A stretch of 64,000 nt of DNA from Eledone cirrhosa (lineage: Eukaryota), in assembly GCA_964016885.1 (NCBI GenBank), contig OZ024761.1, positions 1,674,001 through 1,738,000 of the forward strand, given 5' to 3'. Shown in pieces: positions 1 to 64,000 of the stretch (the first letter of the stretch is position 1; each line of letters opens with the position of its first letter). The translations under genes and the position numbers were made by a program. The notes beneath the pieces are model-generated. The model searched no databases and was not told the DNA's origin. It saw only the letters and a list, made by a program, of their open reading frames with translations.

Positions 1-300
<300 letters not shown>

Positions 301-338
301 ATATATATATATTATATATTTATTATATATATATATTA

Positions 339-1663
339 CTAGCTGGCCTTTCCGGCTGGTGCCCGGCTAAGTATACCGGCATTTTATCTTTTCAGGAAAG
401 ATACCGCATGCCCTCTCAAGTAAGCGAGGGGAGGGGGCGGTTAATGTGCTCTGGTGTTGGGTTTCAATAGTTTTTAAGATTCCCCACTTCAGCAGCCAGT
501 ACGTTAAAGAAAATTGATAGTTACAACAATAAAGGCTGAACAGAGAACACATTTTTTAACAAACAATAATTTGTACAACCATATTGGAATTCCAAGTAAC
601 AGAAAATATTTAAATTACATTGTTAGAGCCTCAGAGTATAAAATATTTTTTGTTCAGCCCTCCGGAGCAAAGATGAAGAGATTGTTTGGTGAGCTCACCC
701 TAGAGCATCCTACATACAATTGACCATGGGAGAATCACTGATTTCATAGCTCGTCTCGCAGAGAAGCTCTGTAGACGTTGACCTCTGGACACTCCTGTTA
801 GGAGTAGATAAGCTGTAGTGACTTAGAGGCCTACCACCAATCTCCAGGACTCTGTTTTCAAGACAAATGAGCGCCTCATTGAAAACGACATTGTATGTTA
901 GGTTTGGATTGTGTCTGCGTGTGTGGTGGAGGATGTCCTCAGCTAGACTTTCGCGGTGGTTGTTCCACATTGCGAGAGGGTCGGCGAGATCGCAGTTGTG
1001 CAGCATAATAGCAAAAGGTTTTCGCAGCTGAGAAGGGACTTTAGCTATTTAGCAGGGTGAGGTGTCAATGGCTGTCATCATGTAACATACCACGCATCTG
1101 GCAAGCCTAACAGTAAGTGGAACATTGATGGCCATTGATGGTTCTCAGATCTTGGAAAGACTGTGGTCCTCTAACCTCGAACAGTAACAATGACGATAAG
1201 CCGTCTGTGCTTTCATGAAATAAATAGGTTTTTGTTTTTGTGTATGCAAAAATATCTGTACACGAATATATATATTAAAATAACAGATTAAAGTTTAAGC
1301 AAAGAATCGCTGCTTTCACGGGATCTTCTGAAACTAAAAATATAAATTTGTGAACGCAGAAGTAAATATTTCGAAAAACGTTATCTAATGCAGACAGCTA
1401 GACATACAGACTAAGAAAAAGAGGGGAATGTTGTGTGACGTCATAAGAAAAGTGAGGAATGACGTATAACCGGAAGTGTTGACGTTTGAAATTTTAAAGA
1501 AGTGAATATTTAAATAATGTCTTTAATCATTCAGTAGACAAAAATACCCTCACTTTTTTACTTGGAAAAAGTTACATCTATGGTGCAAATTTGGTGCTGT
1601 TTGGTCTAGCCGTTTGGCGGAAAGTTTGTTACCTACATACGGCCATCAGCTTTATAGTATAGA
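339..1663 (-). mobile_element. Internally deleted Helitron with RepHel remnants
   Basis: Minus strand starts TCTATACTATAAAG and ends with a GC-rich hairpin-like segment plus CTAG, inserted between A and T. Encodes LLLFEVRGPQSFQDLRTINGH, SQLRKPFAIMLHNCDLADPLAMWNNHRESLAEDIL and the helicase C-terminus FSHGQLYVGCSRVSSPNNLFIFAP. Confidence 0.92.
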
Positions 1664-1730
1664 TATATATATATTATATATCTATTATATATATATATTA
1701 TATATGTATATTATATATATATATTATATA

Positions 1731-1803
<73 letters not shown>

Positions 1804-2897
1804 CACTTCTCATTTCAGAGACAGTTTCGGTATTTTTTGGCAAATCTAAGGAACCCTTTTGTAAATCAATATGTACAACCAGACCTTTGAGCTGTTCAGG
1901 GGATGTAAACTCTTGGTCTATTTCTATAAAAGGAGAGGGTGCCTGTATCGAAACATTATCATTATCAGGTCTGTTGATCTTTATTCATTCAAACTTTAGT
2001 TGTTAATCTCTACAAACTGTGACTGTTAACCCTTTAGCATTTAAAATATGAAATTGCCAGCCGTTCATATTAATGTTAAGATAATTTCTCAAAATAGATA
2101 ATATCAAAATCTAATATATTCAATATTATGTTTCTACTTTTGGCACAAAGCCAGCAATTACCCCAGTGCATTACTGGTACTTTATTTTATCGACCCCCGT
2201 AAGGATGAATGGCAAAGTTATCCTCGACGGGATTTGAACTCAGACCATAATATTAGGTGAGATAATTATGTGAGACTGGCAGTATCGGTAGAGTGTCAGA
2301 CATCATGCTTACGGCCCTTTATGTTCTGAGTTCAAATCCCACTGAGGTTAACTTTGCCTTTCATCCTTACAGGGGTCGATAAAATAAAGCACCAGTAATG
2401 CACTGGGGTAATTGCTGGATTGGACTGGCAGTAATCCGTAGAGCATCAGACACCATGTTTTGCAGCATAGAATTATGGCCCTTTACGTTCTGAGTTCAAA
2501 TCCTGCTGAACTTAGCTTTGCCTTTCATTCTTACGGAGGTCGATAAAATAAAGAACCAGTAATGCACTGGGGTAATTGCTGGCTGGCCTTGTGCCAAAAG
2601 TAGAAACAATTATTATTATTGGATTGGCAGTAATCCGTAGAGTGTCAGACACCATGCTTTGCAGCATAGAGTTATGGCCCTTTACGTTCTAATTTCAAAC
2701 CCGCCAAGGTTTGCCTTTCATTCTTATGGGGGGGGGGTCAATAAAATAAAGCACCAGTAATGCACTGAGGCAATGCAGCAATTACCCCTGTGCATTACTG
2801 GTGCCTTGTGCCAAATAGTAGAAACAATTAACTGTAGATGAGAGAGAACTGTGGAAATGTAGTCCATCAGTGTGATAAATTCTAACTTTTAACATAG

Positions 2898-3041
2898 GTT
2901 GTGCATCTCAATGGTATGGATATACTTGTAACAAGCAATGCCATTGTTTAAACGATGCTGACTGCCATCAACAAACTGGGGCTTGCCCATATGGCTGTGA
3001 AGAAGGATGGACTGGACCGGATTGCCAAGTAAAAACCTATA
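2898..3041 (+). CDS. Exon, EGF-like repeat preceding the lectin domain (144 nt)
   Basis: catag|GT...A|gtaagt; [47 protein letters not shown]. Confidence 0.88.
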
Positions 3042-6000
3042 GTAAGTAGATTTCTAATTATCATGCCGTTGTTGTTGCTGTCGCTGTTGAGGCTGAGGTT
3101 GCTATATCATCATCATCATCATCATCATCGTTTATGTCTATCTTCCATGCTAGCATGGGTTAGTCGGGAGTTGTCCCAATTGAGGCAAGATTGGTCAGGT
3201 GACTTCCTCCTGGACAGGACATCAGTCCATTGCAGCGTTACACCCTCCACAGTTATTGCTGGTGCTCATTTTCAGCAGAGTATACTGGAGCAACGTGAAA
3301 TGAAGTGTTTTGCTCAAGAACACAACACACAACCCACCCCAGAAATCGAACCCATGACATTATAATTGTAAGTCCAACACACTTATCACTAGGCCACATG
3401 CCTCTACTGGAAATATGGAATAATTTAGAGATAACGTAAAAGATATTTCAAAAGTTTAGTATATAGAAAACCATTTGTCTTTTCCCACTGGATCAATCAT
3501 CGTTTCAACTGACTGAGATGCATTTCATTTCATAGTAATTGACTTTCATTAATTTTCTTTCATTCTTTTTCAGGAAATATAGCTATTGGTAAAGTAGCTA
3601 CACAAACCACGACAGACAAAACAAGCAGTGTAATTCTAATGAAAAACAATGTTTGTCGCAATGAAATGTACTCAATGTCAGCTAACCTGGCTGTAGATGG
3701 TAACTTCGATCAAAACCCACAACACAGATCTTGTTCTCATACAATGAGCTCTCCAAGATCATTGTGGACTCTTGAACTCAGACAAACATACGATATTTCC
3801 CAACTAAGGATATATTATAACTATATTGATAGTAAGTTGGTTTTTTTGTTTGTTTGGAAAAATTTTGTCTTCTTGCCTGTTACACTTTACAATTTCACTT
3901 CCCTCTAGAACAGAGGTTCTCAAAGTGGGTGCTACTGCCCCAAGAGGGGTGCTGGGGCTTAAGGATGGGGGTGGAGAGGATATAATAGTATATCAAATAT
4001 CAAATGATAAATTTTATATATAAATATAGTAAAATAAAAAAGTATATGATATTTATTGATACATAGTATATATTATATAGTGGATAGAAATGAAGCAAGT
4101 ATATGCTGTTGCATGTGTGATGTCAATGTGTGTGAACGACAAAGTATAGACGAGTTGAGAGAGAAACTGTGTATAAGAGGGATAAGTTGTAGTGTGTGGG
4201 AGAGAAGACTGTGTTGGTATGGACATGTGATGCGCATGGTGGATGACAGCTGGGTAAAAAACTGCCAAGAAATCCCAGTAGAAGGAAGACGCAGTAGAGG
4301 AAGATCATGAAAAACATGGGCAGAGGTGGTGAGAGCAGACCTCAGATCACTGAAGTTCATGGAGGAGATGACAAGGAACCGTGACAAATGGAGAGATGCT
4401 GTGTTTAATAAGACCTGTCCCACCCTTGCAAGCAGGGAAAAACGGATGTAAAATGATGATAATGATGATGATAGTGAAGGCTGAGTGATTAGAGAATCGG
4501 ATTTGCAATCGTGAGGTTGTGAGGTTGTTCTTTCTACCTGGAGTTGCAACTGATAGATAGTATTAGCAATTGGAAAGACCAATGGAAGCATTGATTCTGT
4601 GGTCCAATTTGATGGAAGTTGATCGAGTGTCGATATATTATAGAAGGTAGGACACCATGCTTTGCAGCATAGAGTTACGGCCCTTTATGATCTGAGTTTA
4701 AATCCCTCCTAGGTTAATTTTGCCTTTCATCTTTACTGGGTCGATAAAATACAGTACCAGTAATACACTGGAGTAATTGCTGGCCTTGTGCCAAAAGTAG
4801 AAAGAATTATTTATTATATATCAACCATTTTATGTATTATATATTATTTACAATTTGCTTGTAGGTAGGTCTCTCTGGAAATAGGTGTGGTGTTTTAGAG
4901 GGTATTACAAGGCCGTGTGGGGGGCGATGGCCCCAAAAAGTTTGAGAACCTCTGCTCTAGAATGTCACCATTTACTAAAGACATTTATTTATAAATGGCA
5001 TGAAACACACATGTTCCTAATTGTTTAACTGTTTGGATACCAAACTGTCTGAATCAACTCTACCCCTTGAACTTGAACTGACACTGTTGGTTACAACAAC
5101 GAGTGTTCCAGTTGACACTATTACTGGAACAGCCTGCTCATGAAATTAACGTGCAAGTGGCTGAGTATTCCACAAACATGCATACACTTAACCCTTTAGC
5201 ATTTACATTACTCCATATATAATATTACATTTTTGTGGTAAAGGCTTCATCTTACATAATTATCTCACATAATATCAAATCTATGAGATTTTGATATTAT
5301 ATATTTTGAGAACAATACCTTCACATAAGTATGAGCAGCCAGTTATGGCTGGTTTGAACAGAAAGAGGTGAGATAATTCTGGCCAGATACGGCCAGTTTA
5401 AATGCTAAAGGGTTAACATAGCTCTCAGGGAGATTCAGCATGACACAGAGTGTGACAAGGCTGACCCTTTGAATTACAGGTACAACTCATTTTTGCCAGC
5501 TGAGTGAACTGGAACAATATGAAATAAAGTGTCTTGCTCAAGGACACAACACTCCACTGGTAAACAAACTCATGACCTTACGACTGTGAGGCAAATACTC
5601 TAAACATAAAGCCACGCATCTTAGTTTATGATAAAATGTTTATAACTATCTTAAAACCTTCTATCCTAACTTTATGTAAGAACATTTGTTAAGTTATGTT
5701 TTAACTCTTTAGCATTTACATTACACTATATATACTATTGTATTTTCACAGTAAAGTCTTTACCTCACATAATATCTCACATAATATTTACATTACTCTA
5801 TATATACTAGTGTATTTTTGTGGTAAAGGCTTTACCTCTCATAATTATCTCACATAATGGTTTTTTATATAGGCACAAGGCCAGCAATCTTGGGGGAGGG
5901 GAACGTTGATTAAATCGACCCCTGTGAGTGACTGGTACTTTATTTTATCAACCCCATAAGGATGAAAGGCAAAGTTAACCTCGGCGGGATTGAACTCAAA

Positions 6001-9000
6001 TCATAAAGGGCCGTAACTCTATGCGGCAAAGCATGGCGTCCGACCCTCTACCGATACTGCCAATCCGCCGCCCTCATAATTATCTCACATAATATCGAAT
6101 CTATGAGATTTTGATGTTATTTATTTTGAGAACAATACCTTAATATAAGTATGAGTGTCCAGTTACAGCCAGTTTGAATAGAAAGAGTTGAGAAAATTCT
6201 GGCCGAATACAACCGGTTTAAATGCTAAAGGGTTAATTCTAAATTTGGCACAATTTTTTATGATGAATTTTTTACGAGTAAGAGGCCTCATAACATAACT
6301 AGCACAGGGCTTCATGTGCCCTAAATCTTGCACTGGTCCAAGCCCATGTTTGCCAATCACTTTTTGATTAAACTTTACCCAAACCTCCCTCCTCCTCACC
6401 ACCATCACCACCACCACCACCACCAAATACCATTGCTATTTGTTTTTTGTTTTAACTTTCTTTCTTTCCATGTTTTTCTGCAGCACAAAATAAATTCTCA
6501 ATAATAGTGTTGGTATCAAAAGACAAAAAAAACAGAATATGTAAGAAGATTTCCAATCTAGAGAAGACAAAAGTTATTGATGTGCAATGTTCTAGTCCTG
6601 TTAAGGGCAACAAAATCACAATAATTCTGCTGTCAGGACCTAGCCTTAGCATGTGTGAAGTGGAGGTCTTTCGTAAGTATATAGATACCTTTATACCTTT
6701 AACATAAATCAGGATAGAACCAGTTTAAAACTAGTTAGACCATTACTGAACAGAGTATTCGATACATGGGTTAGTAAGGGTAAAAGGTAAAGAGATCCTT
6801 CGGTCACGAATGACCATAGAATTTGAGTCTAGAAAGTTCCCCTCCAAGGCATAAGTCTGGGCAAGGTTGTTTTGTGGAAGATCAGCAGTAGCCCATGCAT
6901 AACAGCCTCCCCTCTCTATGCCACTGATATTGTCCAAGGGAAAGGCAATGGCTGATACAGCTTGGCACCAGTGACATCGCAACCTATTTCCACAGCTGAG
7001 TGAACTGGAGCAACGTGAAATAAATTGTCTTGCTCAAGAACACAACACAAAGCCCGCGGTAGTAGAGCATGGCTATTTTATAAAGAGCAACAGCTCAGCC
7101 AGCAGGTCCTTTCTCTTTATAATATACCTTTAACATATATATATACATATATATTAGGGTGTTTCATATTTATAGGGAAACAGGTTTTAGTTGAAATCAT
7201 CTCATGTCGATTATGCTCTGAATTCATTTGACATAAAAACTACAAAAACACAAACACGAGGAGATACAAAAATATTTAGGAGTTGCACAGTTTGGTGCAT
7301 TGCCTAGTGGTAAGGGTGTTGGACTTAGAATCATAATGTCATGGGTTCGATTCCTGAGCTGTGTTACATGTGTTCTTGAGCAAAACACTTCACTTCACAT
7401 TGCTCCAGTATACTCAGCTGAAAATGAGTACCAACAATAGCTGGAGGGTTAACCCTGTGATGGAGTGGCGTCCTGTTCAGCGGAGAATCTTGTACTCCCA
7501 GTCGCTTCACGCCATGAAACAGAGATAAGCACCAGCCTAACGAAAAATATATTGTATTATATAGCTGAAAATGAGTACCAGCAATAGCTGGAGGTTTAAC
7601 CCTGTGATGGACTGGTGTCCTGTCCAGCGAGATTGTTGTTGTTACAGCTCACACCTATGCAGGTTTAGCTGGCCTCCTCCAAGGTATATCTCGTTGGAGG
7701 TGTCTAGGGTAATTTAATGATAGGGACCTCAGTCCTATCATTTCATTTCTACAGCTGAGTAAACTGGAGCAATGTGAAATAAAGTGTCTTGCTCAAGGAA
7801 ACAACACATCACCTGATCCGAGAATTGAACTCACAACCTTTCAATTGCAAGCCCAATGCTCTAACCACTAAGCCATGTGCCTTCACAGCAAGGTGTCTTG
7901 TACTTCAAGTTGCTTCATGCCATGAAACCGAGATAAGCATTGGCCTAACAAGCCTTCTGGTTTAAGACAGACTTTTTTAGACAGTGTGATGCTTTTCCAA
8001 TGCCATGCCAAAAAAAAAAAAAATGAAAAAGATTTTACTTGTTGATTATAACCAGTTTGAATTTTTGTGCATTTTCATCCATTTTCATTTATGTTCTTGC
8101 AGGAGACAATTCTAAATGAAAAAGAAATGAACCGTAAAATTAAAGTGGAATAAGGGCAGTTTCAGGTGGTTTGGAATGTAACTTAACAAAGGTTCTTACA
8201 TGAAATTAGATGGAAGATTTTTAGATAATATAAAGGCTTTGGAATAAACAATTTTGTAGCATAGAACCTGGGGCAGTTTCAGGTGGTTTGGAATATAACT
8301 TAACAAAGGTTCTTACATGAAATTATAATGGAATGTAAACAGTTTAACCCTTTAGCATTTAAACTGGCCATATCCGGCCAGAATTCTCTAACCTCTGTTC
8401 AAATCAGCTGCAATTGGCCACTCATACTGATGTTAAGGTTTTGTTCTCAAAATAAATAATATTAAAATCTTGTAGATTCAATATTATGTGAGATAATTAT
8501 GTGAGGTAAAGCCTTTACCATGAAAATACAATAGTAAATACAGAGTAATGTAAATGTTATGTGAGATAATTATGTGAGGTAAAGCCTTTACCATGAAAAT
8601 ACAATAGTAAATACAGAATAATGTAAATGCTAAAGGGTTAAAATAAACAGCATTGTCAAAGTGCAGATTGAAATAATTGTTTCTACTGTTGGCACAAGGC
8701 CAGCAATTTGAAGGGAAGGGGGAAAGTCGATTTAAATGACCGCAGTGTGTGACTGGTACTTTATTCTATCGACCCCGTAAGGATGAAAGGCCAAGCTAAC
8801 TTTGGCGGGTTTTGAACTCAGAATGGAAAGGGTCGTAACTCAATACCGCAAAGCATGGTGTTCGACACTCTAACGATACTGCCAATTCACCGCCCTTGAT
8901 TAAAATAATGGTTTCTTATATAGGCACAAGACCCCGTAAGGATGAAAAGCAAAGTTAACCTCGGCGGGATTTGAACTCAGATCATAAAGGGCCATAACTT

Positions 9001-12000
9001 TATGCCGCAAAGCATGGTGTTCGATGCTCTACCGATTCTGCCAATCCACTGCCCTAGATTGAAATAATGACTAAGATTGTTTGTCTTTCTAGAATGTCTC
9101 CCTGGATTCTATGGAAGAAATTGTAAAGAAGAGTGCAACAACTGCAGAAAGACATGTGATCAATTGACTGGCAAATGTGTGACTGGATGTAAAGATGGAT
9201 ATATTGATGTGAATAACACTTGTAAAGGTGAGTGGTGGTGGTGGTGGTGGTGGAGTGTAGGTGGTTGTCATGGTTATAGTGGGAGTGGAGTGTTGGTGGC
9301 TGTCGTGGTTATAGTGGGAGTGGAGTGTAGGTGGTGGTGGAGTGGAGGTGGCTGTCATGGTTATAGTGGGAGTGGAGTGTAGGTGGTGCTGGAGTGGAGG
9401 TAGTTGTGATGGTGGTGGAGTGTAGGTGGCTGTCGTGGTTATAGTGGGAGTGTAGGTGGTGGTGGAGTGGAGGTGGTGGTGGTGGTGGAGTGTAGGTAGT
9501 TGTGGTGGTGGTGGTGAGGATGATGTTGGTGTTGGTGGTGGTGATGGTGTTGGTGGAGTGTAGATGGCTGTCGTGGTTATAGTGGGAGTGGAGTGTAGGT
9601 GGTGGTGGTGGTGGTGAGGAGGAGGATGCTCGTTTTGTTGTTGTTGGTCTGGTGGTGGTGCTGCTGCTGGTGATAGTGGTAGTGGTGGTGGTATTGCATA
9701 TTGTTGATGTTGTTTAGCCCCAGGTAAGCCAAGATCCAACAGACCTGCCAAGAGGGGTCTCAGATGGTGCTTGGAACATAACTTAACAAAGGTTGTTAGT
9801 ATTGTAAGAACAAGGTCCACATCTGGCAGTTTGGTATCAAAATGGTTAAGATGGTATTTGGAACATAACTTAACAAAGGTCCTTAGTATTGTAAGGCTTG
9901 ATTAATCCTATTAATCCTTTGTATTCTTACTCAGTTGAACCTCATTTTTTTTTACAAATGTTTAGTGAGATAAAAGAGCAGAGGTTTTCTCATGATCTTT
10001 CATTGTAGAATGTCCAGAGGGGAAATTTGGACCAAACTGTGGCAACACATGCCACTGTGCTGACAACAGCAGGTGTAACAAACAGACAGGTGTGTGTTCA
10101 AGTGGAGGATGTGCTGCTGGTTATGAAGGTAGCAACTGTCAGACAGGTAAGTGGTGTAGTATAGCTTTTTTTGTAACATAATATATTGTGTCAAGACAAT
10201 AGTAGGTGCTTATCCCATTTTTATGGTGTGAAACGACTGAGAGTACAAGACTCCCCCCTGGACAGGACGCCAATCCATCGTGGAGTTAAAACCCCAGCTA
10301 TTGCTGGTACTCGTTTTCAGCTGAGTATACTGGAGCAGCGTGAAATGAAGTGTTTTGCTCAAGAATACAACACACAACTCAGCCCAGGAATCGAACCCAT
10401 GACATTATGATTGTAAGTCCAACACCCTTACCACTAGGCCACACACCTCCACTATGCATGTGCATCTGTCTGTATAATTGTCTCTTCTTCTTCTTCATCC
10501 TCATGTTTTCTGTTGTTGTTGCTTATTCCATTGCAGTGTGTGCATCTGGTTCATTTGGTCCTAACTGCAAGTATATGTGCCACTGTGCAGACAACAGTAA
10601 ATGTAATATAGTGTCAGGGATATGTTCAAGTGGAGGATGTGCAGTTGGTTACAAGGGAAGTAACTGCCAGACAGGTTAGTAACCTACCACCAGATAGCGT
10701 TGTTTACACAACCATCCCTTCATACAACAACACTGTTTAAATGTTGAGAATCAATGAGTCCTTAATTTTTTTTTACATCAAACCACATAAGACTGCCCCT
10801 GCTTCTAGGGCAGGGGCATGTAGCAGGCAGCCCGTGGGCCACAATCCGCCCTACCAGACCAGTCAAAGTGGCCCGCAGTGACCATTTTTAATTTTTACCT
10901 TGTAGGCTTATTTACAATTTTTTTCATAACCGTAATACAATTTTCTGTTAGTTGACCTATACTAAAGGGCTTCACTGATGGAAAGAAGTTGTGGTGAATC
11001 TTTGGAATAGTGCTTAATAAATATTAATAGCCCTAATAATTGTTCCAATGTTCAAAAGTGGCCCGCCAATGGAATATGTTGCACACCCCTGTTCTAGGGT
11101 ACAAAATTGTTTAGTTTAAAGTGGTTATGTATGTATGTATGTATATATGTACATATGTATGTATGTTAAATGGTACAATCAGCACTCATTTAACTGGATA
11201 GACAGAAGAAGAAGCACAGCGCTATCCAAAATTATGCTAAATCAGAAGGAGGCTAAAACAGAACCAGGTACAGTACTCGTTTTCTTGGCGTATTCTCACA
11301 AATGCATTTCCATATTTATGCGAATCCTTTTTCATGTGGCTGTGATCTCTGTACAACGGAAGCTCAACACATTATTAATAGGAGACAGGAAATAATTAAC
11401 AAAGGCTCTGACCACTTTAACCTTTAGCATTTAAACCGGCCATATCCGGCCAGAATTCTCTCACCTTTTTCTGTTCAAACCAGCCGTAACTGGCTGCTCA
11501 TACTTATGTTAAGGTATTGTTCTCAAAATAAATAATATCAAAATCGTGTGGATTTGATATTATGTGAGATTATTATGTGAGGTAAAGACTTTACAGAGAA
11601 AATACATTACAGAGTAATGTAAATGCTAAAGAGTTAATACTTGTATGCATAAAATATCTAAAACTTTCCTTAGATTAGATAGTTAACACATTCCATGCTA
11701 ACTTCCACCTAGAGCTGAACATAATTACTAAATCTATACATTTAATGCATCCTTACATAGTTACACAAGAATCACCTTCTCTAATAATACACAACTTGGA
11801 TATATAGCTATGTAGTTCAAACAAATAAACAAAGTTCAAATAAACAAAAAAATAAGTAGATTATTCGAACCAATTCTTTAACATATATGAACGGAGGGTG
11901 GGGGGATGACTGACCCCTCTGGTAATTTGATACCTTAACCTACTTACCATCCCTAGTATGTCAGCAACAATAGCACCTCCTGCTTCATATCTGCCTACTA

Positions 12001-15000
12001 GAATAGCCATCCAAACCATATAACAACTGGACAGGAATGCAAACACAACTCTAACCCCCACTCCTTGGGAGCATATCAAAAACAAAATAAAAGAACACAA
12101 ATTTCAACTTGTCTGAAGAGAACATGTCAGAAAGTTATTATGTAACCACTCTGACATCTTCGAAATACGTATAACAGAATTATGTAATAAACAGAGGTTG
12201 TACACTGTAAATGTGGTTGGTGTTAGGAAGGGCCTCCAGCGATAAAAAACCTACCAAAGACAGTTCTGTACAAGCAAGACGGTCTCCAGACTAATCTCAC
12301 CTCAAGTGGAACAAAACCATCTAATCCAGACTAGTGTGGAAGATGGATGTTAAACAATGATGATGATGATGATAGCCATGATGATGATGATCATCATCAT
12401 TTTACGTCCGCTTTTCCCTGCTTGCAAGGGTGGGACGGGTCCTATACAGCACAGCATCTCTCCATTCATCACAGTCCTTCTCATCTCCTCCATGAGCTTC
12501 AGCAATCTGAGGTCAGATCTCACCACCTCCGTCCATGATTTTCGTGGTCTTCCTCTACTGCATCTTCTTTCTACTGGGATTTCTTGGCACTTCTTTACCC
12601 AGCAGTCATCCTCCATGCGCATCATATGTCCATACCAACGCAGTCTTCTCTCCCACACACTACAGCTTATCCCTATTATACACAATTTCTTTCTCAACTC
12701 GTCTATGCTTGGTCATTCATGCACATTGACATTGCGCATCCAATGATGATGATGATATATAGTATTGAGGCATTATTTTGCTGCTGGATGCCCTTCTTGA
12801 TGCCAAACTATTTTAGGCTCTTTCTACAACATGCAGGGTTATAGAGTTACTATTGTAAATGGGATACACTCAAAGGATGAAAGATAACAACTCTGAAATT
12901 TCAATTAATTAAACTCATCGTATTTCCCGGCGTCAAAGACGCTACTTTTCCTAAAATAAGTCTAAAAAATCTACCATGCATCCTGGAGGCCGAAAGTTGT
13001 TTATTATTTTTCTTCTTTGCCTTTCATCCTTACGGGGTCGATAAAATAAAGTACCAGTATTGCACTGGGTAATTGCTGGCCTTGTGCCTAAAGTAGAAAC
13101 AATTATTTTTCTTCAAAGGGCGGTGAATTGGCAGTATCGGTAGTGGGTCGGATGCCATGCTTTGACGCATAGAGTTACAGCACTTGCCATTCTGAGTTCA
13201 AATCCCGCCAAGGTTAACTTTGCCTTTCATCCTTACGGAGTCGATAAAATAAAGTACCAGTAATGTACTGGGTAATTGCTGGCCTTGTGCCAATAGTAGA
13301 AACAATTATTTTTCTTCAAATTCAAAGAGCGGTGGATTGGCAGTATCGGTCTGACGCCATGCTTTGCAGCAAAGAGTTACGTCCCTTTATGGTCTGAGTT
13401 CAAATCCCGCCGAGGTTAACTTTGCCTTTCATCCTTACAGGGTCGATAAAATAAAGTGCCAGTAATACACTGGGATAATTGCTGGCCTTGTGCCAAAAGT
13501 AGAAACAATTATTTTTTTTCAAAATTTTGGTTGTCAAAATTAGGGTGTGTCCTCGAGGACGAAGTGTCTTCGGCGTCAGGAAATACAGTAATTACATATT
13601 GAACTTGTTTTCTCAGGATGTGCCCATGGCATGTTTGGTGCCAACTGTGTGAAGAAGTGCCACTGTCTGAATAATGGCAAATGTTACTCTGACAATGGTA
13701 TCTGCATCAATGGAAGGTGCTCACCTGGTTACAGGGGACACAGCTGCCAGTCAAGTAAGTTTTTATCTGTTTACCCTTTAGAGAGGGAAGAGACAGGAAC
13801 CATGATAGTATTTAGGGACTCACTGATTGGTGGAAGAGAAGAGACAGGGACCACGACAGTATTAAGAGACTCACTGATTGGTGGAAGAGAAGAGACAGGG
13901 ACCACGACAGTATTTAGGGACTCACTGATTGGTGGAAGAGAAGTAAGGGACAGGAACCATGACAGTATTTAGGGACTCCCAGATTGGTGGAAGAGAAGGG
14001 ACATGGATTACAACAGTATTTAGGGTCTCTCAGGCTGGTGGAAGAGAAAGGACAGTGACCATTACAATATTTAGGGTCTACAAGATTGGTGAAGTAATGG
14101 AATGGGACCACAACAGTATTTTGGATTTCCCAGATGGTGGTGATGATGATGAGGAGGACAATGGTGATGATGGTGGTGATGATGATGATGGTGGTGGTGA
14201 TGGTGGTGATGATGATGATGATGATGATAGGAATGATGGTGATGGTGATGATGATGGTGATGGTGATGATGATGGTGATGATGATGATGGTGGTGATAGG
14301 AATGATGATGATGGTGGTGATGATGATGTTGATGGTGATGATGATGATGGTGATAGGAATGATAGGAATGATGGTGATGGTGATAGGAATGATGGTTCAT
14401 GGTGATAGTAATGATGGTGGTGATGATGATGGTGATGGTTTTGATGATGATGATGATGATGGTGATAATGATGATGGTGATGTTGGAACATAATGTCCAA
14501 TATTTCAGAGTGTCGTCAAGGTAGCTACGGCCTCAACTGTAAAGAAACCTGCCACTGTGCTGATGTCACCAAATGCAACTTCATCACAGGTGTGTGTTCC
14601 AGTGGAGGTTGTCAACCCAGTTACCAGGGACCTGACTGTCAACACGGTATGTATATTATGATGTATATTACAGTATATATATATATGTGTGTGTGTGTAT
14701 ACATATATATGTGTGTGTGTGTGTGTGTATATATATACACACACGCAAAGATATACAATCTCATGCTGTTTGACAGAATAAGACCTGTCATTGACCCCTT
14801 GCTGAGAAAAAACCAAAAGGGCTTCCGCACCAACAGATCAACATCAGGGCAAATACTTACTATTCGGCGTATCTTGGAAGGTGTAAAAGCCCAAACCTCC
14901 CAGCAACTCTCCTGTTTATTGACTTTTCAAAAGCATTCGATTCCATCCATCGTGGGAGGATGAGAGAGATACTTCTAGCCTACGGCTTGCCAAAGGAAAC

Positions 15001-15689
15001 AGTAAATGCCATCATGATGTTATATAAAAACACCTGCGCAATGGTGCGCTCACCTGATGGAGATACCAACTTCTTTGACATCATTGCAGGAGTACTCCAA
15101 GGGGATACACTTGCACCATACATTTTTATTATCTGCCTCGACTATGTATTGAGAAAAGCCCTGGACGAAAACTTAGAGCTTGGTTTCACTCTCACAAAGC
15201 GAAAGTGTAGACGCCATGCAGCTCAGAAAATCACTGATGCTGACTATGCGGATGATTTCTTCAGAGCTGCTGTGGAATCTGTGCTTGTTTATGGCTCTAT
15301 CACTTGGACGCTAACGTCGAAACTTGAGAAAAAGCTAGACGGGGCATACACATGTATGCTCCGCGCTGCTTTAAATGTCTTGGAGGGAACACCCAACAAA
15401 TAAGGATCTCTATGGCAAATATACCACCTATCAGCAGGTCAATACGTGGACAGAGACTCAGATTTGCTGGCCACTGTTGGCACAGCAAGGAAGAAATAGC
15501 AGGTGATGTGTTGTTATGGAGCCCATCTCATGGAGCAAGAAACGCTGGTCGTCCCAAGAAGACATACGTCAAGCAACTTGAGGATGATACTGGATGCACT
15601 GCGGAAGAACTGGCAAACGCTATGAGAGACAGAGATGGATGGAGGAAATGTGTCGTAGAAGGCCGAGCAAGCTCGACCTGATGATGATG

Positions 15690-15765
<76 letters not shown>

Positions 15766-15769
15766 ATAC

Positions 15770-15817
<48 letters not shown>

Positions 15818-15866
15818 ATACATATGTATATATATATATATGTGTGTGTGTGGGTGTGTATATATA

Positions 15867-15905
<39 letters not shown>

Positions 15906-16440
15906 GGTGTTGGATGCTTAAAGTGCCCATATGCAGTAGGCCATTTGAGCATTCGATGCTCTCATAGAGCAGAGTATGATATCACAGAAAAAATGGGAAT
16001 CAGTGTTGCGACGAATGGAATTTATTGGACATATTACAATCGTTTCTCTGGCGACCAGCTCGAGGCACGATCGATGTGATGATCAAACCTGACTCTGAAA
16101 ATCGCAAGGTCCTCAGATACGTCTTGATTCTACGAAGCAGATTTTCCTATCTTTTTTCTGTGATATATATATAAATATATATATATATTTATATATACAT
16201 ATATATGTGTGTGTGTGTATAATAATAATAATACAATGACGATTTGTTAAGCCTTCATTACGTTTATTGATTGGTGATGCACGTTTTGCTATTGCTCAGC
16301 TCAAAGTTTGATCAGTATCGATCTAGCCAGACTCAGGAATCAAAAGGTCATCGGACCTCTGCTGTTGTAATGACGGACGAGAATCTAAACATTGAGTGCT
16401 CACCTGGGTGAACCTACAGTAACTTCACGTTACACTCCCT

Positions 16441-16484
<44 letters not shown>

Positions 16485-17704
16485 ACTAGAAATATTACCT
16501 TTTTAAAAAATAATTAAAAAATGATTAATTTTTTAAAAAGGGAATATTTGAAGCTCTAGTTAAACTTTAATTAGTTACCTACCTAGCTATGTGTGATTAC
16601 ACACTTTACAAATTATCCCCTGTGATTGTTTCATGTGTTTATTTTAAATATATATATATGTCAATCAATTTCTAGTTGATATAAAATGCTCGGATCTATT
16701 CATTGAAATCTTTGAGCTTATTCTACGGTGGATATGGCGCATGTCTCAGACATGACTCCCTTAATCTAATTTAATTTAATTTAATTAATTTTGAATATAT
16801 ATATATATATGTATATAGATATAAATAATTACAACAGTGACATAAACAGGTACTCAAGTTTCGTTGGGTTCTCGGCCCCAAATTTCTTCAGCCTGTCATG
16901 AGGAAAATGGAAAACATCTCATGACAGGCTGAAGAAATTGGGGCCCAGAACCCATTAAAACTTGAGTACCTGTTTATGTCACTGTTGTAATTATTTATAC
17001 TAAACTCGTCCTATGGACTGAGTGCTCTTACTCTTGGATATTTCCACTTAACTTTTACTTCAGTATATATATATGTATATATATATGTGTATATACTTGG
17101 GGAGGGTCATATTTGTGTAATATTGCCAGAATTAATAAGAGAACACACTCACTGAGTGTGTTCTGTTATTAATTCTGGCAATATTACACAAATATGACCC
17201 TCCCCAAGTATAACAATATTTGTTTCGACACACGATTTCATATAAAAAACCTCGCAAAACTAATTCATCGCCGTTATGTGTATATATACTGAAAAAAGTG
17301 AGTGAATATTAGAAGTGAATTTTAAATATTTTCTATAGTGTGTCCTGTAGGAAAGTTTGGTCCCAGCTGTAGTAGAAATTGTCACTGTGCAGACAACAGC
17401 AAATGTAACACAGAGACAGGTGTGTGTTACAGTGGAGGATGTACTGCTGGTTATGAAGGTAGCAACTGTCAGACAGGTAAGTGGTGTAATGTAGCTATAT
17501 ATATATATGTATCATCATCATCATCAATTAACGTCTATCTTCTATGCTAGCTTGGGTTAGACAGGGTTGTCCCATTTAGAGGCATGTTGGGTCGGGTGAC
17601 CATGTCTCGCTCATATAGCAGAGTTTCTGACTGTTTTTTTACGGCTGGATGCCCTTCCCAACGCCAACCACTGATCTGAAATATTTGAAATATTTGCTCT
17701 ATAG

Positions 17705-17736
<32 letters not shown>

Positions 17737-19744
17737 TGATTGTGTATACATATAGTTATTCTTTTACTATCCAATTGAGTTCTTATACACGTGGTTAATA
17801 CCTAACAGGTTTAAATGACCAGCGTGTATATTGTTTTATTTTAAGATGACCTCCCCTTACCCTCTTGGGGACAGCGTATATTTTATCTTTGAGAGGACTG
17901 CTGGATTTTCTAAGCGCTGGATCTTCTTAGCGCTGAGGAAGACCATCACTAATCTATTAATGTCGATATAATTCTTATATCGATATTATTTGGGCATCCA
18001 CTGATGAGTTTATAAGAACCCGCTTGTGTATAAAACTATGGATTATATACAAGTTTCTACATAACCTGGAAATTATTTATCCCAAATTGTAGAAATCTTA
18101 TAACGAAACAGCCGTCTGGAAGGAAAGAGATATTTATTTAATAATGTCTCATATAAAATAATACAACCAGCTATCCACGAAATACTGATTAGTTAGCACC
18201 CCAAACACTAAATTGGGAAAATACTTAGGTATATCCTAATGTTTGTTGAGTGAGATGGAGTTGGTCAGAGTATCGCTTAAGGCTTTCTCTGTTTATGTAT
18301 TGAATATATACTCTTGGTGGCCAGATATGATTTCCAGATATAAGGTATGACTCTCTTTCATCATCATCATCATCATCATTATCATCGTTTAACGTCCATC
18401 TTCCACGCTTGCATGGGTTTGGACGGGAGTTTTCCCACTTGAGGCAAGATTGGTTGTCCTCCTCGTATAGACTGTCTGGCGGATTTTCTACAGCTGGATG
18501 CCCTTCCTAACACCAACCACGTTTACAGTGTGGACTGGGAGGTTTTTACCGTGTTACCTACACAGCCACATTACAGCGTGGACTATGTGTTTTTTTGTCA
18601 TGACACCTACACGTCTGGCGGGTTTTCTATGGCTGGGTGCCCTTCCCAACACCAACCACGTTTACAGTGTGGACTGGGAGGTTTTTACCGTTTTACCTAC
18701 ACGGCCACATTACAGCGTGGACTGTGTGTTATTTTTTGTTGCGACACCTACACAACCTCATTTGTTTCGGACTGGATGTTGTGGTACCAACATAACTTCA
18801 CATTTAAGGGGGTGGTGTGGATGGGATGGGGTAGTGGGACGGGGGTGTATTTTGTTAGATGTGCCTAGTGACTGTAGGTTTCACTTTGCACTTAGGCAAG
18901 GCGGGTCTTCTGTATGACTGTGTAGCGCCAAAGATCTCGGTCCAGTGACATTGTCTTGGAGAGGTGTAAGTGTGTGAGGTCGGAATTTATCAAGTCGTCC
19001 CAGGTTTTTCTGAGTCTGCCTACTCCGTGGCTACCGTCTATTTTTATTTTTTATATGAAATACTGATTGATCTTCCTTGTATCCCATGTCTGATTTAACC
19101 TTAGAGAATAGCTATGTGTGTATATGGGTGATCCATACATGTATTTATTATGTTTTAATATCTCTATGTGTGCATTGATTGTGTATACATATAGTTATTC
19201 TTTTAATATCCAATTGAGTTCTTATACACGTGGTTAATACCTAACAGGTTTAAATGACCAGCGTGTATATTGTTTTATTTTAAGATGACCTCCCCTTACC
19301 CTCTTGGGGACAGCGTGTATTTTATCTTTGAGAGGACTGCTGGATTTTCTGAACTACCAGTCTCTTCTTAGCGCTGAGGAAGACCATCGCCATTCTGTTA
19401 ATGTCGATATAATTCTTATATCGATATTATTTGGGCATCCACTGATGAGTTTATAAGAGTCCGCTTGTGTATAAAACTATGGATTATATACAAGTTTCTA
19501 CATAACCTGGAAATTATTTATCCCAAATTGTAGAAATCTTATAATGAAACGGCCGTCTGGAAGGAAAGAGATATTTATTTAATATTGTCTCATATAAAAT
19601 AATACAACCAGCTATCCACGGAATACTGATTAGTTAGCACCCCAAACACTAAATTGGGATAATACTTAGGTATATCCTAATGTTTGTTGAGTGAGATGGA
19701 GTTGGTCGGAGTATCGCTTAAGGCTTTCTCTGTTTATGTATTGA

Positions 19745-19794
<50 letters not shown>

Positions 19795-22700
19795 TCAGGT
19801 TATCAATAATGTAGTGATAATATATCGTTACGTTAGAGATGAACAGCGTATGTGCAGGTTTGCTCAACGAGTATAAAAATATATATATATATATATATAT
19901 ATAACTCTTATCTTATTGAGCCCTCTCCAGATTTTGGTGTTTGTATTTATTATTAACTACTCTCTCACTTCTCTCTCTCTCTATGGCTTAGTGGTTAGAG
20001 CATTGGCCTTGCAATCGAAAGGTTGTGAGTTCAATTCTCAGACCGGGTGATGTGTTGTTTCCTTGAGCAAGACACTTTATTTCACATTGCTCCAGTTTAC
20101 TCAGCTGTAGAAATGAGATGATAGGGATTGCGGTCCCTATCATTCCACTGCAAAGTGGTCGTGGAGGTGCCACGGCAAAAAAGCACCCAGCACTCACTGT
20201 AAATGAGGTTGGTGTTAGGAAGGGCATCCAGCTGTAGAAATCAAGCCAGAATCAGTTTCCGTCCCACCCTCGCAAGCAGGGAAAAGTGGACGTAAAATGA
20301 TGATGATGATGATGATGATACATATATACGTATATATATATATATTCATAAAACTCTTATCTTATTGAGCCCTCTCTAGATTTTGATCTTTGTATTTATT
20401 ATTAACTACTCTCTCTCTCTTCTCTCTCTCTCTCTCTGTATATATATATGTGCGTGTGTGTGTGTGGTGCTGCTGCTGCTGACATTCTTAATGATAAAGA
20501 AGAAGATATACATTTCATTTTTAATGTTTTCTTTAATGTTTTCTTACAGTGTCACATGAAGCAATTTCTCTGGTCTCACATTTTCAAAATTCAAATAATG
20601 TCTACCATGTAAAATATGAAAATATCGGAAATTAATGTGAATTATTAAATATATTTAGACTTCCATATTTTTTATTTTCAGTCTGTAAAACAGGTAAATT
20701 TGGAGCCAACTGTAAATACACATGTCACTGCGCAGATAACAGCAGGTGTAACAAAGAGACAGGTGTGTGTTCAAGTGGAGGATGTGCTGCTGGTTATGAA
20801 GGTAGCAACTGTCAAACAGGTAAGTACTGTAGTACAGATTTGTTTCTAACTTGATATATGAAACAAAACAACAGCAGATGTAAAAAAACAGACAGAGACA
20901 GGTGTGATGCTGGTTATGATGATATAGATATAATACAGATGATTAGATATAATATATAGGATATAGATATCATATAGGTTGTAGAGATATTGTATAGATG
21001 ATATCACTATATCATAGATGACAACACTATAATATCATCATCATCTTCGTTTAACGTCCATCTTCCACGCCAGCATGGGTTAGACTCATCATCATTTTAC
21101 GTTCGCTTTTCCCTGCTTGCAAGGGTGGGACGGAAACTGATTCTGGCTTGATTTCTACAGCTGGATGTCCTTCCTAATACCAACCTTATTTTCAGTGAGT
21201 ACTGGGTGCTTTTTTGCCATGGCACCTCCACGACCACTTTGCAGTGGAATGATATGGACCCCAGTCCTATCATCTCATTTCTACAGCTGAGTAAACTGGA
21301 GCAATGTGAAATAAAGTGTCTTGCTCAAGGAAACAACACATCACCCGGTCTGAGAATTGAACTCACAACCTTTCGATTGCAAGGCCAATGCTCTAACCAT
21401 TAAGCCATGTGCCACCATAGCTATAGATGATATAATTATGATATTTATTATCTTGTATAGTGTTATATGTTGCTATAATTGTCATTGTTCTCATATTTTA
21501 TACCCACAGTCTGTAAAACAGGTAAATTCGGACCCAACTGTAAATACACATGTCACTGTGCTGATAACAGCAGGTGTAACAAAGAGACAGGTGTGTGTTT
21601 TAGTGGAGGATGTGCTGCTGGTTATGAAGGTAGCAACTGTCAGACAGGTAAGTGGTGTAGTATAGCTTTGTTTCTAACTTAATATATTAGGTTATTACAT
21701 GGAAGGGAAACATGTATGCTACATGTGTTAGAAGTGACATGATTTATCGGAGCAAGGAGCTGTCCTTCCACCGCATACTCATGCAGAACATTCCATATTT
21801 TTATTTTCAGGGTGTAAAACAGGTAAATTTGGACCTAACTGTAAACACACATGTCACTGTACTAACAACAGCAGGTGTAACAAACAGCTAGATGTAATAC
21901 AGAGACAGGTGTGTGTTCCAGTGAAGTGTGTGGTGATGGTTATGAAGATAGCAACTGTAAGACAGGTGTGTTACAGTAGAGGGTGTGGTGCTGGTTATGA
22001 AGAAGTGGTACATAGTTTCTGTTACTTGCAGTGGAGGAAGGTGTTCTGAAAGCACAGTAGCCAGTGTGAGAATGGGTTGAAGAAAGTTCAGTGAGCTACT
22101 AAATCCCCACTCCTCACCCATGCCCCTAAATCTACCTCCTCAATCCCCATGCAACTGCCCCACTCAAGTCCCCAGTCCACACTGTAAAGTGGTTGTGATA
22201 GTACCACAACGAAAATGCCCAGCCCACACTGTAAAGTGGTCATGTTGGTGACACAAAATGTGCCCAGCCCTCATTGTAAAGTGGTTGTGATAGTGCCACA
22301 ACAAAAATGCCCAGCCCACACTATAAAGTGCTTGTGATAGTGCCACAACAAAAAGTGCCCAGCGCACACTGTAAAATGGTTGTGATAATGCCACAACAAA
22401 AAGTGCTCAGGTCTCATTGTAAAGTGGTCAAGTTGGTGACAACAAAAAGTGCCCAGTCCACACTGTAAAGTGGTTGGCATTTGGAAGGCCATCCAGCCAT
22501 CAAAATCAATCCAAAATCAGTTCTGCATAAGCAAGACATGGCCATCTGACCCAACTTTTCTCACAATGGGACAGTATATCTAACCCATGCTAGCATAGAA
22601 AATGGACATTAAATGGTAATGATGAGGATGATGATTATCTTGTATAGTGTTATATGTTGTTATTATTGTCATTGTTCTCATATTTTATTTCCACAGTCTG

Positions 22701-25700
22701 TAGAAATGGTATATTCGGAGCCAAATGTGGCAACACATGTCACTGTGTTGACAACAGTAAATGTAACAAAAAGACAGGTGTGTGTTCTAGTGGAGGATGT
22801 GCTGCTGGATATGAAGGTAGCAACTGTCAGACAGGTAAGTGGTGTAGTATAGCTTTGTTTGTAACTTAATATAGTGGGTCAAGACAACAGTAGGTGTAAC
22901 ATACAGAGAGGTGTAACAAACAGCGAGATGTAACACAGAGACAGGTGTGTGTTCCAATGAAGTTTGTTGTGTAGTATAGCTTAGTCTGTAGCTTAATATA
23001 TTGAAACAAAACAACATCAGGTGTAACATAGAGACAGGTGTATGTTCTAGTGGAGGATGTGCTGCTGGTTATGAAGGTAGCAACTGTCAGAGAGGTAAGT
23101 AGTATAGTAATTAAACTTTCTATTACCATATTTCTAATGAAAGACACTGTATATGTCATTAACCCTTTCATTACCATATTTCTAATGAAAAACACTGTCT
23201 ATGTCATAAACCCTCTCATTACCATATTTTTAATAAAAGAAACTATCTATATCATTAAGCCTTTCATTACCATATATCTAATGAAAGACACTACCAACGT
23301 CATTAATCCTTTCATTACCATATTTCTAATGAAAGACAATGCCTATGTCATTAACCCTTTCATTAACATATATCTAATGAAAGACACTGTCTATGTCATT
23401 AACCCTTTCATTACCATATTTCTAATGAAAGATACTACCTATGTCATTAACTTCTTCATTAACATATATCTAATGAAAGATACTACCTATGTCATTAACT
23501 TCTTCATTAACATATATCTAATGAAAGACACTGTCTATGTCATTAACCCTTTCATTACCATATTTCTAATGAAAGGCACTGTCAATGTCATTAACCTTCT
23601 CATTACCATATTTCTAATAAAAGAAACTATCTATATCATTAACCCTTTCATTACCATATTTCTAATGAAAGACACTATCTATGACATTAACCCTTTCGTT
23701 ACCATATTTCTAATGAAAGACACTGTCTATGTCATTAACCCTTTCATTACCATATTTCTAATGAAAGGCACTGTCTATGTCATTAACCCTTTCATTACCA
23801 TATTTCTAATGAAAGACACTGTCTATGTCATTAACCCTTTCATTAGCATATTTCTAATGAAAGGCACTGTCTATGTCATTAACCCTTTCATTACCATATT
23901 TCTAATGAAAGACACTGTCTATGTCATTAACCCTTTCATTACCATATTTCTAATGAAAGGCACTGTCTATGTCATTAACCCTTTCATTAGCATATTTCTA
24001 ATGAAAGACACTGTCTATGTCATTAACCCTTTCATTAGCATATTTCTAATGAAAGGCACTGTCTATGTCATTAACCCTTTCATTACCATATTTCTAATGA
24101 AAGACACTGTCTATGTCATTTACCCTTTCATTACCATATTTCTAATGAAAGACACTGTCTATGTCATTAACCCTTTCATTACCATATTTCTAATGAAAGA
24201 CACTGTCTATGTCATTAACCCTTTCATTACCATATTTCTAATGAAAGACACTGTCTATGTCATTAACCCTTTCATTACCATATTTCTAATGAAAGACACT
24301 ACCTATGTCATTCACCCTTTCATTACCATATTTCTAATAAGGTAAGTGATGTAGCATAACTTTGTTGTAGCATAATATATTGAAACGAAACAACAGCAGG
24401 TGTAACTTAGAGACAGGTGTGTGTTCCTATTGAAAGTGTGACATCGCAACTCATTTCTATAGCTGAGTATCTTGAGCAACATGAAATAAAGTGACTTGTT
24501 CAAGAACACAAAACGCAGCAAGATACAGGCATCAAACTCACAACTTTATGATTGTAAGCCTGACGCTCTTACCACTAATCCTTGCACTTTCAATAGATAT
24601 AATATAGAAGAATAGATATAGTATAGATATAGATATAATATAGGTTGTAGGGATATAGTACAGATGATATAGATATAAAATAGTTGATATCACTATAGTA
24701 TAGATTAGGGGACATCAAATCCCTGGCCCGCGGGCCACATCTGGCCTGCTGACAGGTTTCAATCTTAGACTAAGCGATCCCCTGAAAAAGTGCTCTGAAT
24801 TATTTGGGATTAAAATACCAACTAGAGAACACGTCTAACCACAAGACTCACTTAACTGAACATAATGTTTTAATGTGACAGTAAGAAACAATCAAACTCA
24901 GAGAGATAGAATAGTCAGATATCGAGGTCAAAGGGACTGTGTATTCGTGTATATATGTACATACATAGTATCTGTATGGCAGGGATGTGAAATGACCCAG
25001 ACTTACCTAAAAAAGTCAGTATGTCTGACATAGTTATTTCATTTCATCCTCAAAATTGTTCATTTTAGTTAGCTGTCTGGTAGTAAAACATCTGTAAGCG
25101 ACTGTATTTGATAATAATCAATGTTTATTTATTTTTCTATGTTAAAAGTGTTCAGTATTATTAGAAGTAAATATGTTCAATGAACAAATGGCAACCCTGG
25201 TTTAAATACACTGCCAGGTGTCATGGCTTTGTCAGAGTTTATTAAAAATATCAGAGTATTTTATTATATTACTGCATTCATTTTTACATATGTTCTCATT
25301 ACTTATTTGATATCATGGCCTGCCGACGAGACACTACATAGCAATGTGGCCTGCTGATGAGACACTGCATAGCAATATGGCCTGCTGATGAGACACTGCA
25401 TAGCTATGTGGCCTGCTGACAAGACACTGCATAGCTAGGTGGCCTGCTGGTGAGACACTGCATAGCAATGTGGCTTGCTGGTGAGACACTGCATAGCTAT
25501 GTGGCCTGCTGGTGAGACATTCCATAGCTATGTGACCTGCTGATAAAACACTGCATAGCTATGTGGCCTACTGGTGAGACACTGCATAGCTATGTGGCCC
25601 GCTGGTGAGACACTGCATAGCTATGTGGCCTGCTGGTGAGACACTCCATAACTATGTGACCTGCTGACGAGACACTGCATAGCAATGTGGCCTGCTGACA

Positions 25701-28700
25701 AGACACTACATAGCTATGTGGCCTGCTGGTGAGACACTGCATAGCTATGTGGCCTGCTTGTGCGACATTACATAGCTATGTGTCCTGCCAGTGAGACACT
25801 GCATAAAAATGTGGCCTGCTGGTGAGACACTGCATAGTTATGTGGCTTGCTGGTGAGACTCTCCATAGCTATGTGGTCTGCTGGTGAGACACTCCATAGC
25901 TATGTGGCCTGCTGACAAGACACTCCGTAGCTATGTGGCCTGCTGATGAGACACTGCATAGAAATGTGGCCTGCTGACAAGACACTACATAGCTATGTGT
26001 CCTGCTGAGGAGACACTACATAGCTAGGTTGCCTGCTAGTGAGACACTGCCTAGCTATGTGGTCTGCTGGTGAGACATTACATAGATATGTGTTCTGCCA
26101 GTGAGACACTGCATAAAAATGTGGCCTGCTGACAAGACACTGTATAGCAATGTGAGCAACTGACAAGACACTTCGTAACAATGTGGCCTGCCAGTGAGAC
26201 ACTGCATAGAAATGTGGCCTGCCTGTGTGACACTCCATAGCAATGTGGCCCGCACACCCCAAAAGGATGCCGACCTCTGGTATAGATGACAACATTATAA
26301 TATAGATGATATAATTATTGTGATATTTATTATCTTGTATAGTGTTATATGTTGTTATAATTGTCATTGTTCTCATATTTTATTTCCAGTCTGTAAATCA
26401 GGTAAATTTGGACCCAACTGTGGCAACACATGTCACTGTGCTGACAACAGTAAATGTAACAAACAGACAGGTGTGTGTTCTAGTGGAGGATGTGCTGCTG
26501 GTTATGAAGGTAGCAACTGTCAGACAGGTATATGGTGTAGTAATTAACCCTTTCATTACCACATTTCTAATGAAAGACACTGTCTATGTCATTAACCCTT
26601 TCATTACCATATTTCTAATGAAAGACACTGTCTATGTCAGAGGAGAGGAACCTTTTTACCATTAGAGGCCACATTTAAATTAGGCAGTAATACAGGAGGC
26701 CGCATAAGTTGATATACCTATAAATGCGATTTTTGTGAAATTATTATAGTTTTTGTATAGTTTTATAGTCATTTATTATTTAACATAAAAAGTTACAATA
26801 TAAAATATTTTTGTATTCACATAATTATAAAGAAATACAATAGAAAAATAATAATATTAAGCTAAAAAAACTAATATAGCAAAAATACGTAAAATAATTT
26901 TAAAATCCGATGGAAAATTCAAGTTAGTCGGATATTTGCATTTGTTTCTTGCTTGAAAGTAATTGAATATTTGGATCAAGGTTTAATGACATAGACTCTA
27001 CGTCATTAAACCTTTCATTACCATATTTCTACTTAAAGACACTGTCTATATCATTAACCCTTTCATTACCATATCTCTCTTAAAGGCACTGTCTATATCA
27101 TTAACCATTTCATTACCATATTTCTACTTAAAGACACTGTCTATATCATTCACCCTTTCATTACCATATTTCTAATGAAAGAAAATGCCTATGTCATTCA
27201 CCCTTTCATTCCCATATTTCTAATGAAAGACACTGTCTATGTAATTAACCCTTTCATTACCATATTTCTAATTAGGTAAGTGATGTAGCATAACTTTGTT
27301 GTAGCATAATATATTGAAACGAAACAACAGCAGGTGTAACTTAGAGACAGGTGTGTGTTCCTATTGAAAGTGTGACATCGCAACTCATTTCTATAGCTGA
27401 GTATCTTGAGCAACATGAAATAAAGTGACTTGTTCAAGAACACAAAACGCAGCAAGATACAGGCATCAAACTCACAACTTTATGATTGTAAGCCTGACGC
27501 TCTTACCACTAATCCTTGCACTTTCAATAGATATAATATAGAGGAATAGATATAGTATAGATATAGATATAATATAGGTTGTAGGGATATAGTACAGATG
27601 ATATAGATATAAAATAGTTGATATCACTATAGTATAGATTAGGGGTCATCAAATCCCTGGCCCGCGGGCCACATCTGGCCTGCCGACAGGTTTCAATCTT
27701 AGACTAAGCGATCCCCTGAAAAAGTGCTCTGAATTATTTTGGATTAAAATACCAACTAGAGAACACGTCTAACCACAAGACTCACTTAACTGAACATAAT
27801 GTTTTAATGTGACAGTAAGAAACAATCAAACTCAGAGAGATAGAATTGTCAGATATCGAGGTCAAAGGGACTGTGTATTCGTGTATATATGTACATACAT
27901 AGTATCTGTATGGCAGGGATGTGAAATGACCCAGACTTACCTAAAAAAGTCAGTATGTCTGACATAGTTATTGCATTTCATCCTCAAAATTGTTCATTTT
28001 AGTTAGCTGTCTGGTAGTAAAACATCTGTAAGTGACTGTATTTGATAATAATCAATGTTTATTTATTTTTCTATGTTAAAAGTGTTCAGTATTATTAGAA
28101 GTAAATATGTTCAATGAACAAATGGCAACCCTGGTTTAAATACACTGCCAGGTGTCATGGCTTTGTCAGAGTTTATTAAAAATATCAGAGTATTTTATTA
28201 TATTACTGCATTCATTTTTACATATGTTCTCATTACTTATTTGATATCATGGCCTGCCGACGAGACACTACATAGCAATGTGGCCTGCTGACGAGACACT
28301 GCATAGCAATATGGCCTGCTGGTGAGACACTGCATAGCTATGTGGCCTGCTGACAAGACACTGCATAGCTATGTGGCCTGCTGGACAGACACTGCATAGC
28401 TATGTGGCCTGCTGATGAGACACTCAATAGCTATGTGGCCTGCTGATGAGACACTCCATAGCTATGTGGCCTGCTGGTGAGACACTGCATAGCTATGAGG
28501 CTTGCTGGTGAGACACTCCATAGCTATGTGACCTGCTGATGAGACACTGCATAGCTATGTGGCCTGCTGGTGAGACACTGCATAGCAATGTGGCCTACTG
28601 GTGAGACACTCCATAGCTATGTGGCCTGCTGGTGAGACACTGCATAGCTATGTGGCCTGCTGGTGTGACATTACATAGCTATGTGTCCTGCTGGTAAGAC

Positions 28701-31700
28701 ATTACATAGCTATGTGTCCTGCCAGTGAGACACTGCATAAAAATGTGGCCTGCTGGTGAGACACTGCATATCTATGTGGCCTGCTGACAAGACACTCCAT
28801 AGCTATGTGGCCTGCTGGTGAGACACTCCATAGCTATGTGGCCTGCTGATGAGACACTGCATAGCTATGTGGCCTGCTGACAAGACACTACATAGCTAGG
28901 TTGCCTGCTGATGAGACACTGCATAGAAATGTGGCCTGCTGACAAGACACTACATAGCTATGTGGCCTGCTGACAAGACACTGCATAGCTAGGTTGCCTG
29001 CTGGTGAGACACTGCATAGCTATGTGGCCTGCTGGTGAGACATTACATAGCTATGTGTCCTGCCAGTGAGACACTGCATAAAAATGTGGCCTGCTGACAA
29101 GACACTGTATAGCAATGTGAGCAACTGACAAGACACTTCGTAACAATGTGGCCTGCCAGTGAGACACTGCATAGAAATGTGGCCTGCCTGTGTGACACTC
29201 CATAGCAATGTGGCCCGCACACCCCAAAAGGATGCCGACCTCTGGTATAGATGACAACATTATAATATAGATGATATAATTATTGTGATATTTATTATCT
29301 TGTATAGTGTTATATGTTGTTATAATTGTCATTGTTCTCATATTTTATTTCCAGTCTGTAAATCAGGTAAATTTGGACCCAACTGTGGCAACACATGTCA
29401 CTGTGCTGACAACAGTAAATGTAACAAACAGACAGGTGTGTGTTCTAGTGGAGGATGTGCTGCTGGTTATGAAGGTAGCAACTGTCAGACAGGTATATGG
29501 TGTAGTAATTAACCCTTTCATTACCACATTTCTAATGAAAGACACTGTCTATGTAATTGAATATTTGGATCAAGGTTTAATGACATAGACTCTATGTCAT
29601 TAAACCTTTCATTACCAAGTTTCTTCTTAAAGACACTGTCTGTCATTAACCATTTCATTACCTTATTTCTACTTAAAGACACTGTCTATGTCATTAACCC
29701 TTTCATTACCATATTTCTACTTTAAGACACTGTCTATATCATTAACCCTTTCATTACATATCTCTACTTAAAGACACTGTCTATATCATTAACCATTTCA
29801 TTACCATATTTCTACTTAAAGACACTGTCTATGTCATTAATCCTTTCATTACCATATTACTAAAGAAATATATTGCATACGATTTTAAACAAATTTTTAT
29901 AAATGAAGAATTTGAAGGGCTATAGTTATATAACTGAGATTTTCATCACTAACATTTTGGATGGAACATAACTTAACAAAAGTTCTTACATAACACTATA
30001 GTGGGAGGTTTTTAGATAAATATATAGAGTAAAACAGTTAATCGGTGTCAGGTATTTTGATATCAAAAAGGTTAATATTTCTAAATATTATATCTTGAAA
30101 TTGTTCAAACCGTTTACATTACATTTCATATTACAGCCTGTCACATTGGTAAATTTGGAGCTAACTGTAAACACACATGCCACTGTGCTGATAATAACAG
30201 GTGTAACAAACAGACAGGTGTGTGTTCTAGTGGAGGATGTACTGCTGGTTATGAAGGTAGCAACTGTCAGACAGGTAAGTGGTGTAGTATAGCTTTGTTT
30301 CTAGCATGATATATTGAGTCAAGATGACAGTAGGTGTAACACACAGCTAGGTGTAACAGAGACAGGTGTGTGTTTTAGTGTAGGGTGTAGTGCTGATTAT
30401 GAAGGTAACACCTGTGAGACAGGTAGATTTAAACTGTTTTGGAGCTACAATCATCATCATCATCATTTTACGTCTGCTTTTCCCTGCTTGCAAGGGTGGG
30501 ACGGAAACTGATTCTGGCTTGATTTCTACAGCTGGATGCCCTTCCTAACACCAACCTCATTTACAGTGAGTGCTGGGTGCTTTTTTGCCATGGCACCTCC
30601 AGGACCACTTTGCAGTGGAATGATATGGACCCCAGTCCCTATCATCTCATTTCTACAGCTGAGTAAACTGGAGCAATGTGAAATAAAGTGTCCCGCTCAA
30701 GGAAACAACACATCACCCGGCCTGAGAATTGAACTCACAACCTTTCGATTGCAAGGCCAATGCTCTAACTACTAAGCTATGTGCTTACAATATAAAGGGG
30801 ATATCATTGCCTCATGAATATATAGTATAACATTGGTATGGAGTGTAGAGAATCGGCAAGTATATAGACATAATATCGATGTTACGGAAATCATATAGAT
30901 TGTATAGATATAGTATGGATTATATATAGTTTAGGTCATACCACTGGAGTATAAAATAATATAATAATGAAATTATTGTGTACAGTGCTCAGGTGCACTA
31001 CAACTCATCAAAGGTGCATGTATAGTACATAGAATAATGTTTAAATGTCAGGAAAAGGAACAGTGTATGAGTCATGAAATACATGTGTGCGTGTGTATGG
31101 AAGGGGGGGACATCAGGTGCAGTGTTGACGAATCTCAGGAAGCATAGAGATTTTAAAGGATGTGTCTCAACAGCTAACAACTGATGCAGGTAGTTTGTTC
31201 CATGGAGATTTTAAAGGATGTAGTGTCTCGACAGCTAACAACTGATGCAGGTAGTTTGTTCCATGCTTCAGCAACTCTGAGCTTGAAAAAATGTTTCCGA
31301 AAGTCATGGGAGCTGTGCTGTTTTCTGACTTTGTAGGCATATCCATGGGTGTTAGAAACATGGAAATTAAGATGATACAAATATAGTACAGATGATATAG
31401 ATATAGTATAGATGACAACGCTATAATATAGATGATATAATTGTGGTAGCTATCCCTTTCATCCCAACAGGGTTGATAAAATGAATTACCAGTCACACAC
31501 TGGGGTCGATTTAATTGATTTTCTCCTCCCCTAAAATTGTTGGCCTTGTGCCTAAATCAGAAAGCATTATCTTGTATAGTGTTATATGTTGTTGTTATTG
31601 TCATTGTTCTCATATTTTTATTTCCAGTCTGTAGAAATGGAAAATTTGGAGCCAACTGTGGCAACACATGTCACTGTGCTGACAACAGTAAATGTAACAA

Positions 31701-34270
31701 ACAGACAGGTGTGTGTTCTAGAGGAGGATGTACTGCTGGTTATGACGGTAGCAACTGTCAGACAGGTAAGCTTTGTTTGTTACTTAATATATTTAGTCAA
31801 GATGATAGTAGGTGTAACACAGAGACAGGTGTAAGACAGAGACAGGTGTGTGTTCCAATGGAAGATGTGTTCCTGGTTATATGGTAGCAGCTGTCAGACA
31901 GGTGTGTTACAGTAGATGGTGTGGTCCTGGTTATAAGGTAGCACCTGTCAGACATGTGTGTGCTCTTTTGTAGTTATATTTCTTTAGAGAATCTACCAGA
32001 CAAATGGATGAATGTCCTCTTCAGTCATGATGAAATATATCCAGTAACATCTGAGAGGTCAGTAGCTCCGATTAAGTTCTGAGTCGGTCTCTGTTGACAC
32101 ATCCCACTCTTTGTTACAGGGGAAGTGAATGTTAAATGTTGAACATGAGGAAGATGTGAGTAGCAAGGGCAGTAGAGTTACAGATTAACCCTTTAGCATT
32201 TACACTACTTCATATACACTATTATATTTTCACAGTAAAGGCTTTATCTCATATAATTATCTCACATAATATCAAATCTATGAGATTTTTATATTATCTA
32301 TTTTGAGAACAATACCTTAACATACCGGTTTAAATTCTAAAGGTTTTAATGGGTTGTGATTTTGAGTTCTTTTTTAAAACGGTATTCAAATCCCACCAAA
32401 ATCAACTTTTTCTGTCATACTTTTGGAGTAGATAGAATAATATAGCAGTGAAATACCATGCAATGGACTGGCATCCTGTCCAGGTGTGGGGAATACAGTG
32501 GACTCTGCTCAGTGTGATACCTACCGACAGTTAGAAGGACTGGGCTGTTGAATATACAAAAACAAAAAATGTCTAAAGTGTGTCTCGAGTGCTGAGGGTC
32601 ATCAGGCCAGTGCTATCTATGGCATGAAGTGACTTAAAATACAAAACTTCCCCTGGACAGGGCACCAGTCCATCCCAAGGTTAAATCACCAGCTATTACT
32701 GGCACTGATCTCCAAGCTTCCTGAAATTCGCCAACACTACACCTGATATCCCTCCTCCATACACACGTACATATGTTTATCATGACTCATACACTGTTCA
32801 TTTTCCTGACATTTGTTCATTATTCTATGTGCTTTACATGCACCTTTGATGAGTTATAGTGCACCTGAGCACTGTACACAATAATTTCACTATTATTATT
32901 ATTATACTGGAGCGGTGGATTGTCAGTATTGGTAGAGAGTCGGACGCCATGCTTTGAAGCATAGAGTTACGTCCCTTTATGATCTGAGTTCAAATCCCAC
33001 CAAGGTTAACTTTGCCTTTCATCCTTACGGGGTCGATAAAATAAAGTACCAGTAATGTACTGGGTAATTGCTGGCCTTGTGTCAAAAGTAGAAACAATTA
33101 TTATTATACTGGAGCAACATGAATGGAAATACTTTTGCTCAAGAACACAACACACAACCTAGTTCGGGAATAGAACTCACAACATTATGATTGTAAGTCC
33201 AACACCCTTACCACAAGGACACGCAAATACACACCAAAATATATATTTGTTATTGATTGATTTGTAGGATGTAAGAGAGGAAAATTTGGACCAAACTGTC
33301 GAAACATATGTCATTGTGCTGACAACAGTAAATGTAACCCACAGACTGGTAGCTGCTCTAATGGAGGATGTGCTCCTGGATATGAAGGTGGCAACTGTCA
33401 GACAGGTAAGTGGTGTACTATCATCATCATAAATATCATCATTGTTATTATCATCATTGTTATTATCATCATCATTACTACTACCACCACTACCACAACC
33501 GCAACCACTACCCAACATCACTATCAACCACCACAACTCCCACTGCAACCACCACCACCTCCACAACCACTACCAACCACCACCAACCACCACCACCAGC
33601 CACCACTGCCACTAACACCACTACTACTACCACCACCCACCACAACCCCACCACCACCACCACAACTCCACCAACACCACCACCACCAGCAGGCACCACT
33701 GCCACTAACACCACTAACACAACTACCACTACCACCACCACCACTACCACCACCACCACAACCCCACCACCACCACAACCATCATCACCTCCACCAACAT
33801 CTTACTCATTATCATCAACACCAGCACCACCACCTTCACAATCATCACCATAACCTGTACCACCACCACCACCACCATAACCTGTACTACCACCATAACC
33901 GGTACCACCAGTACCACCACCACCACCACCACCACATAACCTATGTATGTATGTGTATGTGAGTGTGTGTATGTGAGTGTGTATGTGTGTGTGTATGTAT
34001 GTGAGTGTGTATGTGTGTGTATGGATGTGAGTGTATGTATGTGAGTGTGTGTATGTGAGTGTGTGTGAGTGTGTGTATGTGAGTGTATGTATGGGAGTGT
34101 GTATGTGAGTGTGTGTATGTGAGTGTGTGTATGGGAGTGTGTGTATGTGTGTGTGTGTATGTGAGTGTGTGTTTATGTGAGTGTATGTATGTGAGTGTGT
34201 GTATGTGTGTGTGTGTGTGTGAGTGTGTGTATGTGAGTGTGTGTATGGGAGTGTGTATGTGAGTGTCTGT

Positions 34271-34302
<32 letters not shown>

Positions 34303-37300
34303 GAGTGTGTATGTGTGTGTATGGATGTGAGTGTATGTATGTGAGTGTGTGTATGTGTGTGTGTGTGAGTGTATGTATGGGAGTGTGTATGTGAGTGTAT
34401 GTATGAGTGTGTGTATGTGAGTGTGTGTGTGTGAGTGTGTGTATGTGAGTGTATGTATGGGAGTGTGTATGTGAGTGTGTGTATGTGAGTGTGTGTTTAT
34501 GTGAGTGTGTGTATGTGAGAGTGTGTATGGGAGTGTGTATGTGAGTGTGTGTATGTGAGTGTGTGTATGTGAGTGTGTGTATGTGAGAGTGTGTATGTGT
34601 CAATCATTTCTCAATACATTCTGAAAGCCGTCCATTTTTACATTTTAGAAATGGATGAATGGCTCTGCAAATTTGAACTTTAGTGCGAAAATGTTGGAAC
34701 AGTTGCTTTATGGCTGGATATCCTACCTGACTACTGAACTGTGATACCTGTAATTAGTTAGGGAGCTTGAGCCACAATTTTGAACACACCGAAGTAATCG
34801 GACATATTCTCAGTAGATGTGAGATAGTCATCTTCCCTGAAACTGACTTTACTACCACCACTGCCATTACCACCACTGCCATTATCACCACCACCACCAC
34901 TACCACCACTACCATTACCACCACCACCACCACTACCACCACTACCATTACCACCACCACCACCACTACCACCACTACCATTACCATTACCACCACCACT
35001 ACCATTACCATCACCACCACCACTACCATCATCACCACTACCACCACTACTGCCACCACCACTACCATCATCACCACTACCACCACTACCACCACTACCA
35101 CCACCACTACCACCACCACTACCATCACCACCACCACTACCATCATCACCATCATCACCACCCATACCACTACTACCACTGCCACCACTACCATCACCAC
35201 TACCATTACCATCACTACTACCATCAATACTACCACTACCATCACCACCACCACTACCATCAATACTACCACTACCATCACTACCATCATCACCACCCAT
35301 ACCACTACTACCATTGCCACCATTACCACCACTGCCATTACCGCCACCACCACCACTGCCATTACCACCACCACCACCACTACCACCACTGCCATTACCA
35401 CCACCACCACCACTACCACCACTGCCATTACCACCACCACCACCACTACCACCACTGCCATTACTACCACCACTGCCATTACCACCACCACCACCACTAC
35501 CACCACTGCCATTACTACCACCACTGCCATTACCACCACCACCACCACTGCCATTACCACCACCACCACCACTACCACCACTGCCATTACCACCACCACC
35601 ACCACTACCACCACTGCCATTACCACCACCACCACCACTACCACCACTGCCATTACCACCACCACCACCACTACCACCACTGCCATTACTACCACCACTG
35701 CCATTACCACCACCACCACCACTACCACCACTGCCATTACTACCACCACTGCCATTACCGCCACCACCACCACTGCCATTACCACCACCACCACCACTAC
35801 CACCACTGCCATTACCACCACCACCACCACTACCACCACTGCCATTACCACCACCACCACCACTACCACCACTGCCATTACTACCACCACTGCCATTACC
35901 ACCACCACCACCACTACCACCACTGCCATTACCATCACCACTACCACCACTGCCATTACTACCACCACTGCCATTACCACCACCACCACCACTACCACCA
36001 CTGCCATTACCATCACCACTACCACCACTGCCATTACTACCACCACTGCCATTACCACCACCACCACTACCACCACTGCCATTACCATCACCACTACCAC
36101 CACTGCCATTACTACCACCACTGCCATTACCACCACCACCACCACTACCACCACTGCCATTACCACCACCACCACCACTACCACCACTGCCATTACCACC
36201 ACCACCACCACTACCACCACTGCCATTACTACCACCACTGCCATTACCACCACCACCACTACCACCACTGCCATTACTACCACCACTGCCATTACCACCA
36301 CCACCACTACCACCACTGCCATTACCACCACCACCACTACCACCACTGCCATTACCACCACTGCCATTACTACCACCACTGCCATTACCACCACCACCAC
36401 TACCACCACTGCCATTACTACCACCACCACCACTACCACCATCACCACCACTACCACCACTGCCATTACCACCACCACTACCACCACTGCCATTACCACC
36501 ACCACCACTACCACCACTGCCATTACCACTACCACTACCACCACTGCCATTACCACCACCACTACCACCACTGCCATTACCACCACCACTACCACCACTG
36601 CCATTACCACCACTACCCCCACTACCACCACTGTATATTTCCAAATATTTATTTTCAAATTGTGGTGAATTGCCAGAATCAAGAAAGTTCCAGGCAAAGG
36701 AAATGTCTAAATGTTATTTAGTTATGAATCCATTCTATTCTGAGTTCAAATCTTGCCATGGTTGACTTCGTCTTTCACTTTTCTGTGCAGGGTCTCATAA
36801 AGTTCTTTTGAAGCCCTAACAAGTTTAACCCTTTAGCATATCGATGTGAAGGTATTGTTCTCTAAATAAATAATATAAACATTTCATAGATTCAATATTA
36901 TTGTTTTTACATTTGGCACAAGGCCAGCAAATTACCCAGTACATTACTGGTACTTTATTTTATACAAATGTCAGGGAAGTGAATAGTGTGAGTTATGATA
37001 TACATATGTGCGCGTGTATGGAGGGGGGAATATTAGGTGCAGTGTTGGCGAATCTCAGGAAGCATGGAGGTTTTAAAGGATGCAGTGTCTCCACAAGCCT
37101 TTACTGTGAAAATATAATAGTAAATACAGAGTAATGTAAATACTTGTTTCTACTTTAGGCACAAGGCCAGCCATTACCCAGTGCATTACTGGTACTTTAT
37201 TTTATACAAATGTCAGGGAAGTGAATAGTGTGAGTCATGATATACATATGTGCGCGTGTATGGAGGGGGAATATTAGGTGCAGTGTTGGCGAATCTCAGG

Positions 37301-40300
37301 AAGCATGGAGGTTTTAAAGGATGCAGTGTCTCCACAAGCCTTTACTGTGAAAATATAATAGTAAATACAGAGTAATGTAAATACTTGTTTCTACTTTAGG
37401 CACAAGGCCAGCAATTACCCAGTGCATTACTGGTACTTTATTTTATCGACCCCGTAAGGATGAAAGGCAAAGTCAAATCTCGTCGAGGTTGACTTTGCCT
37501 TTCATTCTTACGGGGTCGATAAAATAAAGTACCAGTAATGCACTGGGTAATGGCTGGCCTTGTGCCTAAAGTAGAAACAAGTATTTACATTACTCTGTAT
37601 TTACTATTATATTTTCACAGTAAAGGCTTGTGTAAATACTAAAGGGTTAAAATAAACAGCAGTGTAGATTGAAATTTTTTTCTTCAGGCACAAGGTCAGC
37701 AATTTGAATTGAAGGGGAAAGTCGATTTAATTGACCCCAGTGCGTGACTGGTACTTTATTTTATCGACCCCGTAAGGATGAAAGGCAAAGCAAACCTCAG
37801 CGGGTTTTGAACTCAGAACGCAAAGGGCAGTAACTCTGTGCCGCAAAGCAAGGTATTGTTCTCAAAATAAATAATATCAAAATCTCATAGATTCAATATT
37901 ATGCGAGATAATTATGAGAGATAAAGCCCTTACCGTGAAAATATAATAGTATTTATAGGGTAATGTAAATACTAAAGGGTTAAGGATGATGGTGTGCATC
38001 CCCCACCACCCTCACCTCATAAGAAAATTGGAAGAAAATTGGATGGAAGGTGTTGACAGAATGAAAAATATGTTTAATTTAATTAAAATTACCCCTTTTC
38101 CCTTGTTACCCTAAACATGTGATTATTTTGCTTAATCGTTTATCCATCACTACTGTCAGGGTTGATTAATTAAGTACCAGTAAAATACTAGGTAGTATTA
38201 CTTTAAGCCCCCACCCCATCACTTCAAATGTCAAGTCATGTGATTATGTTAGAAATTAATATTTCACTTCAATAAATATTTTGAAAAGTAAAGAAAAAAA
38301 ACCTTTTTAAAATCAATTTAAAGTTTAATTGATTATTTTGAAATATGAAAAATATTTAAGTCACAAGATTTAAATAATTATGGAAAGAATGGAAATGAGA
38401 ATGATCGAGTGGATTAGTTGAGGGCTGCTGAAAGATGATTTAAAAAGGATTATGGGGATAGGACGACTGATGAATGTTGTGAAAAGAAATGGTGTGAGAT
38501 GGTTGGGTCATGTGTTGAGGATGGATGAATGTGACTCTGTGAGAGGAGTAATGGAAACAGACAGGTGTCAGACAGGTGGGTGTTGTAATGGAGGTGTGAT
38601 GCTTGTTATAAAGGTATCAACTGTCAGACAGGTGTGTGTTGTAGTGGAGGTGTGGTGCTAGTTATAAAGGTGTCAGCTGTCAGACAGGTGTGTGTTAGAA
38701 GGTGTGGTGCTGGTTGTGAAGGTAACAACTGTCAGACATGTGTGGTGCTGGTTATGAAGGTAACAACTGTCAGACAGGTGTGGTGATGGTTATGAAGGTA
38801 ACAACTGTCAGACAGGTGTGGTGCTGGTTATAAAAGTAACAACTGTGAGATAGGTGTGGTGCTGGTTATAAAGGTAACAACTGTGAGATAGGTGTGGTGC
38901 TGGTTATAAAGGTAACAACTGTCAGACAGGTGCGGTGCTGGTTATGAAGGTATCAACGGTCAGACAGGTGTGGTGATGGTTATGAAGGTAACAACTGTCA
39001 GACAGGTGTGGTGCTGGTAACAACTGGTAACAACTGTGGTGCTGGTTATGAAGGTAGCAACTGTCAGACAGGTAAGTGGTGTAGTATAGCTTGGTTTCTA
39101 ACTTAATATATTGAGACATCACATGGAAGGGGAAAATGTATGCTACATGTATTAGAAGTGACATGATTTTTAAGAGTGAGACATGATTGATGAAGATGGA
39201 ACAACAGAAAAAGCAGAGGAGACTTGAAATGAGAATGGTCCGGTGAAATATCGCCATGAAAGAGGCAGGAAATCAATATTTTGCAGAGATTGATGTAAAT
39301 AGTGTCAGTAATATTTATGAAGAGAAATGAAAGGATATGCTGGATCATGTGTTGAGGAAAAATGGGGATGACTAGTTTATTGGAGCCAGGATGTGTCCAT
39401 CGACCCCATAGTCATTCAGAACATTCCACATCTGATCCTGAAGAATACTGTCATAAGCCTTTTTGATGTCTGCAAAACAGGGATACATCTCTTGGTAGTA
39501 ATCCCATGATTTATCAAAGACCTACCTCACTGTGAATATTTGGTCAGCTTTACTGCATCCAGAGTAAAACCACATTGTCCATCAGCTAACTTGAACACAA
39601 CAATCTCTCTTTATCAGACATTTATCATAAACTTTATCAGGAAGGTTTAACAAGAAGTTCCTTCTTTAATTGGAGCAATCTTTCTTGTCTCAATTTTACA
39701 GAATTAGGATAATGTCCACCATGTAAAATATGAAACTATCAGAAATTAATGTGAATTGTCAAATATATTTAGACTTCCATATTTTATTTTCAGGGTGTAA
39801 AAGAGGTAAATTTGGACCCAACTGTGGCAACACATGCCACTGTGCAGATAACAGTAGGTGTAACAAACAGACAGGTGTCTGTTCTAGTGGAGGATGTGCT
39901 ACTGGTTATGAAGGTAGCAACTGTCAGACAGGTAAGTGCTGTTTCTGACTTAATATATTGAGACATCGCATGAAAGGGAAAGATGTATGCTACATGTGTT
40001 AGAAGTGACATGATTTATAGGAGTAAGACATGAGTGATGAAGATGGAGCTACAGGAGAAGCTGAAGAGATTGGAAAGGCAAGATGTATGCTACATGTGTT
40101 AGAGGTGACATAATTTATAGGAGCAAGGACCTGTCCATCAACCCCTTACTCATGCAGAACATTCAATATTTTTATTTTCAGGATGTAAAACAGGTAAATT
40201 TGGACCCAACTGTAAAAGTATTTGTCACTGTATTGACAACGACAGCTGTAATAAACAGACAGGTGTGTGTTCAAGTGGAGGATGTGCTGCTGGTTATGAA

Positions 40301-43300
40301 GGTAGCAATTGTCAGACAGGTAAGCTTTGTTTCTAACTTAATATAGTGGGATATCACATGGAAGGGAAAGATGTATGCTACATGTGTTAGAAGTGACATG
40401 ATTTATAGGAGTGAGACATGAGTGATGAACATGGAGTAACAGAGAAAAGTGAAGAGAATGGAAGGGAACTATATATGCTACATGTGTTACAAGTGACAGG
40501 CTTGTTCAGAACAAGGAGCTGTCCATCTATCCCATACTCATGCAGAACATTCCCACATGTGATCCTGTAAACTGCTGTCATATACTTTGTTCAGGTCTAC
40601 AAAACAGGGATACATCTCTTGGCAGTAATCCCATGATTTATCAAAGAGCTACCACAGTGTGAATATTTAGTCAGCTTTACTGCATCCAGGGTAAAATCAC
40701 ATTGTCCATCAGCTAACTTGAACACAACAATCTCTCTTTGTCAGACATTTATCATAAACTTTACCAGGAAGGTTTAACAAGGAGTTCCTTCTTTAATTGG
40801 AGCAATCTTTCTTGTCTCATTTTTACAGAATTGGGATAATGTCCACCGTGTAAAATATGAGACTTTCAGAAATAAATGTGAATTATTAAATATATTTAAA
40901 CTTCCATATTCTTATTTTCAGGGTGTAAAATAGGTAAATTTGGACCCAACTGTAAATACACATGTCACTGTGCTGACAACAGCAGGTGTAACAAACAGAC
41001 AGGTGTGTGTTCCAGTGGAGGATGTACTGCTGGTTATGAAGGTAGCAACTGCCAGACAGGTAAGTGGTATAGTATAGCTTCTTTCTAACTTAATATATTG
41101 GGTTATCACATGGAAGGGAAAGATGTATGCTACATGTGTTAGAAGTGACAGGCTTGATCAGAACAAGGAGGTGTTAATCGATCCCATACTCATGCAGAAC
41201 ATTCCACATCTGATCCTGAAGAATTCTGTCATAAGCCTTTTTGATGTCTACGAAGCAGGAATAAATCTCTTGGCAGTAATCCCACGATTTATCAAAGACC
41301 TACCTCACTGTGAATATTTGGTCAGCTTTACTGCATCCAGGGTAAAACCACATTGTCCATCAGCTAACTTGAACACAACAATCTCTCTTTGTCAGACATT
41401 TATCATAAACTTTACCAGGAAGGTTTAACAAGGAGTTCCTTCTTTAATTGGAGCAATCTTTCTTTTCTCAATTTTACAGAATTAGAATAATGTCCACCAT
41501 GTAAAATATGAAACTATCAGAAATTAATGTGAATTGTCAAATATATTTAGACTTCCATATTTTATTTTCAGGGTGTAAAACAGGTAAATTTGGACCCAAC
41601 TGTGGCAACGCATGCCACTGTGCAGATAACAGCAGGTGTAACAAACAGACAGGTGTGTGTTCAAGTGGAGGATGTGCTGCTGGTTATGAAAATAGCAACT
41701 GTCAGACAGGTAAGTGGTGTAATACAAGGCTCTGCTGAATAGTTCTTAGGTTGAACAAGTTACTCTCATGCAATGTGACCAAATGAGGTTTATTTTTGCA
41801 AATAGTCCCCCCTGTGGTCCACACCCTTTCTCCATTGGTGTTGCAGTGCTACGATCCCATTTGTGAAAAAGCTTTCATCTTATCCATGAGAAACATCATC
41901 AGCAGGTGATATGATGTCATCATCAGTGTGATACTGGTTCGAGCTAATTATTTAATCATACAGCTCTGCTACGTCCAGGATGAAAACCATACTGTTCATC
42001 AAAAACTCTGATAATGTCCGCCATGTAAAATATGAAACTATCAGAAATTAATGTAAATTAATAAATATATTTAGACTTTCATATTTTATTTTCAGGGTGT
42101 AAAACAGGTAAATTTGGACCCAACTGTAAATACACATGTCACTGTGCTGACAACAGCAGGTGTAACAAACAGACAGGTGTATGTTCCAGTGGAGGATGTA
42201 CTGCTGGTTATGAAGGTAGCAACTGCCAGACAGGTAAGTGGTATAGTATAGCTTCTTTCTAACTTAATATATTGGGTTATCACATGGAAGGGAAAGATGT
42301 ATGCTACATGTGTTAGAAGTGACAGGCTTGATCAGAACAAGGAGGTGTTAATCGACCCCATACTCATGCAGAACATTCCACATCTGATCCTGAAGAATTC
42401 TGTCATAAGCCTTTTTGATGTCTACGAAGCAGGAATAAATCTCTTGGCAGTAATCCCACGATTTATCAAAGACCTACCTCACTGTGAATATTTGGTCAGC
42501 TTTACTGCATCCAGGGTAAAACCACATTGTCCATCAGCTAACTTGAACACAACAATCTCTCTTTGTCAGACATTTATCATAAACTTTAACAGGAAGGTTT
42601 AACAAGGAGTTCCTTCTTTAATTGGAGCAATCTTTCTTTTCTCAATTTTACAGAATTAGAATAATGTCCACCATGTAAAATATGAAACTATCAGAAATTA
42701 ATGTGAATTGTCAAATATATTTAGACTTCCATATTTTATTTTCAGGGTGTAAAACAGGTAAATTTGGACCCAACTGTAAATATACATGCCACTGTGCAGA
42801 TAACAGCAGGTGTAACAAACAGACAGGTGTGTGTTCCAGTGGAGGATGTGCTGCTGGTTATGAAGGTAGCAACTGTCAGACAGGTAAGTGGTGTAATACA
42901 AGGCTCTGCTGAATAGTTCTTAGGTTGAACAAGTTACTCTCATGCAATGTGACCAAATGAGGTTTATTTTTGCAAATAGTCCCCCTGTGGTCCACACCCT
43001 TTCTCCATTGGTGTTGCAGTGCTACGATCCCATTTGTGAAAAAGCTTTCATCTTATCCATGAGAAACATCATCAGCAGGTGATATGATGTCATCATCAAT
43101 GTGATACTGATTCGAGCTAATTATTTAATCATACAGCTCTGCTACGTCCAGGATGAAAACCATACTGTTCATCAAAAACTCTGATAATGTCCGCCATGTA
43201 AAATATGAAACTATCAGAAATTAATGTAAATTAATTATTATTATATTTTCAGGGTGTAAAACAGGTAAATTTGGACCCAACTGTAAATACACATGTCACT

Positions 43301-46300
43301 GTGCTGACAACAGCAGGTGTAACAAACAGACAGGTGTATGTTCCAGTGGAGGATGTACTGCTGGTTATGAAGGTAGCAACTGCCAGACAGGTAAGTGGTA
43401 TAGTATAGCTTGTTTCTAACTTAATATATTGGGTTATCACATGGAAGGGAAAGATGTATGCTACATGTGTTAGAAGTGACAGGCTTGATCAGAACAAGGA
43501 GGTGTTAATCGACCCCATACTCATGCAGAACATTCCACATCTGATCCTGAAGAATACTGTCATAAGCCTTTTTGATGTCTACGAAGCAGGAATAAATCTC
43601 TTGGCAGTAATCCAATGATTTATCAAAGACCTACCTCACTGTGAATATTTGGTCAGCTTTACTGCATTCAGGGTAAAACCCCATTGTCCATCACCTAACT
43701 TGAACACAACAATCTCTCTTTGTCAGACATTTATCATAAACTTTACCAGGAAGGTTTAACAAGGAGTTCCTTCTTTAATTGGAGCAATCTTTCTTGTCTC
43801 ATTTTTACAGAATTGGGATAATGTCCACCGTGTAAAATATGAGACTGTCAGAAATAAATGTGAATCTACTATATAAATTGGAAGTGGTCGGACGTTGTAT
43901 ATTTAAGTAAGTAACTGTAGTCGGATAAACGTCGAAAATGTTTGGTGGAATGCAGCGAAAATTTACACAGTTATGCAGAATGACCTGAGGAGGCGTTGAG
44001 TCGACTTTTAGGGTACAATCTTCCATGGTTACGGAGAAAATCGATGAAACAGGAATTTCCCATTCAAATTGAACTGAGAGTAATCTGTGAATGCAGAAGT
44101 AAATATTTCAAGAAACGTTCCAACCGAACGAAAACAGGAAGATGATATTTTGGTTTGTGAAGACATTCCCTGGCAATGAACGGGAAAAAAAGCGAGGATA
44201 ATACGTCGTTATGTGGAGCGAGAAGAACAATTTCTTGCAAAGACAAGACTAAGTTTATGGTATAAATGGAGTCGTTAGACTAATATTCTATTTAAAATAA
44301 CAGAATGATTTCTAGCCCCGGAGTTTAAGAATGATGTAAATAAAATTGAAAACGAAAATGACAGAGGTTATTAAAATAGTAAAAGTAAATAGTGAAGATT
44401 TAGGCCAGTACATACGTATGCCCAGATGGACATACGCATACATACGCACACACAAATACATACACACCCACAAACACACACACACACAGAGACACACACA
44501 CACACACACACACACGCGCGCGCGCACGCACACACACACACACACACGCATGTATAAACCTTATGCATTTCTACAGTATTTTCACCAAACTTAAGACAGG
44601 TTACTTATGTACTCTGGATGGGCATGGGCACTTTCATTTTTCCAGATATTGATTATAGGGCCTCCCGGCAGATAACCCCCTTTAGTCACTTCCTTGGAGT
44701 CGACTGAAGCACTGCAGTGCAATGCAACAAAACGTCATAACTTCTGGAGTTCGCAACCAATTTTCACAAAACTTGACACATGGGCTACGTTTGTCCTACA
44801 GATGAATGTGAACTCTCAGAATCGGCATATATTGAGTAGGGGACCCCTGGGGGCAGAACCCTCTTTTGGAAAAAGCCGATGATTTTGTAAAAGTATAGTT
44901 TGCGAAGCAGCACTGAAGTATTGACATAAATGTTATACACAACTGCTATTTAACACCCGAGTAATGCCAGGTACCTCTGCCAGTTATTAAATATATTTAA
45001 ACTTCCATATTCTTATTTTCAGGGTGTAAAACAATTAAATTTGGACCCAACTGTAAATTCACATGTCACTGTGCTGACAACAGCAGGTGTAACAAACAGA
45101 CAGGTGTGTGTTCCAGTGGAGGATGTACTGCTGGTTATGAAGGTAGCAACTGCCAGACAGGTAAGTGGTATAGTATAGCTTTGTTTCTAACTTAATATAT
45201 TGGGTTATCACATGGAAGGGAAAGATGTATGCTACATGTATTAGAAGTGACAGGCTTGATCAGAACAAGGAGGTGTTAATCGACCCCATACTCATGCAGA
45301 ACATTCCACATCTGATCCTGAAGAATACTGTCATAAGCCTTTTTGATGTCTACGAAGCAGGAATAAATCTCTTGGCAGTAATCCAATGATTTATCAAAGA
45401 CCTACCTCACTGTGAATATTTGGTCAGCTTTACTGCATCCAGGGTAAAACCACATTGTCCATCAGCTAACTTGAACACAACAATCTCTCTTTGTCAGACA
45501 TTTATCATACACTTTACCAGGAAGGTTTAACAAGGAGTTCCTTCTTTAATTGGAGCAATCTTTCTTGTCTCATTTTTACAGAATTGGGATAATGTCCACC
45601 GTGTAAAATATGAGACTGTCAGAAATTAATGTGAATTGTCAAATATATTTAGACTTCCATATTTTATTTTCAGGGTGTAAAACAGGTAAATTTGGACCCA
45701 ACTGTGGCAACACATGCCACTGTGCAGATAACAGCAGGTGTAACAATCAGACAGGTGTGTGTTCCAGTGGAGGATGTGCTGCTGGTTATGAAGGTAGCAA
45801 CTGTCAGACAGGTAAGTGGTGTAATACAAGGCTCTGCTGAATAGTTCTTAGGTTGAACAAGTTACTCTCATGCAATGTGACCAAATGAGGTTTATTTTTG
45901 CAAATAGTCCCCCCTGTGGTCCACACCCTTTCTCCATTGGTGTTGCAGTGCTACGATCCCATTTGTGAAAAAGCTTTCATCTTATCCATGAGAAACATCA
46001 TCAGCAGGTGATATGATGTCATCATCAGTGTGATACTGGTTCGAGCTAATTATTTAATCATACAGCTCTGCTACGTCCAGGATGAAAACCATACTGTTCA
46101 TCAAAAACTCTGATAATGTCCGCCATGTAAAATATGAAACTATCAGAAATTAATGTAAACTAATAAATATATTTAGACTTTCATATTTTATTTTCAGGGT
46201 GTAAAACAGGTAAATTTGGACCCAACTGTAAATACACATGTCACTGTGCTGACAACAGCAGGTGTAACAAACAGACAGGTGTGTGTTCCAGTGGAGGATG

Positions 46301-49300
46301 TACTGCTGGTTATGAAGGTAGCAACTGCCAGACAGGTAAGTGGTATAGTATAGCTTCTTTCTAACTTAATATATTGGGTTATCACATGGAAGGGAAAGAT
46401 GTATGCTACATGTGTTAGAAGTGACAGGCTTGATCAGAACAAGGAGGTGTTAATCGACCCCATACTCATGCAGAACATTCCACATCTGATCCTGAAGAAT
46501 ACTGTCATAAGCCTTTTTGATTTCTACGAAGCAGGGATAAATCTCTTGGCAGTAATCCCATGATTTATCAAAGACCTACCTCACTGTGAATATTTGGTCA
46601 GCTTTACTGCATTCAGGGTAAAACCCCATTGTCCATCACCTAACTTGAACACAACAATCTCTCTTTGTCAGACATTTATTATAAACTTTACCAGGAAGGT
46701 TTAACAAGGAGTTCCTTCTTTAATTGGAGCAATCTTTCTTGTCTCATTTTTACAAAATTGGGATAATGTCCACCATGTAAAATATGAAACTATCAGAAAT
46801 TAATGTGAATTGTCAAATATATTTAACTTTCCATATTTTATTTTCAGGGTGTAAAACAGGTAAATATGGACCCAACTGTGGCAACACATGTCACTGTTCT
46901 GACAACAGCAGGTGTAACAAACAGACAGGTGTGTGTTCCAGTGGAGAATGTGGTGCTGGTTATGAAGGTAGCAACTGTCAGACAGGTAAGCTTTGTTTGT
47001 AACTTAGTATATTGGGACTTCGCATGGAAAGAAAATGTTTGCAACAAGTGTTAAAAGTAACACGATTTATAGGAGCAAGGAGCTGTCTATCGACCTCATA
47101 CTTATAACAGGGTTACTGGGTTGTATGTATATAACAAGACAGTCAGTTGTATGTACAATGTTTAATTAACAAGGTTGAGTTATGTAGAGTAGAATAGTTG
47201 ACATGCCAAGAGTTGATGCAAGAATGAATTAAAGTTATTTGTATTACCATTTTGAAGTCATCTCGCAAGAGACCAAGTGGTCTTTACATTACCATGTTCA
47301 GGTTGCCAGAGCGTATAGCTTCGGCAAACACGAGCCTGGCCGAAGACACCTGGCTGAAGGGCCAGGCAGGCTAGAAGAGAGGGAGAGAGCTGAAAGTTCT
47401 CTCCTTTATAGGGGTCCCAGGATGGAAGTGACAAAGAAAGCTCTGCCACCTCAACGGGAAGTAACTCTAGCTACTTCCTGTCTAGAGAGCGCTACTGGTG
47501 ATAAGGGAGGCAACTCTTGCTACATACTCATGCAGAACATTCCATATTTTTATATTTATTTCTAGGGTGTAAAACAGGTAAATTTGGACTCAACTGTGGC
47601 AACACATGTCACTGTTCTGACAACAGCAGGTGTAACAAACACACAGGTGTGTGTTCCAGTGGAGGATGTGCTGCTGGTTATGAAGGTAGCAACTGTCAGA
47701 CAGGTAAGCTTTGTTTCTAACTTAGTATATTGGGACATCGCATGGAAAGAAAATGTTTGCAACATGTTTGCATCACATGTAAGGGAAAGATGTATGCTAC
47801 ATGTGTTAGAAGTGACATAATTTATAGGAGTAAGACATGAGTGATGAAGATGGAGCTACAGGAGAAGCTGAAGAGAATGGAAAGGCAAGATGTATGCAAC
47901 ACGTGTTAGAGGTGACATGATTTATAGGAGCAAGGAGCTGTCCATCAACCTCATACTCATGCAGGACATTCCATATTTTTATTTTCAGGGTGTAAAACAG
48001 GTAAATTTGGACCCAACTGTGGCAACACATGCCACTGTGCAGATAACAGCAGGTGTAACAAACAGACAGGTGTGTGTTCAAGTGGAGGATGTGCTGCTGG
48101 TTATGAAAATAGCAACTGTCAGACAGGTAAGTGGTGTAATACAAGGCTCTGCTGAATAGTTCTTAGGTTGAACAAGTTACTCTCATGCAATGTGACCAAA
48201 TGAGGTTTATTTTTGCAAATAGTCCCCCCTTGTGGTCCACACCCTTTCTCCATTGGTGTTGCAGTGCTACGATCCCATTTGTGAAAAAGCTTTCATCTTA
48301 TCCATGAGAAACATCATCAGCAGGTGATATGATGTCATCATCAGTGTGATACTGGTTCGAGCTAATTATTTAATCATACAGCTCTGCTACGTCCAGGATG
48401 AAAACCATACTGTTCATCAAAAACTCTGATAATGTCCGCCATGTAAAATATGAAACTATCAGAAATTAATGTAAATTAATAAATATATTTAGACTTTCAT
48501 ATTTTATTTTCAGGGTGTAAAACAGGTAAATTTGGACCCAACTGTAAATACACATGTCACTGTGCTGACAACAGCAGGTGTAACAAACAGACAGGTGTAT
48601 GTTCCAGTGGAGGATGTACTGCTGGTTATGAAGGTAGCAACTGCCAGACAGGTAAGTGGTATAGTATAGCTTCTTTCTAACTTAATATATTGGGTTATCA
48701 CATGGAAGGGAAAGATGTATGCTACATGTGTTAGAAGTGACAGGCTTGATCAGAACAAGGAGGTGTTAATCGACCCCATACTCATGCAGAACATTCCACA
48801 TCTGATCCTGAAGAATTCTGTCATAAGCCTTTTTGATGTCTACGAAGCAGGAATAAATCTCTTGGCAGTAATCCCACGATTTATCAAAGACCTACCTCAC
48901 TGTGAATATTTGGTCAGCTTTACTGCATCCAGGGTAAAACCACATTGTCCATCAGCTAACTTAAACACAACAATCTCTCTTTGTCAGACATTTATCATAA
49001 ACTTTAACAGGAAGGTTTAACAAGGAGTTCCTTCTTTAATTGGAGCAATCTTTCTTTTCTCAATTTTACAGAATTAGAATAATGTCCACCATGTAAAATA
49101 TGAAACTATCAGAAATTAATGTGAATTGTCAAATATATTTAGACTTCCATATTTTATTTTCAGGGTGTAAAACAGGTAAATTTGGACCCAACTGTGGCAA
49201 CACATGCCACTGTGCAGATAACAGCAGGTGTAACAAACAGACAGGTGTGTGTTCAAGTGGAGGATGTGCTGCTGGTTATGAAAATAGCAACTGTCAGACA

Positions 49301-52300
49301 GGTAAGTGGTGTAATACAAGGCTCTGCTGAATAGTTCTTAGGTTGAACAAGTTACTCTCATGCAATGTGACCAAATGAGGTTTATTTTTGCAAATAGTCC
49401 CCCCTGTGGTCCACACCCTTTCTCCATCGGTGTTGCAGTGCTACGATCCCATTTGTGAAAAAGCTTTCATCTTATCCATGAGAAACATCATCAGCAGGTG
49501 ATATGATGTCATCATCAATGTGATACTGATTCGAGCTAATTATTTAATCATACAGCTCTGCTACGTCCAGGATGAAAACCATACTGTTCATCAAAAACTC
49601 TGATAATGTCCGCCATGTAAAATATGAAACTATCAGAAATTAATGTAAATTAATTATTATTATATTTTCAGGGTGTAAAACAGGTAAATTTGGACCCAAC
49701 TGTAAATACACATGTCACTGTGCTGACAACAGCAGGTGTAACAAACAGACAGGTGTATGTTCCAGTGGAGGATGTACTGCTGGTTATGAAGGTAGCAACT
49801 GCCAGACAGGTAAGTGGTATAGTATAGCTTCTTTCTAACTTAATATATTGGGTTATCACATGGAAGGGAAAGATGTATGCTACATGTGTTAGAAGTGACA
49901 GGCTTGATCAGAACAAGGAGGTGTTAATCGACCCCATACTCATGCAGAACATTCCACATCTGATCCTGAAGAATACTGTCATAAGCCTTTTTGATGTCTA
50001 CGAAGCAGGGATAAATCTCTTGGCAGTAATCCCACGATTTATCAAAGACCTACCTCACTGTGAATATTTGGTCAGCTTTACTGCATCCAGGGTAAAACCA
50101 CATTGTCCATCAGCTAACTTGAACACAACAATCTCTCTTTGTCAGTCATTTATCATAAACTTTACCAGGAAGGTTTAACAAGGAGTTCCTTCTTTAATTG
50201 GAGCAATCTTTCTTGTCTCAATTTTACAGAATTAGAATAATGTCCACCATGTAAAATATGAAACTATCAGAAATTAATGTGAATTGTCAAATATATTTAG
50301 ACATCCATATTTTATTTTCAGGGTGTAAAACAGGTAAATTTGGACCCAACTGTGGCAACACATGCCACTGTGCAGATAACAGCAGGTGTAACAAACAGAC
50401 AGGTGTGTGTTCAAGTGGAGGATGTGCTGCTGGTTATGAAGGTAGCAACTGTCAGACAGGTAAGTGGTGTAATTCAAGGCTCTGCTGAATAGTTCTTAGG
50501 TTGAACAAGTTACTCTCATGCAATGTGACCAAATGAGGTTTATTTTTGCAAATAGTCCCCCCTGTGGTCCACACCCTTTCTCCATTGGTGCTGCAGTGCT
50601 ACGATCCCATTTGTGAAAAAGCTTTCATCTTATCCATGAGAAACATCATCAGCAGGTGATATGATGTCATCATCAGTGTGATACTGGTTCGAGCTAATTA
50701 TTTAATCATACAGCTCTGCTACGTCCAGGATGAAAACCATACTGTTCATCAAAAACTCTGATAATGTCCGCCATGTAAAATATGAAACTATCAGAAATTA
50801 ATGTAAATTAATAAATATATTTAGACTTTCATATTTTATTTTCAGGGTGTAAAACAGGTAAATTTGGACCCAACTGTAAATATACATGTCACTGTGCAGA
50901 TAACAGCAGGTGTAACAAACAGACAGGTGTGTGTTCTAGTGGCGGATGTGCTGCTGGTTATGAAGGTAGTAACTGCCAGACAGGTAAGTGGTGTAGTGTA
51001 GCTTTGTTTCTAAAATAATATATTGAGACATCACATGGAGGGGAGATATGTATGATACATGCTTTAAAAGAGACATAATTTATAGGAGTGAGACATGGAA
51101 GGGAAAGATGTTTGCTATATGTGTTAGAAGTGACATGATTTATAGGAGTGAGACATGAGTGATGAACATGGAGCAACAGAGAAAAATTGGAAGAAAATGA
51201 AACGAGAATTGTCTGGTGCAATATTCCCACTACTACCACCTGTACCACCACTACCATCACAAGACATTACCCTACAGCAGGGGTTGGCTACTTACGGCGC
51301 ACGGGCCGGTCCGGCTCAGGAAAGGATTTCGACCAGCCTGCAAGAACTTATGCCCAATGAGTTGTTTATTTAAAATTTAAATTTATTGTAACATGAGAGA
51401 CGAGCCTTTCGAATACAATAAAAGGCCTGCTGTTATAACTTTGGCATTTATTGAGGATATTGTGACTCATTTAACCCTTTAGCATTTAAACTGGCCATAT
51501 CCGGCCAGAAATCTCTCACTTTTTTCTGTTCAAACCGGCTGTAACTAGCCACTCATACTGACATTAAGGTATTCTTCTCAAAATAAATAATATCAAAATC
51601 TCATAGATTCAATATTATGTGAGATAACTATATAAGATAAAGTGTTTACTGCGAAAATACAATATTAAATATAGAGTAATGTAAGTGCTAAAGGGTTAAA
51701 TAACTTAAATTTACAACTTCAAGGTAAAACTCAGCTCGTAAATGAAATGTATAACCATATTGTTGCCTTTGAAAAAAACCTACAGTTGTGGGAACATCAA
51801 CTTCGAAATAAAAATTATGTGCATTTTCCATCATTTCAAGGAAGGAAATCACAGGATTCAGAGGTATTTGTGAATATAATCCAAGATTTGAGAAATGAAT
51901 AGTATAGTCAACACTCGAGATTAAATTTTAGCTTGTGTAATTTTCCATAATTATTCTTTTATGGCCTTTGTCCGGCCCGTGGAGGCAAAGAAGTTGCCAA
52001 TCGCTGATCTACACCAATGTTTTCCTGTTACAGTGTGCAGTAGTGGAAGATTTGGTGCCAACTGTGATCAGGTGTGTCATTGTGAAGATAACAACAGGTG
52101 TAATGTGGAATTAGGGATCTGTTCAAGTGGTAGATGTGCTCCAGGTTATGAAGGAAACAGTTGTCAGAAAGGTTAGTTATTTTCATATCTCAGCTTTTAT
52201 CTCTCACCAGTCCAGGTACTTTATTTGATCAACCCCAGTACATTACTGGTACTTTATTTTATCGATCCCAGTACGTTACCGGTGCTTTATTTTATCAACC

Positions 52301-55300
52301 CTGTAAGGATGAAAGCCAGAGCTATAACTTCAGTAGGATTTGAACCCAGTTACGGCCTTTTACGTTCTGAGTTCAAATCCCATCAAGGTAAGCTTTGCCT
52401 TTCATCCTTACTGGGTTGATAAAATAAAGTACCAGTAACACACTGGGGTCGATTTAATCAACATCCCTTCCCCAAATTTGTTGGCCTTGCATCTAAATCA
52501 GAAACCATTATAATAATCTCTAAATTTCTAATCAACAATCAATATTATTAGTTAGTAATATTAGTTAATAATTGTTTCTACTTTTGGCACAAGGCCAGCA
52601 ATTACCCAGTGCATTACTGGTACTTTATTGTATCGACCCCGTAAGGATGAAAGGCAAAGTTAACCTCGGCGGGATTTGAACTCAGAATGACAAGAGCCGT
52701 AACTCTATGCATCAAAGCATGGCGTCCGACCCTCTACCGATACTACCAATCCACCGATTAGTTAATAATTGTTTCTACTTTTGGCACAAGGCCAGCAATT
52801 ACCCAGTGTATTACTGGTACTTTATTTTATCGACCCCGATAAGGCAAAGTTAACCTCTGCGGGATTTGAATTAGTTAATATTATTTGGTGGATTTGCAGT
52901 ATCGGTAGAGTGTCGGACGTCATGCTTTGACGCATAGAGTTACGGCCCTTGCCATTCTGAGTTCAAATCCCGCCGAGAACTTTGCCTTTCATCCTTACGG
53001 GCTCGATAAAATAAAGTACCAGTAATGCACTGGAGTAATTGCTGGCCTTGTGCCTAAAGTAGAAACAATTATTAGTCAATATAATTAGTTAATATTACTC
53101 ATAAATATTACTAGTAGAGTGGTAGTTATAATAGTTAGTATAGTGAATGGTGTAGTGGTAGTTAGTAGAGCGGTAGAGTGGTGTGAAGGCACGTGGCTTC
53201 ATGGTTAGGGTATTCGGCTTAAGATTGTAAGGTCACGAGTTCAATTCCCAGCAGACGTTGTGTCCTTGAGCAAGACACTTTATTTCATGTTGCTCCAGTC
53301 CACTCAGCTGGCAAAAATGAACTGTACCTGTAATTTGAAATGCTAGCCTTGTCACATATTGTGTCTCGCTGAATCTCCCTGAGAACTACATTATGGGTAC
53401 GCGTGTTTGTGAAATGCTCAGCCACTTGCATGTAAATTTCACGAGCAGGCTGTACTGTTGATTGTATCAGTTGGAACACTCATCGTAACCGATGGAGTGC
53501 CACTACTACTACTACAGAGTGGTAGTTATAATAGTATAGTGAATGGTATAGTGGTAGTTAGTAGCGTACTAGTTACAATAGTTAGTATAGTGGTAGTTAG
53601 TAGCGTACTAGTTAGAATAGTTAGTATAGTGGTAGTTAGTAGCGTACTAGTTACAATAGTTAGTATAGTGAATGGTATAGTGGTAGTTAGTAGCGTACTA
53701 GTTACAATAGTTAGTATAGTGGTAGTTAGTAGCGTACTAGTTACAATAGTTAGTTTCGTGAATGATTTAGTAGTAGTTAGTAGAGTACTAGTTACAATAG
53801 TTAGTATAGGGAATGATGTAGTAGTAGTCAGTAGAGTACTAGTTAGAATAGTTAGTATAATGAATGATGTAGTAGTAGTTAGTAGAGTAATAGTTACAAT
53901 AGTTAGTATAGTGAATGATGTAGTGGTAGTTAGTAGAGTACTAGTTATAATAGTTAGTATAGTGAATGATGTAGTGGTAGTTAGTAGAGTACTAGTTACA
54001 ATAGTTAGTATAGTGAATGGTATAGTGGTAGCTAGTAGAGTACTAGTTGCAATAGTTAGTATAGTGAATGATTTAGTAGTAGTTAGTAGAGTACTAGTTA
54101 CAATAGTTAGTATAGGGAATGATGTAGTAGTAGTTAGTAGAGTACTAGTTACAATAGTTAGTATAGTGAATGGTATAGTGGTAGTTAGTAGCATACTAGT
54201 TACAATAGTTAGTATAGTGAATGGTATAGTGGTAGTTAGTAGCGTACTAGTTACAATAGTTAGTGTAGCGAATGATTTAGTAGTAGTTAGTAGAGTACTA
54301 GTTACAATAGTTAGTATAGGGAATGATGTAGTAATAGTTAGTAGAGTACTAGTTACAATAGTTAGTATAATGAATGATGTAGTAGTAGTTAGTAGAGTAC
54401 TAGTTACAATAGTTAGTATAGTGAATGATGTAGTGGTAGTTAGTAGAGTACTAGTTATAATAGTTAGTATAGTGAATGATGTAGTGGTAGTTATTAGAGT
54501 ACTAGTTACAATAGTTAGTATAGTGAATGGTATAGTGGTAGCTAGTAGAGTACTAGTTGCAATAGTTAGTATAGTGAATGATTTAGTAGTAGTTAGTAGA
54601 GTACTAGTTACAATAGTTAGTATAGGGAATGATGTAGTAGTAGTTAGTAGAGTACTAGTTACAATAGTTAGTATAGTGAATGGTATAGTGGTAGTTAGTA
54701 GCGTACTAGTTACAATAGTTAGTATAGTGAATGATGTAGTGGTAGTTAGTAGAGTACTAGTTATAATAGTTAGTATAGTGAATGATGTAGTGGTAGTTAT
54801 TAGAGTCCTAGTTACAATAGTTAGTATAGTGAATGGTATAGTGGTAGCTAGTAGAGTACTAGTTGCAATAGTTAGTATAGTTAATGATTTAGTAGTAGTT
54901 AGTAGAGTACTAGTTACAATAGTTAGTATAGGGAATGATGTAGTAGTAGTTAGTAGAGTACTAGTTACAATAGTTAGTATAGTGAATGGTATAGTGGTAG
55001 TTAGTAGCGTACTAGTTACAATAGTTAGTATAGTGAATGGTATAGTGGTAGTTAGTAGCGTACTAGTTACAATAGTTAGTATAGGGAATGATGTAATAGT
55101 AGTTAGTAGCGTACTAGTTACAATAGTTAGTATAATGAATGATGTAGTAGTAGTTAGTAGAGTACTAGTTACAATAGTTAGTATAGTGAATGATGTAGTG
55201 GTAGTTAGTAGAGTACTAGTTATAATAGTTAGTATAGTGAATGATTTAGTGGTAGTTAGTAGAGTACTAGTTACAATAGTTAGTATAGTGAATGGTATAG

Positions 55301-56766
55301 TCGTAGCTAGTAGAGTACTAGTTGCAATAGTTAGTATAGTGAATGGTATAGTGGTAGTTAGTAGAGTACTAGTTATAATAGTTAGTATAGTGAATGATGT
55401 AGTAGTAGTTAGTAGAGTACTAGTTACAATAGTTAGTATAGTGAATGGTATAGTGGTAGTTAGTAGCGTACTAGTTGCAATAGTTAGTATAGTGAATGAT
55501 TTAGTAGTAGTTAGTAGAGTACTAGTTACAATAGTTAGTATAGGGAATGATGTAGTAGTAGTTAGTAGAGTACTAGTTACAATAGTTAGTATAGTGAATG
55601 GTATAGTGGTAGTTAGTAGCGTACTAGTTACAATAGTACAGTGACTAGAAATGTGGAACGGCTGTGACTTCTTCAGAATTTGTTTATCTATTTTTTTTGT
55701 ATGTTTAGTTTGTGATATTGGTAAATTTGGACCCAACTGCGAAAGCATCTGTCACTGTACTGACAACAACAGGTGTAACAAACAGACAGGTGTGTGTTTT
55801 AGTGGCGGATGTGCTGCTGGTTATGAAGGTAGCAACTGTCAGACAGGTAAGTGGTGTAGTATAGCTTTGTTTGTAACTTAATATATTGAAACAAGATGAC
55901 AGTATGTGTAACACAGAGACAGGTGTGTGTTATAGTAGAATGTGTGGTGCTGATTATAAAGGTATCAACTGTCAGACAGGTATGTGTTTCAGCGGAAGGT
56001 GTGGTGCTGGTTGTGGAAGTAGCAACTGTCAGACAGGTGTGTGTTCCAATGGAGGGTGTGGTGCTGGTTATAAAGGTAGCATCTGTTCCATCTCAATGCA
56101 TCAGAACAGCATGAAATTTGAAGAGTCTGGTGTTATGACTCTCAGAAAGGTGTCTCCATTAACCTCAATGTGTCAGACGCACCATTCATCTTCTCTTTTA
56201 AGCCATATATATATATATCTATATATATATATGTAATCTGAGTTTTTTGAATATTAATAATAGCATTCGATTTGTCTGCAATTATGCAAACAAGCCTCAA
56301 TTTTAAAGCCATGTCAATAGAATGAACCCATCATTCTTGCTCTTGTGTTGGCATGTAAACAGAATTGCAGACACTAATGTTTCTGGGTATCACCCTTCAT
56401 CAGTACAGCTCACTCTTCACCTGCCAATTATCAGAGCTAGTGAAAATATATACTATTTTCTAAAATATACAGTGGCTGATCGGCCTGATTTCCATATTAG
56501 CAAACTGGCTGATCAGTCAGATCTGCATATTAGCAGATCCACTGATCAGCCAGATTTGTATATCAGCAGACTGGCCAGTAAGTTTCCTGTATACGAACAA
56601 TAAATGGCCGGCTTTGCCACATTCAAATAAAATAAAATTTCCACTCTACATGGCTGAATACAATAAATGTAATCCGAGGAGATGACGAAGGACCGTGACA
56701 AGTGGAGAGATGCTGTGCTGAATAGAACCCGTCCAACCCTTGCAAGCAGGGAAAAGCGGATGTAAA

Positions 56767-56805
<39 letters not shown>

Positions 56806-56983
56806 GTGTGTAAACAGAAATAACAACACAATCGGTACAGTATATGGAAAGAAAATATTAGGTTAACACTTGAAATAGCAATAAGAGGATCTTAAGGTTT
56901 TGGAAGCTAGTCCTTCATCAGAAGAAAGAATGAGAAATTAGAAAGATTAAAGGGACAGGTGGGGCGGAATCAGAAAAAAAAAA

Positions 56984-57015
<32 letters not shown>

Positions 57016-60000
57016 CATCATCATCATCATCACCGTTTTACGTCCGTTCTTCCACGCTAGCATGGGTTAGATGGGTTGTCCTGTTGTGGGCAGTGTCTGG
57101 TCGGCTGACCATGCCTTGCTCATACAGGAACTGATCTGGCTTGATATATATATGTATATTTATATATATATATATTTAAGAAAATCAACAAAGAAAAGAG
57201 AAGACAGCGAATGAAAACAAAACAAAACAAAAAACAATTTTTGAAAAGGAAACCGTTAAACCATAAAGCTACAAAAAACATACAATTTTGTGTGACATTA
57301 GTGAAAAAAAATATATATCATCACCATCACTGTTTTACGTCCATTCTTCCATGGGTTAGACGGGTTGTCCTGTTGTAGGCAATGCCAGGTCGAGTGACCT
57401 TGGCTTGCTCATATGGGAACTGATGCTGGCTTGATTTCTACAGCTGGATGCCCTTCCTAACACCAACCTCATTTACAGTGAGTGCTAGGTGCTTTTTTAC
57501 CGTGGCGCCTACATGTCCACTTTACAAATGGCTTGTACCCTTGGGAAGTCAGGTCTTCTGCATATATATATATATTAAGTGTTTCCGAAGGAAAGGAGAG
57601 TGTGCTATGTAAGCTACAGAGCTATTTAGTTATGTAATAAACAACAGAAGACAATTATTCCATTTACCAAAGGTTTCACGAAGACAGACGAGCTCGTCTG
57701 TCTTCATAAAACCTTTCGTAAATGGAATAATTGTCTTATGTTGTTTAATGGCGCATGTCTCTCGGACATGACACCCTTAATTTAATTTTGGAATTATATA
57801 TATATATATTTTTTTTCTGCCATAGTTTGTCAATATGGAAGGTTTGGTGCCAACTGCAGCAGTATATGTCACTGTACAGACAACAGCAAGTGTACCCCAG
57901 TGTCAGGGACCTGTTCAAGTGGGGGTTGTATTGCTGGATATGAGGGTAACAATTGTCAGTTAAGTAAGTATATATTTGTTGTTGTTGCTATTGTTGTTTT
58001 TGTTGCTATTGTTGTTTTGTTGTTATTTTGTTATTGATGGGCAACAGCAACAAACTCCCTCTTACACCAATGGCCAGTCAACACAGGCTGGAGATAGAAT
58101 GTGTAGCAACAAGAGCGGTGCCCCAGCATGGCCTCTGCCAGATGGCTGGAACAGATAAAAATGTAAGAGATGTTGTTGATGGCTGCTATTTTTGTTTGTT
58201 GTTGTTATTTTGTTATTGTTTTTGTTGTTGTTGTTGCTATTGTTGTTTGTTTTTGTTATTCATGTTATTGTTGTTGATGATGGTTGCTGTTGTTGTTATT
58301 GATGTTTACTGTTATTCTTGTACATTCTCTACATTTCACATCTCACACAATTCACATCTATATTTCACATTATACAATCCACACCTTTACAGTTCACATA
58401 TCCTACATTTCACATCACCTACATTTCACATCTCTTACATTTTACATCCTTACATTTCACATCTCCTACATTTCACATCTCTTACATTTCACATCTCTTA
58501 CATTTCATATCTACTACAGTTCACATATCCTACATTTCACATCTCCTACATTCCGCATCCCTACATTTCACATCTACATTTCACATCCCTACATTTCACA
58601 CCCACTACATTTCATATTCCTACATTTCATATTCCTACATTTCACATCCCATACATTTCACAACTCATACATTGTATATCACATACATTTCACATCTCAT
58701 TCCATCTAACTTCTATATTCTTCATATTTAATGTACCCAGAGTGTAGAAGTGGTAAATTTGGTGACAACTGTATTAACTCATGTCACTGTGCCAACAACA
58801 GCAAGTGTGACCCCATCACAGGTGTATGTTCCAGTGGTGGCTGTGAAGCTGGCTATCAAGGTAGCAATTGTCAGACAGGTGAGTCATTCAGTAGATCTTC
58901 TATGCTATTTGTATTTCTAGGTGAGCACATGGCACTTCAAAGTGAGATTCCAAACTTACCAAGGAAAGAGTGACATGAAAAGACCAAGGCTCCTTTGGGG
59001 TGCATTTTTGTCAGAGGCCAGTTAAACCTACATAGGTAGAGCTGTAACATGATAGGCCTGGGGTCCTTATTATTAAAACACCCAGAATATTTCCTATGGA
59101 GTGCATCCTTGTGGGGGGGGCCAGCCAAACCTACATAAATGTGAGCTGTAACAACAACATGATAGGCATGGTGTCCTTACCATTGAAACACCCAGAATAC
59201 TTCCTATGGGGTGACAACCTCATAGGAGGCCGACTAAGCCTATAAAGGTGCTTGTTTAAAAAAAATAAAACTTGACTATAAACCAAATGGATACACCATT
59301 TTTTGTCTTCTTCACTGATACTCTCCCCATGTGCCTTCTCCTCCTGCTTTCCACCACTACTATATTGGACTCTGTTCCTCGGAGTATTCTAGGTTCATGC
59401 CACCTCCACTCAGACATTTTCAACTGACTCCTCTCTCTTCTTTTCGTCCCACATTTTGTATCCACTTGGTGCCACCCTAATTAGTACAACCTCTCAAGAA
59501 CTGGTGCACCCAGGTCACTCAGTAAAGTGGTTGGTTACAAGAGGAATACCCAACCAGTAAAACCAAGCCAAAACTATGTAAAGCACAAATGTACCAATGT
59601 TTTTAATTAACCTTTCGTGTTCAAACCGGCCCAAACCGGCCAGAATTCTCTACCTCTTTCTGTTGATATTGGCTGTAACTGGTCGCTCAAACTGATGTTA
59701 AGGTATTGTTCTCAAAATAAATACTTTCAAAATCTCATAGATTCGATATTATGTGAGATAATTATGTGAGATAAAGCCTTTACCATGAAAATACAATAGT
59801 ATATATAGAGCAATATGAATGGTAAAGGGTTAATAATGATTTCTTAATTTTGGAGTAAAGAGAAAGTCAGTTGATTATATCTACCCCAGTTTTTAACTGG
59901 TACATTATTTTATCAAGCTTGTAAAAATGACATTCAAGTTTGACCTGAGCAAGATTTGAACTCAGAACTCAGAAGTTCTGCAAAGCATTTCATCCAACAA

Positions 60001-61031
60001 ACACTCTAACAGTTCTGCCCATTTCTTTCCCCTTTACAACAAAAGGATGACATTGTTCATCTAGAAAACACACGTGGTGTTTATGAGGCTGTTTGCTGGC
60101 AAACAAACTGAATATTAATGATATTATAATACTATTATAACATTATTGTTATCCAGTGTATTACTAATAAAGTACCAGTAATACACTGGGATAATTGCTA
60201 GCCTTGTGCAAAAAGTAGAAATAATTATTATTGAATCGCGAGGGTGGTGGATTGGCAGTATCGGTAGAGGGTCGGATGCCATGCTTTGCAGCATAGAGTT
60301 ACGGTTCTTTACGGTCTGAGTTCAAATCCCGCCGAGGTTAACTTTGCCTTTCATCCTTACAGGGTCGATACCAGTAATGCACTGGGGTAATTGCTGGCCT
60401 TATGTCAAAAGTCAAAACAATTCTTATTCACTCATGAATAAATAATAAATAATAGCTCTATATTTCAGAGTGCTCCAGTGGCAAGTTTGGTAAAGATTGT
60501 AGCTATAGCTGTCACTGCTATGACAATAGCACGTGTAACCCTAAATCTGGTACCTGTTCGAGTGGTGGGTGTACACCTGGCTATAAAGGTAACAACTGTC
60601 AAACAGGTGAGTGAAATGAAAGAAGCTAATTACTCTGTGCAACATATATGAATTCTTGTTTTATCTCTCAAAACTTTAGGTTGTTCTTTATTAGTCATTC
60701 CCAAAGTGGGATCCATGGAACCCAAGTGTTCTGCAAAGGAATGTCTGGGGTTCCATGAAAAAAAGGTAGAGAAGTATATTTATATTCAAACCATATAATA
60801 ATATGAGACTTTGGGATTCCGCCAGAAGTTTCTGAACCAAAAAGGGTTTGCTTTTTTTTTTTTTAACAAACAATGTTTTTGTTTCTTTGAAAGTCTGCCA
60901 GAATGGTAGATTTGGCAGCAACTGTGAAGGTATATGTCACTGTGTAGACAGTAACAAATGTGACTCAGTGACAGGAATATGTTCTGATGGAAGATGTGTT
61001 GCTGGTTTTGAAGGAAGAAACTGCCAAAATG
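2898..61031 (+). CDS. Partial multi-exon gene: FTP/fucolectin-domain plus multiple-EGF (MEGF10/11/SREC-like) protein, 41 exons, 5' and 3' ends outside window or not seen
   Basis: 41 stop-free exons with AG acceptors and GT donors, all phase 1-1. They join into one frame: 144+258+189+135+37x138 = 5832 nt. 8-Cys repeat CxxGxFGxNCxxxCHCx5CxxxxGxCxxGGCxxGYxGxNCQ. Confidence 0.93.
3574..3831 (+). CDS. Exon, FTP/fucolectin domain N-terminal half (258 nt)
   Basis: tttcag|GA...A|gtaagt; [10 protein letters not shown]...[21 protein letters not shown]...[19 protein letters not shown] matches the FTP motifs N(I/L)AxGKxAxQ, AVDGN, CSHT, WxVDL. Confidence 0.9.
3911..4954. mobile_element. hAT-type MITE with nested RTE-LINE 3' fragment and SINE pieces
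   Basis: 14-bp perfect TIR cagaggttctcaaa; 8-bp TSD ctctagaa (3903-3910, 4955-4962). Confidence 0.9.
4080..4472 (+). mobile_element. RTE-clade LINE 3' fragment
   Basis: [28 protein letters not shown]...GRRSRGRS then 3'UTR and (GAT)n tail. Sister copy on minus strand at about 12390-12742; tail-only copy at about 56675-56803. Confidence 0.85.
5192..5412. mobile_element. piggyBac-like MITE (TTAA target) nested in a SINE
   Basis: TTAA|ccctttagcattta ... taaatgctaaaggg|TTAA. Other copies at about 5701-6236, 8344-8641, 11417-11637, 32186-32345, 51475-51695, 59607-59833. Confidence 0.88.
6484..6672 (+). CDS. Exon, FTP/fucolectin domain C-terminal half (189 nt)
   Basis: ctgcag|CA...C|gtaagt; ...[33 protein letters not shown], the typical FTP C-terminal L(S/T)LCEVEV(F/Y). 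Confidence 0.9.
9093..9227 (+). CDS. Exon, divergent EGF repeat (135 nt)
   Basis: ttctag|AA...G|gtgagt; [44 protein letters not shown]. Confidence 0.9.
9229..9692. repeat. GGT/GGA-rich low-complexity repeat
   Basis: (ggt)n mixed with gtggagtgtag units directly after an exon donor. Confidence 0.9.
10009..10146 (+). CDS. 138-nt EGF exon 1
   Basis: tgtag|...|gtaagt; [45 protein letters not shown]. Confidence 0.9.
10537..10674 (+). CDS. 138-nt EGF exon 2
   Basis: tgcag|...|gttagt; [45 protein letters not shown]. Confidence 0.9.
10811..11091. mobile_element. hAT-type MITE
   Basis: cagggg...cccctg ends; exact 8-bp TSD ttctaggg (10803-10810, 11092-11099). Confidence 0.88.
12918..13588. mobile_element. 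pogo/Tigger-like MITE containing a tandem run of SINE copies
   Basis: Imperfect TIR cgtatttcccggcgtc / ggcgtcaggaaatacag-TA; three SINE bodies in tandem at 13017-13510. Confidence 0.7.
13617..13754 (+). CDS. 138-nt EGF exon 3
   Basis: ctcag|...|gtaagt; [45 protein letters not shown]. Confidence 0.9.
13783..14130. repeat. 51-bp minisatellite (~7 units) followed by GAT/GGT microsatellite to ~14485
   Basis: Unit gaagagacagggaccacgacagtatttagggactcactgattggtggaaga. Confidence 0.9.
14509..14646 (+). CDS. 138-nt EGF exon 4
   Basis: ttcag|...|gtatgt; [45 protein letters not shown]. Confidence 0.9.
14744..15692 (+). mobile_element. 5'-truncated, internally deleted non-LTR retrotransposon (RTE-like reverse transcriptase)
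   Basis: [24 protein letters not shown], (F)[25 protein letters not shown] joined directly to [14 protein letters not shown]; RLRFAGHCW; (TGA)n tail; frameshifts. Confidence 0.92.
16820..16999. repeat. Long palindrome (~83-bp arms, 15-nt loop) containing a hammerhead motif; Penelope-like terminus
   Basis: Arms 16820-16902 and 16918-16999 are near-perfect reverse complements. Confidence 0.9.
16847..16895 (-). ncRNA. Minimal type I hammerhead ribozyme motif
   Basis: Minus strand: cagg CTGAAGA aatttggggccgagaacccaac GAAA c ttga g TA cctg; stem I acagg/cctgt, GUA triplet. Confidence 0.6.
17092..17212. repeat. Near-perfect 121-bp palindrome
   Basis: tatacttggggaggg...cacactca-c-tgagtgtg...ccctccccaagtata with one mismatch. 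Confidence 0.92.
17339..17476 (+). CDS. 138-nt EGF exon 5
   Basis: tatag|...|gtaagt; [45 protein letters not shown]. Confidence 0.9.
17997..18120 (+). ncRNA. Type I hammerhead ribozyme motif, copy 1
   Basis: tcca CTGATGA g[tttataaga...tcttataa]c GAAA c agcc g TC tgga; predicted cleavage after C18116. Confidence 0.75.
19438..19561 (+). ncRNA. Type I hammerhead ribozyme motif, copy 2
   Basis: tcca CTGATGA g...t GAAA cggccg TC tgga; palindromic stem III ACGGCCGT; predicted cleavage after C19557. Confidence 0.72.
20682..20819 (+). CDS. 138-nt EGF exon 6
   Basis: ttcag|...|gtaagt; [33 protein letters not shown]... Confidence 0.88.
21510..21647 (+). CDS. 138-nt EGF exon 7
   Basis: cacag|...|gtaagt; [33 protein letters not shown]... 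Confidence 0.88.
21811..21965 (+). pseudogene. Frameshifted EGF pseudo-exon (155 nt = 138+17)
   Basis: Intact ttttcag acceptor and [25 protein letters not shown], then a 17-nt insertion ctagatgtaatacagag. Ends in weak cag|gtgtgt instead of gtaagt. Confidence 0.85.
22697..22834 (+). CDS. 138-nt EGF exon 8
   Basis: cacag|...|gtaagt; [33 protein letters not shown]... Confidence 0.88.
23108..24340. repeat. 48-bp minisatellite (~26 units)
   Basis: Unit attaaccctttcattaccatatttctaatgaaagacactgtctatgtc. Further blocks at about 26543-26638, 26990-27272, 29508-29862. Confidence 0.95.
24706..26279. mobile_element. hAT non-autonomous element with internal 31-bp minisatellite (copy 1)
   Basis: Ends taggggacatc / gatgccgacctctg; TSD gtatagat (24698-24705, 26280-26287); array gtggcctgctggtgagacactgcatagctat at about 25316-26250. 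Confidence 0.88.
26390..26527 (+). CDS. 138-nt EGF exon 9
   Basis: tccag|...|gtatat (weaker donor); [27 protein letters not shown]... Confidence 0.8.
27640..29244. mobile_element. hAT non-autonomous element with internal 31-bp minisatellite (copy 2)
   Basis: Same TSD gtatagat and the same flanks as copy 1; part of a ~2.95-kb tandem duplication. Confidence 0.88.
29355..29492 (+). CDS. 138-nt EGF exon 10 (duplicate of exon 9)
   Basis: Same sequence and splice sites as 26390-26527, 2965 bp downstream. Confidence 0.8.
30137..30274 (+). CDS. 138-nt EGF exon 11
   Basis: tacag|...|gtaagt; [37 protein letters not shown]... Confidence 0.88.
30960..31365 (-). mobile_element. CR1/L2-like LINE 3' end fragment
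   Basis: [42 protein letters not shown] plus (TAT)n tail. Related pieces at about 32714-32905(+), 36962-37090, 37202-37332, 63508-63772. Confidence 0.8.
31628..31765 (+). CDS. 138-nt EGF exon 12
   Basis: tccag|...|gtaagc; [45 protein letters not shown]. Confidence 0.88.
33268..33405 (+). CDS. 138-nt EGF exon 13
   Basis: tgtag|...|gtaagt; [45 protein letters not shown]. Confidence 0.9.
33420..34600. repeat. CAT/CAC microsatellite then (GTGTAT/GTGA) compound repeat
   Basis: Low-complexity runs 33420-33940 and 33942-34600. Confidence 0.95.
34851..36632. repeat. 1.8-kb (ACC/ACT)n-GCCATT compound trinucleotide satellite
   Basis: accaccactgccatt-based units of variable length. Confidence 0.95.
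37333..37632. repeat. 300-bp fold-back palindrome spanning a MITE/SINE junction
   Basis: cacaagcctttactgtg...caaatctcg-t-cgaggttg...cacagtaaaggcttgtg, centre ~37483. Confidence 0.9.
38556..39071 (+). repeat. Exon-derived 38-bp minisatellite
   Basis: Unit ggtgtggtgctggttatgaaggtaacaactgtcagaca = 3' part of the EGF exon; ends in an intact cag|gtaagtggtgtagtatagc. Confidence 0.9.
39794..39931 (+). CDS. 138-nt EGF exon 14
   Basis: ttcag|...|gtaagt; [16 protein letters not shown]...[13 protein letters not shown]. Confidence 0.87.
40182..40319 (+). CDS. 138-nt EGF exon 15
   Basis: ttcag|...|gtaagc; [27 protein letters not shown]... Confidence 0.87.
40922..41059 (+). CDS. 138-nt EGF exon 16 (A type)
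   Basis: ttcag|...|gtaagt; [16 protein letters not shown]...GCTAG. Confidence 0.87.
41572..41709 (+). CDS. 138-nt EGF exon 17 (B type)
   Basis: ttcag|...|gtaagt; [16 protein letters not shown]...GYENSNCQT. Confidence 0.87.
42096..42233 (+). CDS. 138-nt EGF exon 18 (A type)
   Basis: ttcag|...|gtaagt; [16 protein letters not shown]...GCTAG. Confidence 0.87.
42746..42883 (+). CDS. 138-nt EGF exon 19 (B context, KYT chimera)
   Basis: ttcag|...|gtaagt; [16 protein letters not shown]...GCAAGYEG. Confidence 0.87.
43253..43390 (+). CDS. 138-nt EGF exon 20 (A type)
   Basis: ttcag|...|gtaagt; open 46 codons. Confidence 0.87.
43865..44983 (+). mobile_element. Non-autonomous Helitron (1119 bp)
   Basis: A|TCTACTATATAAA ... 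cccgagtaatgccagg hairpin-like ... CCAG|T, no TSD; empty site gtgaa|ttattaaat in the paralogous intron at ~40882. Confidence 0.88.
45023..45160 (+). CDS. 138-nt EGF exon 21 (A type variant)
   Basis: ttcag|...|gtaagt; [16 protein letters not shown]... Confidence 0.84.
45674..45811 (+). CDS. 138-nt EGF exon 22 (B type)
   Basis: ttcag|...|gtaagt; [18 protein letters not shown]... Confidence 0.87.
46198..46335 (+). CDS. 138-nt EGF exon 23 (A type)
   Basis: ttcag|...|gtaagt; open 46 codons. Confidence 0.87.
46848..46985 (+). CDS. 138-nt EGF exon 24
   Basis: ttcag|...|gtaagc; [22 protein letters not shown]...GECGAG. Confidence 0.87.
47103..47524 (-). mobile_element. Solo LTR (422 bp), Gypsy-like
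   Basis: 4-bp TSD TACT (47099-47102, 47525-47528); minus strand starts TGTAGCAAGAGTTGC, TATAAA at 47410-47405, ends GTAACCCTGTTATA; empty site cctcaTACTcatgc at ~47953. Confidence 0.8.
47566..47703 (+). CDS. 138-nt EGF exon 25
   Basis: tctag|...|gtaagc; [27 protein letters not shown]... Confidence 0.87.
47989..48126 (+). CDS. 138-nt EGF exon 26 (B type)
   Basis: ttcag|...|gtaagt; CGNTCHC...GYENSNCQT. Confidence 0.87.
48514..48651 (+). CDS. 138-nt EGF exon 27 (A type)
   Basis: ttcag|...|gtaagt; open 46 codons. Confidence 0.87.
49164..49301 (+). CDS. 138-nt EGF exon 28 (B type)
   Basis: ttcag|...|gtaagt; CGNTCHC...GYENSNCQT. Confidence 0.87.
49672..49809 (+). CDS. 138-nt EGF exon 29 (A type)
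   Basis: ttcag|...|gtaagt; open 46 codons. Confidence 0.87.
50322..50459 (+). CDS. 138-nt EGF exon 30 (B type)
   Basis: ttcag|...|gtaagt; CGNTCHC...GYEGSNCQT. Confidence 0.87.
50846..50983 (+). CDS. 138-nt EGF exon 31
   Basis: ttcag|...|gtaagt; CKYTCHC...[13 protein letters not shown]. Confidence 0.87.
51278..52006 (+). mobile_element. Deleted hAT (Charlie/SPIN/GTF2IRD2-like) transposon with nested piggyBac-like MITE
   Basis: caggggttggc...gccaatcgctg ends. Removing the TTAA MITE (51475-51695) restores [50 protein letters not shown]. Confidence 0.85.
52034..52171 (+). CDS. 138-nt EGF exon 32
   Basis: tacag|...|gttagt; [45 protein letters not shown]. Confidence 0.9.
53182..53514 (+). mobile_element. 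tRNA-derived CORE-like SINE family 2, full length
   Basis: A/B boxes (gtggcttcatgg, gagttcaattcc), core ttgtgtccttgagcaagacactttatttc..ttgctccagtccactcagctgg, (CTA)n tail, TSD agagtggt. Related copies at about 3190-3405, 5090-5620, 7290-7540, 19984-20120, 21280-21415, 30650-30790. Confidence 0.85.
53524..55638. repeat. 51-bp minisatellite (~41 units)
   Basis: Unit atagttagtatagtgaatggtatagtggtagttagtagcgtactagttaca; seed copy at 53113-53177. Confidence 0.95.
55709..55846 (+). CDS. 138-nt EGF exon 33
   Basis: tttag|...|gtaagt; [33 protein letters not shown]... Confidence 0.9.
57638..57747. repeat. 110-bp palindrome centred on GAGCTC
   Basis: taaacaacagaagacaattattcc...gacgag|ctcgtc...ggaataattgtcttatgttgttta. 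Confidence 0.88.
57826..57963 (+). CDS. 138-nt EGF exon 34
   Basis: catag|...|gtaagt; [45 protein letters not shown]. Confidence 0.9.
   Translation, partial: FVNMEGLVPTAAVYVTVQTTASVPQCQGPVQVGVVLLDMRVTIVS
58320..58700. repeat. ~16-bp (tttcacatctcctaca) minisatellite
   Basis: Degenerate tandem units just upstream of exon 58741. Confidence 0.85.
58741..58878 (+). CDS. 138-nt EGF exon 35
   Basis: cccag|...|gtgagt; [45 protein letters not shown]. Confidence 0.9.
60469..60606 (+). CDS. 138-nt EGF exon 36
   Basis: ttcag|...|gtgagt; [45 protein letters not shown]. Confidence 0.9.
60894..61031 (+). CDS. 138-nt EGF exon 37
   Basis: tgaaag| (AAG acceptor)...|gtgagt; [45 protein letters not shown]. 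Confidence 0.88.
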
Positions 61032-61125
61032 GTGAGTAAAACTAAATATCGAATTTCCATTCTTTCTTTTTTTTTTTGTTTTCTTTTTTTTTTATGGGAG
61101 TGGGGGGGGGGGGGGGGGGGGGGGG

Positions 61126-61350
61126 CAGATTTGTAAATTAAAATAAAAGCTGGTGAATTGACAGTATCTTTTTCAATATCTTTTATTCACCTCTTTATAA
61201 TATGTAAGGACACTGTGTCAGTTGTTTACAGTTTAAACCAGATTTGTAAATTAAAATAAAAGCTGGTGAATTGACAGTATCTTTTTCAATATCTTTTATT
61301 CACCTCTTTATAATATGTAAGGACACTGTGTCAGTTGTTTACAGTTCAAA
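61126..61350. repeat. 113-bp tandem duplication after a poly-G run
   Basis: cagatttgtaaattaaaataaaagctgg... at 61126 and 61239; G run 61102-61125. Confidence 0.9.
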
Positions 61351-62645
61351 CCCATGCAAGCGTGGAACATGGACGTTAAACGTTGATGATGATGATGATG
61401 ATGATGAGATCAATGAACTGTCATCTCTATCTAACACTAACACAAGTGGTAAAGTTGTTGGATTTACAATCATAATGTTGTGGGTTTGATTCCTGGACTT
61501 GGCTGTGCATTGCGTTCTTAAGCAAAACATTCATGCGTAGTATACTCAGTTGAAAATGAGTACCAGCAATTGCTGGGGGATTTTAAATTCCATCCTGCAC
61601 AGGACAGGTGTCCTGTGCAGGATGAAATTCTGTACTCTCAGTTGCTTCACACCATGGAAACCGAGATAAGCACATTCCACCCTTCTCTCAGGCATTGCAT
61701 AACTAGGACTACACTATTTAATGTGTGCTTTCCTTTTTATCATACTAATCTATAATTTGGCTGTTACTTGTTCTGAGTCTAAAGTCTGTCTCAAGCCAGG
61801 ATGCTAATCAGGCCAGTGTTTACCTTGGTTTCCATGGTGTTAAGCGACTGACAGTAAAAAATTCCAGCCTAGACAGGACACCAGTCCATTGCAGAGAAAA
61901 CCTCCCAGCAATTGTTGATACTCATTTCCAACTGAGTATACTGAGTATATAGGCAGTGAATTGGCAGAGTCGTTAGAACATCAGATAGAATGCTTTGTGG
62001 TATTCGTTCCAACTCTCTGCTCTCTGAGTTCAAATCCCGCTGAGGTCAACTTTGCCTTTCATCCTTTTGATGTCAATAAAAAAGTACCAGTCTAGTACTG
62101 GGGTCGATTCTTCTTCTATATCTCTTTCTCATTTCCTCTCTCTCACTTTCTATCTTTCTCTGGAAGAAATCTGCTGTACGCAGGCCTGGACAGGGGTGGG
62201 CTCCGCCTGGCTTAAAATGCCCAAGAAATGATGCATGCTAATACGGCACCTCTATGACTCTGTCAGGAGTTACAGGACCATACATACATACTGAGTATAA
62301 TGTTTTGCTCAAGAACATAACACACAACCCAGTCCAAGAATGAAACCCAGAACATGATTGTAAGTTTAACACCATTTACACTTGTGTTAGTGTTAAATAG
62401 AGCATGAAAGTTTATTAGCTTTGTTGCAATTAGTTGAGACACGAAATAACTGGCACAATGTCCTTTCCTATTGTAAGAGGTGAATAAAAGAGTTCACACA
62501 CACATACACATAAACACACACATGCACTCACACTCTAAAACACACAAACACACTCACACACATACTCTTTCACACTCTTAAATGCACAAATGTACTCACA
62601 CACACACACTTAAACACAGTAATGTAAATGTTAAATAGATTAAGG

Positions 62646-62930
62646 CAGTCATGGGTAACCTGCGGCCCACGAAGCTTTCTAAATGATTCACCTAAGTGAA
62701 ATCTTTCTGATTTTTTTACCCCAACTTTTCAGTTGTAATTTATCTTTCTATAATTTTTAACGATTGAGGAAAACAACGTGTACGAATTCTGAAGAAACAA
62801 ATCAAAACAACCTGAGTTATCACCCTTTTTTTTTTAATGTGGGCACAAATGTAAATTAGCGCTTGCGGCCTCCCTGATGATGAGCCATATCTCATGCAGC
62901 CCGCTTCTCGAAAAAGGTTGCCCATGCCTG
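62646..62930. mobile_element. hAT-type MITE
   Basis: cagtcatgggtaacc / ggttgcccatgcctg TIR; TSD gattaagg/ggttaagg (7/8). Confidence 0.78.
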
Positions 62931-62991
62931 GGTTAAGGGCTGAAACCCTTGCATGAGGCGAGAGGGTGGTTCTTCTCTGGTGACCTTCTCC

Positions 62992-63500
62992 TGTCCAACT
63001 TTCTTGAGAGTTTCTGACCACATAATACTACATAGTACGGCATAAATACTGTTACAAAATAAAATGCTTATAACTCCTTCAATATTTATTGTACCTAGCC
63101 ACAATTGTGGCACAAAGTAATTAATAAAATGTTTATTAACACCATGAAATCTTATTTGATATGCTTTCCTTTTGTTCTCACAACACCTCGAGATCATCTT
63201 TACATAGCCTCCTCATGGATCTCTCTGAAATTTCGGCCTCTTTCACCATTTTTCTCATGAATCTTTTTGGCTTACATCTGATTTTCTCATGCATGTATTT
63301 GATTAGTTTTGGTGTTCAGAAGGTGCTAGGACGTCCTGATCTTGGCTTGGCTTTTGTTGGGGAAGTTTCTTTGAAGTGATCAATGGTCCTTTTTATGAGC
63401 ATTTTGTTAATTTCAAGCTGTTTTCCAGTTATAAAAATCTGAGGTGGAGTCTACTTTTTTTCATGCTGTCCAATTATAAATTTTCCTTTCAATTCTAAGG
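62992..63500 (-). mobile_element. Tc1/mariner transposase N-terminal (HTH) remnant
   Basis: Minus strand IKRTIDHFKETSPTKAKPRSGRPSTF*TPKLIKYMHEKIRCKPKRFMRKMVKEAEISERSMRRLCKDDL. Confidence 0.78.
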
Positions 63501-64000
63501 ACATTTAAATAATAATAATAATGAAATTATTGTGTACACTGCTCAGGTGCATATATAGTACATAGAATAATGTATAAAGGTCAGGAAAGTGAACAGTGTA
63601 TGAGTCATGAAATACACACACATGCATGCGTGTGTATGGAAGGGGGATATCAGGTGTAGTGTTGGCGAATTTCAGGAAGCATGGAGGTTTTAAAAGATGT
63701 AGTGTCCCAGTAGCTAACAACTGATGCAGGTAATTTGTTCCATGCTTCAGCAACTCTGAACATGAAAAAATGTGCAATGAATCCTTATATAACCCCCAAA
63801 ACAGTTAGTATATAGTATTAGGTTAATATTTGAGCAATCAGATCAATAATAAAGTAATTATTATTGGTTTCTTATATAAGCATAAGGCCAGCAATTTGGG
63901 GGGGGGGTCTATTAAAGCGCTCCCTGTGTGTGACTGGTACTTTATTTTATCGACCCAGTAAGGATGAAAGGCAAAGTTAATCTGGGTGGGATTTGAACTC

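Follow-up and report, generated by a model that had tools for sequence, protein, structure and literature searches.

A likely single-source Eledone cirrhosa gene for a predicted membrane receptor with an F-type head on 53 EGF modules, and its decaying fragments elsewhere in the genome

Receptors of the MEGF10/11, Draper, CED-1, PEAR1 and SCARF group share a stalk of 8-Cys EGF modules, one membrane helix and tyrosine motifs in the tail, with NPxY and YxxL motifs present in the tails of MEGF10, Draper and CED-1. EGF modules are normally encoded by symmetric phase 1-1 exons. In arthropod Dscam1, duplicated exons encode alternative versions of a binding site. Among molluscs, single-pass receptors combining EGF modules with a galactose-binding/fucolectin domain have been linked to schistosome resistance in Biomphalaria (PMC13712769). 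Subgroup 1B of the B. glabrata resistance region is described as single-pass proteins that combine EGF-type repeats and a galactose-binding/fucolectin signature with a tail of small size (PMC13712769). The SudRes1 region of B. sudanica holds MEGF/GBD receptor phosphatases in duplicated segments and shows loss of EGF domains between haplotypes (PMC12297450). Loci for parasite resistance in snails thus contain receptors built in this way, with EGF number differing between haplotypes (PMC12297450, PMC13712769). A first-pass annotation of a locus in Eledone cirrhosa had suggested a possibly undescribed receptor. To call it undescribed goes too far, as the Biomphalaria reports already describe the architecture (PMC13712769, PMC12297450). 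The predicted product of the E. cirrhosa gene is best seen as an extreme variant of the known molluscan EGF plus GBD/fucolectin single-pass receptors. A literature search, with subscription papers and supplements outside its reach, found no paper on this gene, whether in its cephalopod or in more general forms.

The window analysed is a stretch of 64,000 nucleotides (G000:C22:1674001-1738000); position 1 is its first letter, and the numbering was continued beyond 64000 for downstream exons. Exons beyond the window were sought in a 250 kb flank. The resulting gene model comprises 63 exons and 3,003 codons open to the stop, with 0 bad splice sites and 0 internal stops. N-terminal domains come first, then an EGF module and an F-type domain, followed by 53 EGF exons, a single membrane helix and a tail of 185 residues. 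The locus is likely to be a single source gene for a predicted type I membrane receptor, with an F-type head on 53 EGF modules. Exons N1 (G000:C22:1663979-1664128) and N2 (G000:C22:1666600-1666731, single-copy) lie upstream of the window. The third known N-terminal exon, N3 (150 nt, phase 1-1; 1819..1968, plus strand, as for all exons given below), was placed by a profile of octopus relatives and by its splice sites. Scanned singly, exons N1-N3 gave no Pfam match, EMI included, in a scan that began at N1, and no convincing candidate for a signal-peptide exon was seen in the approximately 100 kb upstream. EGF exon 0 (144 nt; 2898..3041) precedes the F-type domain; in relative P0001 it is fused with the F-type exon. 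EGF exon 1 (135 nt; 9093..9227) provides the first stalk module. Beyond the last repeat exon of the window the gene continues through an intron (61032..64000). The suspicion that the array, then counted at 39 EGF modules or more, might run past the window proved correct: 15 more EGF exons were found at 64158-111293, 13 of which are 138 nt long, bringing the total to 54. One downstream EGF exon, D10 (L009; window numbering 87361-87543), contains an in-frame 45-nt poly-Gly insertion and keeps its Cys residues, and a gypsy-type retroelement lies in the intron before the last EGF exon (L011; window numbering 104974-107931).

All 37 repeat exons at 10009-61031 are 138 nt long, flanked by AG and GT, in phase 1-1, free of stops and endowed with 8 Cys, confirming the first-pass description of them. 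Chance cannot account for them, since in 50 exons of 138 nt all 400 Cys codons remain TGT or TGC, with exchange between the two. Repeat exons 1-13 (10009..33405), of which 9 and 10 are identical, are followed by a young core of tandem-duplicated exon-plus-intron units that packs 18 exons, repeat exons 14-31, into 11 kb (39794..50983), and by the older, more divergent repeat exons 32-37 (52034..61031). The core exons are near-identical to each other, with core modules 0-23 nt apart in pairwise comparison, and the 37 exons represent 32 distinct sequences in DNA and 30 in protein. The claim that every repeat is intact applies to the 37 listed exons but not to the introns of the array, where 19 remnant matches to the repeat exon were found. 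These include a dead full-length copy (21811..22004, plus strand), also present in fragment copies (see below), in which the acceptor is intact but a frame-shifting insertion is present and the sequence runs into sub-repeats. Minisatellites with units of 56 and 38 nt, derived from the 3'-terminal part of the repeat exon, occupy 38566..39073 (plus strand). Together with tracts at window positions 31826-31961 and 55895-56086 and in the C20 copies, they belong to a set of minisatellites with units of 38 and 54 nt that all go back to this part of the EGF exon, and such arrays reach dozens of units in fragment copies. Self-matches within the core range from 94 to 98.7%, the longest extending over 2,665 bp at 96.5%, and divergence within the core is 1.3-6%.

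The 52 stalk exons that follow EGF exon 1 are all in phase 1-1 with lengths that are multiples of three, and several of their donors are non-consensus (e.g. GTATAT, GTTCGT and GTTGGT). Both features would suit regulated in-frame exon skipping, through which one allele could yield many stalk lengths. However, the symmetric phase 1-1 exon is the ordinary form of an EGF module, and 27 of the 52 donors are GTAAGT. The shortest intron in the array is 250 nt, and the gene structure revealed no steric or frame barrier between neighbouring exons that could impose mutual exclusion of the Dscam type. Because the modules of the stalk hardly differ and there is just one copy of the head, skipping could alter length but not specificity. 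We consider regulated skipping unlikely, and the Dscam-like combinatorics proposed in the first pass finds no support in a gene structure of introns of at least 250 nt, symmetric exons, near-identical repeats and a single head. Most stalk exons are predicted to be constitutively spliced in. Against this, at least one exon-like unit in the array must be skipped, since the dead copy at 21811 retains its acceptor.

The membrane exon (114775-114847), which is single-copy, encodes a helix followed by basic residues, and is succeeded by tail exons at 115782-115912, 116803-117125 and 118462-118563, the last containing the stop. These exons were chosen by splice signals, frame and composition, without homologue support; when the last EGF exon and exon 36 were used as queries for homologues, neither gave a match, which is weak evidence. 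The very long EGF stalk envisaged beneath an F-type domain is upheld, with a membrane helix and a tail bearing tyrosine motifs added to it. The 8 tyrosines of the 185-residue tail occur in YEEF, YDEM, YRDR, YEVM (three times), YGVM and YENE, corresponding to five YxxM motifs and one YxN, and none of the 8 lies in an NPxY or YxxL motif. No Pfam match over the cut-off was obtained for the tail exons. YxxM motifs are associated with PI3K, and YxN with Grb2-type SH2 proteins. The tail could accordingly recruit PI3K- and Grb2-type SH2 proteins and lead to engulfment or adhesion, in the manner of Draper/MEGF10/PEAR1-type receptors. Where membrane and phosphatase (PTP) or other signalling exons had been named as features to look for downstream, we found the membrane and YxxM-tail exons but no PTP exon: none lies near the locus among the 72 PF00102 matches listed (at least 72 genome-wide), and neither a PTP domain nor a second full F-type domain was found in the 93 kb downstream of the last EGF exon. 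As the frame stops 185 residues past the membrane and no PTP exon is nearby, the predicted receptor has no cytoplasmic phosphatase. Intronless PTP domains with long open frames (up to approximately 1,250 codons) are located at G000:C22:17.64 Mb, C14:9.15-9.16 Mb, where three stand in tandem, and C10:12.09 Mb.

The F-type (FTP) domain is encoded by exon a (258 nt; 3574..3831), with the cation motif AVDGN and the conserved His, and exon b (189 nt; 6484..6672), which ends in CEVEVF and was matched by a profile of the relatives (iE 2.5e-6). Exon a matches the sequences of PDB entries 3cqo (E 2.5e-8), 2j22 (1e-6) and 1k12 (3e-5). Against PF22633 it scores E 1.2e-4, below the cut-off as a half domain, and single repeat exons score weakly as EGF-like (PF24887 and PF00053), also below the cut-off. 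A model of the relative P0091 (not the E. cirrhosa protein; mean pLDDT 42) superposes on 1k12 with a Z score of 15.2 and an rmsd of 3.1 over 143 aligned residues; the structural matches of this model covered the F-type domain only, and not the N2-N3 domain. The F-type cation motif h2DGx and fucose motif HX24RXDX4(R/K) are defined in PMC5712786. The first is present in E. cirrhosa as AVDGN. The fucose triad is incomplete: His and Asp are kept, but Tyr stands at the place of the first Arg, and the final basic residue lies one position off, which makes binding of canonical fucose by the head unlikely, judging from the motif. With Tyr for the first Arg, the name lectin used in the first pass is doubtful as regards fucose. 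What the head binds, at long range, may be some surface ligand that is not canonical fucose. The family includes at least 12 further F-type exons of greater divergence, several of them near PTP exons and most of them clustered on C2 (G000:C2:230-233, 257, 261 and 314-315 Mb; C17:40.2 Mb).

Parts of the gene recur elsewhere in the genome. For F-type exon a, 27 matches at 98-100% were obtained, spread over C16, C20, C22, C23 and C27 (source included), with differences of 1-3 nt between copies. Of 40 scored matches to exon 37, 28 are full-length; four of these lie on C19, a contig that lacks any match to the F-type exon. By contrast, a single genomic match was obtained for each of three exons: N2, the membrane exon and the last EGF exon. 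As these end exons match once and the copies cover an internal segment, the C22 locus is the source and the others are headless and tailless fragments. The copied segment, its range read from the C20 copies, is an internal 76 kb (window -4982 to 71126) with the entire window inside, and is represented by at least 26 more copies on four other contigs and by four FTP-less pieces on a fifth (C19). Copies that bear the F-type exon number at least 26, and 8 of them were read through between EGF exon 1 and exon 37. They contain 20, 19, 14, 12, 12, 10, 10 (orthologues of the dead 21811 copy excluded from these seven counts) and 10 repeat exons versus 37 in the source. Exon sets and exon order differ from copy to copy, private deletions, insertions and lesions are present, and all 8 have at least one stop, frameshift, splice loss or Cys loss. 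One fragment is split between repeat exons 2 and 9 by approximately 110 kb of other sequence (G000:C20:3746000-3857000), and the C16 and C27 copies have 23-26 kb devoid of repeat exons at a place similar to this C20 interruption.

The repeats of the source have a dN/dS of 0.29, a value from non-independent pairwise counts. By comparison, 174 fragment exon copies show 65 nonsynonymous and 18 synonymous distinct changes, giving a pN/pS of 0.89; this count omits core-type and D10 matches, and its changes are unpolarised, so that some possibly fall on the source branch. The same copies show 2 stops, 6 Cys losses (those stops included), frameshifts and splice-site losses. This demonstrates that the source exons are under purifying selection and that the fragments are decaying. 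It also bears on whether the approximately 30 extra copies form a functional, diversified receptor family or a gene-conversion donor pool for the source. With at least 27 F-type exons at 98-100% over five contigs, and an exon set and order particular to each copy, such a role might be entertained. However, the N2, last EGF and membrane exons occur once, every copy read through is damaged, the pN/pS is 0.89 and the F-type exon is near-invariant at 1-3 nt. We therefore rejected a multigene receptor family, and consider either role highly improbable. A broader version, an accordion receptor in which stalk length is polymorphic between individuals, exons are skipped in frame and the approximately 30 headless and tailless copies supply EGF and F-type exons, as a library of donors, to the one expressed gene, appears quite improbable as a whole. 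If true, it would represent a cephalopod form of recognition-receptor diversification that joins length tuning with pseudogene templates.

The fragments reside in a segmental duplicon that is young and mosaic, with units of 100-145 kb comprising the receptor fragment, an autonomous-type Helitron, a C2H2 zinc-finger fragment and LINE and gypsy pieces. It is found at G000:C20:3.49-5.30 Mb, C27:13.1-15.5 Mb, C16, C23:28.9-29.1 Mb, C19:35.4-39.9 Mb and C26:23.3 Mb, arranged in tandem on C20, with a gap in the assembly at the top of the array, and dispersed on C19. The start junction, identical in all 7 copies fetched over it, sits in an LTR-like repeat common to the source intron and a gypsy element, and the end junction sits in a dispersed repeat with an inverted duplication. 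The spacer contains the Helitron Rep-helicase and the zinc-finger fragment. With a Rep-helicase (PF14214 E 1e-62, PF05970 E 1e-63) 18-29 kb behind exon 37 on C16, C19, C20 and C27, head-to-tail arrays, and a CTAG|TC junction to a short degenerate-ended copy after the element, the units of 100-130 kb could be viewed as giant Helitrons that captured a gene fragment and were multiplied by rolling-circle replication. This is very unlikely, as the 5' and 3' ends of the element are internal to the unit, resembling those of stand-alone 6-kb copies on C8 and C17. Moreover, four C19 copies extend past the 3' end of the element and have at least 21 kb of other flank in common, the fragment breakpoints lie in the LTR-like repeat and another dispersed repeat, the C23 spacer fetched has no match to the element, and the element is broken by stops. 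Giant-Helitron capture was accordingly rejected as the main reading, the 5' TC and 3' hairpin-CTRR termini being internal rather than at the unit ends. We favour instead a single origin of the fragments, probably via ectopic recombination of one repeat with another, after which segmental duplication carried them further. The stand-alone 6-kb Helitrons, with A|TC and hairpin-CTAG|T ends, lie at G000:C8:43339971-43346150 and on C17 near 8.85 Mb. The family has 307 candidate matches genome-wide, and since all 40 that were scored are at least 97% identical, it has been recently active. A remnant on the minus strand at window 338-1650 probably stems from another Helitron: its 3' end, a hairpin-CTAG, is at 338, and positions 713-1048 hold a frame resembling a helicase linker.

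Variation in exon number, anticipated in the first pass, is seen between copies of the same gene, and because eight copies hold 10-20 repeat exons versus 37 in the source, exon number appears to change at the DNA level. The difference is concentrated between exons 13 and 32, where the source has 18 exons and no fragment that was read exceeds 3. Six units of the exon-30 type, at 97-100%, are present in the source, compared with a single one, at 94-95%, in each of 7 fragments, a distribution that favours a recent expansion of the core in the source. The lower counts of the fragments may reflect neutral deletions after copying or in their ancestor, and not an older allele. The divergence between source and fragments (1.2-2.3%; 0-1.8% between fragments over three blocks) overlaps with that within the core, and hence does not fix the order of expansion and copying. 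Assembly artefacts, either in the core array or among the dispersed copies, might be suspected from fragment pairs that are 0.0% apart across blocks of 1.5-2.4 kb and from the location of one cluster on a 0.8-Mb contig. The core is, however, without a long exact repeat (best 98.7% over 2,320 bp), and the copies bear their private deletions, insertions and lesions on five other contigs, so that an artefact is extremely unlikely.

Taken as a whole, we consider it reasonably probable that the gene encodes a long-reach receptor with a constitutive stalk that evolves by unequal recombination, and with an SH2-binding tail for engulfment or adhesion. The stalk likely gains and loses symmetric exons through unequal recombination in the genome, and when extended would probably reach more than 100 nm. 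With 53 modules behind the head, the gene represents an extreme cephalopod case, and the locus makes it possible to test whether receptors of this kind vary in reach, as opposed to the sequence of the binding site. In the dispersed fragments, gains and losses of exons are recorded in datable form, and the fragments also offer a neutral standard against which selection can be judged. They are also a warning for annotation, since a seeming expansion to 27 lectin genes is one gene with decaying fragments.

Tandem arrays of duplicated exons under purifying selection are shared with arthropod Dscam1. Unlike Dscam1, the array consists of serial stalk modules that can all be joined in frame, and not of alternative versions of a binding site. 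The 8-Cys EGF stalk, single helix and tyrosine motifs of the tail resemble MEGF10/11, Draper, CED-1, PEAR1 and SCARF, although the F-type head, the lack of an EMI match in the exons found, the lack of NPxY/YxxL in the tail and an approximately 3-fold number of repeats set the gene apart from the MEGF10/Draper group. Among cephalopods, Octopus sinensis 'protein draper' XP_029644740.2 (P0091) and O. bimaculoides 'fucolectin-5' XP_052834030.1 (P0052) have the domain order of the E. cirrhosa gene. In the Octopus relatives, which have the exon order in common with it as well, this domain order is a Cys-rich N-terminal domain, a beta domain, EGF, the F-type domain and EGF repeats, with 1-6 EGF modules after the F-type domain and a PTP domain in one relative. 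In contrast to the E. cirrhosa gene, P0091 and P0052 retain both arginines of the fucose motif region. EGF repeats, a galactose-binding/F-type domain and one helix are also common to the SudRes1 phosphatases (subgroup 1C) and to Octopus vulgaris CAI9733301.1 (P0079), from which the E. cirrhosa gene differs in having no phosphatase (PTP) domain. Closest in architecture is B. glabrata subgroup 1B, which is also marked by a signal peptide, a feature for which no convincing exon was seen in the approximately 100 kb upstream of the E. cirrhosa gene. Subgroup 1B likewise has one helix, EGF-type repeats, a GBD/fucolectin domain and a tail without a known domain, and gene fragments occur in the resistance region as they do here (PMC13712769). 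Relative to subgroup 1B as described there, the E. cirrhosa gene is distinguished by its 54 EGF exons, by five YxxM motifs in the tail, and by fragments distributed on five other contigs as a duplicon.
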